Shown here: piece by piece, positions 1 to 64,000 of the stretch
Layout: every line of letters begins with the position of its first letter
Position numbering within the stretch: the first letter of the stretch is position 1
NCBI RefSeq assembly: GCF_036365525.1
Contig: NC_090404.1
Span: 1,798,001 to 1,862,000 of the forward strand
DNA: 64,000 nucleotides
Source: Heterodontus francisci
Lineage: Eukaryota
Direction: 5' to 3'
Notes under the pieces: generated by a model
The model's database searches: none
What the model was told of the DNA's origin: nothing
The model's input: the letters and a program-made list of their open reading frames with translations, nothing else
Position numbers and translations under genes: made by a program

Positions 1-730
1 GGGATGTACTCACACAATATCTGGTCCTGGGATGTACTCACACAATATCTGGTCCTGGGATGTACTCACACAATATCTGGTCCTGGGATGTACTCACACA
101 GTATCTGGTCCTGGGATGTACTCACACAGTATCTGGTCCTGGGATGTACTCACACAATATCTGGTCCTGGGATGTACTCACACAATATCTGGTCCTGGGA
201 TGTACTCACACAATATCTGGTCCTGGGATGTACTCACACAATATCTGGTCCTGGGATGTACTCACACAATATCTGATCCTGGGATGTACTCACACAGTAT
301 CTGGTTTTGGGATGTACTCACACAGTATCTGGTCCTGGGATGTACTCACACAATATCTGGTCTTGGGATGTACTCACACAATATCTGCTCCTCGGATATA
401 CTCACAGAATATCTGGTCCTGGGACGTTCTCACACACGATCTGATCCTGGGACGTACTGACACAATATCTGATCCTGGGATTTACTCACACTTTATCTGT
501 TCCCGGGACGTACTCACACAATATCTGATCCTGGGATGTACTCACACAATATCTGGTCCGGAGATGTACTCACACAATATCTGGTCCGGAGATGTACTCA
601 CATCATATCTGGTCCTGGGATATACTCACACAATATCTGATCCTGGGATGTACTCACACAATATCTGATCCTGGGATATGCGCACACAGAATCTGCTCCT
701 GGGATGTACTCAAAATATCTCGTTCTGGGA
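1..730. repeat. 28-bp minisatellite (gggatgtactcacacaatatctggtcct)n
   Basis: About 26 tandem units, degenerating rightwards; cut by the window edge. Confidence 0.95.
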
Positions 731-732
731 TG

Positions 733-1965
733 TCTTCTTCTTCTTCTTCTTTGGCCTCCTTGTCTCGAGAGACAATGGGTAAGCGCCTGGAGGTGTTCAG
801 TGGTTTGCGAAGCAGCGACTGGAGTGGCGATAAAGGCCAATTCTAGAGCGACAGGCTCTTCCACATGTGCTGCAGATAAAATTGGTTGTCGGGGCTGTTA
901 CACAGTTGGCTGTCCCCTTGCGCTTCTGTCTTTAATCCTGCCAACTGCTAAGTCTCTTCGACTCGCCACACTTTAGCCCCTCCTTGATGGCTGCTCGCCA
1001 GCTCTGGCGATCACTGGCAACTGCCTCCCCCGACTTGTGATCAATGTCACAGGACTTCATGTCGCGTTTGCAAACATCTTTAAAGCGGAGACATGGACGG
1101 CCAGTGGGAATCCTGCCATCTTCCATGCGGCTCACATGGCCAAGCCATCTCAAGCGCCGCTGGCTCAGTTGGATGTATATGCTGGGGATGTTGGCCGCCT
1201 CAAGGACTTCTGTGTTGGATATATGGTCTTGCTACCTTGTGCCAAGTATTCTCCGGAGGCAGTGAAGGTGGAATGAATTGAGACGTCGCTCTTGGCTGAC
1301 ATACGTTGTCCAGGTCTCGCTGCCATGGAGCAAGGTACTGAGGACCCAGGCTTGATACACTTGGACTTTTGTGTTCTGTGTCAGTGGGCCATTTTCCCAG
1401 ACTCTATTGGCCAGTCTGGACATAGCAGTGGAAGCCTTTCCCATGTGCCTGTTGATTTCTGCATCGAGAGGCAGGTTACTGGTGATAGTTGAGCCTAGGG
1501 AGGTGAACTCTTGAACCACTTCCAGAGCCTGGCCGCTGATATTGATGGATGGAGCATTTCTGACGTCCTGTCTCATGATGTTCGTTTTCTTGAGGCTGAT
1601 AGTGAGGCCAAATTCATTGCAGGCAGCCGCAATCCTGTCGATGAGTCTCTGCAGACACTCTTCAGTGTGAGATGTTAATGCAAAATCGTCAGCAAAGAGG
1701 AGTTCCCTGATCAGGACTTTCCGTACTTTGGTCTTCGCTCTTAGATGAGCAAGGTTGAACAACCTGCCACCTGATCTTGTGTGGAGGAAAATTCCTTCTT
1801 CTGAAGACTTGAACGCATGTGAGAGCAGCAGGGAGAAGAAGATCCCAAACAGTGTAGGTGTGAGAACACAGCCCTGTTTCACGCCACTCCGGATAGGATA
1901 GGGGTCTGATCAGGCGCCGCTATGCTGAATTATGCCTTTCATATTGTCATGGAATGAGGTGATGA
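733..1965 (-). mobile_element. RTE-clade LINE, 5'-truncated, decayed
   Basis: RT motifs KQGCVLTPTLF and LLFADD; RWLGHVSRM; (GAA)n tail at 733-751. Confidence 0.85.
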
Positions 1966-3030
1966 GGGCACAGAATGTACACTGGGTGGGGGACTTCAAT
2001 GTCCATCACCAAGAATGGCTCAGTAGCACCACCACTAACTGAGCTGGCCGTGTCCTAAAGGACATAGTTGCGAGACTGGGTCTGCAGCAGGTAGTGAGGG
2101 AACCAAAAAGAGGCAAAAACCTACTTGACCAAATCCTCATCAACCTACCAGTCACAGATGCATCTTTCCATGACAGTACTGGTAGGAGTTGAAGTGCAAG
2201 GAGAGAGCCAACTGTGTAACAGCCCTGAGAACCAACTTTATCTGCAGCACCTGTGGAAGAGTCTTTCACTCTAGAATTGCCCTTTATAGCCACTCCAGGC
2301 GTTGCTTCACAAACCACTGACCACCTCCAGGAGCTTACCCATTGTCTCTCGAGACAAGGAGGCCAAAGAAGAAGATTGGTAGGAATGACCACCGCACAGT
2401 CCCTGTGAAAACAAAGTTCCTTCTTCACATTGTGGATACCCTCCATCATGTTATGTGGCACTACAACCATGCTAAATGGGAGAGATTTCGAACAGATCAA
2501 GCAACACAAAACTGGGAATTCCATGAGGTGCTGTGGGTCATCAGCAGCAGCAGAATTGTATTCAACCACAATCTGCAACCTCATGCCTTGGCATATCCCC
2601 TACTCTACCATGACATTAAGCCGAGGGATCAACCATGGTTCAATAAAGAGTGCAGAAGGGCGTGCCTGGAGCAGCACCAGGCATACCTAAAAATGAGTTG
2701 TCAACCTGGTGAAGCTACAACCCAGGACCACATGCATGCCCAACAGCAGAAGCAGCACACGATAGACAGAGCTAAGGAAGCCCACAACCTATGAATCAGA
2801 TCTAAGCTCTGCAGTCCTGCCACATCCAGTCGTGAATGGTGGTGGACAATTAAACAACTGACAGGAGGAGGAGGCTCCACAAACAACCCCATCAGATATT
2901 GAAGGAGCTCAGCACATCAGTGCAAAAGACAAGTGGATGATCCATCTCGGTCTTTTTCTGAGGTCCCCAGCATCACAGATGCCAGTCTTCAGCCAATTCC
3001 ATTCACTCCACATGATCTCAAGAAACGGCT
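1966..3030 (+). mobile_element. APE/RT LINE ('family B', clade uncertain), endonuclease-side fragment
   Basis: GDFNVHH-type and PWFN motifs; the same family resumes at 7676 after the CR1. Confidence 0.7.
2190..2376 (+). mobile_element. RTE 3'-end fragment with target-site duplication
   Basis: Inverted match to about 745-930; flanked by tggtagga(g/a)t at 2180-2189 and 2377-2386. Confidence 0.8.
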
Positions 3031-6000
3031 GGAGTCAGGAGTGGAATCAGACCCTATAAAATAAAGAGCGGGGCTCGAGACCCTTCACTAACCTGAAGTT
3101 GGGGACGGCAGGAGCGGACCTGGAAGGAGTCGGGAGTGGAATCAGACCAATAAAAGACAGAGCGGGGCTCAAGACCCTTCACTAACCTGAAGTCGGGGAC
3201 GGCAGGAGCGGACCTGGAAGGAGTCGGGAGTGGAATCAGACCAATAAAAGACAGAGCGGGGCTCGAGGCCCTTCACTAACCTGAAGTTGGGGACAGCAGC
3301 AGCGGACTCTCTGACTGTTTCTGCACGCGCTCTGTTGGATTTAGTGTAAAAAAAGAACAGTGACATCACTGAAATTCTGTGCACTGATTGGTCGGTGGGT
3401 GGCAGCTGTTATTGTCTGGGGATAACTGTGATTGATTGGAGTTAAAAAAAAGTTTCTTTTTAAATTAAAGCCCTGGGATAAAGTTTTAGTATTTACTGGC
3501 TATACTATTGCTGTTTGCATGGAGTGAAGCTGTAAGTTAAGTGTCGGTATTTTCGTTGGCTGAGGGCAGTGGAAGGTGCTCTTTGATCTTTATCTTTCTC
3601 AGCCTCAGAGGTACAGGGGAGGAAAGTTGATTGTAAATAGCTGGTAAGATATTACACAAGCAAGTTTTTTTTAGCATTGTAAAAATAATGGCGGGACAGC
3701 TTGGCCAAGCAGAATGTACCTCCTGTGCCATGTGTTAAGTCGTGGACGTGCTATGTGACCTTGGCAAACATGTCTGCAGAAACTGTCTCTGGTTGCAGAA
3801 GCTTGAGATTCGGGTTTCAGAGCTCGAGCGGCAGCTGGAGTACTGAGGCGCATCCGCGAGGTGGAGGACTACGTGGATGGCACGTTTCAGGAGGTAGTTA
3901 AGCTGGTGCTCAGGCAATCACAGTTGGGGGTTGACTGGGTGGCTGCCGGACGGACTAAGAAGTCAGGGCAGGTAGTGCAGGAGTCCCCAGAAGACATCCC
4001 ACTTTCTAACTGGTACTCAGTTCTGAGTAACGATGAGAGAGAGGTTTCCTCTGGAGAATGCACCGAGGCTCATGACTGGAATGTCATGGCTGACTCGGCT
4101 GTGCTGGGATGGAGAAAAAGGGACAAGAGGGCAATAGTGGTCGGGGATTCTATGGTTAGAGGAACAGATAGGCGTTTCTGTGGTTGCAGACATGATTCCA
4201 TGTTGCCTCCCTGGTGCAAGGATCATGGATATCACTGAGCGGGTACAGAGTATTCTGGAGGGTGAGGATGCACAGCCGGAGGTCGTGGTCCACGTTGGTA
4301 CCAATGACATAGGTAGAAAGAGGGATGAAGTCCTGCAAAAAGAATTTACAGAGCTAGGCAGCAGATTAAAAAGTAGGAGCTCAAATGTTGTAATCTCTGG
4401 GTTTTGTCCAGTGTCACGGCCCAGTGAGCATATGAATAGGAGGTTGGAGCCGATGAATGCATGGTTGGGCAGATGGTGCAGGAGGGAGGGCTTTAGATTC
4501 TTGGATCACTGTGCCTGTCTCTGGCGGAGGTGGGATCTTTATAAGATGCACGGGTTGCACCTGAACCAGAACGGGACCAGCATCCTTGCTGGGAGGTTTG
4601 CGAGTGCTGTTGGTGGGGGCTGTTTAAACTAATTTGGCAAGGGGATGGGATACAGAGTGGAAGCACTGTCGGGGGTGTTGTACCATCAAATATAAATGTG
4701 AAGTTAAGTCAGTCCGGAGGACAGAGTAAATGTAGACCTGTTAAGGCTCAGGCAAAGAATGCAAGGCTGGATTGTATCTATTTTAATGCAAGGAGTCTGA
4801 CTAGTAAGGCAGAGAAATTGAGGGCGTTGATTAACACATGGGAATATGATATTATTGCTATCACTGAGACGTGGTTGAGGGAAGGGCAGGACTGGCAGCT
4901 TAATATCCCAAGGTATAGAATCTTCAGACGTGATAGGGGAGGGGGTAAAAGAGGAGGTGGCATTGCACTATTGATTAAGGAGTCAATTCCTGCAGTAAGG
5001 AGGGATGATATCCTGGAAGGTTCGTCGAATTAGGCCATATGGGTAGAACTTCAAAACAAAAAGGGGGCAATCACTTGGCTGGGAGTGTACTACAGGTCTC
5101 CAAACAGTCAGGCAGTAGTAGAGGAGCAGATATGTAGGCAAATCTCAGAGAGGTGAAAAAATAATAGGGTAATAATAGTAGGCTATTCAACTACCCCTAT
5201 ATTAGAGGGGGTGGTATTAGTGCAAAAAGCTTAAAGGGGGCAGAATTCTTCCAAGTGCATTCAGGAGAGCCCTTTTGAGCCAGCATGTCGAGAGTCCTAC
5301 AAGAGGAGGGGCAGTACTGGACCTAATCCTAGGGAATGAAGCCAGACAAGTGGTAGAAGTGTCAGAGGGGGAGCATTTCAGGGATAGTGACCATAACTCT
5401 GTAAGATTTAAGGTTGTTATGGAAAAGGACATAGAGGGACCAGAAATAAGAGTACTGAATTGGGGGAAGACAGATTTCAATATGCTAAAACAGGATCTGG
5501 CCAAAGTGAACTGGGAGCAGCTTCTTATAGGAAAGTCTACATCAGACCAGTGGGAGTCATTTAGAAGGGAAATGGTGAGGGTTCAGGTGCAGCATGTTCC
5601 TGTAAAGGTGAAGGGTCGGACCAATAGGTCAAGGGAACCCTGGATGTCAAGGGATATAGAGGATTGGAGAAGGTAAAAAAAGGAGGCGTATGGCAGATTC
5701 AGAGTGCTGAAAACAGCGGAGTCCCTAGAGGAGTATAGAAAGTGTAGGGGAGTACTTTAAAAAGTAATTAGGAGAGCAAAGAGGGGGCATGAAAATTCAC
5801 TGGCAGACAATATAAAGGGAAATCCCAAGGCATTTTATAAGTGTGTTCGGGGCAAGAGGATAACCAGGGAAAAAGTGGGGCCCATTAGGGATCATAGAGG
5901 CAATCTGTGTGTGTAGCCGGAGGACATAGGGAGGTTTTGAACGATTACTTTTCATCTGTGTTCACTATGGAGAGGGACAATGTAGGTGTAGTGATCAGGG

Positions 6001-7675
6001 AGGGGGATTATGATATACTTGATCAAATTAGCATTGTAAAGGAGGAAATATTGGCTGTATTCGCAGGCATAAGGATGGATAAATCCCCAGGCCCAGACGA
6101 AATGTATCCCAGGCTGCTATGTGAGCAAGGGAGGAGATAGCGGGGCCTCTGACACAAATTTTCAGATCCTTTCTGGCCACAGGAGAGGTACCAGAGGACT
6201 GGAGGACAGCAAATGTGGTACCATTATTCAAGAAGGGTAGCAGGGATAAACCAGGTAATTACAGGCTGGTGAGTCCAACATCAGTGGTAGGGAAATTATT
6301 GGAAAAATTCTGAGAGACAGGATTACTCTCCACTTGGAGAGGCAGGGATTAATCAGGGATAGTCAGCATGGCTTTGTCAGGGGGAGATCATGTCTAACAA
6401 ACTTGATTGAATTTTTCGAGGAGGTGAGTAGATGTGTAAATGAGGGCAACGCAGTTGATGTAGTCTATATGGACTTCATGGGCTTTTGGGCTTTTGATAA
6501 GGTCCCACATGGGAAATTGCTGAAGAAAGTAAAAGCCCATGGGATCCAGGATAATTTGGCAAATTGGATTCAAAATTGTCTCAGTGGAGGGAAACAGAGG
6601 GTGATGGTAGAGGAAACAAAAACAAGAAATGCTGGAATCACTCAGCAGGTCTAGCAGCATCTGTGGAAAGAGAAGGTAGAGGGTTGTTTTGGTGAATGGA
6701 GGCCTGTGACTAGTGGTGTACCGCAGGGATCGGTGCTGGGACCCTTACTGTTTGTAGTGTACATTAATGATTTAGACGTGAATATAGGAGGTTTGATCAG
6801 TAAGTTCGCAGATGACAAGAAAATTGGTGGTGTCGTAAATAGTGAGGAGGAAAGCCTCAGACTGTAGGACGATCTAGATGGGCTGGTAAGATGGGCAGAG
6901 CAGTGGCAAATGGAGTTTAATCCTGAGAAGTGTGAGGTGATGCACTTTGGGAGGTCTAACAAGGCAATGGATGGCAGGACCCTAGGGAGTACATTGGGTC
7001 AGAGGGACCTTGGGGTGTTTGTCCATAGATCACTGAAGGCAGCAGCACAGGTAGATAAGGTGGTTAGGAAGGCATACGGGATACTTGCCTTTGTTAGCCG
7101 AGGCATAGAATATAAAAGCAGGGAGGTTATGATGGAGCTGTATAAAACGCTGGTTAGGCTACAGTTCTGGTCACCACACTATAGGATGTGATTGCAATGG
7201 AGAGGGTGCAGAGGAGATTCACCAGGATGTTGCCTGGGCTGGAGCATTTCAGTTATGAAGACAGACTGTATCGGCTAGGGTTGTTTTCCTTGGAGCGGAG
7301 AAGACTGAGGGGGGACCTGATTGAGGTATACAAAATGAGGGAAGGATAGATAGGAAGAACCTTTTTCCCTTCGCGGAGAGGTCAATAACTAGGGGGCATA
7401 GATTTAAGGTAAGGTGCAGGAGGTTTGGAGGGGAGTTGAGGAGAAATTTTTTCACCCAGAGGGTGGTTGGAACCTGGAACACACTGCCTTGAGGTGGTAG
7501 AGGCAGGAACACTCATGATATTCAAGAAGTATTTAGATGAAATGCCATAACATACAAGGCTATGGGCCTAGTGCGGGGAAATGGGATTAGTTAGGACGGG
7601 TGCTTGATGGTCAGCGCAGGCGCGTTGGACCGAAGGGCCTGTTTCTGTGCTGTAAAACTCTTAAACTCTATGACT
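3031..7675 (+). mobile_element. Near full-length decayed CR1-clade LINE (ORF1 SGNH esterase; ORF2 APE+RT)
   Basis: GDSMVRG/HVGTND/GLHLN in ORF1; ITETWL, SDH, QHGF...[18 protein letters not shown] in ORF2; frameshifts and stops; CR1-type tail. Confidence 0.9.
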
Positions 7676-8727
7676 AGGATAGTGTCCTAGGCCCAACCAC
7701 CTTCAGCTGCTTCATCAATGACCTTCCTTCAAACATAAGATCAGAAGTGAGGATGTTCGCTGATGATTGCACCATGTTCAGCACCATTCATGACTCCTCA
7801 GAAACTGAAGAAGCCCATGTCCATATGCAGCAAGAACTGGACAATATCCAGGCTTGGCTTAATAAGTGGCAAGTTACAGTCGCGTCACACAATTGCCAGG
7901 CAATGACCATCTCCAACAAGAGAATCCAACCATTTCCCCTTGACATTCAATGGCATTACCATCACTTGAGTCCCCTACTATCAACATTCTGGGCGTTACC
8001 ATTGATCAGAAACGGAACTGGAGTAGCCATATAAGTATTGTGGTCAGAAGGGCAGGTCAAAAACTGCCAATTCTGTGGCAAGTAATTCATCTCATGACTC
8101 CCCAAAGCCTGTCCAGCATCTACAAGCCACAAGTCAGGAGTGTGATGGAATACTCTCCACTTGCCTGGATGGGTGCAGCTCCAACAACACTCAAGAAGCT
8201 CGACACCATCCAGGACAAAGCAACCTGCTTGAATGGCACAACAGCCACCACCTTTGATATTCACTCCCTCTACCATCGACGGACAGTGGTAGCAGTGTGT
8301 ACCATCTACAAGATGCACTGCAACAACTCACCAAGGCTCCTTCGACAGCACCTCCCAAAACCGTGAACTCTACCACCTAGAAGGACAAGGGTAGCACATG
8401 CATGGGGACACCACCACCTGCAAGTTACCCTCCAAGTCACACACCATCCTGACTTGGAACTATATTGCTGTTCCTTCACTGTCACTGCGTCAAAATCCTG
8501 GAACACTCTTCCTAACAGCACTGTGGGTGTACCCACACCACATGGACTGCAGCGTTCAAGAAAGCAGCTGATCACCACCTTATCAAGGGCAATTAGGGAT
8601 GTGCAATAAATGTTTGCCTAGCCAGCAATACCTACATCCCATGAAAGAATTAAAAAAAAATTAGGGATAGGCAATAAATGCTGGACTTGCCAGCGATGTT
8701 CACATCCCCTGAAAGAATAAAAAGAAA
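7676..8727 (+). mobile_element. LINE family B, 3' part with duplicated tail
   Basis: MFADD motif; tail ggcaataaatg...cacatccc..gaaagaat(a)n present twice. Confidence 0.75.
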
Positions 8728-8819
8728 CTATTTTGTGGGTGGTGGGGGCAATTCCCTATTCTGTGTTGTTGGCGTCTCCTCCAACATCTTTGTACTCGAA
8801 TATGGATTACCTCGAATAT

Positions 8820-11800
8820 GCAACTGGAAATCTCTCCTCATGTCTGCTCCTGGGTGTGTATTTCACTAATATCTGGCGCTGGTGTGTATTTCTTTAATGA
8901 CGGTACAGGTTGGATTCCCTCATACATGGGACTGGTAATATCCACCTAATAAATGATATTGTGTGCCTTCCTCACTCCTTCCACTGGGGGATATTCCGCC
9001 ATACATGAAACTCGGTAACCGCACCCACCCCCCACCCATGCCAGTCTCTGGGGTTTATTCCCCAATGAATGTACTTTGGATGAAATTCGGACAGGGTAAT
9101 TGGACCCATTCCCAATATTTGTTCCTGAACTGATTTCCCCGATATCAGTTCCTGGGTTTAATACTCATGTAACTATATAGCTGGGGTATTCCTGCAATTT
9201 CTGTGACTAGGATTGTCCCCCAATATCAGGTCCTAGGGGTTACTTCTCCATTGACTGTACTGGGGGGAATACCCTCAATCCTATTACTGATGTTCTCCCC
9301 CCGTATCTGCTCCTCGGATATATTGAACCAAGGTCTGTACTGGGTGGATTCTCTCCTACTTGGGGCTCTTAATCCATCACCCCCATCCTCATCCCAATGT
9401 CTGATCCTGAGGTATTTTGCCCCAATGAATGTGCTTGGGGAAGATTCATGGGGGGCACTGGGAAACTTCCAATATCCGGTCCTGGGTGTATTCCACCACT
9501 GGCTGTTCTAGTTAACCCTCTTCAATGGGACTGGTATCACCCCCAGTATCTGGCTCTGGGCTTTATTTTCTGAATGACTCCACTGACGGGAATCCCTCAT
9601 ACATGGGAATCTCCTCAAATAGCAGATTCTGTGGCATATTCCCCCAATATTTGGTGCTGGGTTGTACTCGCCAAAGGACGCATCTGGGGTCTCCCACATC
9701 TGGAGTACTGTGTACAGTATTGGTCTCCTTATTTAAGGAAGGATGTAAATGTGTTGCAAGCAGTTCAGAGACGGTTTACTGGACTGATACCTGGATTGGG
9801 AGGGTTGTCTTTCATGGAAAGGTTGGATAGGCTAGGCTTGCATCTATCTGCTGGAGTTCAGAACAGGAAGAGGCGACTTAATTGAAATATATAAGATCCT
9901 GAGGGGTCTTGACAGGGTGGATGTGGAAAGGATGTTTCTCCTTGTGGGAGAATCTAGAACAAGGGGTCACTGTTTAAAAATAAGGGGTCACCCATTTAAG
10001 ATAGAGATGAGGAGAATTTTTTTCTCTTTGAGAGTCGTGAGTCTTTTGAACTCTCTTCCTCAAAAGACGGTGGAAGAAGAGTCTTTGAATATTTTTAAGG
10101 CAGAGCTGGATAGATTCTTGATAAACAAGGGGGTGAAAGGTTATCAGAGGTAGGCGGGAATGTCGAGTCGAGGTTACAAACAGATCAGTCGTGATCTGAT
10201 TAAATGGTGGAGCAGTCTCCAGGGGCTGAGTGTCCTATTCCTGCTCCTAATTCATATGTTCGTTTGGTCACATACATGGGCCTGGTTTCACCTCTAGTAT
10301 CTGGTCCTGGGGTGCATTTCCTGTGGAACAATCCCTCATGCATGTTACTGGGAATCTCCACCGGTATATTATCCTCAGTGGCATTCCCGAACTGTGTATG
10401 GGGTGATTTCTAAATACATGTTACTGAAAATCTCTCGCAATTTCTGGTCCTGGGGTGTATTCCCCAAAGACTGTACATTTCCCTCATACATTAGATTGGG
10501 ACTTTCCCCAATATATGCCCCTAGTGTCCATACCCTCACTATTTGTACTCAGGTGTGGATTCTCTCGTACATGCGACTAGGAATCTTTTATGGTTCACAG
10601 ACGCATTCCCTTACTCTTTGTACTTGGTCGATGGGACTGTGATTTCACCCCACATCTGTTCATGGGGTCTTCTCCCCCCAGTTAATGTGCTTGGGGGGCA
10701 GTTGTGTCATGCCTGGGACTGGAAATCACTCCAATATCTGTTCCTAGGAAACATTCCCTCAATATCTGATCCTGGGCTGAAACACTCCTGTGAATATACA
10801 GCTGTGTATTCCCTCAAATTTTGTTACTAAGATTCTCTCCCAATGTCAGGTCCTGGGTCTATTTCCCTGTTGACTCCAGCAAAATCCTCAAACCTGTTAC
10901 CTGTACTTCAGGAGATTCACTTATACATAGGTCTGGGAATCTCCTCCAATATCTGCTCCTGGTATGCATTCCCCAATAACTACTTGGGGGAATTCATTCA
11001 TCCATGGGACTGTGAATCTCTTCCAATATCTGCTCCTGGGGTATATTCCCCTCTAACAGTACTTTGGGGTTTTGATCATACATGGGACTGTGAATGTCCT
11101 CCAATATCTGCTCCTGTGGTGTGTTCCCCAATAACTGTACTTGGGGGAATTCACTCATACATGGAACTGTAAATCTCCTCCAATATCTGCTCCTGGGGTA
11201 TATTCCCCAATAACTACTTTGGGGTTTTGATCATACATGGGACTGTAAATCTCCTCCAATATCTGCTCCTGGGGTGCATTCCCCTCTACTTTGGGGTTTT
11301 GATCATACATGGGACTGTAAATCTCCTCCAATATCTGCTCCTGGGGTGCATTCCCCTCTACTTTGGGGTTTTGATCATACATGGGACTGTAAATCTCCTC
11401 CAATATCTGCTCCTGGGGTGCATTCCCCTCTACTTTGGGGTTTTGATCATACATGGGACTGTGAATGTCCTCCAATATCTGCTCCTGTGGTGTATTCCCC
11501 AATAACTGTACTTGGGGGAATTCACTCATACATGGAACTGTCAATCTCCTCCAATATCTGCTCCTGGGGTGCATTCCCCTCGAACAGTACTTTGGGGTTT
11601 TGATCATACATGGGACTGTGAATGTCCTCCAATATCTGCTCCTGTGGTGCATTCCCCAATAATTGTACTTGGGGGAATTCACTCATACATGGAACTGTAA
11701 ATCTCCTCCAATATCTGCTCCTGGGGTGCATTCCCCAACAACTGCACTTGGGGGAATTCACTCACACATGGGACTGTAAATCTCCTCCAATATCTGATCC

Positions 11801-11830
11801 TTGGGTATATTTGCCCAATGACTGTACTCA
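8820..11830. repeat. Degenerate 72/78-bp tandem repeat related to the 28-bp minisatellite (CR1 3' fragment inserted at about 9690-10260)
   Basis: Core caatatctg(c/g)tcctgggg recurs throughout; clean 72-bp units at about 11215-11470. Confidence 0.85.
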
Positions 11831-12238
11831 GTCTCCCTTAGTTTCATCCCCCCCCCTTCACACCACAGCATATTTCATTTCACATTTTGGTTTTTATTGA
11901 TTTAGTTTCAAACAAAAACTTTTACATCAGTGAAAAACTTGTTAAAAGAAAGCTGCAGGCAGTAATCCCTCCCATTCCCCTCCCCTGCTCCCATCCTCCT
12001 CCTCTCCCCCATTTCCCTCCCCACTCCTCTCTCCCTCCCCCTCTCCCCTCCACCCCTTTCTCTCTTAATCTCCCCCAGTCCATCTGAAGTTTCATCTGCC
12101 AGAATGAGCTGTTGCTGTGCAGTCGCTGAACATTTCCCAGATGCGCAATGGAAAGGTCCCATTCCCAAATATCACGGGGACACTTCTGGACAATTCACAT
12201 CTTGACAGGTCTGAATGTGAGCAGCGTGCATCAGCTGG

Positions 12239-12250
12239 TCATTGCTGAAC
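12239..12250 (-). CDS. IgW: Probable TM2 exon coding part (VQQ*); 3'UTR runs to AATAAA at 11893-11898
   Basis: ctgtctgtattacag|GTT CAG CAA TGA, phase 0; first unique-sequence acceptor past the 41-bp array, followed by a poly(A) signal about 340 nt later. Confidence 0.7.
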   Translation of the reverse strand, partial: VQQ

Positions 12251-12314
12251 CTGTAATACAGACAGCAGAGTAAGATGCTTGTGTGTGCCACAGTAGAACA
12301 GGTAGTGTAACCGT

Positions 12315-15300
12315 AAAGGACAAGTGACGTGACCCTATTCTGGGAGAGGGACCCACAAGGACAGGCAGTCTGACCCTATTCTTGGAGACGGACCCGAAAG
12401 AACAGGCAGTCTGACCCAATTCTAGGAGAGGGACCCTAAAGGTAAGGCAATCTGACCCTATTCTTGGAGATGGACCCTAAAGGACAGGCAGTCTGACCCT
12501 ATACGGCCGATGGACCCGAAAGGACAGGCAGTCTGACCCTATTCTGGGAGATGGACGCTAAAGGATAGGCAGTCTGACCCTATTCTGGGAGAGGGACCCA
12601 CAAGGACAGGCATTCTGACCCTATTCTGGGAGATGGATGCTAAAGGACAGGCAGTCTGATCCTATTCTGGGAGATGGACCCTAAAGGACAGGCAGTCTGA
12701 TCCTATTCTGGGAGATGGACCCGAAAGGACAGGCAGTCTGACCCTATTCTTGGAGAGGGACCCCAAAGGACAGGCAGTCTGACCCTAATCTTGGAGAGGG
12801 ACCCCAAAGGACAGGCAGTCTGACCCTATATGGCCGATGGACCCTAAAGAACAGGCTGTCTGACCCTATTCTGGGAGATGGACCCTAAAGGACAGGCAGT
12901 CTGACCCTATTCTTGGAGAGGGATCCTGAAGGACAGGGAGTCTGACCCTATTCTGGGAGAGGGATCCTAAAGGACAGGCAGTCTGACCCTATATGGCCGA
13001 TGGACCCTAAAGAACAGGCTGTCTGACCCTATTCTGGGAGATGGACCCTAAAGGACAGGCAGTCTGACCCTATTCTTGGAGAGGGATCCTGAAGGACAGG
13101 GAGTCTGACCCTATTCTGGGAGAGGGATCCTAAAGGACAGGCAGTCTGACCCTATTCTTGGAGAGGGATCCTGAAGGACAGGGAGTCTGACCCTATTCTG
13201 GGAGAGGGATCCTAAAGGACAGGCAGTCTGACCCTATTCTTGGAGAGGGATCCTGAAGGACAGGGAGTCTGACCCTATTCTGGGAGAGGGATCCTAAAGG
13301 ACAGGCAGTCTGACCCTATTCTTGGAGATGGACACGAATGGACAGGCAGTCTGACCCTATTGTTGGAGAGGGACCCTAAAGGACAGGCAGTCTGACCCTA
13401 TTCTTGGAGAGGGACCCTAAAGGACAGGCAGTCTGACCCTTTTGTTGGAGATGGACCCTAAAGGACAGGCAGTCTGACCCTATTCTTGGAGATGGACCCT
13501 AAAGGACAGGCAGTCTGACCCTATTCTTGGAGAGGGACCCTAAAGGACAGGCAGTCTGACCCTTTTGTTGGAGATGGACCCAAAAGGACAGGCAGTCTGA
13601 CCCTATTCTTGGAGAGGGACCCTAAAGGACAGGCAGTCTGACCCTTTTGTTGGAGATGGACCCAAAAGGACAGGCAGTCTGACCCTATTCTTGGAGAGGG
13701 ACCCTAAAGGACAGGCAGTCTGACCCTTTTGTTGGAGATGGACCCTAAAGGACAGGCAGTCTGACCCTTTTGTTGGAGATGGACCCTAAAGGACAGGCAG
13801 TCTGACCCTATTCTTGGAGATGAACCCTAAAGGACAGGCAGTCTGACCCTATTCTTGGAGAGGGACCCTAAAGGACAGGCAGTCTGACCCTTTTGTTGGA
13901 GATGGACCCTAAAGGACAGGCAGTCTGACCCTATTCTTGGAGAGGGACCCTAAAGGACAGGCAGTCTGACCCTTTTGTTGGAGATGGACCCGAAAGGACA
14001 GGCAGTCTGACCCTATTCTGGGAGAGGGACCCTAAAGGACAGGCAGTCTGATCCTATTCTGGGAGATGGACCCGAAAGGACAGGCAGTCTGACCCTATTC
14101 TTGGAGAGGGACCCCAAAGGACAGGCAGTCTGACCCTAATCTTGGAGAGGGACCCCAAAGGACAGGCAGTCTGACCCTATATGGCCGATGGACCCTAAAG
14201 GACAGGCTGTCTGACCCTATTCTGGGAGATGGACCCTAAAGGACAGGCAGTCTGACCCTGTTCTTGGAGAGGGATCCTGAAGGACAGGGAGTCTGACCCT
14301 ATTCTGGGAGAGGGATCCTAAAGGACAGGCAGTCTGACCCTATTCTTGGAGAGGGATCCTGAAGGACAGGGAGTCTGACCCTATTCTGGGAGAGGGATCC
14401 TAAAGGACAGGCAGTCTGACCCTATTCTTGGAGAGGGATCCTGAAGGACAGGGAGTCTGACCCTATTCTGGGAGAGGGATCCTAAAGGACAGGCAGTCTG
14501 ACCCTATTCTTGGAGATGGACACGAATGGACAGGCAGTCTGACCCTATTGTTGGAGAGGGACCCTAAAGGACAGGCAGTCTGACCCTATTCTTGGAGAGG
14601 GACCCTAAAGGACAGGCAGTCTGACCCTTTTGTTGGAGATGGACCCTAAAGGACAGGCAGTCTGACCCTATTCTTGGAGATGGACCCTAAAGGACAGGCA
14701 GTCTGACCCTATTCTTGGAGAGGGACCCTAAAGGACAGGCAGTCTGACCCTTTTGTTGGAGATGGACCCTAAAGGACAGGCAGTCTGACCCTATTCTTGG
14801 AGAGGGACCCTAAAGGACAGGCAGTCTGACCCTTTTGTTGGAGATGGACCCTAAAGGACAGGCAGTCTGACCCTATTCTTGGAGAGGGACCCTAAAGGAC
14901 AGGCAGTCTGACCCTTTTGTTGGAGATGGACCCTAAAGGACAGGCAGTCTGACCATTTTGTTGGAGATGGACCCTAAAGGACAGGCAGTCTGACCCTATT
15001 CTTGGAGATGAACCCTAAAGGACAGGCAGTCTGACCCTATTCTTGGAGAGGGACCCTAAAGGACAGGCAGTCTGACCCTTTTGTTGGAGATGGACCCTAA
15101 AGGACAGGCAGTCTGACCCTATTCTTGGAGAGGGACCCTAAAGGACAGGCAGTCTGACCCTATTCTTGGAGATGGACCCTAAAGGACAGGCAGTCTGACC
15201 CTATTCTGGGAGAGGGACCCTAAAGGACAGGCAGTCTGACCCTATTCTGGGAGATGGACCCTGAAGGACAGGCAGTCTGACCCTATTATTGGAGAGGGAT

Positions 15301-16560
15301 CCTAAAGGACAGGCAGACTGACCCTATTCTTGGAGATGGACCCTAAAGGACAGGCATTCTGACCCTATTCTGGGAGATGGACCCTAAAGGACAGGCATTC
15401 TGACCCTATTCTGGGAGATGGACCCTAAAGGTCAGGCAGTCTGACCCTATTCTGGGAGATGGACCCGAAAGGACAGGCAGTCTGACCCTATTCTGGGAGA
15501 TGGACCCGAAAGGACAGGCAGTCTGACCCTATTCTGGGAGATGGACCCTAAAGGACAGGCAGTCTGACCCTATTCTGGGAGATGGACCCGAAAGGACAGG
15601 CAGTCTGACCCTATTCTGGGAGATGGACCCGAAAGGACAGGCAGTCAGACCCTATTCTTGGAGAGGGACTTGAAAGAACAGGCTGTCTGACCCTATTCTG
15701 GGAGATGGACCTGAAAGGACAGGCAGTCTGACCCTAGTCTTGGAGATGGACCCTAAAGGACAGGCAGTCTGACCCTATTCTTGGAAATGGACCCTAAAGG
15801 ACAGGCAGTCTGACCCTAGTCTTGGAGATGGACCCTAAAGGACAGGCAGTCTGACCCTATTCTTGGAGATGGACCCTAAAGGACAGGCAGTCTGACCCTA
15901 TTCTGGGAGATGGACCCTAAAGGACAGGCAGTCTGACTCTATTCTGGGAAATGGACCCTAAAGGACAGGCAGTCTGACCCTTTATGGCTGATGGACCCTA
16001 AAGGAAAGGCAGTCTGATCCTATTCTGGGAGATGGACCCTAAAGGATAGGCAGTCTGACCCTATTCTGGGAGATGGACCCTAAAGGACAGGCAGTCTGAC
16101 CCTATATGGCTGATGGACCCTAAAGGACAGGCAGTCTGACCCTTTATGGCTGATGGACCCTAAAGGAAAGGCAGTCTGATCCTATTCTGGGAGATGGACC
16201 CTAAAGGAAAGGCAGTCTGATCCTATTCTGGGAGATGGACCCTAAAGGATAGGCAGTCTGACCCTATTCTGGGAGATGGACCCTAGAGGAAAGGCAGTCT
16301 GACACTATTCTGGAGATGGATCCTAAAGGAACGGCAGTCTGACTCTGTTCCGGGAGATGGACCCTAAAAGACATGCCATGTGACCTTATTCAGTGAGATG
16401 GGCACTGAAGGATAAATGTTCTGTTCTTATTCTTGAAGTTGGGTCTGAAAGGACAAGTATTCTGTCCTTATGCTGGGTGTATAAAGGACAGGTGATCTGA
16501 CCTTATTCTGGGAGATGGACCCTAAAGAGTGGCGGTCTGACCTTCTGTGGTGCATCCAGG
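12315..16560. repeat. 41-bp minisatellite (aaaggacaggcagtctgaccctattcttggagatggaccct)n, about 100 units, in the TM1-TM2 intron
   Basis: Direct periodicity; variant units recur at an offset of about 1.19 kb (13331/14520, 13821/15009). Confidence 0.96.
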
Positions 16561-16760
16561 CCCTCGGGACAGGTGAAGAGAAAAGCTTCAAAGTCCCAAT
16601 GGTTGTGAAGGGCTCCTCACTGCACTGTTCGTCTGTTCCTAATGTGATAGTTGGAATCTCAGCGTCAGATAATAAGATGTGGTGATAAATTGAAGGTAAT
16701 CACTGGCTCTTTTTAGGATGTCTGTGTTGTTGTTCATTTGATAGTTAAAAGTCTGGTTAC

Positions 16761-16894
16761 CTTGACAACAGTAACAAAGGTACTGTAGAGGAAACTTAGA
16801 ATAAACAGAATGGCAAAGGCAGCGACTGTTAGCACGTTGTCGTCTCCATCCCAATCTCCCGCTTCTTCCTTCCCTTCCAGGTCTGAAAGGTTAT
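16761..16894 (-). CDS. IgW: TM1 exon (DNLSDLEGKEEAGDWDGDDNVLTVAAFAILFILSFLYSTFVTVVK)
   Basis: ctttcag| phase-1 acceptor, AAG|GTAACC donor; acidic spacer plus antigen-receptor TM (CART) motif F..SF.YST.VT. Confidence 0.95.
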
Positions 16895-17989
16895 CTGAAA
16901 GAAATGAGAAATTGGGGTTGTTAAAGTTCATTGTGGACATTTCCTGAAGGTCAACAACATCTCAATAGTTTGAAGATGATACAGCGAGGGAGGAGGTTAT
17001 GATGGAGCAGCACTGGGGGCAGTGAATCATTAGACAGTCTTTATCTCTATCTTGTCTGTCTTTGTCACTTTCTCAGTCTGTCTCTCTCTCTGGTTCTGTC
17101 TCCCTCTTTGTCTCTGTCTTTCTGTCTCTCTCACTTCCTTCCCTCTATCTCACATATTCTGTCCCCCTCTCTCTATTTTACTGTCGCTCTCGTAATTTCT
17201 CCCTCTCTTTGTCTCACTCACTGATACTCTCAAACTCATGCACAAACATCTGATGGACATTAAATCACTTCCAAAACCTCGGTCCTTCCGTCTCCCCTTG
17301 ATTCTTCATTTCCCTGTTGTGTTATCCAACCTATCAACTCAAACACGAGTTGCTGACTCCTTGGCTTCATTAACAGTCAGTGACCGACAAACAAACCCAT
17401 TGATTATGAAGCACTCTCAGATTATCCCTGTAGCCAGGATGAGATGCATTGCAACTTGAAAAATGTTGTTCTTTCTGATTCTCTGCTTCTATATAAAGTT
17501 GTCATCAACATAAAATTTTCTGAGGCTGCATTAAATGAACCTTTAAATTCAAAGGAGTCAATGGCCTCATCTGCTCAATGACATAAACTCTTCTGAGCGG
17601 TGATGTGAGTGAGTGAGGGACCAAATGGGATGTGAAAGCCTGCGATTGATGGATCACTGTAATGTAATAACGGGAAGTAATCCAGTGATGGTTAGTGTGC
17701 AAACATGAGGGGATCTTCCAGCCTCATTGCTACAGAGCCCTCTGTCATTGCGATACTATTAACTACAGTTTTCCACAGGATAGCTTATTGGTCAAGTGTT
17801 ATAAGTGAGATTTAGTTTGGTATTGACAGACAGACGTTTCACTAAACCATTGGTTTGAAAAGTGACCAGTGTCTAAACACACGACTTCTTTCATTCAACC
17901 TCATCCATCCACACCTGGTTGAGCAGCACCGAGGTGCCTGAGCACCTCAAACAGGGACATCCCTCACCTGACACAGGTGGCTTTGTGGG

Positions 17990-18290
17990 GAGCATGTTTG
18001 CCTCTGAGTCTGAAGGTTATGGGTTCCACTCCAAAGACTTCAGCCCATAATATAGGTCGACACTCCAGTGGAGGACTGAGGAAGTGCTGAACTGTCAGGT
18101 GTTGTCTTTCAGATGAGACGTTAAATAATGGCCCCTCAGGTGGATGTAAATAATCCCACAGCGTTATTAAAAGAAAAGCAGTGGAATTCTCCACAGTGTT
18201 CTGAGACAACATTTAATCCCTCAACAAACATCTAAAAACAGATGATGTGGTCATTCTCACAGCTCTTATTGTGGGATCTTGCTTTGCACA
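17990..18290 (+). mobile_element. tRNA-head/Deu-type SINE (related copies at about 21110-21560, 33500-33950, 35760-36200, 47650-48030, and 57535-57800 minus)
   Basis: Shared core actgagggagtgctgcactgtc.gaggtgc.gtcttt..gatgagac.ttaaac among dispersed copies. Confidence 0.65.
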
Positions 18291-18607
18291 AACTGAAATT
18301 GCTCAACAATGAATGACCAAAGTCCATCGAGTTTGCCTTCTGCCATCCTGATATTCGTGTGATACAATGATGATGGAGTTGTGAACTAATCATATCAATC
18401 AATCTCTTATTGATTCATCTACAACAGACCCAGACATGCAGTGAGGAAATCCCAGTGGTGGAGAACTTTGGAAACTGTAGGTCCAAAGTCCCCTGTTCCT
18501 CCCAAACATGCTACACCCCCCACACCTCATGTCCCAAGTTTCTCATTTACTGTCTCCCAAAACACAGCAATAATGAACACCCGAAACTAAAACCTTTTCA
18601 CATCTCG

Positions 18608-18760
18608 TTTATTGAAATTGGATCAGTACATTAACAAATTACTAATACATTTAACCCTTCATGGGGTCCCATACAAGTTTCACACTTGCTCAAACACAGC
18701 ACAAGAAGGTTTCAAAAAGAACTCTGGACATTCAGACATTTGGAGAAAAGGATGTTTATT
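18608..18760 (-). terminator. Poly(A) signals for the long secretory form
   Basis: AATAAA on the minus strand at 18755-18760 and 18608-18613, downstream of the CH8 stop. Confidence 0.65.
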
Positions 18761-18902
18761 GTCTAATTTGATCAATGGATATTTTTTTTCCTCAGTTACT
18801 GCCAGAAGAGAGATTTCATAGCGATCACAACAATCCTCTGGTCGGGTTAACCATACATTTACAGGGATTAGAGAAATAGGTGATTGATTGAATCAGTAGA
18901 TG

Positions 18903-19285
18903 TTATGAACAGGATTTAAAGCTATCAGTTAGAACAAGTGAGACATTGACCAAGGTGGGTTTGTTATGAGATTTATTGATGCTTCTGAACAAACTGGTTG
19001 TGACTGACTCGTGTCCCACCACACAGGAATAAGTGGTTCCGCTGTTCCACTCCTCTGCAGAGACTGTCAACTGACTGCCTGAGTTCCAGCCACTTCTGCC
19101 ATCCTCGGTCACTGGCTGGTTCACAAACCCTGACTTCAGAAGCGTGTCATTGGCCATCCAGGCCAGGTAGATCTCTGCGGGGGAGAATCCGGTGACCAGA
19201 CAAACCAGGGTTGCCGTCTGATCCGTCTCCATCTCATGTGGTGAAGGGGGGAGGAGGTAGACTTGAGGATGAGTCTGAACATCAA
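18903..19285 (-). CDS. IgW: CH8 exon with secretory tailpiece (...SINKSHNKPTLVNVSLVLTDSFKSCS*)
   Basis: tttccag| acceptor; PQVYLLPPS...TLVCLVTGFSP...YSCVVGHE; IgM-like tailpiece with NVS sequon and penultimate Cys. Confidence 0.95.
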
Positions 19286-19574
19286 CTGGAAACAGAGACA
19301 ACCTGGGTTAGACTGAGTCTTTCACTCATCCTGTATTTACCTAACATGTTCTATTCTTCTACAAACCTAGGAACTTTTGCATCCCCAAGAACCCCTCCTA
19401 TATCAGAAACTAAAAGCATTTCTCTTTTTGTTCATTGTTGGAGTAGAGGGTGCATGGGATGGAATCTTCAATCATGCTGATTTTATAACCAGTGAGAATA
19501 CCTTGTTCAGTTTAAACATTTGGAGCCAGTGAACAACTGGGACTCTGCAGAAAGAGTGTCCGAATGTTTAATGA

Positions 19575-19975
19575 GGATGGACTGTTCTTTGAATGATCAA
19601 TTTAATCAAAATTCTTAAAATCGTGAGGGATTTTAATGGAATAAATAAGGATAAAGTGTTTCCACTGGTACGAGAGTCAGTAAATAGAGGGCAGTCATTT
19701 TAGAGAATTGGCAAACAACCAGAGGGAAAGAGAGGAGAATCTTCTTTTGCTCAGTGAGTTCTGATGATCTGGAAAGCACTGCCTGAAAGGGGGTGGTGGA
19801 AACAGATTAAATAGCAACTTTCACAAGGGAATTGTATATCTGGTTGAAAGAGAGAAAACTGCAAGGCTATTGGGGAAGAGTAGATCGGGTGTGAGATTAT
19901 TGAATAGCTCTTTCAAAGAGCTGGCCCAGGGGTGATGGACTGAATGGCCTCCTTCTGTGTTATATGATTCTATGA
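19575..19975 (+). mobile_element. Old CR1 3' fragment
   Basis: Decayed CR1 C-terminus and tail gaatggcctccttctgtg..tatgattctatga. Confidence 0.65.
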
Positions 19976-20415
19976 GAAACATCAGAGATCCACTTCCCAG
20001 CCCCTGCTTACTGTTGTTGAGAGTTCGGCTTCAGGGATTATTCTCGTCCTGTGGTGTCTGCTTCATCTCCCCCTTCCTCTTAATGGATTTGCTCGGCTTC
20101 AACCTACTCCTCAGACAGACGATCTCCCTCACCATTCCAATGGCTGACTTGACTCGGGATCTTTCTAATGTTGTGAAAGCTGCTAATCCCTCTCTGTTTA
20201 TTCCATAACCGTGAACTGATTCCATGGGAGTCAGTGTGATTTGGAGTGAGGCTGTTGTGGTGATTTGAGGTTTTATCTGATCTATTTCTTGGCAGTGTTT
20301 GCACATCTCTTGGTCTTTAACACAGTCTGACACCCCGGATTAAACAGCTTACTGTTAGATATTAATAAATCACTTAATTTGCTAAGAACAGACTCACAGT
20401 TCCATCCACACGTAC

Positions 20416-20736
20416 CTTGAGCTTTCCTGATTGACCTCTTCTCCGGCGTTGGCAAACTCTTGTCCTCCACCAAACACAAATACTCAACCCCACTCTCCCA
20501 CTCTGCAGCAGGGACCGTCAGTCTGCTGAAGATCACGTCTTTATCTCCAATCCTCTCGGGACCCTGAGTCTTCACTCCATCTTCTCTCTCACTTCCATCC
20601 ACCTGCCAGGTTACCCTGACCCCCTCTAAATCACCATGAAGTACCTCACAAAGAATTGTCGCCATCCTGTTCCTCCAGATCTCTTCAAAAAGAGGCTTGC
20701 TTAAGATGACCGAGATCCCAGTGTCCAAACATTCAT
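20416..20736 (-). CDS. IgW: CH7 exon (DECLDTGISVILSKPLFEEIW...ILCEV...YLCLVEDKSLPTPEKRSIRKAQ)
   Basis: ctcccag| acceptor, G|GTACGT donor, 321 nt; C1-set domain with an extra N-terminal Cys. Confidence 0.92.
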
Positions 20737-21703
20737 CTGGGAGAAATATTACAATATTATTTTCTGATTCCATAATGGGATGTCGGCTTCACTTGCAATG
20801 CTGGCATTTCATGCTCATCTCCAGAGATACAACTGAGTGGTTAGCTTGGCTACTTCAGAGGGGAGTTATGTGTCAAGCACAGTGGTATGGGACTAGAACC
20901 ACCAGGGTAAAGGCAACAGGTATCCTTTCCCAAAGGAACATTCACAAACCAGTTGGGTTTTTATGACCATCCGACAGCTTCATGGTCACTTTTATTGAAA
21001 CCAACTTTCTATTTCCAAATTTTACTTTTCAAACTGAATTCAAATTCTCAAACTGCCTCGGTGGGATTTGAACTCAGTTCTCAGGATTATGAACTGTACC
21101 TGTCAATCTTGGCTCATTGGTAGGGCCCTCTCCTCTATGTCGGAAGGTTGTGTGTTCAAGCTCCACTCCAGAGACTTGAGCACATAATCAAGACCGACGT
21201 ACCCGGAGCCAGGACTGAGGGAGTGCATCACTGTCAGACCTGCCGTCTTTCAGATGAGATGTTACACCAAGGCCTACTCTGCCTTCTCAGGTGGACCAAA
21301 GTGATCCTATGGCCATGATTCAAAAGAGGGAAGGGGAGATGTCCTCCGTGGCCTGGTCAAGATTTATCTCAAATTCAACAACACTGAAACAGATTATCTG
21401 GTCATCATCATATTGCTGTCTGTGGGACCTTGTACACAAATTATTTGACGCGCTCCTTGTATTGCAATAGTGACTGCACTTCAAAAAAATACTTTGTTGG
21501 CTGTCAAGTGTTTTGGAATGTCCTGAGGATGTGAAAGATGCAACAAAAATGCTATTATTTCTTTCTTTGTCCAGTCCTCTGGCTTTCTAGTCCACTTACA
21601 GAACCACTACATTACTGCACGTTTTGAACTTGTCTGGACCTAATTGAGTTTATAGCCATCGGGACAAATGATATTAATATTGGAGTCAGGCCCAGGATCC
21701 TAC

Positions 21704-22021
21704 CTTGGACATTGTTCACCTCCTTGCTGGTTTTGTAGTTGGAGGGTGGATGAGACACTGTGCAGTTGAAGATTGAACCCTTCCTCCACTCCTCTGTACT
21801 CACAGTTAGGTAGTGACTGACACTGAACGTTCCCACCTGCTCCAGAGCAGTGAGTCCAGCGCGGGTGTTGGAGGAGAGCGGAGTACCGTCTTTCTCCCAG
21901 AAGACGTGTATGAGGTCTGGGTAGAATCCAGTGATCACACACTCGAGTGTGACTGTGCTCTTTCTTTTGGTCTCTTGGGCTGGTGGAGGCAGCAGTCTGA
22001 CAATGGGACTTTTTGGCTCGA
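21704..22021 (-). CDS. IgW: CH6 exon (paralogue of CH4)
   Basis: attccag| acceptor, G|GTAGGA donor, 318 nt; VEPKSPIVRLLPPPAQETKRKSTVTLECVITGFYP...FNCTVSHP. Confidence 0.92.
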
Positions 22022-22110
22022 CTGGAATATAGAGGCAAACAAAGGAAGTGTTAAACTTTTTCCTTCAAGTTTAACAAAGTTAGGTGTGTAATTTCTGATC
22101 TCTTGCCCAC

Positions 22111-22413
22111 CTTTTTCACTGCTTATCCGTTTTGACACAGTTGAGGATGAGGAAGCATGTTGGGCAGAGCACTCAAACTCGACCCCGCTGTCCCACTCCT
22201 CCACGCTGGTTTGAAGTTGGCTGATGACCATCTGTAGGGTCCCTTCCTCTGTCGGTCGCTGAGTCTTAACCCCATCACTTCTCTTCTTCCTGCTCACCTC
22301 CCAGGAGATCTGAACATGGCTGGGATCAGAACAGAGCACTGCACACTCCAGGGTAGCAGTCTTGTTGATCCAAACCTCTTCCATCGAAGGATTTTGGATA
22401 AAGACAGACATTT
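22111..22413 (-). CDS. IgW: CH5 exon (paralogue of CH3)
   Basis: ttctcag| acceptor, G|GTGGGC donor, 303 nt; 25 of 101 aa differ from CH3 (hand count). Confidence 0.92.
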
Positions 22414-23269
22414 CTGAGAATGGGAAACGGAAAACTTCAGAAGAACTGACATTGTCTGATGTCAGCAGGCTTCAGAATTTTAGACTTTTCTATTGTTCAA
22501 TTGAACCACACACCATCCTGAGTTGGAAATATTTTGCGGTTCCTTCACTGTCGCTGGATCAAAGTCCTTGAACTTGCTCCCTAACAGCCCTGTGGGTGTA
22601 CCTGCACCAGATGCTCTGCAGCAGTTCAAGAAGGCAGCTCACCTTCACTTTCTCAGGGGCAATTAGGGATGAGCAGCAAATGCTGGCCTTGCCTGTGATG
22701 CCCACATCCCATGAAATGAATAAAAAAGATGATGTGATGGAAGGTGAAGACAGAATCCTTTATAATAGATAATATCTTGGGCTGATATTGGATCAAGCGA
22801 TACTGCAGCTAAATTTGTAGCAAATTGAACATTAGAAAATCCCAGGGTTATTTAAAAGTTATCTTGAATTTCTTAGCTTTTATGTTTTGATTGAGAAAAC
22901 ATAATCAGAGCATCTGGAACCCACCAGATCTGTTTTGAATCAGTTTGTCACAACTGTGACCAATAGATCCTCACTGGGGACTGCAATTGAATTGTGGGGC
23001 TGAGTGACATTTAGATGTGGTGATGTTAATAAAATGTAATGTCCAGTTTGTGAAATGGACTGATAGAGAGAGAGAGAGAGAGAGACAGATGCTCAGCAAA
23101 AGAAACAGCTGAATAAATGCTTGTTTACTTGCAGCCCCCGTGTGGGGCCGTGGATCGATGGCCTCACCTCTCCCTATCTCTGTTACCTTCAACAGCCTGT
23201 CTCATTTTCCTCTTCACTTCCCCTCTCAACTTATTTGGCCTGGTTCTCACTTGAAGATTTCACCTGATG

Positions 23270-24920
23270 TGCATCATCCACCCTTGTTTTTTGTTTCACC
23301 ATATTATCTGTCTCCTTCGTCATCCAACGAACCCTAGCTTTTGTTCCCCTGCTTTTCCCACTTGTTGGAATGTACCCAACCTATACCTGAAATATCTCTT
23401 CCTTAAAGATCATCCTTTGTTTCGTTACAGTTTTTCCTGTCAAACTTTGGTTCCATTTTACCCTGGCTGGATCCCCTCTCATCCCATTCAAGTTAGCCCT
23501 CTTCCAATTTAGAAGTTTTACTTTCGATTGTTCTTTGCTCTTCTCCATTATTAATCTAAACCTTATGATACGATGATCACTCATCCCCAAGTGTTCTCCC
23601 ACAGACACTTTGTCCACTTGGCCCATCTCATTCCTCAGCACTAAATCCAGCCTGGTTGGACAAAAACATACTGGTCAAGGAAATTCTCCTGAACACATTT
23701 CAGAAATTCCTCCTGCTCCTTTCCCTTTACTCTAACATGATCCCAATCAATATTTGGGTAATCAAAGCCCCCCAGTATCACCACTCTATTGTTCTTGCAC
23801 ATTTCTGTGATTTTCCTGCAGATTTGCTCCTCTGTCTCTCTCTCACAATTCGGAGGCCAATAGAATCCCCTCCCCAGTAGTGTGATCATACACTTTTAGC
23901 TTCTCAAATCTAAACAAATGGATTCCGTCCTTGCCCACTCAAGGACATCCTCTCCTTTCAACACTACAATATCTTCCCTAAACAGTGCTGTCACACCATC
24001 TTCCTTTTTTCCTTCCTTATCTTTTCTGAGCACTTTCTATCCTTGACGATTCAATGTCTAGTCGCAACATTTTTAAGCCACGTTTCTGTTATTACCACGA
24101 CATCATATTCCCACATGGCTATTTGCACGTGTAGTTTATCTTCCCTATTCACCACACTTTGTGCGTTACATACATGTTTTCTAAACCTGTCTTTGTATTC
24201 TTCATCTTCCTTTTTTTTGGTCTGCTTCTATCTGATGTCGTACTACTTCCTTCTCGAGCACTATCCAAGACTCCCACTCCTTTATGTACATTATTTTTCT
24301 TTTCTACTTTGATATGCAGGTGTGCAGGCCCCTTCCAATTTAGTTTAAACCCTTCCCAATGACACCAGTGAACCTCCCTGTGATGACATTGGTCCAGTCC
24401 TCTTTGGATGTAACCCGTCCCTTTTGAACAGATGCCTCCTGCCCGTGAACTGGTCCCAAAGCCCCAAGAATCTGAAGCCCTTCTTCCTGCATTCTGCCTC
24501 AAGCCACACATTGATCTTCCCTCCCTTCATATTTCTACTCTCACTGGCGCATGACTCTGGGCGTAATCCAGCGATTACTACCTTCGAGGTCTTACTTTGT
24601 AAACTTCCTCTCTAATTCCTGAATGTCTGACCATAGGACCTCAATACCTTCCCTCTCTATGTTGCTGATACCGACATGCAGCACAGCTTCTGCCACACTC
24701 CCCTCCCACTGCAGACTATTCTGCACTTTCTCTGTGATGTCCTTTACCCTGGCACCAGGGAGGCAACAAACCATGCAGGACTCATGATGAAGGTTACAGA
24801 AATGCCTGTCTGACCCCCTAACTATGGAATCTCCTAAAGCAACTGTATTTCTATGCTTTGCTGTTCTTCCCTGTGCAGTTCCTTGCCCACTGCTGCCATC
24901 GTCTGGACTACACTCATTCA
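23270..24920 (-). mobile_element. CR1 fragment (ORF1 esterase to ORF2 endonuclease)
   Basis: GDSIVRG, CCLPGARVKDI, DGLHP, GGFDYPNIDW and SDH motifs. Confidence 0.8.
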
Positions 24921-25469
24921 GTCTCCAGTGCTGAGTACTAGTCTGAAAGTGGCACATACCACAAAGACTCCTGCACATCTTCCTGTTTCCTTTTTAAAGC
25001 AAATTCAAATTCTCAAACTGCCTTGGTGTGATTTGAACTGAGTTCTCTGGATTATTAAATGGATATGTTAGCCATGGTTATTTGGTAGGAACTTCTCCTC
25101 TATGTCTGAAGGTTTGTGTGTTCAAAATCTACTCCAGAGACCTGAGCACTTGATCCATGCAGACACTCTCGGTGCCAGTATAAGGGAGTGCTGCAGATCA
25201 CAACTGTTCCCCCTCCATATAATGATAAGTTAAAAGTTGGGTGCAGCAGGAAGGATGACTATCATTGTATCAGGATCAAATACTTTAATGAGCTCTGAGA
25301 ATTACTTCCTCCAGCTGCAGTTTCAGATGATGTTCAATGCACAGTGTCCGACAAGACTGTCTTTTATTAACTTGAGATGTTCTCACTTTCTCTCCCCCAC
25401 CTTTGAAGCAGAATGATGAGCAATATCCTTGCAAAAAAGTGACAGATTGAGACTGATCTCACTGTCCAC

Positions 25470-28400
25470 TGTCTGAAGTCAATGATTTGTAAACCTAGGT
25501 TTCATATACACTCTCTATTGTCAATGATTTGTAAACCTAGGTTTCATATCCACTGCATATTGTCAATGATTTGTAAACCTAGGTTTCATATCCACTCTCT
25601 ATTGTCAATGATTTGTAAACCTCGGTTTCATATACACTCTCTATTGTCAATGATTTGTAAACCTAGGTTTCGTATACACTCTCTATTGTCAATGATTTGT
25701 AAACCTAGGTTTCATATCCACTCTCTATTGTCAATGATTTGTAAACCTAGGTTTCATATCCACTGCATATTGTCAATGATTTGTAAACCTAGGTTTCATA
25801 TACACTCTCTATTGTCAATGATTTGTAAACCTAGGTTTCATATCCACTGTATATTGTCAATGATTTGTAAACCTAGGTTTCATATACACTCTCTATTGTC
25901 AATGATTTGTAAACCTAGGTTTCATATCCACTGTATATTGTCAATGATTTGTAAACCTAGGTTTCATATACACTCTCTATTGTCAATGATTTGTAAACCT
26001 AGGTTTCATATACACTCTCTATTGTCAATGATTTGTAAACCTAGGTTTCATATACACTCTCTATTGTCAATGATTTGTAAACCTAGGTTTCATATACACT
26101 CTCTATTGTCAATGATTTGTAAACCTAGGTTTCATATACACTCTCTATTGTCAATGATTTGTAAACCTAGGTTTCATATACACTCTCTATTGTCAATGAT
26201 TTGTAAACCTAGGTTTCATATCCACTGTATATTGTCAATGATTTGTAAACCTAGGTTTCATATACACTCTCTATTGTCAATGATTTGTAAACCTAGGTTT
26301 CATATACACTCTCTATTGTCAATGATTTGTAAACCTAGGTTTCATATACACTCTCTATTGTCAATGATTTGTAAACCTAGGTTTCATATCCACTGTATAT
26401 TGTCAATGATTTGTAAACCTAGGTTTCATATACACTCTCTATTGTCAATGATTTGTAAACCTAGGTTTCATATCCACTGTAAATTGTCAATGATTTGTAA
26501 ACCTAGGTTTCATATCCACTGTATATTGTCAATGATTTGTTAACCTAGGTTTCATATACACTCTCTATTGTCAATGATTTGTAAACCTAGGTTTCATATA
26601 CACTCTCTATTGTCAATGATTTGTAAACCTAGGTTTCATATCCACTCTCTATTGTCAATGATTTGTAAACCTAGGTTTCATATACACTCTCTATTGTCAA
26701 TGATTTGTAAACCTAGGTTTCATATCCACTCTCTATTGTCAATGATTTGTAAACCTAGGTTTCATATCCACTGTAAATTGTCAATGATTTGTAAACCTAG
26801 GTTTCATATCCACTGTATATTGTCAATGATTTGTAAACCTAGGTTTCATATCCACTGTATATTGTCAATGATTTGTAAACCTAGGTTTCATATCCACTGT
26901 ATATTGTCAATGATTTGTAAACCTAGTTTCATATCCACTGTATATTGTCAATGATTTGTAAACCTAGGTTTCATATCCACTGTATATTGTCAATGATTTG
27001 TAAACCTAGGTTTCATATACACTCTCTATTGTCAATGATTTGTAAACCTAGGTTTCATATCCACTGTATATTGTCAATGATTTGTAAACCTAGGTTTCAT
27101 ATACACTCTCTATTGTCAATGATTTGTAAACCTAGGTTTCATATCCACTGTATATTGTCAATGATTTGTAAACCTAGGTTTCATATCCACTGTATATTGT
27201 CAATGATTTGTAAACCTAGGTTTCATATACACTGTATATTGTCAATGATTTGTAAACCTAGGTTTCATATCCACTGTATATTGTCAATGATTTGTAAACC
27301 TAGGTTTCATATCCACTGTATATTGTCAATGATTTGTAAACCTAGGTTTCATATACACTCTCTATTGTCAATGATTTGTAAACCTAGGTTTCATATACAC
27401 TCTCTATTGTCAATGATTTGTAAACCCAGGTTTCATATACACTCTCTATTGTCAATGATTTGTAAACCTAGGTTTCATATACACTCTCTATTGTCAATGA
27501 TTTGTAAACCTAGGTTTCATATCCACTGTATATTGTCAATGATTTGTAAACCTAGGTTTCATATACACTCTCTATTGTCAATGATTTGTAAACCTAGGTT
27601 TCATATACACTCTCTATTGTCAATGATTTGTAAACCTAGGTTTCATATACACTCTCTATTGTCAATGATTTGTAAACCTAGGTTTCATATCCACTGTATA
27701 TTGTCAATGATTTGTAAACCTAGGTTTCATATACACTCTCTATTGTCAATGATTTGTAAACCTAGGTTTCATATCCACTGTAAATTGTCAATGATTTGTA
27801 AACCTAGGTTTCATATCCACTGTATATTGTCAATGATTTGTTAACCTAGGTTTCATATACACTCTCTATTGTCAATGATTTGTAAACCTAGGTTTCATAT
27901 ACACTCTCTATTGTCAATGATTTGTAAACCTAGGTTTCATATCCACTCTCTATTGTCAATGATTTGTAAACCTAGGTTTCATATACACTCTCTATTGTCA
28001 ATGATTTGGAAACCTAGGTTTCATATCCACTGTAAATTGTCAATGATTTGTAAACCTAGGTTTCATATCCACTGTATATTGTCAATGATTTGTTAACCTA
28101 GGTTTCATATACACTGTATATTGTCAATGATTTGTAAACCTAGGTTTCATATCCACTGTATATTGTCAATGATTTGTAAACCTAGGTTTCATATCCACTG
28201 TATATTGTCAATGATTTGTAAACCTAGTTTCATATCCACTGTATATTGTCAATGATTTGTAAACCTAGGTTTCATATCCACTGTATATTGTCAATGATTT
28301 GTAAACCTAGGTTTCATATACACTCTCTATTGTCAATGATTTGTAAACCTAGGTTTCATATCCACTGTATATTGTCAATGATTTGTAAACCTAGGTTTCA

Positions 28401-30670
28401 TATACACTCTCTATTGTCAATGATTTGTAAACCTAGGTTTCATATCCACTGTATATTGTCAATGATTTGTAAACCTAGGTTTCATATCCACTGTATATTG
28501 TCAATGATTTGTAAACCTAGGTTTCATATACACTGTATATTGTCAATGATTTGTAAACCTAGGTTTCATATCCACTGTATATTGTCAATGATTTGTAAAC
28601 CTAGGTTTCATATCCACTGTATATTGTCAATGATTTGTAAACCTAGGTTTCATATACACTCTCTATTGTCAATGATTTGTAAACCTAGGTTTCATATCCA
28701 CTGTATATTGTCAATGATTTGTAAACCTAGGTTTCATATACACTCTCTATTGTCAATGATTTGTAAACCTAGGTTTCATATACACTCTCTATTGTCAATG
28801 ATTTGTAAACCTAGGTTTCATATACACTCTCTATTGTCAATGATTTGTAAACCTAGGTTTCATATCCACTGTATATTGTCAATGATTTGTAAACCTAGGT
28901 TTCATATACACTCTCTATTGTCAATGATTTGTAAACCTAGGTTTCATATCCACTCTCTATTGTCAATGATTTGTAAACCTAGGTTTCATATACACTCTCT
29001 ATTGTCAATGATTTGTAAACCTAGGTTTCATATACACTCTCTATTGTCAATGATTTGTAAACCTAGGTTTCATATCCACTGTAAATTGTCAATGATTTGT
29101 AAACCTAGGTTTCATATCCACTGTATATTGTCAATGATTTGTAAACCTAGGTTTCATGTACACTGTATATTGTCAATGATTTGTAAACCTAGGTTTCATA
29201 TCCACTGTATATTGTCAATGATTTGTAAACCTAGGTTTCATATCCACTGTATATTGTCAATGATTTGTAAACCTAGGTTTCATATCCACTGTATATTGTC
29301 AATGATTTGTAAACCTAGTTTCATATCCACTGTATATTGTCAATGATTTGTAAACCTAGGTTTCATATCCACTGTATATTGTCAATGATTTGTAAACCTA
29401 GGTTTCATATCCACTGTATATTGTCAATGATTTGTAAAGCTAGGTTTCATATACACTCTCTATTGTCAATGATTTGTAAACCTAGGTTTCATATCCACTG
29501 TATATTGTCAATGATTTGTAAACCTAGGTTTCATATACACTCTCTATTGTCAATGATTTGTAAACCTAGGTTTCATATCCACTGTATATTGTCAATGATT
29601 TGTAAACCTAGGTTTCATATCCACTGTATATTGTCAATGATTTGTAAACCTAGGTTTCATATACACTGTATATTGTCAATGATTTGTAAACCTAGGTTTC
29701 ATATCCACTGTATATTGTCAATGATTTGTAAACCTAGGTTTCATATCCACTGTATATTGTCAATGATTTGTAAACCTAGGTTTCATATACACTGTATATT
29801 GTCAATGATTTGTAAACCTAGGTTTCATATACACTCTCTATTGTCAATGATTTGTAAACCTAGGTTTCATATCCACTGTATATTGTCAATGATTTGTAAA
29901 CCTAGGTTTCATATCCACTGTATATTGTCAATGATTTGTAAACCTAGGTTTCATATCCACTTGATATTGTCAATGATTTGTAAACCTAGGTTTCATATAC
30001 ACTCTCTATTGTCAATGATTTGTAAACCTAGGTTTCATATCCACTGTATATTGTCAATGATTTGTAAACCTAGGTTTCATATCCACTGTATATTGTCAAT
30101 GATTTGTAAACCTAGGTTTCATATACACTCTCTATTGTCAATGATTTGTAAACCTAGGTTTCATATACACTCTCTATTGTCAATGATTGGTAAACCTAGG
30201 TTTCATATCCACTGTATATTGTCAATGATTTGTAAACCTAGGTTTCATATACACTGCATATTGTCAATGATTTGTAAACCTAGGTTTCATATACACTGTA
30301 TATTGTCAATGATTTGTAAACCTAGGTTTCATATCCACTGTATATTGTCAATGATTTGTAAACCTAGGTTTCATATACATCGGATATAGTCAAGAATGGT
30401 AAACCTGGATTTAATATACACCATAAGTAGTCACTAATTTGTAAATCTAGGTTTAATATACACTGTGTGTGGTCAATGATTTGTAAACCTTGGTTTAGTA
30501 TACACTGTCTATATTCAGTTATCTGTAAACCAAGGTTTAGTATACACAATGTCTAGTCAATGATTTGTAAACCTCGGTTTAATGTACACCATATATGGTA
30601 AATAATTTTAAAAACCTAGGTTTGATATACACTATGTAGGTTTCATATACACTGTGTATAATCAATAATT
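25470..30670. repeat. 42-bp minisatellite (gtcaatgatttgtaaacctaggtttcatat(a/c)cact(ctc/gta)tatt)n, about 120 units, in the Sec2-CH5 intron
   Basis: Direct periodicity; palindrome AAACCTAGGTTT in each unit; variants recur at 1301 bp. Confidence 0.97.
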
Positions 30671-31312
30671 TAGAATCACAGAATAATACAGTACAGAAGA
30701 GGCTCTTCGGCTCATCGAGTCTGCACCGATGCATTAATCCCATTTGCCAGCACTTGGCCCATAGCCTTGAATGTTATGACGTGCCAAGTGCTCATCCAGG
30801 TACTTTTTAAAGGATGTGAGGCAACCTGCCTCTACCACCCTCCCAGGCAGGGCATTCCAGACCGTCACCACCCTCTGGGTAAAAATGTTTTTCCTCAAAT
30901 CCCCCTTAAACCTCCTGCCCCTCACCTTAACCTTGTGTCCCCTCGTAACTGACCCTTTAACTAAGGGGAACAGCTGCTCCCTATCCACCCTGTCCATGCC
31001 CCTCATAATCTTGTACACCTCGATCAGGTCACCCCTCAGTCTTCTCTGCTCCAGCGAAAACAACCCAAGCCTATCCAACCTCTCTTCGTAGCTTAAATGT
31101 TCCATCCCAGGCACCATCCTGGTGAATCGCATCTGCACCCCCTCCAATGCAATCACATCCTTCCTATAATGTGGCGACAAGAATTGCACACAGTACTCCA
31201 GCTGTGGCCTTACCAAAGTTCTGTACAACTCCAACATGACCTCCCCGCTTTTGTAATCTATGCCTCGATTGATAAAGGCAAAGGCAAGTGTCCCATATCC
31301 ATTTTTCACCAT
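30671..31312 (-). mobile_element. CR1 3' fragment
   Basis: LVRPQLEYCVQF...RRLRGDLIEVYK...WNALP. Confidence 0.88.
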
Positions 31313-32440
31313 TTGTCAGCTTCGGAGGGAGTTGAAGGTTTAAGGTAGTCGATGGGGTGCCAATCAAGAGGGCTGCTTTGTCCTGGATGGTTTCGACCAT
31401 CTTGCGTGTTGTTGGAGCTGCACCCAACCAGGCAAGTGGAGAGTTTCCATCACTCTCCTGACTTGTGCCTTGTCGATGGTGGACAGACATTGGGGATACA
31501 GGAGGTGAGTTACCTGCTGCAGAATTCTCAGCCTCTGCCCTGCTCTTGTAGCCACAGCATTTATGTGGCTGGTCCAGTTCAGTGTTTGGTCAATGGGGCC
31601 CCCAGGATGTTGATAGTGGGGGAATTGAGCAATGGTAATGCCATTGAACGTCAAGGAGAGATGGCTAGATTCTCTCTTGTTTGAGATGGTCATTGCCTGG
31701 CACTTGTGTGGCGTGAATGTTACTTGCCACTTATTAGTCCAAGCCTGGGTGTTGTCCAGGTCTTGATGCATATGGACACGAGCTGCTTCAGTATCTGAGG
31801 AGTCACGAATGGTGCTGAACATTGTGCAATAATCAGTGAATATCCCCACTTCTGACCTTATGCTGGGGACAAGGTCATTGATGAAAAAGTTGAAGATGGT
31901 GGGGCCTAGGACACTACCCTGAGGAACTCCTGCAGTGATGTCCTGGGAATGAGATGACTGGCCTCCAACAATCACAACCATTTTCCTTTGTGCTAGGTAT
32001 GACTCCAACCAACAGAGACTTTCCCCCCTGATTACCATTGTCTCCACTCCTTGATGCTATACTCAGTTAAAAGCTGCCTTGATATCAGGGGCAATCGCTC
32101 TCATCCTCACCTCTAGAGTTCAGCTCTTTTGTCCACGCTTGGATCAAATCTATAATGAGGTCAGCAGCTGAGTGGCTCTGGCAGAACCCAAACAGAGCGT
32201 CAGTGAGGAGGTTATTCCTGAGCAAGTGCCGTCCGATAGCACCGTCAACGACCCGTTCCATCACTTTGCTGGTGATCGGGAGTAGACTGATAGGGTGCTA
32301 ATTGGCCAGGTTGGATTTGTCCTGCTTTTTGTGCACAGGACGTGGAAGGATTTGAACCCATTTCCCCAGGGCATTAGCCTGGGGCTCTGGTTTACTAATC
32401 TAGTGATATTCTACTACGCTGCCACCACCTCCCCCTGCTG
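31313..32440 (-). mobile_element. LINE family B RT fragment
   Basis: [10 protein letters not shown]; homologous to 7676-8260. Confidence 0.8.
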
Positions 32441-32954
32441 ACATCAGTACCTAGGTTTGGGGAGTGAAGGGAACTCTTTCTTTTTCTGCTGATCAGAGTT
32501 TTTATTTAAAACCTACCAGGTCGTTCATGGCACCAGTTAAATCTTTGTGTCCTGAATCACCAATTTGCCTCAGGACCACCATCATTGAGGGTTAATCCTC
32601 CCTGTTACTGGATCAAGGTGATATTTCTCATCACCCTGCCTCCTCCCTCACCACGTCCCAACCCCCCCACGGCCTCGCTGGGTAACAAAGAGGCTTCCAA
32701 TTTTTGTGAACTAGGGTCAGTCCTGAGAGGCAATGGTCAAGTGGTGTGGCCGAGACCCTATCCAAACTGACCCACCACAGGTCACAAAAAGAAAATGACC
32801 ATTTATACAAGGAGTGGGTTGGGTGAGGAACCCAAGCTCGGGCTGTAACTTCTCACACTGTTTACACTTTCACCCAGACAGACACCATGGGCTGGATTTA
32901 AACCTACCAAATGGTTTGTAATAAAATTCAACGGCCAATTCCATTCACAACCAA

Positions 32955-33127
32955 TCACTTTATTTTGCACGCTTGTTGGTGACAGTTATATTGGAGCTGA
33001 CCTCCATTTTCAAGGGTCACATTAAGGTCAGTCTGGTAAACAAGCTTTGGCATACACCCAGAACAAGAGGAAGGAGGACAAGTGCAGGGAGTGTTTCCAC
33101 CCGGAACAGGAAGATTTACATTTCCAC
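32955..33127 (-). CDS. IgW: Secretory exon Sec2, 57-aa Cys-rich tail (GGNVNLPVPGGNTPCTCPPSSCSGCMPKLVYQTDLNVTLENGGQLQYNCHQQACKIK*)
   Basis: attccag| acceptor in phase 1 with CH4; 5 nt differences from Sec1 over 173 nt; 6 Cys; AATAAA in the last codons and at 32501-32506. Confidence 0.87.
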
Positions 33128-34093
33128 CTGGAATTGGAAGAGTTGCAGATTTAAGTGTTATACAATTTCACCTCCCCTCCCCCATGCTAGGAAATTGGGA
33201 GCTCCACACGGCCCTGAACTCTGCTCCATCCTGTATTTTTAGGATCCTCATGTTTCTCGATCATGAGGACCATGACAAGCTGCTTCACCTTGACCAGAAC
33301 AGTAGGATCAGAGGACATGACCTGTGCTTGAAGGGAGTAGGATGGCAATTCAAAACTAATGCAGGAAACAAATATTTCAACCTCTGGAGTTTTCACTTTT
33401 ACTGATACTAGTTGTTTATTTCCAGTTCTTACTTAAAAATGGAATTCAAATTCTCAAACTGCCTTGGTGAGATCTGATCTTATTTCTCCTGATTATTAAC
33501 TAGAAGGACTCTCTCCACTATGTCAGAAGGCCATGTGTTCAAATCCCACACCAGAGACATGAGCATATAATCCAGGCCACCAATCTTGGTGTCAGGACTA
33601 AGGGAGCACTGCACTGTTGGACGTGCCATCTTTCAGATGTGACAATAAACCGAGGCAACGTCTACCCTCTCAGGTGGAACAAAAAGATCCTGCAGTCAGT
33701 ATTTCGAAGAAGAGAAGGGGAAATCTTCTCTGTGGCTGTCTGACGTTTATCCCTCAACCAGCAACATGAGAACAGATAATCTGGTCAGCACCACATTGCT
33801 GTTTGTGGGACCTTGCTGTCTGCAAATTAATTGATGTGTTTTTACATTACAACAGTGACTACACTTCAAAACAAAAATACTTTGTTGGCTGCAAAGCACT
33901 TTGGGATGTCCTGAGGTTGTGAAGGGAGCTACATGAATGCAATTGTTTCTTTCTTTACTTGCCTTGGCCTCTGGATTATTGTCCACATACATAACCACTA
34001 CATTACCATACCTATGTCATTAGTGTTGAACTTGTCTGACTCTTGTCATGTTTTTAAGTTATGTTAATATTGGATTCAGGCCCAGGATCCTAC

Positions 34094-34405
34094 CTTCAAT
34101 GTTCTTCACCTCCTTGCTGGTTTTGTAGTTGGAAGGTGGATGAGACACTGTACAGGTGAAGCTTGAACCTTTCGTCCACTCCTCTGTACTCACAGTCAGG
34201 TAGTGAGTGACACTGAATGTTCCCTCCTGTTCCAGAGCGGTGAGTCCAGCGCGGGTGTTGGATGTGATCGGAGCACCGTCTTTCTCCCAGGAGACGTGTA
34301 TGAGGTCCGGGTAGAATCCAGTGATCACACACTCAAGGGTGGCCGTGCTCTCATTCTTGGTCTCTGGTGGAGGCAGTAATCTGACCATGGGACTTTTTGG
34401 CTTGG
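34094..34405 (-). CDS. IgW: CH4 exon
   Basis: gttccag| acceptor, G|GTAGGA donor, 312 nt; ATLECVITGFYP...W...FTCTVSHP; 89-nt intron from CH3. Confidence 0.93.
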
Positions 34406-34494
34406 CTGGAACAGACAGGTAAAGAAAGAAGGTGTTAAACTCCTTCCCTCAAGATTAACAAAGCCAAGCATTTAATTTCTGATCTCTTGCCCAC

Positions 34495-34797
34495 CTTTTA
34501 CATTCTTTACCCGTTTTGACACAGGTGAGGACGAGGAAGCACTTTGGGCAGAGCACACAAATTCCACTCCGCTGCCCCACTCCTCCGCACTGGTTCGGAG
34601 TTGGCTGATGATGATGTATTGAGTCCCTTCCTCTGTTGGGCGCTGAGTCGTAACCCCTTCACTTCTCTTCTTCCTATTCACATTCCAGGAGATTTGGACC
34701 TTGCTCGGATCAGAACAGACCACTGTACACACCAGGGTAGCAGTCTTGTTGATCCAAACCTCTTCAATAGAAGGCTTTTGAATAAAGAGAGACATTT
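34495..34797 (-). CDS. IgW: CH3 exon
   Basis: ttcctag| acceptor, G|GTGGGC donor, 303 nt; EMSLFIQKPSIEEVW...LVCTVVC...W...FVCSAQ. Confidence 0.92.
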
Positions 34798-36989
34798 CTA
34801 GGAATAGGAAAGGGTACACATCAGAAGAATTGACATTGTCTGGTGTCACCAAGCTTCAGACTTTTACAGGAAACCTTCCTGATCATAAGCGATGGAAGGT
34901 GAGGACAGAAGTGACTTTAAACTGAACCTATAATATCCTGAACTGATAATGGATCAAGCCACTTGCCATCTAAATTTGTCACAAATTGAACATTAGAAAA
35001 TCACAGGGTTATTTAAACAATGTCTTTCAATTCTTGATTTTCAAGTTTTGACCGAGAAAACATAATCAGAGCATCAAGAATCCGACGGATCTTTTTTGAA
35101 CCCGTTTGTCCATTTTTAAAATTCATTCATGAGATGTGGGCGTCGCTGGCCAGGCCAGCATTTATTGCCCATCCCTAATTGCCCTAACTGAGTGGCTTGC
35201 TAGGCCATTTCAGAGGGCATGTAAGGGTCAACCACATTGCTGTGGGTCTGGAATTACATGTAGGCCAGACCAGGTAAATACAGCAGATTTCCTTCCCTAA
35301 AGGACATTAGTGAACCAGATGGGTTTTTACAACAATCGACAATGGTTTCATGGCCATCATTCGACTAGCTTTTTAATTCCAGATTTATTAATTGAATTCA
35401 AATTCCACCTTCTGCTGTGGTGGGATTTGAACCCATGTCCCCAGAGCAATACCCTGGGTCTCTGGGTTACTAAGCCAGTGACAATGCCACTACGCCACCA
35501 CCTCCTGTCCTAAATATGAGCAACAGGTTCACAGTGAGGACTAGAATGGAGTTGTTGGGCTGAGCAACATTTAGATGTGACAATGTCAATAAAATGCAAT
35601 CTTCAGTTTGTGAAATGGAGTGAGAGAGAGATCCAGACTGCTTAACAAAAGAAACAATTCAATAAATGCTTTTCCACTCACAGCCCATGTGTGGGGCTGT
35701 GGATCGATTGATAACTGAATCAATGAGGAGTCCTTTCCTTTTAGACAGGTCAGTTGTCATTCAGTTCGTAGCACTTTTACCCCACAGGTCGAATGTTCTG
35801 GGTTCAAGTCCTGCTTGAGCACAAAAATCAAAGCTGACACTCCTGTGTGGTAGTGAGGGAGTGCTGCACTGTCAGAGGTGCTGCCTTTTGGATAAGGCAT
35901 GAAACGAAGGCCACATCCTCCTCCTCATGTGGATATAAAAGGTCTCAGGCACTATTTTGAAGAGCAGGGGAGTTACTCCCGCTGTTCTGGCCAATATTTA
36001 TCCCTCATTCAACGTTTCAAAAACAGAATACGTGGTCATTATCACATTGCTTTTTGTTGGGGCTTGCTGTGCATAAACTGTCTCCCACATTTCCTACCTT
36101 ACAATAGTGACTACAATTCAAAAGTACTTCATTGGCTGTAAAGATCTTTGGGATGTCCTGTGTTTGTGAAAGGTGCTATATAAATGCAAGTGTTTTCTTC
36201 CTTTCTCTATTTGGATTGTCTCAATGTTAAAATTCTTATCCTAATGTTCACATCTCTCCATGGCCTCACCTCTCTCTATTTCTGTAATCTTCTCCAGCCC
36301 AACAACCCTCCAAAAACTCTGCCCAACTCTGGCCTCTTGGACATCCTCTGCTCCCTTTGCTCCAGTATTGGTGGCCATGCCTTCAGCCGTCCAGTTCCTA
36401 ATCTCTGGACCTCACTCTCTAAACCTCAGTGACCTGTCACCTCTCTCTCCTCCTTTCGGACAGTCCTTAAAATCCCTCGCTTTTGTTCGCATGTCCAAAT
36501 ATCTCCTTTTTTGACCCAGTGTCAATTTTTCCCTGGTTTAACTCCTGTGAACCACCATGGGACATTTTACGACATTAAAGGCGCTATATAAATGAAAGTT
36601 GTTGATGATGATTCCCTGTCAAGGAAGATGGTTAGTTTGCAGTGGCAGAACAACCCTTGAATCAGAAGAAGTAACAGAAGTCCACCTCTTTCTGCAGGTT
36701 AGGGATCGTTTCTACACAACATGTACTTCACCCCTCCCAGTTTCATTTTCATTGGACTGGGAAGATAATGATTTATTGAATTCTTCACATTTTCTTCTTT
36801 GCACTAGTCTCCTAAAGGACCATCGCCACTTGAAATATCCCACAGCTCACTGTGTGTTCTGTATAATATCAACACACATACACATATTCACTGTGAAAAT
36901 CATAACTAAGCCGTCTGTTTTGATCCACATTGATTGTTTTCTCTCAATATAATGTTGAGTTAATACTTGTGGGGAGACAGGATTTGTAT

Positions 36990-37645
36990 ATTTATTTGCC
37001 ATTTCAACACTCCCCCCTGCTCTCATGCTCACATCTCTGTCCTGGGATTGCTGCAGTGTTCCAGTGAACATCAACGCAAGCTCGAGGAACAGCATCTCAT
37101 TTACCGATTAGGTACACTACAGCCTGCTGGACTGAACATTGAGTTCAATAATTTCAGAGCATGACGGGCCCCCCATTTTATTTTTAGTTATTTTTTTTCT
37201 TTTTCCTTTTTTTACATACTTTTTTGTGTTTATTTAGTTCTATTTCATCTTAGTTTGTTCAGTTTGCTTACCTACTGTTTTTTTTACATGTTTGTACTTG
37301 AGGCTGTTCAATTTTCAGTCCGTTAACACCCTATCTGTACTAATGCTTTGTCTTTCAACACACCATTAACATATTGTTTGCCTTTGCTCCACGACCTTCT
37401 GGTCAGCTATTCTGTGACCTTGTCCTGTCTACACCTTCTACTTTGTTATCTCTTGCCCCACCCCCGCTTTACTTGCTTATAACCTTTTACATTTCTAATA
37501 TTTGCCAGTTCTGAAGAAGGGTCACTAACCTGAAACGTTAACTCTGCTTCTCTCTCCACAGATGCTGCCAGACCTGCTGGGTATTTCCAGCATTTCTTGT
37601 TTTTATTTCAGATTTCCAGCATCTGCAGTATTTTGCTTTTATTTT
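36990..37645 (+). mobile_element. Penelope-like element 3' fragment
   Basis: HFN...RKLEEQHLIYRLGTLQPAGLN (GIY-YIG C-terminus) followed by a terminal repeat with a hammerhead-like core. Confidence 0.8.
37507..37543 (+). ncRNA. Minimal type-I hammerhead ribozyme-like motif (Penelope)
   Basis: agtt-CUGAAGA-agg..cct-GAAA-CG-UU-aact: 4-bp helix I, imperfect helix II, palindromic ACGU helix III. Confidence 0.55.
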
Positions 37646-38220
37646 CTATATTTATGTCTGGATAAACCTTTAATGAGCACCAGATATCAAGTCCTCTGGT
37701 TGCAGTTTCAGCTGATGTTCAGCACTCATTGTCTGTCTGACAAAACCGTGTCTTTTATTAACTTCAGATGTTCTGTTTCTCTCTCCCAACTTTTCACAAG
37801 ATGTTGAGCAATTTCCTTTCAGACTGGGATTGATAATTACCTCAGTGACCAAGTTTTAACATTTAACAGTCTCTGGTGCCATGTGGTCTCCCATCATAAA
37901 ATCTCACAGGGTCAGAAGAATTCCCCTTATTATTGTAAATTATTGTATATTATTATAGGCTTCCAATTCTTGTCAACTAGAGTCAGTCCTGAGAGGCAAT
38001 GGTCAAGTGGTGTGGCCGAGACCCTATCCAAACTGACCCACCACAGGTCACAAAAAGAAAATGGCCATTTATACAAGGAGTGGGTTGGGTGAGGAACCCA
38101 AGCTCGGGCTGTAACTTCTCACACTGTTTACACTTTCACCCAGACAGACACCATGGGCTGGATTTAAACCTGCCAAATGGTTTGTAATAAAATTCAACGG
38201 CCAATTCCATTCACAACCAA

Positions 38221-38393
38221 TCACTTTATTTTGCACGCTTGTTGGTGACAGTTATATTGGAGCTGGCCTCCATTTTCAAGGGTCACATTAAGGTCAGTCT
38301 GGTAAACAAGCTTCGGCATACACCCAGAACAAGAGCAAGGAGGACAAGTGCAGGGAGTGTTTCCACCCGGAACAGGAAGATTTACGGTTCCAC
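38221..38393 (-). CDS. IgW: Secretory exon Sec1, 57-aa Cys-rich tail (GGTVNLPVPGGNTPCTCPPCSCSGCMPKLVYQTDLNVTLENGGQLQYNCHQQACKIK*)
   Basis: atttcag| acceptor in phase 1 with CH2; 7 Cys, NVT sequon, TGA at 38221-38223; AATAAA overlaps the last codons, another at 37754-37759. A Cys-rich tail is the known hallmark of IgW-short. Confidence 0.88.
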
Positions 38394-38779
38394 CTGAAAT
38401 TGGAAGAGTTGCAGATTTAAGTGTTATACAATTTCACCTCCCCTCCTCCGTGCTGGGAAATTGGGAGCTCCACACGGCTGCTGAACTCTGCTCCATCCTG
38501 TATTTTTAGGATCATGTAGACGATGAGAAGCTGGTTCACCTTGTCCAGAAGGGCCAGAGGACACTTCATGTACTTGAAGGGGGAGTGGGATCAATGCAAA
38601 ACTAATGGAGGGAGCCAATAGTTCAGCGAGTGATCAGTCTATGGAACAGGCTCCCTCTGGAGATGGTGGAAGCAGATCATGGAAATTCATTCATTTGCAA
38701 AATTGGAAAGATTTCTTTCATAAAACAACATTTGGGAGGCAGTAGAAAAGGAACAGGTCGGAGGTGATTTGAACTGTGG

Positions 38780-38885
38780 ATGGTATCAGATGGGACGGTA
38801 TCACATGGGACGGTATCAGATGGGACGGGATCTGATGGGACGGGATCTGATGGGACGGGATCTGATGGGACGGAATCTGATGGAC
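38780..38885. repeat. 15-bp tandem repeat (gatgggacgggatct)n
   Basis: About 7 units in the CH2-Sec1 intron. Confidence 0.85.
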
Positions 38886-39179
38886 CATTTCATACCTTGT
38901 CCTCATTTTCCTTTCTACTGAAGTCATAGAGAGTAAAATTGGATGAAGGTGTAAACAAGCAGCCGACCCGATTCCCCGCACGGAGCTTAGTTAAAATTAC
39001 TCTCTTTGAGTGGTGGTTCAATATCAAAACACAAAATACAAAACATCTTTCCTCTCCCAACAACGTCGATATTAGTGTCAGTGGTTCATGAATTGAGGGG
39101 GTGAGCGTCAGCGCATTAAGTTAGTACACGTCTGAATTACTGACAGTATATTCTTTTTACACCCTCAGACACAACTTAC

Positions 39180-39479
39180 CCTTTTGGTACCTCATGCTGA
39201 TCCTGTCATTGAATCTGGAACCTGCGTGAGACACTTCACAGGTGTAGACATCCCCTGTGGTCCATTCCACCACAGGCACTGTCAGGTAAGAGACCGTTTC
39301 AAAGGTAGAGTCATTTCTCTGTTTGGAATGGAGAACAACACCTGATTGATCCACTCTGTCTTTCTTCCAGGAAACCTGTACACTGTCAGGAGAGTATCCG
39401 GATATCACACAGCCCAGGACGGCAGTAGTTTGATTGTAGACAACCTCCGGGGATGGAACAAGGGGAATGAGGTTTGGAG
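39180..39479 (-). CDS. IgW: CH2 exon ([31 protein letters not shown]...[22 protein letters not shown])
   Basis: tctcaag| acceptor, G|GTAAGT donor, 300 nt; C1-set motifs. Confidence 0.92.
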
Positions 39480-40389
39480 CTTGAGATATAAGACATTGCA
39501 ATATTTCAGATTAGAGGATTGTTTTGGTCATAATAAAGATGTATTCCATTCCCCCAACATGTGGACCAAGTGTCACGATGCTAAACCGCTCCATATAGCT
39601 TGCTGATTGGCCGGTGAGCATGTCATCAAGGTGAGAACCATTGAGACATGCTGGAGAGAGCTGGGATGGGGAGAGCTGACAGTATATCTACGGTCTGCCT
39701 TGCAGAGCATCCCATTCTACAGGGATGTAGAACAGAGGTGGGTAAATGGGATTGAGATCAGCCTTAATCTAATTGAATAGCAGAAGAGGCTGGAGGAGGT
39801 GACTGGCCTGCACTTGTTCCTGTGGACAGATACCGGGATCGGGAGTACAACTGCCAGCTGTTTATCCCTCAGATTATCTTTCATAACATCCAGCAGTTTC
39901 GAACAACCAGTCTGAAAATCTATCCCAATAACATCCTCTTCTAACTGGGTTCCCTATTGCCCTCTCCTGAAATATTTGGTTAGTTTTCAGGTCTGGGTTC
40001 TGACAAATGGCCGAACCTTTTCACATTTCAGATGGTGACTGACTTGCTGCATATGTTCAGCTTTTTCCTGTTGGTACCTGGACATCCCACAGTGCCCATA
40101 ACCAGTCTGAGATCGGAGCCAACAGGGCAGCACTTTGTAAAGTTGTTGTTGCACCTTTGGGAGATTTCAGATGGAAATTACAATTCTCCATAATAGTGGA
40201 GTTGAGCCTATACCTACAACATTCCTCTCACTATATTGTAATGGAGGCACAAGCTCATTTAAATGGGGTAGAAATTGGTCTCAGGTGGGGGCGCTATGCA
40301 GATGACAGTGAATCAACAGCCTGCTTTACCATCCACCCAATTTTCATTTCCATTGACCTTAGTGATGGCAGGATGAATGAAAGAGGTAA

Positions 40390-41135
40390 AATAACATAAA
40401 TGGTCCAGCTTTACAGAGGGTGCAGGAACTTAGAGACCTGGGGATTTAAGTACACACACCTTGGAAGGTGACAGGACAAGTTGATGAGGCTGTTTTAAAA
40501 AAAAAACATATGGAATGCGAGGCTGTCTAAATAGAGGCATGGGGCACAAAAGCAAGGAAGTTATTCCTAAAGCTTTGTAAATCACTGGGATGGCGTTAAT
40601 TGGAGTATTGTGTCCTATTCTGGGCACCACACCTTAGGAAGAATGTCAAGGCCTTGGAGAGGATTCAGAGGCCATTTACTGGATGGTTCCAGTGATGAGA
40701 GACTTTAGTTAGATGGAGAGACTGCAGAAGCTGAGATTGTTCTCCTTAGGTAGAGCAGAGAAGGTTAAGGGGAGATTTAATGGAGGTGTTTAAAATGGTG
40801 AGTAGATGGAGAGAAACTGTTTCTACTAACAGCAGGGTTGGTAGCCCAGAGGACACAGATTAAAGATAATTGGCAAAAAAGCCAGAGAGGGCATTATGAG
40901 GATTTTTTTTAATGAACTCAGCAAATGATCTGGAATGCACTGCCTGAAGGAGGATGGTGGAAACAGATTTAATAGTAATTTTCAAAAGAAATTTGGATAA
41001 ATACTTGAATAGAAAAAATTTGCTGAGCTATGAGGAAAGAACAAGGGCAGTAGGGCAGTGGGACTAATTTAGTACCTCTTTCAAAGAACTGGAACAGACA
41101 TGACGGGCCAAATGGCCTCTTTCTGTCCTGTATGA
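40390..41135 (+). mobile_element. Old CR1 3' fragment
   Basis: Decayed CR1 ORF2 C-terminus and tail. Confidence 0.7.
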
Positions 41136-41171
41136 TTATCTGAACCACTGACTCAATGGGAGGAGTGCTCT

Positions 41172-41336
41172 AAAATTGGACAGAGGTGAGGATACAAAAT
41201 AGTCAGTATAACATTACATACACTACACCTGATATTCAATTTCCTTGACTTCCGCAGAATTGAATATCGGGTGTGTTGTATCACAGGCAGAAAATGTGAG
41301 TCTGACATTATTGTATCCCCGCCCTTGTCCAATTTT
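41172..41336. repeat. Imperfect 35-bp inverted repeat, MITE-like
   Basis: 41172-41206 (aaaattggacagaggtgaggatacaaaatagtcag) pairs with 41302-41336. Confidence 0.55.
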
Positions 41337-41529
41337 GTGCGATTTCTCATCGTCCTTTATTTTATTACCAGCATCACCGCCAGCGTACAGGGATAGAATA
41401 TACGGGCACAAGAATTTGTGCGGGTCTATTGTGTAGCAACCTCCTACATTGGTTGGTGAAGGTTCCCTTGTCTAATTTCATCCCCCAACACCAATGCAGT
41501 TTTAAATGGTAAAAATGTCTCATACTAAC

Positions 41530-41844
41530 ATTTTGGTTTTTTGATCTGGCGTTCCACCATTTCGTCTGGCTTGTACCCTGCCTTGCAGTGGTAGACCTTA
41601 TTGGAATTCCAGTCTGACGCAGAGACTTTGAGCACACTGCTCATCGTGTATTTCGTATTTTTCCCCAAGACTGCCGGATACTTCTTGATTCCAGTGGAAA
41701 TGACCCCATTGTCACGGGACCATGTCTGACTGATGCTCTCGGGCTGAAAGTCCTTGACCAGGCAGAGGAGGCTTATCTCATCTTGGTTGGAGCTTGTGCC
41801 ACAGGAGGGGCTGGAGATGTAGACCGATGGTACAGACTGGGTAA
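41530..41844 (-). CDS. IgW: CH1 exon (VTQSVPSVYISSPSCGTSSNQDEISLLCLVKDFQPESISQTW...DWNSNKVYHCKAGYKPDEMVERQIKKPK)
   Basis: tttcag| acceptor, T|GTTAGT donor, 315 nt open. C1-set Cys/Trp/Cys plus an N-terminal Cys at the light-chain-linking position. Confidence 0.93.
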
Positions 41845-43010
41845 CTGAAACATAAATAGATGGACACAGATAAGTTCAGTAAACAAATACATTACAGTCA
41901 GAATCAGCTGGAGAGATTTTGTTACATATATATACCAGCCATTTCCAAAAATAATTACACCAGATTGGTGGGAAATGGAGAACATTGTAAAAGGTCAGAA
42001 TTGGTAATTTTAACCTAGATCGGCAGCCGGTTATTCCGATGGAGCGGGTGGAACGTCAGTTTTAAACCCATCCCTGTATTACTCTCCACCGGCTTCAATA
42101 GACTACGATCAGGCAGGGTGTGAATCCAATGTTGTGCCCAATCCAGTCAGTTCCCCAACAGTGGGTTAGGTTGAAAGGCTCAGTTGAAAACCAAGAACAT
42201 GGAAGGACCCTGCAGAGCAGGAAAAGTGGCTGGAGAAACAACAATGGCAGTTAAAATTGGAGAAGCTGAGGGAACCAATACATGAGAGAAATATCATTAG
42301 CAATGACAAACAGACTTCAGATATAACACAGTGATTATACGGTGAGCAGACTTAAAACTAGAAAAAATAAAGTGGGAACCTGGAATTTGCAGTCAAAGGA
42401 GTAGCAGAATGATCAAATCTTGATTTTACACACAGGTTTGTTCAAGAAGTAGGGGATATATTGTTGAAATCTTGTTTTCAGGGAGAAGACAGAAAGCTTG
42501 CAAATCACAATGGACTTGATTTAACAAAATGGTTAACATTTACAGCTGTTTGGTTAAACATCCTTTTCATAGTTAACAATTTTGATAGTTTTACAAGAAT
42601 TTTGCACTATTGGGTTAATGCACGTGATTCACAGGGATAGAAAGGAGGGCAGAAGAGAGAATTTGTTTCTCTTTCTCAATCCTTCTAGATTACTCAGGTT
42701 AAAACTAACTGGTAATTTACTGGTGTGGCACAATCTAATTCTGGCTGTTGGTAATACAGCTTTTGTTAAACAGCCACACAAACCAATCCGTGCCATAGGT
42801 AAAGGGTCACTGAACAGTAACCGTCAGATATGATGCCAGATCGACAATCTGGAAACACACAGTCTCCACTGATGGGTTCTCGAGTTTGAAACGGCTCATG
42901 AAAGGAATATAAACCTATCAGTCTTAGGAACCTAACTATTTTGCATAGACGTGAATGGCTAAGGAACATTGAAATTACTGGACCCAAAAAAGACCAAGGT
43001 CCATCTAGAT

Positions 43011-43973
43011 CATGGTTGTCCAACATACGGCCCACGGGCCAGAATCCGGCCCTCCAAAGGTTTCCATTCGGCCCGCGGGTGTAAAATGCTGAAATGTCAG
43101 ACACCTCAGTGGGCAGTTACAGGTTTGTCAAAACCACGTTCCCACACAACATGGCTACACCCAGCAGAGAGGCAACGTTCACAGCCTGTCTCTATTATCC
43201 ACATTTATGGTGAGTGCACAGACGGGGAGTGAAGAGCCACGACCGGAGAGCGGGAAGTAGAGAATGGGGAGCAGAGAGTGGAGAGCAGAGAGAGAGAGAG
43301 AGAGAGACAGCGGGGGTAAGGAGAGACAGCGGAGGAGGGTGGGAGAGAGTGAGAGAGAATAAAAAGAGATCAGGATCACTCCTGACAGAGGGATCATAGG
43401 AAATAGGAGCAGGAGTAGGGTATTTGGCCCGTCGAGCCTGCTCCAACATTCAAACAGATCATGGCTGATCATCGACCTCCGTACTATTTTCCCCATTATC
43501 CCCTTATCACTTGATGTCATTAATATCCAGATATCTATCCATTTCTATCTTGAACATACTCAATGATTGAGTTTGCACAGTCCTCTTGGGGAGAGAATTC
43601 CACAGATTCACTACTCTCTGAGTAAAGAAATTAATCCTCATCTCAGTCTTAAATGGCCTGCTCCTTATTCTGAGTGGCCTGTCCCTTATTTGATCTGAAA
43701 TACTCTGCATCGCTACATCAAGTATGCGGGCAGACATTGAGTACTAGGCAAGCACAAACAATGCCAAGTATGTCACTAAGTTGGGTCTTCAACATCGTGA
43801 CAAGAAAGTAAGTCAATAAATTAGACTTCTCATTTAAAGATACTTCACAAAAATGCATGTTGGTTGTTGTTTTAATTAATTGCAAGATAATTTTAAATGC
43901 CTGAAATTTTTTCTCTGGTCCTCCACGAAGGATTGTAATGTGACCTCCCCACATGAGAAGGTTGGACACCCTG
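43011..43973. mobile_element. Non-autonomous hAT (Charlie-type) DNA transposon with a nested CR1 fragment (about 43394-43680)
   Basis: TIRs catggttgtccaac / gttggacaccctg; perfect 8-bp TSD atctagat (43003-43010, 43974-43981); cggccc-gggcc subterminal motif. It splits a repeat also present at about 18310-18560. Confidence 0.85.
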
Positions 43974-44279
43974 ATCTAGATGGCCTTTTACCATCCTGGT
44001 AGATACGATACGAGAATGGAGTTATGGACTAATCATAGCAATCAATCTCTATTGATTAGTCGATAGCAGTCCCAGGCATGTGGTGAGGAGCCCCCAGTGG
44101 TGGAGAGCTTCAGAAACCATAGATCCAAATTCCTCCGTTCCTCCCAAGCATGCTACACTCACCACATGTTATGCCTGAAATTACTCATATACTGTCTTCC
44201 AAAATGTTATTTTATGGAGAAAGCTACCCCCTCAAATTCTCCCCAGTTCTCCCCAGTGACCTGGTCAATATTTATTTAA

Positions 44280-46700
44280 TTTAACATTTCGTTTGTTGAC
44301 CTTTCATCAGAACTGGTAAAGGTTAGGGATGGGTTAAAGGAAGTATCGAAGCAATTAAGGCGGGGCATGGTGGGTAGGCAGGGAAAGAACAAATGGGATG
44401 ATCTGTGTTAGGCAGAGGTGATTAAATGACAAAAGGGGCGATGGTGTAAGACAAAAGGAGGTTGTAATGGGACATGGAAACATAAGATGGATCGAGGGAA
44501 GCTGTAAATGGGAACGTCAGAACCAGCACCAACACGCGCTGTCCGAAAAAATGGGGACAGTCATTATGTGAAATTGTTGAAGTCGATGACGAGTCCGGAA
44601 GGCTGTGAAGTGCCTAATCAAAAGATGAAGTGCTGTTCTTTGAGTTTCCATTGAGCTTCTTTGGAACAATGTAGGAGGCCAAGAACACAGAGGTCAAAGT
44701 GGGAGTGGCACGGACAATTAAAATGGCAAGTTAGCGGAAATTCAGGGTCATGCTTAGCATCTGAACAGAGGTGTTCAGCAAAATGATTACCCAATCTGTG
44801 TTTGTCTCCCCAGTGTAGAAGAGACCACATCATCAGCAGTGAATACAATGTACTAATTTGAAAGTACAAGTAAATCACTGTTTCACCTGGAAGGAGTGTT
44901 AGGGGCCCTGGATGGTGGGAATGGAGGAAGTGAAAGGGCAGGTGTTGCACTTCCTGTGCTTGCATGGGAAGGAGCCGTCGGAAGAGGAGGGGATGTTGGA
45001 AGTGATTGAGGAGTGGACCAGGGTGTCAGAGTCATAGAGTCATTTACAGCACAGAAAGAGGCCGTTCAGCCCATCGAGTCTGTGCCAGTTCTCCGTGGAT
45101 CAATGCAGTCAGTCTCACTCCCTCGCTCGATTCCTGTAGTCCTGCAAGTTTATTTCCTTCAAGTGCCCATCCAATTCTCTTCTGAAATTATTGATTGTTG
45201 CCCCTTCCAAAACCCTCATGGGCAACGAGTTCCAGGTCATTACCACTCACTGCGTAAAAAGGTTCTTCCTCACATTTCCCCTGCATCTCTTGCCCAAAAT
45301 CTTAAATCTGTGTCCCCCAGTCCTTGTATCATTAGTTAATGGGAACAGTTTTTTCTTGTCTAACTTATCTAAGCCTATCATAATCTTGTACACCTCTGTC
45401 AAATCTCCCCTCAATCTCCTTTACTCCAGGGAGAACAACTCATCTTTTCCAACCTCACCTTGTAACTAAAATCCCCCATCACTGGAACCATTCTGGTAAA
45501 TCTCCTCTACACCCTCACAAGGACCCTCACATCCTTCCTAAAGTGTGGTGAACAGAACTGGATGCAGTACTCTAGTTGAGGCCTATCCAGAACTTTATAA
45601 ATGTTCAGCATAACACCCCTGCTTTTGGTACTCAGTGCCTCTATTTATGAAGCCCAAGATCACATATGCTTTGCTAACCATTCTCTCAATATGTCCTGCC
45701 ATCTTCAAAGATCGATTCACATGCAATCCCAGGTCACTCTGTTCCTGCACACTCTTTAGAACTGTGCCATTAAGTCTATATTGCTTCATTCTATCCCTTC
45801 TGGCAAAATGCATCACCTCACGTTTGTTTGTATTAAATTCCATTTGCCACTTGTCTGCCAGTTCTGCTAGTCTATCTAATGTCCTGTTGCAGGCAGTTTA
45901 GATCATCCTCACTGTTTGTCACTCCTCCAAGTTTTTTGTCATTGGCAAATTTTGAAATTCTGCTCTATATTCCAAGATCCAAGACATTTCTATAAAGCAA
46001 AAAAAAAGCAATGGTACTAGCACTGAGCATTGGGGAACACCACGATCTACCATCCTCCAGTCTGAAAAACAACCATTTACTACCACTTGCTGTTTTCTGT
46101 CCTTAAGCCACATTTTATCCAGTTAGACACTGACCCTCATATTCCATGAGCTTCAATTTTGTTAACCAGCCTTTTATGTTGTACTTTATCAAACGCTTTC
46201 TTAAAATCCATTTCAGCAACATCCACCACATTCCCTTCATCAACCTTCTCTGTGACTTCATCAAAAAGTTCAGTTAGATTAGTCAAGCATGATCTGCCTT
46301 TTACAAATCCATGCTAGCTATCCATAATTAGCTGAAACCTCTCCAGGAGCCTGTTGATTTTTTCCCCCTGATTGTTTCTAAAACCTTACCCACCACTAAT
46401 GTTCAACTAACATCAGAAATGCAGAAGGTGACATCGCCAGAACAGGTGCGATGGAGACGGAGAAACTTGGAGAGTGAAATAGAGTCCTTCCAGGAATCAG
46501 GGTCTGCGGAAGTGTAATTAAGGTAGCTGTGGGAGTCAGTGGGCTTAGTATATCTTGGTTGACAGTATTTTCCCAGAAATGGAGATAGAGAAATTAAGGA
46601 AGGGAAGGGAAGAGTTGGAGATAGTGAAGGCAAGGGAGGAGTGGAAATTGTAGGCAAAGTTGATCAAATTCTCCAGTTTTGGGGTGAGAGTCCAAAGCAG
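44280..46700 (-). mobile_element. Decayed Penelope-like element interrupted by a CR1 fragment (about 45028-46405, minus)
   Basis: KPTDSHSYLNYTS...FLRLHRTCS and RLGNHFAEH...HFN...EQHFIF flank CR1 RT/tail sequence. Confidence 0.8.
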
Positions 46701-48482
46701 CACCAGTTCTGTAATCAATATACCCATGTTAGCAAAACAGATTATCTGATCATATCTCATTGCTGTGTGCAAAATGGCTGCTGTGTTTCCCTACATTACA
46801 GTTCAAACTTACTTCATTGACTGTGAAGCCCTTTGGGATGTTCTGCAGTTTTGAAAGGTGATGTATAAATTCAAGTCCTTTTTTTCAAAAATAGTAAAAC
46901 AAAATCAAACTACTGTGGGTGCTGGAAATCTGAATAAAAGAGATCTGATGAAGAGTCATCGACCTGAAGTGTTTACTCTGTTTCTCTCTCCACAGATGCT
47001 GTCTGAGGTGCTGAGCGTTTCCAGTGTGGGTGGTTTGATAATATCAGTCAACATCATTTACATCGTGGGACCAGTGGACGGTAAGTGTAATTCATTGCGG
47101 ATCAAACGGTGTTGTGACGTGGTGAGCAGGAAATGGATCTAGGGATAACTTTGATAAATCCCTGAGACTCTCAGCATATTGCTGCAGTTATGCAGAAAAG
47201 AGGCTCACACGAGCTTGGCTGTATCAGCAGAGAGCTAGATTTATAAAAAGATACTGGGGGTGAAACTGGTCTTGGGTGATTGTGTAAATCAGTTGAGAGT
47301 GAATCAGCAGCCTGGGTTACTCTCTGTCCCATTCTCTTTCCTATTGGAGTCAGTGGGATAGAAAGTCTGGACAGGTATTTGTTATCTCCTGAATTCTGCT
47401 ACAGCCTTCACCAAATTCACCCCCCATTGTATCGTTGTTGGTTGGTGAAACTCCATGTGGAGATCTGTGTGAAATTCTGGATCATCCAGTCGTGGCAGAG
47501 GACATTCTGGTCCAGGAGAGTTTACAGTGATACAGATCCAGGAAGTTGAGTATGGGGGGAAAGATTAAGCAGCCTGGTGTTCTTTCCTTTGGCAGAGAGG
47601 AACGGGAATAATGTTCACTTTGGCTGATGGAAAATAGTCACCCATTCAGCTGTGGCTCAGTGGTAACACTCTTTCCTTGGAGTTAGATAGCTGTGGGTTC
47701 AGGTCCCACACCAGAGACTTGAAGACAAAATCTAGGCTGGCACTCCAGTGCATGACTGAGGGAGTGCTGCACCAATGGAGGTGCTGTCTTTTGGATGAGA
47801 CATTAAACTGACTCCCTGATGTCCTGGCCAATATTTATCCCTCAACCAACATCACTAAAAACATATTATCTGGCCATTTTCATGTTGTTGTTCATGGGAT
47901 CCTGCTGTGCACAAATTGGCTGACACTTTCCCTACATGACAACACTGACAACACTTCACAAGTATTTCATTGGCTGTAAAGCACTCAGGGACATCCTAGA
48001 TCATAAAAGGTGCTGTAGAAATGCAAGTTCTTTCTTTCACAACCACTTGTAATGCATGACTATCAATGTTGGTTAATAGAACAAGGGTGTTTTGATATCT
48101 AACCCAGTTGGATGATAAAGAATGATATGGAATAAGCTCAGCACTTCCTTGGGTGATAAACTAAAAACTATTCATTTGAAAAGTAAAGCTAATAACACAT
48201 CAGAAATGTAAAGCAAATTTGTTCAGAATCTAAACCCGGACCAGTCACTGACTTCACAAATAAGGAAAACTTTATTCAATCACTGATGTCACAAAATACG
48301 GAAATTCAGCAAACCTTGTCTTTCTTTCAAAAGATTATAACTGATAGGCATATTCCCACAAATAGGACCTCACAAACACTTCGACGTTCTGGGATAAACT
48401 GTCTATTTGTTTAGAGTCTTTGTATCAAACTGCAGCAATTTGCTTTCAAACTAAGAACTACATGTGCTCAGAAGTAAAAGAC

Positions 48483-48930
48483 CTGGGAATGTTTGATGTG
48501 GACAGTGTAGAGGGAGGTTTACTCTGTATCTAACCCCCGTACTGTACCTGTCCTGGGAGTGTTTGATGGGGACAGTGTAGAGGGAGCTTTACTCTGTATC
48601 TAACCCCCATTTTCTTTTTCTTTTTTTTTTCTGTTTAATGGGGACAGTGTAGAGGGAGCTTTACTCTGTATCTAACCCCGTTCTGTACCTGTCCTGGGAG
48701 TGTTTGATGGGACAGTGTAGAGGGAGCTTTACCCTGTATCTAACCCCGTTCTGTACCTGTCCTGGGAGTGTTTGATGGGACAGTGTAGAGGGAGCTTTAC
48801 CCTGTATCTAACCCCGTTCTGTACCTGTTCTGGGAGTGTTTGATGGGACAGTGTAGAGGGAGCTTTACCCTGTATCTAACCCCGTGCTGTACCTGTTCTG
48901 GGAGTGTTTGATGGGACAGTGCAGAGGGAA
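48483..48930. repeat. 68-bp minisatellite in the J-CH1 intron
   Basis: About 6-7 units of ctgggagtgtttgatgggacagtgtagagggagctttac(c/t)ctgtatctaaccccg. Confidence 0.9.
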
Positions 48931-49654
48931 CTGTCCAAACTGATGTCAGTAGAAAACAAAAGTCAGACAGAGTATAAACAAGCTGGTGATTTGCCATTGC
49001 CCAGTTTATATTCACCCCTTCATACAGCACAGAAGAGGGCCATTCGGCCCATCATGCCTATGCTGGCTCTTTTTGGAGCTTTCCAATTAATCCCACATCC
49101 CTGCTCTTTCCCCATAGCCCTGTATAAAAAAATCCTTCAAGTGTTTATCAAATCTACTTTTGAAAGTTACGATGGAATCTGCTTCCACCATCCATTTAGG
49201 CAATGCATTCCAGATCAGAACAACTCACTTTGTCAAACAAAAATCCTTCTGTCACCTTAAATGTTGTCCTGGATGACTGTCTTACTATATTTTCCCATCA
49301 CTGCCATCAGGCTGACTGGACTGTAATGTGTGAAGTAATCTGGCTTTGAAATATTCTCCTTTTTACTCTTCACCTGCTTTCTCAATGTATTCAGAAGTTT
49401 CAAAATTCTTCTCCTGAAGGAAACAAACTAAAACCTCCTAATTCCTTACAACTAATTCAGAGATGTTTTAAATATCTGTTCAATGCTGATCGAGGCTCTG
49501 CATTTTACCAGAATGGGCTTCATACAGAACAACACTGACATCCTGCTCCACACCTCCCTGCTCACACTCAACTGATCCTTTCAACATGTTTCTAGAACTG
49601 TTCAAGCTTTACCCCGATCGACAGGTGGTAGAACTGTTCTATTGAACTTGTAGG

Positions 49655-49920
49655 ACAGAGAGTAGAGAGCGAGAGATAGAGAGACAGAGGAGGAGGCAGA
49701 GAGAGAGAAAGAGACAGACAGAGAGACAGAGGCAGAGGAGGAGACAAAGAGAGCGAGACAGAACAGGAGACAGACAGAGAGAGAAAGAGATAGACAGAGA
49801 AAGAGGAAGCGAGCAAGAAGAGAGGAGACAGAAAAAACCAGAAGAAAGGAAAGAAGGTAAGGCATGAAAGATGGAATGAAGGGAGGCTATACAAAGGAAG
49901 AAGGAAAGAAATGAAGGGGA
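49655..49920. repeat. GA-rich low-complexity tract (similar tracts at 17035-17220 and 43260-43380)
   Basis: Purine/pyrimidine microsatellite. Confidence 0.85.
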
Positions 49921-50364
49921 ACCCAATCCTCAGAAAGCAAATTCGGACAATAACCACCTCGAAACCACCTCTTCTTAGGCACAAGAAATGTTTGACTGCA
50001 GTTTTCAAAGCTTTTCTGCCTCCCTTCATTCCCTCTATCATACCTTCCCTTCTTTCTGCCATAGAAGAATGTGCATTGGAACCTCACAGACTGAAGTGTT
50101 TTAATCTAGTTAAATTAACCTCTTAGTGTTTATGCTCAGTGATGTTCTCCACTGAACAGAACTGATGAAAGGTCAGCGACTGAAATGTTTACTCTGTTTC
50201 TCTCTGCACGGATGTTACTGAACCTACTGAATATTTCCAGTATTTTGTGTTTTTATTACAGATTCCCAGCATCTGAAGTATTTTGCTTTTGTATCAGAGA
50301 TGATTTAAACTCTCTGTGTGAGTACGCACAGCACAGATAGTTAAACAGCTATTGTCAAAGCACA

Positions 50365-50770
50365 AGGGGAGGCAGTGGCATAGGCATAGTGGTAATTTCA
50401 TTGAACTAGTAATCCAGAGGCCCATGTGAATGCTCTGGGGATACGCGTTCGAATCCCACCATGGTAGATAATGTAATTAGAATTCAATTAATAAATCTGG
50501 AATTAAAAAGCTAGTCTAATGGTGACCATGAAAACCATTATCGATTATTGTAAAACCCATCAGGTTCACCAATGTCCTTTTGTGGAAGGAAATCTGCTGT
50601 CCTTACCTGGTCTGGCCTACATGTGACTCCAGACTCACAGCAATGTGGTTGACTCTTAACTAGCCTCTGAAATGGCCGAGCAAACCACTCAGTTCAAGGG
50701 TAATTAGGGCTGGGCAATAAATGCTGACCTAGCCAGCGATACCCACATCCCACAAATGAATAAAAAAGAA
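50365..50770 (+). mobile_element. SINE with LINE-family-B tail (related copies at about 35115-35500 minus, 52459-52790, 54225-54610)
   Basis: tRNA-like head (tggcatagtggta...gttcgaatccc) and the same 3' tail as 8590-8660. Confidence 0.7.
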
Positions 50771-51437
50771 ACAATCAAATACAATCTTATTCCACATGCA
50801 GCCTGTTTCCTGTCTGTACAGACAGCTCACTGGTTTATGCTGCAAGCTTGTTAGGATGAGGCATTTTTAATAAACACAATCCCTATTCTCACTCTGTGCA
50901 AACTATTTTGTCTCCATCAGCACTGAAGTATCAAGTGAAACATATAACTTACTTTTCTATCCAAAAGCTGTTCCAACAATAGCTTTAACCAACTTTAAAA
51001 AAAACTGCACCAAATATAAAACAACAAACAACTGGATGATGTGTTTTTACTAAATCTTGACCTGCTTGTAAACGTCCAAAAGTCCAAAATGACCAAACCT
51101 GCCCCAACAGAGCAAGTGTCCTGAAAACTAGAATCTGGATCCAGCAGAACATATTAAACATATCCTGGAATCTTTATTCGATTCTGATAATCGATTCTGT
51201 GGGGTTAAATCTTAACCCTTGACAGTACATCCAGTTATCAGATTCCAGCTCCAATTACTGGGAATATTCCTGACTCTAAAGAAATCCACCTGTCTCAGAT
51301 AGAATCATATAATTGTTCTAAATCTCTCACTGGTTTCAGGTGAATCATACATCACACTTGAATTAGTGAACTCACGAATAACACAAATTAAAGAAAATAA
51401 ATGTTAGCTAAGGAAGGGATTGAGAAGTTTGTCTTAC

Positions 51438-51485
51438 CTGAAGTCACGGTCAGAAAGGTTCCGCTGCCCCAGTAGTCAAGATAGT
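51438..51485 (-). CDS. IgW: JH segment (YLDYWGSGTFLTVTS)
   Basis: WGxG motif; phase-1 donor CAG|GTAAGA; preceded by an RSS. Confidence 0.95.
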
Positions 51486-51524
51486 CACTGTGCTTTGTTT
51501 CCTCATTCACCCAATGCAGTAACT
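51486..51524 (-). promoter_or_regulatory. J 5' RSS, 23-bp spacer, degenerate nonamer
   Basis: Plus strand cactgtg (51486-51492) + 23 nt + gcagtaact (51516-51524). Confidence 0.8.
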
Positions 51525-51861
51525 GAACTTGCCCACAATGTGGAAAAATCACAGGGTAACATCAATATAAAAGTTGTTTTAATCTGGAGCAGCAGCTTCC
51601 TGTAATTTAATCTGAAATTCCATCTGAAACCTGTTCCAAGTGTATCAATAAGTGAGGTATTTTTGCAGTTTTTCAGTCTGCTGATACCAGCTCCTGCTGT
51701 CCCTGAGAAACAGAATCTCCTCCTTTTTGCCTTTTATTTTCCCAGAAATCAACATTTTCCTCCAACAATCTGAGGCAGTGTTTAGATATTTAACTCTGGG
51801 AGGCAGGAATGCTGAATCCATGGACACAGGCTCTGATATACATAGTCATTTGTAACGGGGG

Positions 51862-51925
51862 AGTTTGTGTCAAGCTCTGTACTGCTGTGGTCCATATCAC
51901 ACTGCTTCACCCCAGGTCATAAACC
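51862..51925 (-). other. DH segment D2 (coding 51890-51897, ATATGGAC) flanked by two 12-RSS
   Basis: Plus strand: agtttgtgt-12-tgctgtg [gtccatat] cacactg-12-tcataaacc. A 12/12 D is needed to bridge the 23-RSS of D1 and of J. Confidence 0.85.
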
Positions 51926-52254
51926 ACGGGCATAAGATCCAGCCCGAAACAAAATGTACCAAACATCTGGCCAGTAGTTTTATTAACTCCTCAGTCTGTA
52001 TCCCTGTGTCCCCCACACATCAGGTGTCAAACTCGGAGTTTTCAGGACTTCATTTATAATCCACAAGGAGTTCTCATTGTTATTGGTCCCAGAGCTGTTA
52101 CTCGCTGCATTTCCCTCTTTCAATTAATATCTTCAAAGCAAGTTGTTCACACACCTGGATTATTGAATCAGGATCTGATTTATATCCACTGGACATGAGG
52201 TAAAAGCCGGTGATATCATCTGAAGAGTCCAGTTTAAATAGCTTTCATGTGGCA

Positions 52255-52335
52255 GGTTTTTGAATGGAGGGAGCCCCCATCTCTCACACTGTGCCACCCA
52301 GTATAGACACTGTGATAGACACCTGTACATTAACC
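52255..52335 (-). other. DH segment D1b (coding 52294-52307, identical to D1a) with 5' 12-RSS and 3' 23-RSS
   Basis: Same heptamers, nonamers, 23-spacer and coding sequence as D1a at a 701-bp offset; the 12-spacer differs at 3 positions. Confidence 0.9.
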
Positions 52336-52955
52336 TCCTCCCCTTTCACTGTCACTGAGCCCCGTCACTTCACATTGAAACCACACTGACACTGCTACAA
52401 GTGAGCAATCCTGCTCTCTGATTCACACTCCAGGTGGTTTGGAAAGCTGTGTTTCAGTGGTTCTGTTACTGAGCAGTGATTCAATAATCCAGGAAACCCT
52501 GAGTTCAATCCCTCTTTGGGTGTTTGGGAATTGCACTTTAAAAATCTGGGAAAATAAAGCTGGGATGAGTAAAAGTGACCACGAAGTTATTAGGTTGTCA
52601 GAAAAACCCAACTGGTTCACTAATGTCCATGATAGAAGGACATCCGGTATGGCCTCTCGGTGACTCCAGTCTCACACCCAATGTGGTTGACTCCTGAAGG
52701 GGTCTAATGAGGCCCTCAGTTATCGCTGTCTTCTCAGGGTAACTAGGAATGGGGAACAAATCCAGTCTTGTCAGTGACATCTTCATCCCAGAGCTGTTAC
52801 TCGGCACTGTTTCCCCTTTTTCAACTAATATCTTCAAAGAAAGTTGTTCACACACCCGGATTATTGAATCAGGATCTGATTTATATCCACTGGACATGAG
52901 GTAAAAGCCGGTGATATCATCTGAAGAGTCCAGTTCAAATAGCTTTCATGTGGCA

Positions 52956-53036
52956 GGTTTTTGAATGGAGGGAGCCCCCATCTCTCACACTGTGCCACCC
53001 AGTATAGACACTGTGATACACACCCGGACATTAACC
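52956..53036 (-). other. DH segment D1a (coding 52995-53008, TCTATACTGGGTGG) with 5' 12-RSS and 3' 23-RSS
   Basis: Plus strand: ggtttttga-23-cactgtg [ccacccagtataga] cactgtg-12-acattaacc. Open in all three frames (SILG/LYWV/YTGW). Confidence 0.9.
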
Positions 53037-53379
53037 TCCTCCCCTTTCACTGTCACTGAGCCCAGTCACTTCACATTGAAACCACACTGACACTGCTACA
53101 AGTGAGCAATCCTGCTCTCAGATTCACACTCCAGATGGTTTGGGAGGCAGTGTTTCAGTTAATATTGATATTTTTTAGATGTGTCCCGAGGTCCAGTTTC
53201 GGGTTGGACCCCAGGTTTCCCATCGCATCTCCATCCCAGGAATTCCCAGATGATAAACAAGTCTCCCAATTCCAGAGGCCGCAGATCCCAACACAACAAG
53301 GATGGGAATGAAGCTGTGCTGGAACTGAGGGTGAGAGATTGTTTCCTCCCCTTTCACTCATTGCCCTGAGTGCAGACTG

Positions 53380-53418
53380 AGTTTTTGTACCAGTCCAGCC
53401 CCGGTTCCTCTCACTGTG
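53380..53418 (-). promoter_or_regulatory. V 3' recombination signal sequence, 23-bp spacer
   Basis: CACAGTG (53412-53418) + 23 nt + ACAAAAACT (53380-53388). Confidence 0.96.
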
Positions 53419-53713
53419 CTCGCACAGTAATACATGGCGGTGTCCTCAACTCTCAGATTATTCAGTTGTAGATAGGCGGTGTTGCCGCTCTTGGAAACTT
53501 CGAATCGGCCTTGAACTCCAGATGCGTAATACTTGCTACCAGAAGAAGCTATAACCGCGACCCACTGCAGCCCTTTCCCGGGGACCTGTTTCACCCAGTG
53601 CATGCTGTTGCTGCTGAGGCTGAACCCACTCACTCCACAGGACAATTTGTGAGACTCCCCGGGCTTTTTCACAGCTGACTCGGGCTGGGTCAACACGATA
53701 TTGGACCGGACAC
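53419..53713 (-). CDS. IgW: Germline VH segment ([26 protein letters not shown]...[12 protein letters not shown]...EDTAMYYCA)
   Basis: Acceptor ttaacag|GT; canonical Cys, Trp and YYC; open frame; immediately followed by an RSS. Confidence 0.96.
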
Positions 53714-53833
53714 CTGTTAATAAAAGAGAAAAAGAAGAGTTCACTTTAATAAACCCGTTGTATAAACAGAGGGTTAAAGAGTCTGCGAATAAGCAGCCGC
53801 ACTGTGAGGGAATAAAGCTGCGGGACCACTCAC

Positions 53834-53879
53834 CGGTTAGACAGGCCAGAAGGACACAGAGATAAGGAGCAATCCCCAT
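53834..53879 (-). CDS. IgW: IgW leader exon ([16 protein letters not shown])
   Basis: ATG at 53879, hydrophobic signal peptide, phase-1 donor G|GTGAGT; 120-nt intron to the V exon. Confidence 0.93.
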
Positions 53880-53954
53880 CGCCCTGTGTATTCACCCAGA
53901 CTCAGACAGACCAGAAATCGGCTGCTTCAGGGCGGCTTTGTTTGGATCTGGAGT

Positions 53955-54065
53955 CAGTGCTGTTTAAATAGGGAAGCGGAGTGAGTGAGTGAGTGAGGGT
54001 CCCACAGTTTAAACAGCAGCTCCACCCACTGAAACCAGAGGCACAGCTTCCTGTCCCCGCCTCCA
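53955..54065 (-). promoter_or_regulatory. Probable VH promoter
   Basis: TATTTAAA at 53963-53970, about 85 nt upstream of the ATG; ETS-like GGAA cores, a GC box (ccccgcctcc) and a (GAGT)n run; no octamer seen within about 250 bp. Confidence 0.5.
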
Positions 54066-55774
54066 GCAGAGATTTCAATTCTCTTCAAATTATTGTCACC
54101 GTTGGTTCTTTTGCCTTTCACCTGAAATCGGTGTCATTTGGATCTCGACTCACCAATGGTAACAGTTTCTCCCTCACTGCTGTGTCCAGATCCCGCATGA
54201 TTTTGAACACTTCGATCAGTAAACCAGATGCCTGGATTAATAACCCAGAGAATGTGAGTTCAAATCGCACCACAGCACTTTGAAAAACTGAATTCAGTTC
54301 AAAACTAAATCTGGAAATAAAAAACTCAATCAGTAAAAGTGACCGCAAAGCCGTAAAATTATCATTAAAATTCCAACTGGTTCACTAACTCCCTTTGGGG
54401 AACCTGCCGCCCTTCCCCAGTCCAGCCTCCACGTCACTCCAGTCCCAACACCAACCTGGTTGCCTCTGAAGTGAACGAGCAAGCCATTCAGTTTGTATAA
54501 AATCACTGCTCGTGATTCAAGACAAAGGTCCATCACATTCCCGGGACAATTAGGGACTGACAATAAATGCTGGCTTTGCCTGCGGCACCCACATCCCGAG
54601 AATGAATAAAAACAGAGATATTCAGATGGAAGGTGGATTATATACTGATCATGAGTTGTCTCTCCCAGTATCTAGACAATAAGTTTTACATTTGTCTGGA
54701 TATTGGGTCAGACACCTCTCACCATTGTGTTAGAAACCCCTTTGATCTCTGTCAGTCTGTGAGAGGAGCAGGTCTTTTGATGCAGAGCTTTTAGTAACAG
54801 AACACAGACACCACGAGGGTCAGTCGGGCTTTTGAAAACCGAAGGTTCCTCAGTCAGGTGGGCAGCCAAATGCTGCTGGAAACACAATTCTGGACACCAC
54901 ACTTCAGGAAAGGTGTAAAGACCTGAGAAAGAATACAGAGGAGGTTTACCAGGATGTTACCAGTGATGAGGGACTTCAGTTCTGAGGAGAAGTTGGGAAA
55001 GTTAGGCTGTTGACTTTGGAAGGTCTGGAATTCCCTCCTTAAAACTCTCTAACTCTCTCCTCTTTTCAGACACTCTTTAAAACTTAAGTCTTTAACCAAA
55101 CTTTTGGTCATCCCACCTAATATCTCCTGATGTGGCTTGGTGTTAAATTTCATTACATACCATTCCTGTGAAGCAGCTGGAAGTGTGTTATTACATTAAA
55201 GGTGCTATATAAAGACAAGTTGTTGTTGTTGTTGGAACAGAGAAGGTTAAGAGGTGCCCTAACAGATGGGGAGAGGTTTTGATTGGATAGATAGAGAAAA
55301 ACTATTCCCTCTGGTGAGTGGGTCAATAACCAGAGGCCATAGATTTAAAATCATTGGCAAAAGATCGAGAGGGGAGATGAGGAGAAATGTTTTCACTTTG
55401 AGAGTTGTTGGGATCTGAACTCTTTACCTGATAAGGTGCTGGAAGCTGATTCCATAAATAATTGGAAAAGGGAATTGGATATCTACTTGAGGAGGAGGAA
55501 CTTACAGGATTACAGAAAAACAACAGGGATGTGGGACTAAGATCCAGCACAGACACGACAGGCTGAATGGCCTCCTTCTGTGCTGCATGGTTCTATGATT
55601 CTAACTCACAAATCAAAGTTCACCTTCTGAGTGTTTCCAGAATTTTCTGTTTTTATTTCACCTCCCTTCATGGTAACCTGCATTCACAGAGTGGCTTTCA
55701 CAACCTCAAGACATCCCAAACCTCTTCACAGCCAATGAAGTGGGAACATTATCACCTACAAGTTCCCCTCTATT

Positions 55775-57534
55775 TTTTTTTTTTATTTCCAAAATATACT
55801 TTATTCATAAAAATCTGTAAAAATTACATTGCCAAACAGTTTCCAAACAGCACCAAAAAATACAAACATTGCAAGGGAGATCAGTTTCCTTCAATACTGT
55901 CATGAGTTTCTTCCCAACCCTTCCGTTTCTCAATTGTCATGTCAATTACAGTTTTACATTTACAGCAATTCAGAATATTAACGATACAGTTCGAGGGGTT
56001 TCCCATGGATCCAGCCCCTCAGTCTAGCTTGGTGGGGGAACCTTACACTGTGGTCTTTCCCCATTGAGCCTTTGCTGCGGCTGCCCCAAGCTTTAGTGCG
56101 TCCCTCAGCACGTAGTCCTGGACCTTGGAATGTGTCAGTCTGCAACATTCGGTGGTGGACAACTCTTTGCGCTGGAAGACCAGCAAGTTTCGGGCAGACC
56201 AAAGGTCGTCTTTCACCGAATTGATAGTCCTCCAGCAGCAGTTGATGTTTGTCTCGGTGTGCGTCCCTGGGAACAGCCCGTAGAGCACAGACTCCTGTGT
56301 TACAGAGCTGCTTGGGATGAACCTCGACAAAAACCACTGCATCTCTTTCCACACCTGCTTTGCAAAGACACATTCCAGGAGGAGGTGGGCGACCGTCTCT
56401 TCCCCACCACAGCCAACGCGGGGGCATTGTGCGGAGGGGGCGAGACTTCGGGCATGCAGGAAGGATCTGACGGGGAGGGCTCTTCTCACCACCAGCCAAG
56501 CTACGTCTTGGTGCTTGTTTGAAAGTTCTGGTGATGAGGCATTCCGCCAAATGACTTTGACGGTCTGCTTGGGGAAACATCCGACAGGATCCACCGTCTC
56601 CTTTTCCCGTAGGGCCTTGAGGACATTCCGTGCAGACCAATGCCTGATGGACCGGTGGTCAAAGGTGTTTTCCCGCAGAAACTGCTCCACGAAGGATAGG
56701 TGGTATGGCACGGCCCAACTGCATGGAGCGTTCCGCAGCAATGTGACCAGGCCCATCCTTCGCAACACCGGGGACAGATAGAACCTCAGCACGTAGTGAC
56801 ACTTGGAGTTTGCGTACTGGAGATCTACACACAGCTTGATGCAGCCGCACACGAAGGTGGTCATCAGGATGAGGGACACGTTGGGTACATTTTTCCCGCC
56901 CTTGTCCAGAGATTTGAACATTGTGTCCCTCCGGACCCGGTCCATTTTAGATCCCCAGATGAAGCGGAAAATGGCTCGGGTGACTGCCACAGCGCAGGGG
57001 TGGGGTATGGGCCAGACCTGCACCACGTAGAGCAACAACGTGAGCGCCTCGCACCTGATGACCAGGTTCTTACCCACAATGGAGAGAGATCGCTGCCCCC
57101 ACATGCCCAACCTTTGTCGTACCTTGGCTACTCGCTCCTCCCAGGTTTTGGTGCACGCCCCAGCCCTTCCGAACCAGATCCCCAGCACCTTCAGGTAATC
57201 TGATGTGACGGTGAAGGGGACAAAGGATCGGTCAGCCCAGTTCCCAAAGAACATGGCTTCGCTCTTGCCGTGGTTAACTTTACCTCCCGAGGCCAATTCG
57301 AACTGGTCGCAGATGCTCATCAGTCTGCGCACGGACAGCGGATCCGAGCAGAAGACGGCAACGTCATCCATGTACAGGGAGGTTTTAACCTGAATGCCTT
57401 CGCTGACTGGGATTGTCACCCCTCTTATGCTCGCATCCTTCCTAATAGACTCAGCAAAGGGTTCAATACAGCAAACAAACAAGACCGGGGAGAGAGGACA
57501 GCCCTGTCTGACTCCAGATTTGATCGTGAAACTT
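55775..57534 (-). mobile_element. L1/Tx1-clade LINE, 5'-truncated (open 479-aa ORF2 remnant 56043-57482)
   Basis: YMDD RT motif; C-terminal CPRVGC...H...C zinc finger; AATAAA plus poly(A). Confidence 0.9.
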
Positions 57535-57889
57535 ATGACCAGATAATCTAGTTTTAATGATGTTGTTTGAGGGATAAATGTTGGCCCAGGACACTGGGAG
57601 AACGCCCCAGCTCTTTTACATCCACCTGACTGGCCAGACAGGGCCTCACTTTAACATCTCATCCCAGAGACAGCACCTCTGACAGTGCAATGCTTCCTCA
57701 GGACTGCACTGTGAGTTTTAGCCGAGATTATGGGCTCAATTCTGTGGAGTGGGACTTCAACCATCTGAGTCAGAGTCAAGAGTGATACCATTGAGCCAAG
57801 GCTGAGGTGATACAGGCACGAAGGTCATGAGTGTCGGGTGTGGTTCACAAGGGGATATCACTGTTACAACCTCAGGTCTTCCTATGGTA

Positions 57890-59057
57890 CGAGTAGATCT
57901 CAAATCTGAACAAAGCAAACTATGTAGGTATGGGGGTGAGTTGGCTCAGATAGATTGGGAAAATAGATTAAAAGATATGATGGTAGATAAGCAATGGCAA
58001 ACATTTAAAGAGTTAATTCATAATATGCAACAAATATACATTCCAGTAAAGACTAAAAAAAGGGAAAAGTGGGCATACCATGGTTGACAAGAGAAATTAA
58101 AGACGGTATTTGATTAGAAAAGAATAGTAAGCCTGAGGATTGGGTGGATTTTAGAATTCAGGAAATGATGACCAAGAAATTAATAAAGAAAGAGAAAATA
58201 GAATATGAGAGTCAACTAGTAAAAGACACAAAACAGATTATAAAAGTTTCTGTAGGTATGTAAAAAGGAAAAGATTAACGAGAATGAACATAAGTGTCTT
58301 AGAGGCAGAGACAAGAGAAATTATAACAGGGAATAAGGAAAAAGCAGAGACATTAAACAAATACTTTGTCTCTGCCTTCATGGTCGAAGACACAAAACAA
58401 ATTCTGGAAGTAGTGGGAACGAAGGGTCTAATGAGAATGAGGAATTTAGGGATATTAGTATCAGTAAAAAATTAGTACAGGAGAAATTAACGGGACTTAA
58501 AAATCGACAAATCCCTGGATCTGATGACCTGCATCCTCGGGTTTTAAAAGAGGTAGCTGTAGAGATGGTGGATGTATTGGTTTTAATGTTCCAGAATTTC
58601 CTCGATTCTAGAACGGTTCCCATGGATTGGAAGGCAGTAAAATATAACCTCACTATTCAAGAAACAAGGGAGAGAGAAAACCGGGAGCTGTCGACCAAAT
58701 TGCCTGACATCAGTATTAGGGAAAATGCTAGAATCTATTATCAGGAACGTGATAACAGAGCACTTAGAAAATCATAATATTTGATTTGGCAGAGTCAACG
58801 CGGATTTATAAATGGGAAATTGTGTTTTACAATTCCGCTAGAGTTTTTGAGGGTGTAACTCGCAGGTTAGATCAGGGGAAACCAGTGAATATGGTGGAGA
58901 ATAGAAAGAGGGTGCAAAGGGACATGGACAGAATAAGTGATTGGGGAAGATGGAGTAAAATGTGGGGAAGTGTGAAGTTATCCACTTCAGAAGGAAAAAT
59001 AGAAAAGCAGAATACCATGTAATTGGTGAGAAACTGGGAAATGTTGGTATTTAGAGG
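57890..59057 (+). mobile_element. Old CR1 fragment (continues at 61154-61380)
   Basis: LNKYFVSAF and KSLDLM/PRVLKE-type remnants; split by the L1/Tx1 insertion. Confidence 0.7.
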
Positions 59058-61153
59058 TTGATTACAAGATTCTGTCCAAAGTCATAGCCAGTCGAGTCAA
59101 GTCTGCTCTGGAGTTGGTGATTCACCCCGATCAGACCTGTACTGTACCCGGCAGGAAGATCTCTGATAGTCTCGCGCTACTCAGGGATACGATCGCCTAC
59201 GTACGGGACAGGAGGGTGGACACCTGCCTCATCAGCCTGGACCAGGAGAAGGCTTTTGACAGGATATCGCACACCTACATGATGGACGTGCTTTCCAAAA
59301 TGGGGTTTGGGGAGGGAATCTGCAATTGGATCCAACTGCTCTACACAAACATCAGTAGCGCAGTCTCAATCAACGGGTGGGAATCTGAAAGTTTCCCGAT
59401 CAAATCTGGAGTCAGACAGGGCTGTCCTCTTTCCCCGGTCTTGTTTGTTTGCTGTATTGAACCCTTTGCTGAGTCTATTAGGAAGGATGCGAGCATAAGA
59501 GGGGTGACAATCCCAGGCAGCGGAGGCACTCAGGTCAAAACCTCCCTGTACATGGATGACGTCGCCGTCTTCTGCTCGGATCCGCTGTCCGTGCGCAGAC
59601 TGATGAGCATCTGCGACCAGTTCGAACTGGCCTCGGGAGCCAAAGTTAACCACGGCAAGAGCGAGGCCATGTTCTTTGGGAACTGGGCTGACCGATCCTT
59701 TGTCCCCTTCACCGTCAGGTCAGATTACCTGAAGGTGCTGGGGATATGGTTCGGAAGTGCCGGGGCGTGCACCAAAACATGGGAGGAGCGAGTAGCCAAG
59801 GTACGACAAAAGTTGGGCATGTGGGGGCAGCGATCTCTCTCCATTGTGGGTAAGAACCTGGTCATCAGGTGCGAGGCGCTCACGTTGTTGCTCTCCGTGG
59901 CGCAGGTCTGGCCCATACCCCACTCCTGCGCCGTGGCAGTCACCCGAGCCATTTTCCGCTTCGTCTGGGGATCTAAAATGGACCGGGTCCGGAGGGACAC
60001 GATGTTCAAATCTCTGGACATGGGCGGGAAAAATGTACCCAACGTGGCCCTCATCCTGATGACCACCTTCGTGTGCGGCTGCATCAAGCTATGTGTGGAT
60101 CCCCAGTACGCAAACACCAAGTGTCACTACGTGCTGAGGTTCTATCTGTCCCCGGTGTTGCGAAGGATGGGCCTGGTCACATTGCCGCGGAACGCTCCGT
60201 GCAGTTGGGACGTGCCGTACCACTTATCCTTCGTGGAGCAGTTTCTGCGGAAAAACACCTTTGACCACCAGTCCATCAGGCAGTGGTCTGCACGGAATGT
60301 CCTCAAGGCCCTACGGGAAAAGGAAACGGTGGATCCTGTCGGATGGTTCCCCGAGCAGACCGTCAAAGGCATTTGGCGGAATGCCTCATCACCAGAACTT
60401 TCAAACAAGCACCAAGACGTAGCTTGGCTGGTGGTGAGAAGGGCCCTCCCCGTCAGATCCTTCATGCACACCCGAAGTCTCGCCCCCTCCGCACAGTGCC
60501 CCCGCGTTGGCTGTGGTGGGGAAGAGACGGTCGCCCACCTCCTCCTGGAATGTGCCTTTGCAAAGCAGGTGTGGAAAGAGATGCAGTGGTTTTTGTCAAG
60601 GTTCATCCCAAGCAGCTCTGTAACACAGGAGTCTGTGCTCTACGGGCTGTTCCCAGGGACGCACACCGAGACAAACATCAACTGCTGCTGGAGGACTATC
60701 AATTCGGTGAAAGACGCCCTTTGGTCTGCCCGAAACTTGCTGGTCTTCCAGCGCAAAGAGTTGTCCACCACCGAATGTTGCAGACTGGCACATTCCAAGG
60801 TCCAGGACTACGTGCTGAGGGACGCACTAAAGCTTGGGGCAGCCGCAGCAAAGGCTCAATGGGGAAAGACCACAGTGTAAGGTTCCCCCACCAAGCTGGA
60901 CTGAGGGGCTGGAACCATGGGAAGCCCCTCGAACTGTATCGTTAATATTCTCAATTGCTGTAAATGTAAAACTGTAATTGACATGACAATTGTGAAACGG
61001 AAGGGTTGGGAAGAAACTCATGACATTATTGAAAGAAACTGATCTCTTTTGCAATGTTTGTATTTTTTCGTGCTGTTTGGAAACTGTTTGGCAATGTAAT
61101 TTTTACAGATTTTTATGAATAAAGTATATTTTGGAAAAAAAATAAAAAACATT
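59058..61153 (+). mobile_element. L1/Tx1-clade LINE, 5'-truncated (open 588-aa ORF2 remnant 59114-60880)
   Basis: DQEKAFD, GVRQGCPLSP, YMDD, CCHC finger; poly(A); 14-bp TSD ttggtatttagagg at 59044-59057 and 61154-61167. Confidence 0.93.
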
Positions 61154-61379
61154 TTGGTATTTAGAGGGACCTGGGTGTTATTGTACATGAATCACAGAAA
61201 GTTAACATGCAGGTGCAGCAATCAATTGGGAAAGCAGATAGTAGGTTTGCCTTAATTACAAAGGGATTGGAGTATAAGAGTGAAGAAGTCTTACTACAAT
61301 TGTATAGGGTCTTGGTGAGACCACACCTGAAGTACCGTGTACAGTTTTGGTCTCCTTACCTAAGGAAGGATGTACTTTA

Positions 61380-62082
61380 TTAAACTTAAACTCTAATTCG
61401 GTTAACACCTCAGGATATGTGATGTGCCCAATCTAGCAATACATATGCGATACAAACATACAGATAGAGACAGAAAAGAGCAGAAGAAATAAAGTGGAAA
61501 AGCTTGAGGAAATAGCTGAAGATGGTTTTGGTTACTGTTCTTCGAGCTCGCTGTAAAGTCCTTGATTGCAGGTAGGTCTTGCTTTTCATTGGGGCCCAGT
61601 ATTCTTCTTAAACCTTGACCTTTCTCTCTTGAAGTTCATGTGTCCTTAGTGGGTCCAGAGGCTTGTGAGAAAGAGATGGGAGCAGACAGGAGAGGTCTGC
61701 TCACTCCAGGAGCAAACAGTCTTTCTGACTTCAAATTCTCTGTGGCTAGTTCAAAAAAAAACCCTGGACCTGCCAGTTAGTCATGTAACCAGCTGGTTTA
61801 ACCAGTCCTGGCTTCTGTAGATTGTATCACCTTAGCAGTCTCTGGAATGCTGTCCCTTACACCTTCAATGTCTGGTGATCAAAATCCATTGTAGATTAAG
61901 TGGACCAGGCAATAGCCCTTTGTCTCCACAAGCACTGTCTGTTCGTGCGCAAATGTCCTTTCAGCCAAGTGTCTGGTGATTTTTTAACAAGTCCTTTCTT
62001 CACTCCCGCAACAGTTTAAAATCAATGTTCATGTGAGAAAATTAATATGCCTCATTCTTGGCAGGTGGGGGTCTGCATGACA
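61380..62082 (-). mobile_element. Possible partial solo LTR
   Basis: Non-CR1 block interrupting CR1 sequence, starting TGTCATG on the minus strand; no TSD identified. Confidence 0.35.
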
Positions 62083-62509
62083 GTACGAAGCGGATTAAGG
62101 GATATTGGAAAAGTGCAGAAAGGTAAAAGGTCAGTCATGATCATATTGAATGGTGGAGCAGGCTTGAACGGTCAAATGGCCTCCTCCTGCTCCTATTTCT
62201 GATGTTTTAATGCTCTAATGTAGATACTCGACAGTGAGAGCCAACTACCTTCATAACAAGATGGACAGATGACTCAATGTGATTACTGATATTGAACCTG
62301 GGAAGGGATCTATGGCAGACCCGGACTGTAACAAAGGATATGTGATAGGTGTACATGATGATAAAATAACAAGGAAAGGTGAGCATCAATCGACTGTTCC
62401 CATTGACAGGAGGACATTTACCATTATAATGTGTGTCAGTGAATGACCTGCTTCAGTGACATCATCAGATATCTGAATAACACACCCACACCAGGAACAC
62501 TGGCTTGTG

Positions 62510-63165
62510 AGCATTGCTGTCAAGGCCAACATTTACTGCCCATCCCTAATTGCCCTTGATAAGGTGGTGGTGAACTGCCTCCTTGAACTGCTGCAGTCCA
62601 TCTGGTGTACGTGCATCCACAGTGCTGTTAGGAAGGGAGTTACAGGTTTTTCACTAAGTGACAGTGAAGGAACAGCGATATGGTTCCAAGTCAGGATGGT
62701 GGATGATTTGGAAAGAAACTTGCAGGTGGTGGTGTTCCCATGCGTCTGCTGCCCTTGTCCTTCTAGGTAGTAGAGGTGGCGGGTTTGGAAGGTGTTGTCG
62801 AAGGAGCCTTGGTGAGTTGCTGCAGTGGATCTTATAGATGGTATACAGACTACTGCCACTGTGCGTCAGTGGTGGAGGGAGTGAACGTTTAATGTGATGA
62901 ATGGGGTGCCTATCAAGTGGGCTGCTTTGTCCTGGATGGTGTCGAGATCCTTGAGTGTTGTTGGAGTTGCACCCATCCAGGTAACTATTTCATCACACTC
63001 CTGACTTGTGCCTTGCAATTGGTGGACTGGCTTTGGGGAGTCAGGAGGTGAGTTACTCACAGCAGAATTCCCTGAATGTCAAGGGGAGATGGTTAGATTC
63101 TCTCATTGGAGATGGTCATTGCCTGGCACTTGGGTGGCGTGAATGTTACTTGCCACTTATCAGCC
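62510..63165 (-). mobile_element. LINE family B 3' fragment
   Basis: Homologous to about 7850-8640 (LDTIQDKAA; same tail). Confidence 0.75.
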
Positions 63166-64000
63166 CGTGTATCACACACACACATACCAGTAACACTGTC
63201 TAAGGTAATATTCTGTCCATCTACATCTATGTTTCTCTCTCTCTCTCTCTCTTTCGCTCATTCTCTCATTATGTATTTATTTATATAAGATGTGCGAGTC
63301 TCCAAATAGGTTCATTATTATGTGGAACATTCCCCATTACAATTTCACTGTTGAATTTCCAGTAGCTGTTACTGATTTGCAGAATTGTGCCGGGGTTCAG
63401 AACCAGGAGGAAGAGGTACCTTTTACCGATCACCCACCCAGACACAGGTCAGTGGGTTGCTCACAGAACCGGTCACTGCTGTCCTCAAGATCAACAGCGG
63501 AAACGCCTGTTTAGACAGAGTCCTTATCAGCAACAAGCAGCAACACACAGTCACCCAGAACTAAACTAAACTCACTCCAGCAGCAATGATTGATAGAAAC
63601 CGCACTCTAAATGTTTCCCTGACTGGGCTGGAGTTTCTAAGCTGCCTGTGATACCCAGCCTGGAATGTCCCACCTCCTGTGTTTTCCATCCTGTTTCCCT
63701 TTAGGCTGTGTTGTGAAGCCTGGCCCAGGGCTCACTGAGGCTGCCCCAAGTTCGACTAACCCATTACTGATGGGATTTAAGGAGAGTGGGATCTTTTCCC
63801 CAGTATGTTTGACAAGGGTTGATGTAATGGACAGTGTTCCTCACAATGGGGTGCAGTGCTGCAGTGGTTGTGTTACCGGACCCGGAATCCAGAAGCCTGG
63901 ATTAATCCAGTAAATTCATAAATCCCACCAGTCTGAGAATTCGAAATTCAGTTTAAATTGATAAAAATCATGTTGAGAGGTGGGGTTTTAAATGCTCGGA

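What the first reader, a model, noticed from the sequence alone, without database searches (positions are those of the whole stretch)
11875..53879. Complete 8-CH IgW cluster that works as an isoform switchboard (2C, 4C and 8C secreted forms plus TM forms)
Seen: J and CH1-CH7 all end in phase 1, and every CH exon, Sec1, Sec2 and TM1 begins in phase 1, so any upstream donor can join any downstream acceptor in frame. Three secretory ends are encoded: after CH2, after CH4, and on CH8. Established: nurse shark IgW clusters have 6-8 C exons and two interspersed secretory exons. Inference: this cluster is functional and yields 2C-Sec1, 4C-Sec2, 8C, exon-skipped 6C and several TM isoforms. The Sec, D, J and TM2 pieces would probably be missed by automated annotation.
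Basis: partly seen in the sequence, partly recalled or inferred. Interest (0 to 1): 0.8.

Follow-up and report, generated by a model that had tools for sequence, protein, structure and literature searches.

The report
Intact horn shark IgW antibody gene
This is a complete, unrearranged shark IgW (IgD-like) antibody heavy-chain gene with eight constant exons, three alternative secreted endings and a membrane ending; it is a well-built example of a gene layout already described in nurse shark, not a new system.

Summary
On the minus strand lie a leader, V, three D segments, J, eight C1-set constant exons, two near-identical Cys-rich terminal secretory exons (after CH2 and CH4), a mu-like tailpiece on CH8, and TM1/TM2. 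Every Ig-type boundary is phase 1.

One exception: the CH1 donor ends in T, so CH1 to CH3 or CH5 would create a TAA stop.

Named relatives show it is IgW, almost certainly from Heterodontus:
- CH2 is 85/87 identical and Sec1 55/56 identical to horn shark IgW secreted-form cDNA proteins. Those proteins read straight across the predicted CH2-Sec junction.
- TM1 plus TM2 match the horn shark IgW transmembrane cDNA protein exactly, 48 of its 49 residues. Its leading E fits only the end of CH4.

So the 2C-secreted and 4C-membrane forms are documented for this species. The 4C-Sec2, 6C and 8C forms rest on nurse shark literature.

Phase-1 symmetry is universal for Ig-domain exons, so the "switchboard" is the ordinary Ig rule applied to a layout published in 2013. 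This is a new member of a known kind, of modest interest.

The parts
53834..53879 (-). Leader exon ([15 protein letters not shown] + G), donor ACCG|gtgagt, ends in phase 1
   Evidence: no canonical octamer within 420 nt upstream, TATA-like TATTTAAA about 75 nt upstream of the ATG
53419..53713 (-). V exon ([12 protein letters not shown]...TAMYYCA-), open, Pfam V-set
53380..53418 (-). V RSS: CACAGTG - 23 nt - ACAAAAACT
52995..53008 (-). D1 core TCTATACTGGGTGG, flanked by a 12-RSS (GGTTAATGT-12-CACAGTG) and a 23-RSS (CACAGTG-23-TCAAAAACC)
52294..52307 (-). D2, core and RSSs identical to D1, in a duplicate about 700 bp downstream
51890..51897 (-). D3 core ATATGGAC, 12-RSS on both sides with imperfect heptamers (CAGTGTG / CACAGCA)
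51438..51485 (-). J (YLDYWGSGTFLTVTS), heptamer CACAGTG at 51492-51486, weak nonamer AGTTACTGC at 23 nt spacing, donor CAG|gtaaga in phase 1
   Evidence: nonamer read by eye
41530..41844 (-). CH1 (315 nt), carries the N-terminal Cys expected for the light-chain bond; donor AAAAT|gttagt whose last base is T
39180..39479 (-). CH2 (300 nt), 85/87 identical to horn shark IgW P83742
38221..38393 (-). Sec1: terminal secretory exon, 56 aa Cys-rich tail (7 Cys, CPPCSCSGC) plus stop; AATAAA at 38230-38225 overlaps the last codons; GT-rich stretch just downstream
34495..34797 (-). CH3 (303 nt)
34094..34405 (-). CH4 (312 nt), ends ...KNIE|G; the only exon whose end fits the E-D start of the TM cDNA protein
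32955..33127 (-). Sec2: second terminal secretory exon, 54/56 identical to Sec1 (6 Cys, CPPSSCSGC); AATAAA at 32964-32959
22111..22413 (-). CH5 (303 nt), paralogue of CH3 (75/100 aa)
21704..22021 (-). CH6 (318 nt), paralogue of CH4 (86/105 aa)
20416..20736 (-). CH7 (321 nt); its C-terminal end resembles the sawfish IgW model XP_051882954 (19/31)
18903..19285 (-). CH8 with mu-like secretory tailpiece NKPTLVNVSLVLTDSFKSCS and stop; AATAAA at 18760 and 18613
16761..16894 (-). TM1 (acidic spacer plus membrane helix ...LTVAAFAILFILSFLYSTFVTVVK), phase-1 acceptor, phase-0 donor AAG|gtaacc; 44/44 identical to horn shark P83978
11875..12250 (-). TM2: acceptor tattacag|GTT CAG CAA TGA (VQQ-stop, 12250-12239) plus 3' UTR to the AATAAA at 11898-11893
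   Evidence: string unique in the window, 0.03 expected by chance

Best explanation
This is a germline (unrearranged), structurally intact IgW (omega, IgD-orthologous) heavy-chain minicluster, most probably of the horn shark Heterodontus francisci or a very close relative.

RAG recombination would join V (23-RSS) through D1, D2 and/or D3 to J under the 12/23 rule. D3 is obligatory because only its 3' RSS has a 12 spacer.

One primary transcript can then end in five ways:
- Splice the CH2 donor to the Sec1 terminal exon and cleave at the AATAAA that overlaps its last codons. This gives the short 2C secreted form with a hinge-like Cys-rich tail.
- Skip Sec1, run CH3-CH4 and end on Sec2. This gives the 4C secreted form.
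- Skip both Sec exons and run to CH8 with its mu-like tailpiece, giving the 8C form, or a 6C form if one CH pair is skipped.
- Splice a CH donor (CH4, possibly CH2 or others) to TM1-TM2. This gives the membrane receptor.
- Splice the leader directly to CH1, giving V-less forms.

The choice is a competition between splicing to the next CH exon and use of an internal terminal exon with its own poly(A) site. That is the same logic as the mu-s/mu-m choice, repeated at three places.

Shown here: the anatomy, phases, signals and isotype, and that horn shark cDNA-derived proteins carry exactly the CH2-Sec and TM1-TM2 junctions. The TM protein's leading E fits a CH4-TM1 junction.

Inferred: use of Sec2 after CH4, the 8C and 6C forms, the regulation, and that this cluster itself is expressed.
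For: - Eight C1-set exons and one V-set exon.
- Complete co-oriented inventory with nothing extra.
- All boundaries in phase 1, with best-in-neighbourhood splice signals.
- RSS layout V-23, 12-D1-23, 12-D2-23, 12-D3-12, with a heptamer on J.
- CH2 is 96% identical to 'IgW chain C region, secreted form 2 [Heterodontus francisci]'.
- P83743 and P83742 read ...SMRYQK-G-GT(V/I)NLPVPGG...NCHQQACKIK, which is the predicted CH2->Sec junction with the predicted GGT codon.
- In 1.84 billion representative proteins, the Sec tail finds only IgW short forms from horn shark and sawshark.
- TM1 is 44/44 identical to P83978, plus the junction D. The protein's C-terminal VQQ equals the unique TM2 candidate.
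- The leading E of P83978 fits only the end of CH4.
- Poly(A) signals follow every terminal exon.
- CH3/CH5 and CH4/CH6 have dN/dS of 0.52 and 0.28 at dS of about 0.28, so both copies are constrained.
- Reviews report nurse shark IgW clusters with 6-8 C exons, 2/4/6/8C secreted forms and 2C/4C TM forms.
Against: - There is no transcript evidence for this very cluster.
- The window's CH2 differs from both cDNA proteins (GYSPD versus GFYPD; 85/87 and 73/76), so those cDNAs came from a paralogous cluster or another allele.
- No canonical octamer lies upstream of the leader.
- The J nonamer is weak (5/9) and the D3 heptamers are imperfect (and reading).
Word searches were blank or exhausted, so their IgW assignment rests on position within the cluster, the CH7 tail match and the literature.
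- The dN/dS values rest on few substitutions.
Confidence: 0.9

Rival explanations
1. The cluster is structurally intact but silent or hardly used: a recently duplicated, non-expressed copy among many IgW clusters. The cDNA matches would then come from its paralogues.
For: - The CH2 sequence is not identical to either horn shark cDNA protein.
- There is no octamer, the J nonamer is weak and the D3 heptamers are imperfect.
- Other notes of this scan describe broken or truncated IgW clusters 150-350 kb away (unchecked).
Against: - No stop, frameshift or lost splice site occurs in any of the 15 exons.
- TM1 and TM2 are identical to the cDNA protein.
- The duplicated exons show purifying selection.
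- Runs from one sample hold up to 74% of the words of a mostly intronic 9 kb stretch with only about 150 Mb of contigs. That would fit abundant pre-mRNA, but the run type is only guessed.
Confidence: 0.12
2. The gene works as a 6C cluster. CH5-CH6 (or CH3-CH4) are always skipped, so the 8C form is not a real product and the second exon pair is redundant.
For: - The classical IgW-long has six C domains in all cartilaginous fish studied.
- A 10.5 kb intron stuffed with a 42-bp x 123 minisatellite and LINE fragments separates Sec2 from CH5.
Against: - CH5 and CH6 keep the best local splice sites, open frames and dN/dS below 1 against CH3/CH4.
- 8C secreted forms are reported for nurse shark.
Confidence: 0.2
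3. It is an IgNAR or IgM cluster, or a chimera, mislabelled as IgW.
For: IgNAR C2-C5 are homologous to IgW C3-C6, and CH3-CH8 were not matched to named proteins here.
Against: - CH1, CH2, the Sec tail and TM all match proteins named IgW at 69-100%.
- There are eight C exons rather than four or five.
- CH1 carries the light-chain Cys.
- The V is a conventional VH-like V-set domain with a 23-RSS.
Confidence: 0.01
4. The eight-exon layout is an assembly artefact: a false tandem duplication of Sec-CH3-CH4.
For: The Sec blocks are 97.1% identical over 557 bp.
Against: - The CH3-CH4 and CH5-CH6 blocks are only 85.6% identical over 810 bp, with different intron sizes and contents.
- There are no N gaps.
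Confidence: 0.02

Closest known systems
Nurse shark (Ginglymostoma cirratum) IgW (omega) miniclusters, Zhang, Du Pasquier & Hsu, J Immunol 2013 (PMID 23935192; paper not held, content from reviews PMC4279169 and PMC5192425 and from my memory of the abstract)
   Same: - V-D-J plus 6-8 C exons.
- Two interspersed secretory exons plus a tailpiece on the last C exon.
- Secreted 2C, 4C, 6C and 8C forms and 2C and 4C TM forms made by RNA processing.
   Different: - Different species and order (Heterodontiformes versus Orectolobiformes).
- Whether the 8C duplication is the same event is untested.
- Seen here: the Sec exons are homogenised (97%) while the duplicated CH pairs are old (85.6%).
- Seen here: three D segments, two of them identical.
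Horn shark IgW cDNA-derived proteins P83742 (secreted form 1/3), P83743 (secreted form 2) and P83978 (transmembrane form Tm2T7/Tm7T7/Tm3T3)
   Same: - CH2 is 85/87 and 73/76 identical.
- The Sec tail is 55/56 identical.
- TM1 plus TM2 match 48 of the 49 residues of P83978 exactly.
- The junctions fall where the exon model predicts.
- The Cys/Ser difference between forms 1/3 and 2 mirrors Sec1 versus Sec2.
   Different: - They are short partial proteins.
- Both carry GFYPD in CH2 where the window has GYSPD.
- Form 2 combines the Sec1-type T with the Sec2-type S, so neither secreted cDNA comes from this exact cluster and allele.
Mammalian and teleost IgM/IgD secreted-versus-membrane choice (mu-s/mu-m poly(A) versus splice competition)
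   Same: There is competition between an upstream poly(A) site or terminal exon and splicing to downstream exons. All exons are phase 1. The TM1/TM2 pair has the conserved ...LF.LS..YST.VT..K membrane motif.
   Different: Here two of the three secretory ends are separate internal terminal exons placed between C exons, not only a tailpiece contiguous with the last C exon.
Shark IgNAR clusters
   Same: The C-terminal C domains are homologous to the IgW C3-C6 type, and both use the minicluster organisation with three D segments.
   Different: IgNAR has five C exons and a single-domain V, and it does not pair with light chains. This gene has an IgW CH1 and CH2, the IgW short tail and eight C exons.

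Membership tests
Elasmobranch IgW (omega / IgD-orthologous) heavy-chain minicluster | Self-contained V-D-J-C cluster with RSSs allowing recombination within the cluster | tested here: met
   V-23, 12-D1-23, 12-D2-23, 12-D3-12 and a J heptamer lie within 2.4 kb. The whole gene spans 42 kb.
Elasmobranch IgW (omega / IgD-orthologous) heavy-chain minicluster | CH1-CH2 sequence of IgW type rather than IgM or IgNAR | tested here: met
   CH2 is 85/87 identical to P83742 and 73/76 to P83743. CH1 is 70/102 and CH2 67/98 identical to sawshark 'splenic IgW, short secretory form-like'. No IgM or IgNAR sequence was compared directly.
Elasmobranch IgW (omega / IgD-orthologous) heavy-chain minicluster | Long Cys-rich secretory tail of the 2C short form, encoded after CH2 | tested here: met
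   Sec1 is 55/56 identical to both horn shark secreted forms. An exhaustive HMMER search finds the tail only in IgW short forms.
Elasmobranch IgW (omega / IgD-orthologous) heavy-chain minicluster | Six or more C1-set exons including a duplicated two-exon unit | tested here: met
   There are eight C1-set exons. CH3/CH5 are 75% and CH4/CH6 82% identical in protein (86/105), and the DNA blocks are 85.6% identical.
Elasmobranch IgW (omega / IgD-orthologous) heavy-chain minicluster | IgW-type TM1/TM2 exons | tested here: met
   TM1 is 44/44 identical and the junction D and VQQ also match P83978. TM1 is 34/44 identical to the sawfish IgW TM-like model.
Elasmobranch IgW (omega / IgD-orthologous) heavy-chain minicluster | Rearranged and expressed in lymphoid tissue | not testable with these tools
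Nurse-shark-type omega cluster with interspersed secretory exons (Zhang et al. 2013) | Two secretory exons placed between C exons, plus a tailpiece on the 3'-most C exon | tested here: met
   Sec1 follows CH2, Sec2 follows CH4, and the tailpiece is on CH8. Each has a poly(A) signal.
Nurse-shark-type omega cluster with interspersed secretory exons (Zhang et al. 2013) | Transcripts of 4C-Sec, 6C and 8C types from the same cluster | not tested
   Only the 2C-Sec and TM junctions are documented, through cDNA-derived proteins.
Nurse-shark-type omega cluster with interspersed secretory exons (Zhang et al. 2013) | Orthology of the 8C duplication with the nurse shark 8C clusters | not tested
IgM (mu) cluster | Four C-mu exons with the tailpiece on C-mu4 | tested here: not met
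   There are eight C exons and two internal Sec exons, and CH1, CH2 and TM match proteins named IgW.
IgNAR cluster | Five C exons, single-domain NAR V, no light-chain-pairing CH1 | tested here: not met
   There are eight C exons, an IgW CH1 with the N-terminal Cys, and a VH-like V-set domain.

The most novel reading that the evidence does not exclude
The [Sec - CH - CH] duplication that makes the 8C layout is old (dS about 0.28) and may be shared by horn shark and nurse shark. Both CH pairs have stayed under purifying selection. The two secretory exons are kept almost identical by gene conversion (dS about 0.08) except for one cysteine (7 versus 6 Cys). The 2C and 4C secreted forms would then differ on purpose in disulfide valence and so in polymer state. 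The two horn shark cDNA tail variants (CPPCSCSGC and CPPSSCSGC) would reflect this.
Probability: 0.25. Interest if true: 0.45.

Novelty: new member of a known kind. Interest (0 to 1): 0.3.

Why it matters
- It gives an exon-level, coordinate-exact map of a complete 8C IgW cluster in a second shark order.
- It ties three old partial horn shark cDNA proteins (P83742, P83743, P83978) to their genomic exons and junctions.
- It supplies junction sequences for quantifying IgW isoforms in RNA data. IgW/IgD function is still poorly understood.
- The short pieces (D segments, J, Sec1, Sec2, the 12-nt TM2) are of a kind automated annotation may handle poorly. A sawfish RefSeq model of only 85 aa, made of a C-exon tail plus TM, hints at this.
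- It does not reveal a new mechanism.

Tried and rejected
- **The search for homologous proteins** with CH4 found no candidate in the allowed length range. This is uninformative.
- **PDB searches** with CH1 and CH4 gave only generic Ig heavy-chain hits. They were useful only in showing that CH1 aligns to CH1 positions of other heavy chains.
- **Papers:** Zhang et al. 2013 (PMC3839419 / PMID 23935192) and PMC420240 are not held.
- **Octamer search** upstream of the leader found none. A one-mismatch ATCCAAAT sits 264 nt upstream and is not convincing.
Every search used a single exon or one uninterrupted open stretch.
- **Rejected readings:** IgM or IgNAR identity, assembly duplication, and a germline-joined cluster (all segments still carry RSSs).

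Full report
**What was checked**

The finding claims a complete IgW heavy-chain cluster between 11875 and 53879, with eight C exons, three secretory ends, TM exons and all Ig-type boundaries in phase 1. The gene lies on the minus strand. The window has no N runs.

**Anatomy**

Stop-to-stop open stretches and splice-site listing give this model, in plus-strand coordinates from 5' to 3' of the gene:

| Piece | Coordinates |
|---|---|
| Leader | 53879-53834 |
| V | 53713-53419 |
| D1 | 53008-52995 |
| D2 | 52307-52294 |
| D3 | 51897-51890 |
| J | 51485-51438 |
| CH1 | 41844-41530 |
| CH2 | 39479-39180 |
| Sec1 | 38393-38221 |
| CH3 | 34797-34495 |
| CH4 | 34405-34094 |
| Sec2 | 33127-32955 |
| CH5 | 22413-22111 |
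| CH6 | 22021-21704 |
| CH7 | 20736-20416 |
| CH8 with tailpiece | 19285-18903 |
| TM1 | 16894-16761 |
| TM2 | 12250-12239, with AATAAA at 11898 |

Pfam calls all eight CH exons C1-set and the V exon V-set. A tblastn inventory of the whole window, both strands, finds exactly these pieces and nothing more.

**Phases and splice signals**

The leader, J and CH1-CH7 end after the first base of a codon. V, all CH exons, Sec1, Sec2 and TM1 begin with bases 2-3. CH1-CH7 are all multiples of three in length. TM1 to TM2 is phase 0.

To avoid circularity I scored every AG and GT within 120 nt regardless of phase. Ten of twelve chosen acceptors and all eight donors are the best or tied. The two weaker acceptors, CH2 and TM2, are fixed by protein evidence described below.

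The CH1 donor base is T, so CH1 to CH3 or CH5 makes TAA.

Phase-1 symmetry is the general rule for Ig-superfamily domain exons (established knowledge). The compatibility is real but is not a special adaptation of this gene.

**Recombination signals**

- V carries CACAGTG-23-ACAAAAACT.
- D1 and D2 have identical cores (TCTATACTGGGTGG), each with a 12-RSS 5' and a 23-RSS 3'. They sit in a roughly 700-bp duplication.
- D3 (ATATGGAC) has 12-RSSs on both sides, with imperfect heptamers.
- J has a perfect heptamer on its coding end and only a weak nonamer at 23 nt.

The layout obeys the 12/23 rule and makes D3 obligatory. The cluster is fully unrearranged. I found no canonical octamer upstream of the leader.

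**Isotype and species**

CH2 alone retrieves [quoted passage not shown] at 96% identity. Its cluster mate is "secreted form 1/3".

| Window exon | Named protein | Identity |
|---|---|---|
| CH2 | P83742 | 85/87 |
| CH2 | P83743 | 73/76 |
| Sec1 | P83742 and P83743 | 55/56 each |
| CH1 | sawshark "splenic IgW, short secretory form-like" | 70/102 |
| CH2 | sawshark "splenic IgW, short secretory form-like" | 67/98 |
| TM1 | P83978 "IgW transmembrane form" of horn shark | 44/44 |

An exhaustive HMMER search of 1.84 billion representative proteins with the Sec1 tail finds only IgW short forms, plus one unrelated repeat protein. Other notes of this scan also call the genome horn shark.

**Junction evidence without reads**

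- Both horn shark secreted-form proteins read ...SMRYQK-G-GT(V/I)NLPVPGG...NCHQQACKIK. That is CH2 spliced directly to the Cys-rich exon, with the GGT junction codon the model predicts.
- P83978 reads E-DNLSDLEG...TVVK-VQQ.
- The D is the predicted G+AT junction codon.
- VQQ-stop is what the TM2 candidate encodes. That string is unique in the window, with 0.03 expected by chance.
- The leading E fits only the end of CH4 (...KNIE|G) among all donors. This points to a 4C membrane form, which reviews list as a known TM form.

So 2C-Sec and 4C-TM are documented for the species. The window's CH2 has GYSPD where both cDNA proteins have GFYPD, so those cDNAs came from another cluster or allele.

**Internal duplication**

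- The Sec1 block (38513-37957) and the Sec2 block (33246-32691) are 97.1% identical over 557 bp.
- CH3-CH4 (34866-34064) and CH5-CH6 (22482-21674) are 85.6% identical over 810 bp.
- dN/dS is 0.52 for CH3/CH5 and 0.28 for CH4/CH6 at dS of about 0.28. For the Sec pair dS is 0.08.

Both CH pairs have therefore been constrained since an old duplication. This argues that CH5-CH6 are used, and rules out an assembly artefact. The Sec exons look homogenised later.

**Mechanism**

Each Sec exon is a terminal exon. It has a strong phase-1 acceptor, a 56-codon tail, AATAAA overlapping the last codons (38230 and 32964) and a GT-rich stretch just downstream.

The output then depends on whether the CH2 or CH4 donor pairs with the nearby Sec acceptor and the transcript is cleaved there, or pairs with the next CH exon or TM1. 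CH8 carries a mu-like tailpiece with an NVS site and a penultimate Cys.

Shown here: the anatomy and signals, plus two junction types in species cDNAs. Inferred: the 4C-Sec2, 6C and 8C products, and the regulation.

**Comparison with what is known**

Reviews state that nurse shark has eight IgW clusters with 6-8 C exons, secreted forms with 2, 4, 6 or 8 C domains, TM forms with 2 and 4 C domains, V-less forms, and a long Cys-rich tail on the 2C form.

The statement about two interspersed secretory exons comes from Zhang et al. 2013. That paper is not held, so I cite its abstract from memory. The present cluster is the horn shark counterpart of that layout.

**Limits**

I worked beside them and sent none of their letters to any search tool.
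All queries were single exons or one uninterrupted open stretch.
- Runs X1-X4 hold up to 74% of the words of a mostly intronic 9-kb stretch. That would fit abundant pre-mRNA, but their type is only guessed, so I give it no weight.
- Expression and rearrangement of this particular cluster remain untested.

**Verdict**

The cluster is a new member of a known kind, and I score interest at 0.3.

Noticed in passing
window 38221-38393 and 32955-33127 (-): Sec1 has 7 Cys (CPPCSCSGC) and Sec2 has 6 (CPPSSCSGC). The two horn shark cDNA proteins show the same Cys/Ser alternative (P83742 Cys, P83743 Ser). The CPPC motif resembles an IgG hinge.
   Followed up: partly
window 41366-41530 (-): Read-through of the CH1 donor gives ...KKPK-Cys-stop, and a double AATAAA lies about 165 nt downstream. 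Whether a Fab-like CH1-only transcript exists is unknown.
   Followed up: partly
window 12330-16542: A 41-bp minisatellite of 103 copies (90% matches) fills almost the whole TM1-TM2 intron.
   Followed up: partly
window 25478-30633: A 42-bp AT-rich minisatellite of 123 copies (94% matches) sits in the 10.5 kb Sec2-CH5 intron, next to LINE reverse-transcriptase and endonuclease fragments at 31367-32056 and 23644-23895.
   Followed up: partly
window 52130-53140 (-): A duplication with a period of about 700 bp carries D1 and D2 with identical cores and RSSs.
   Followed up: partly
window 56046-57482 (-) and 59114-60880 (+): Two closely related LINE-type ORFs (RVT_1 plus zf-RVT) lie in inverted orientation upstream of the V gene. 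The plus-strand copy has a 588-aa open frame.
   Followed up: partly
window 11003-11828 and 1-700: Tandem arrays (79-bp unit, about 11 copies at 11003-11828; a similar-looking array at the window start) flank the 3' end of the gene.
   Followed up: no
window 53880-54300 (-): There is no canonical Ig octamer upstream of the leader, only a TATA-like TATTTAAA about 75 nt upstream of the ATG and a one-mismatch ATCCAAAT at 54143.
   Followed up: partly
P0006 (XP_051882954.1, Pristis pectinata): A RefSeq model of only 85 aa joins the tail of a CH7-like exon to TM1-TM2 and ends in VLQ. It suggests that automated annotation fragments IgW clusters, and that the penultimate C exon can be joined to TM1 in a batoid.
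   Followed up: no

Follow-up and report, generated by a model that had tools for sequence, protein, structure and literature searches.

Gene conversion probably keeps two internal cysteine-rich secretory exons alike in an IgW cluster of Heterodontus francisci

An IgW cluster of the horn shark Heterodontus francisci carries two internal cysteine-rich secretory exons, Sec1 and Sec2, which are 97% identical within an old tandem duplication of a Sec-CH3-CH4 cassette and have very likely been kept alike by repeated gene conversion. The complete cluster lies on the minus strand of the window, that is, the 64,000-nt stretch of DNA analyzed here (contig NC_090404.1, positions 1,798,001 to 1,862,000, numbered from its first letter), and agrees with the H. 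francisci gene model P0007. An IgW cluster is defined in a passage of PMC5192425 as V, D, J, six to eight C exons and a transmembrane exon in one minicluster. One V, two D, one J, CH1 to CH8 and the transmembrane exon were all mapped in the window, and the C domains are 55-88% alike per domain to named IgW of Carcharhinus, Triakis, Squalus and Ginglymostoma.

The leader and V exon, intron included, were located at 53418-53879 by tblastn of P0007, followed by an RSS heptamer at 53412 in a heptamer scan. Two D segments (52287-53015) have heptamers on both sides (about 52988-53015 and 52287-52314), and the D-region repeats, 52087-52458 and 52786-53159, are 94.7% alike. The J segment (51439-51492) precedes CH1 (41531-41848, 100% to P0007), CH2 (39180-39483, with a phase-1 donor at 39180), Sec1 (38221-38393), CH3 (34495-34797), CH4 (34094-34405), Sec2 (32955-33127), CH5 (22112-22414), CH6 (21705-22022), CH7 (20417-20735), CH8 (18906-19286) and the transmembrane exon (16758-16877). 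CH5 and CH6 are paralogues of CH3 and CH4, with dS values of 0.27 and 0.28, respectively. The first cassette starts with the diverged 5′ flank of Sec1 (38514-38625), whose homologue is the 5′ flank of Sec2 (33246-33379), and the tandem junction lies at 33380-33393, where the homology with 20986 stops at 33393 and that with 38625 starts at 33379.

Each Sec exon is embedded in a homogenized tract comprising the acceptor region, the exon and downstream DNA. The two copies of the tract (37958-38513 and 32692-33245) differ at 15 sites in 554 aligned columns plus two gaps, which corresponds to 97.3% identity and a K2P distance of 0.028, while the enclosing cassettes are otherwise about 80% alike. 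Five of the 173 coding nt differ (38387, 38386, 38336, 38314 and 38266 in Sec1), and two residues are changed: the Thr codon at 38387-38386 is an Asn codon at 33121-33120 in Sec2, and the Cys codon at 38336 is a Ser codon at 33070, so that the tails contain 7 and 6 Cys. The near-identity, the coding differences and the Cys counts given in the initial annotation were all reproduced, as was the lower identity of the co-duplicated domains: 76 of 102 residues are shared between CH3 and CH5 (74.5%), and 86 of 103 between CH4 and CH6 in a global alignment (83.5%; 79.6% in a local alignment).

Divergence of the tract is far below that of the surrounding cassette, and the two are not equal at either class of site compared. 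Non-coding differences amount to 10/381 in the tract and 298/1,420 in the cassette introns (Fisher p 4e-22), the K2P distance being 0.19-0.28 in the six alignable intron blocks, and synonymous differences amount to 3/38 in the Sec exons and 32/138 in the CH exons (p 0.04). When the 408 differences were permuted 20,000 times over the 2,674 aligned columns, no permutation yielded an identical run as long as the longest one observed, 107 nt. The edges of the tract are abrupt. Upstream, beyond a 16-nt indel, about 110 nt of the flanks remain homologous at 81.8% identity (local score 93, reached by 0/300 shuffles), in agreement with the annotated view that the flanks are homologous but diverged; that view fails directly downstream, where no homology was detected (score 18, equalled by 100/300 shuffles). 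On the Sec1 side homology picks up again after 136 nt, on the Sec2 side after about 7.3 kb. Strong purifying selection on the UTR was rejected as a cause of the likeness, as the tract extends about 250 nt beyond the proximal AATAAA and the tails differ by about 45% between species.

Four Sec-type copies are present in the genome: Sec1, Sec2 and one each in clusters B and C. Thirteen substitution sites divide them two against two; nine group Sec1 with B and Sec2 with C, whereas four contiguous sites group Sec1 with Sec2 against B and C (p 0.014 for contiguity; 0.055 when adjacent pairs are counted once). The four copies thus form a mosaic. Within the four-site patch (32731-32771), Sec2 has the letters of Sec1 and not those of cluster B or of its 99% identical counterpart in cluster C, and the patch is likely to be a recent conversion tract. 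Read without an outgroup, however, it would fit an exchange from B to C as well as one from Sec1 to Sec2. Sites private to the window are enriched in the Sec2 3′ tract (5/263) compared with three flanking blocks (13/6,186; p 0.0006). The neighboring cluster B lacks CH3-CH5 and has a single, chimeric Sec, flanked by Sec1-type sequence on its 5′ side and by Sec2-type sequence on its 3′ side; its 3′ part is 98-99% and its 5′ part 86-91% identical to this cluster. Cluster C carries the Sec2 states, including Ser. The tract statistics, the non-coding homogeneity, the mosaic and the chimeric copy bear out the proposal of concerted evolution, and these sequence patterns lend good support to gene conversion between Sec copies.

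A simple recombination scheme could account for these patterns. The direct repeats, 5,266 nt apart, would undergo non-allelic recombination; non-crossover events would homogenize them within limits set by the 16-nt indel on one side and the non-homologous 3′ flank on the other. A crossover would remove CH3-CH4, and cluster B looks like an example of this outcome. Most likely, the C>S change is a tolerated variant that originated after conversion last reached the coding part and that now moves from copy to copy. Such neutral, self-sustaining conversion would account for the data as well as the upkeep of one effector tail would.

Contigs of run X5 join CH2 to a Sec exon and also to CH3, and thus Sec serves as a terminal exon spliced after CH2; the encoded Sec1 tail is 98% identical to Swiss-Prot P83743. 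Among the matches listed, no CH4-to-Sec2 junction was found as a contig joint. The frame is open and the phase-1 donor of CH4 fits the Sec2 acceptor, Ser-state contigs occur in X5, and four-domain (4C) records exist in nurse shark; from this frame and the nurse shark analogy, we infer a 4C isoform ending in Sec2. A poly(A) signal within the last codons of each Sec exon would end the transcript there, and the secreted heavy chains would have two domains with Sec1 and four with Sec2. AATAAA is located within the last codons of both exons (38225-38230 and 32959-32964), and a contig of depth 141 from a related organism (run X9) stops 15 nt past the Sec2 signal, at 32944; by likeness to this twin, the AATAAA of Sec1 is probably the main poly(A) signal of its exon. 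Thus most of the 260 nt initially annotated as 3′UTR probably lies beyond the main cleavage site. Read support concerns the Sec2 side, only 0.11-0.12 of the words were present in runs X9 and X10, and the related organism differs from all four copies at 9/17 mapped sites among the matches listed, its contigs not being assignable to Sec1 or Sec2.

A separate exon encodes the 57 residues of the tail, whose final Cys is the fourth residue counted from the C-terminus; the CPPC motif occupies residues 16-19 rather than the start of the tail as had been annotated. IgM/IgA-type tailpieces measure about 18 residues, have a cysteine in the penultimate position and are encoded by the final part of the last C exon. 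By their length, separate exon and Cys position, the Sec tails do not belong to this type, to which the conventional short secretory tailpiece at the end of CH8 conforms. Of five tail models, one had a mean pLDDT of 59 and the others 43-47; residues 31-56 formed three strands at pLDDT 72-81 and residues 1-25 stayed under 50, as did the tail when folded together with CH2. The models suggest that the tail is likely to consist of a disordered Cys/Pro hinge linking both heavy chains and, after it, a small predicted beta-sheet that contains one internal disulfide, all disulfide assignments being inferred. Searches with the tail matched 0/6 members in Pfam, gave a single match in PDB sequences (best E 1.2) and no usable match in the ESM Atlas; VIA-align against 48,161 chains reached a best Z of 2.2, which is evidence for neither novelty nor difference of the fold. 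A search of 1.84 billion representatives returned three matches, two IgW tails and one repeat protein (P0043), the latter of which was taken as a chance match. The short Cys-Pro motifs of IgG hinges (CPPC, and CPSC in IgG4) likewise lie in a flexible segment beside C domains and could join two heavy chains, a role only predicted for the tail; the IgW motif, in contrast, belongs to a C-terminal tail and has as many as five cysteines close by, and no homology to the hinge was found in Pfam or PDB.

Two Swiss-Prot records of secreted H. francisci IgW, P83742 and P83743, have the same CH2 and the same Cys-rich tail (98% identical) and already document both the 7-Cys and the 6-Cys form. Both tails are joined to CH2 and the records have no genomic context, so that neither the exon positions nor the tract is visible in them. 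Nurse shark IgW reportedly has two interspersed secretory exons, as described by Zhang, du Pasquier and Hsu in 2013, and its clusters are said, there and by Rumfelt et al. in 2004, to yield several secreted isoforms. In excerpts of PMC4279169, PMC5192425, PMC6795676 and bioRxiv 10.1101/2022.06.22.497154, nurse shark IgW has six to eight C exons and secreted forms of 2, 4, 6 or 8 domains arising through alternative splicing, the short form ending in a long cysteine-rich tail (PMC4279169). The nurse shark records AGY29600 and AGY29602 likewise have four C domains followed by a tail, with 4-5 Cys in nurse shark tails, and the two-domain (2C) form P83984 shares 149/150 CH1-CH2 residues and 38/40 tail residues with AGY29602. 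However, CH3/CH5 (92-94/102) and CH4/CH6 (95-100/102) are also near-identical in nurse shark, whereas only the Sec tract is so in the horn shark cluster. Tails of the two species are about 53-55% alike. They group by species, and a single clade of 4C-type tails was rejected (p-AU 1e-42). Grouping of CH3/CH5 and CH4/CH6 by position across galeomorph sharks was rejected as well (p-AU 2e-7 and 4e-6; 14/41 and 14/40 rows), also without nurse shark (p-AU 0.037 and 0.018); the grouping of tails by species is therefore no proof of one shared old duplication. The UrIg2 gene of sharks is described in part of PMC12227049 as a tandemly duplicated two-exon unit homogenized by gene conversion within species. 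As far as that account goes, it resembles the present case in being a duplicated unit of an Ig-family gene with within-species conversion, but UrIg2 is non-rearranging and conversion covers Ig C domains rather than a terminal secretory exon with the DNA downstream of it. In the literature searched, a set that excludes the primary nurse shark texts of 2004 and 2013, no earlier account of conversion affecting the IgW Sec exons was found.

The likeness might instead go back to a single recent replacement, by one long conversion or a double crossover and perhaps with another cluster as donor. Identity varies rather little within the tract, at 93-100% in each 50 nt, which fits such an event, as do the long blocks that clusters B and C share or exchange with this cluster. 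We nevertheless consider it very unlikely, because the two site patterns are incompatible and one is younger than the split from cluster C, so that at least two events are required; P83743 suggests a third, and nurse shark has the same pairing with a different sequence. There is next to no chance that assembly collapse or mis-polishing produced the likeness or the C>S difference. The core in run X1, which may come from the very sample used for the assembly, is indeed one collapsed contig of 531 nt, and short reads are thus unable to tell the copies apart; but the 15 differing sites form a structured pattern, the Sec2 states recur in cluster C, the Cys and Ser forms are both in older Swiss-Prot records, and the summed contig depth in X5 splits into 2529.8/3054.8 for the Cys state and the remainder for the Ser state.

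Selection, on the other hand, might hold the tails alike, or hold them different by one Cys, with different bonding or polymerization of 2C and 4C IgW as the result, as the initial annotation surmised from the odd and even counts. dN is 0.016 and dS 0.083 between the exons (dN/dS about 0.19, from only five changes), the Ser state common to Sec2 and cluster C is present in RNA-like contigs, and a passage of PMC8692893 mentions an IgW pentamer and dimer in bamboo shark plasma as 'data not shown'. This account is highly improbable, however. P83743 combines CH2 as in this cluster with a tail bearing the Thr of Sec1 and the Ser of Sec2, a combination absent from all four copies here; it may stem from a chimeric PCR product, or from another allele in which CH2 was spliced directly to Sec2. 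With the Ser form on a CH2-joined tail, the Cys/Ser difference is not a fixed 2C-versus-4C feature. Nine full-length tails contain 4, 5, 5, 5, 6, 6, 6, 7 and 7 Cys; Cys16, 48 and 53 are invariant, whereas Cys19 is not, and the variable site is in a predicted disordered segment. Nor does selection on the protein account for an identity of 97% over the 381 non-coding columns. Hinge cysteines can form bonds between the chains of a symmetric heavy-chain dimer whatever their number, and the human IgG3 hinge has an odd count. The one-Cys difference is real and already in databases, but it is likely to be of little consequence. A broader proposal, which we regard as unlikely, sees in the Sec exon a self-contained module with effector function, composed of Cys hinge and small beta-sheet and kept identical by selection on 2- and 4-domain IgW for co-assembly or one receptor, the repeats also being recombination sites that alter constant-domain number (8 to 6, cluster B), possibly in B cells during shark isotype switching.

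Recurring gene conversion is a textbook mechanism and the tail sequences are on record, so that the gain is local. The exchange between Sec1 and Sec2 would nevertheless provide a route by which heavy chains that differ in length retain a common tail in this poorly understood antibody class, and a crossover between the Sec repeats would be a concrete path from 8-domain to 6-domain IgW clusters. The natural Cys/Ser variants, together with the two-part tail model, may serve as material for testing the role of the IgW tail.

The window carries a complete Ig heavy-chain minicluster of the IgW type on the minus strand, in which six-frame translation and tblastn identified V, two D, J, CH1–CH8 ending in a conventional tailpiece, and a TM exon. 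Each of the eight C domains matches the Heterodontus francisci gene model XP_067870240, and domain by domain they are 55–88% identical to IgW chains named in other sharks. Both Cys-rich secretory exons are missing from this gene model. Sec1 (38393–38221, minus strand) lies between CH2 and CH3 and Sec2 (33127–32955, minus strand) between CH4 and CH5, each with an acceptor in phase with the upstream donor; used as the terminal exon, they would yield secreted IgW of two or four domains, respectively. Two interspersed secretory exons are reportedly described in the original publications on these IgW exons, which lie outside the literature searched; no earlier description of conversion between IgW Sec exons was found in the literature that was searched. 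The window also holds two long minisatellite arrays, at 25463–30671 (unit ~42 nt), separating Sec2 from CH5, and at 12309–16550 (unit ~41 nt), and a 1.76-kb inverted repeat of 96% identity with transposon-like open frames upstream of the V exon (55774–57534 and 59389–61149).

The near-identity of the Sec1 and Sec2 regions seen in the initial annotation was confirmed: 37958–38513 and 32692–33245 differ at 15 of 554 columns (5/118 in the acceptor region, 5/173 in the coding exon and 5/263 downstream), the coding differences including T>N, C>S and two further synonymous sites. In self-alignment, homology to 20986 stops at 33393 and homology to 38625 starts at 33379; Sec-CH3-CH4 was thus duplicated in tandem as a cassette. 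The cassette introns differ at 298 of 1,420 sites (K2P 0.19–0.28 in six alignable blocks), and dS is 0.27 for CH3/CH5 and 0.28 for CH4/CH6. Values for the Sec region are lower, with a tract K2P of 0.028 and a Sec dS of 0.083. When the 408 differences in 2,674 columns were permuted, the observed best segment was reached in 0 of 4,000 permutations and the identical run of 107 nt in 0 of 20,000. Outside the tract, the CH3-CH4 exon pair forms the best segment, at 112 differences in 823 (2/4,000 permutations), as expected for coding DNA. The flanks had been described as diverged but still homologous, which holds on the 5′ side (0/300 shuffles reach the score) and not on the 3′ side next to the tract (100/300).

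DNA and protein searches each recovered four Sec copies, giving at least four in the genome, all on contig G000:C34; CH1 had at least two matches among the 150 of 419 candidates scored. Cluster C (~1980968–2026843, minus strand, loci L012–L017) is a segmental duplicate, 99% identical to the window cluster, that has kept V and lost the equivalent of window 36874–52777 (J, CH1, CH2 and Sec1). It is likely non-functional and retains one Sec2 with the Asn and Ser states; the 1.76-kb inverted repeat is also present. Cluster B (~1443778–1482880, plus strand, loci L021 and L005–L008) is inverted relative to the window cluster and contains V, J, CH1, CH2, one Sec, the 3′ half of CH6, CH7, CH8 and TM, without CH3–CH5. 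Its identity to the window cluster is 86–91% in the 5′ part and 98–99% in the 3′ part, and the minisatellite array next to Sec2 is absent at that place. The cluster B Sec is chimeric, with a 5′ flank of Sec1 type, Sec1 states across the whole coding exon and a Sec2-type 3′ flank, a structure that would be expected of the remnant of a Sec1 × Sec2 crossover; CH5 and half of CH6 were lost in a second deletion, and a 2-domain secreted chain could still be made. Among the four copies, nine substitution sites with a two-against-two split place Sec1 with B, and four contiguous sites spanning 41 nt place Sec1 with Sec2 (contiguity p = 0.014, or 0.055 with adjacent pairs merged). In a three-way comparison, the Sec2 3′ tract has 5 window-private sites in 263 and three blocks of flanking sequence have 13 in 6,186 (p = 0.0006); four of the five in the tract match the Sec1 state. 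This four-site patch is likely a conversion tract that postdates the A/C duplication, compatible with either direction.

The low-divergence tract, the four-copy mosaic and the chimeric cluster B bear out concerted evolution of Sec1 and Sec2, and their likeness is in all probability best explained by gene conversion. Recombination between the Sec repeats, 5,266 nt apart, would homogenise both up to the nearest heterologies, and high identity would favour further exchange; thus, the copies can stay homogenised even if sameness is not selected for. Purifying selection on the Sec exon may help to maintain the likeness, dN/dS being ~0.19 on five changes only. The downstream DNA, previously taken as ~260 nt of 3′UTR, bears on this point. 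AATAAA, the likely poly(A) signal, overlaps the last codons (Lys-Ile-Lys) of both Sec exons (38225–38230 in Sec1, 32959–32964 in Sec2), and an assembled contig of sequencing run X9, from a related organism, ends 15 nt past AATAAA at depth 141, with depth 4.2 beyond. Most of the 263 nt therefore likely lies outside the main mRNA, so that selection explains the tract identity less well. One contig of run X5 (depth 120) runs through the 263 nt, so there is also some longer RNA or pre-mRNA. The terminal Ile-Lys of the tail is the same in 6/6 aligned tails, so the poly(A) signal may constrain the protein end. A reading in which Sec is an effector module that is shared under selection, with repeats that in addition alter the number of domains, seems unlikely.

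The C>S difference is real, being common to cluster C, seen in X5 contigs and represented in Swiss-Prot by P83742 (7 Cys) and P83743 (6 Cys), and is thus already on record in databases. X5 is spliced, with exon bins far above intron bins and both CH2-Sec and CH2-CH3 junctions, which shows CH2-Sec splicing; its contigs carry both states at 33048 and 33070, the Cys type making up 2529.8 of 3054.8 summed depth. P83743 combines the CH2 of the window cluster with a tail carrying Thr and Ser, found together in 0/4 genomic copies. With Ser on a CH2-joined tail, this state is not exclusive to the 4-domain form, provided that P83743 is not a PCR chimera. Cys counts range from 4 to 7 in nine full-length tails from four species (two truncated nurse shark records set aside), and in a six-row alignment Cys16, 48 and 53 are invariant and Cys19 is variable. 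When the tail was modelled by itself with AlphaFold2, the top one of five models had three strands at residues 32–55 (pLDDT 72–81) and the other four had overall pLDDT of 43–47; the first half, where the variable Cys is located, was unstructured. The tail is likely, on this prediction, a flexible disulfide-linking segment with a small folded end. The proposal that an odd or even Cys count alters inter-chain bonding fares poorly against the CH2-joined Ser tail, the 4–7 range and the unstructured position of the variable Cys. The parity argument presupposes intra-chain pairing; an odd number of hinge Cys can pair across chains in a symmetric heavy-chain dimer, e.g. IgG3. The cysteine difference is probably minor.

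In nurse shark, the 2C chain P83984 and the 4C chain AGY29602 share 149/150 CH1-CH2 residues and 38/40 tail residues, and horn and nurse shark tails are ~53–55% alike. A second-position tail clade spanning the two species was rejected (p-AU 1e-42, 8 rows). In horn shark the last rounds of homogenisation touched the Sec tract only, whereas in nurse shark near-identity extends to the C domains (92–100 of 102). Position-based clades of CH3/CH5 and CH4/CH6 were rejected for both domains (14/41 and 14/40 rows; two-cassette galeomorph models and two outgroups). In white and basking shark models (P0014, P0015), CH4/CH6 group by position and CH3/CH5 do not, a hint of possible single-domain conversion in that lineage. 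Sawfish, bamboo shark and ray models (P0003–P0005, P0017, P0018) have 3–6 CH3-CH4 units, mostly homogenised within lineage. The cross-species data are compatible with concerted evolution and fall short of proving one shared duplication. Sec1/Sec2 adds a further case of a known process in a known exon; in PMC12227049, tandem two-exon units of UrIg2, a shark Ig-family gene, are described as likewise gene-converted. Across 20 IgW proteins and gene models, the CH3-CH4 unit occurs in one to six copies per protein, clustering mostly by lineage; thus, cassette duplication, loss and homogenisation are general in elasmobranch IgW.
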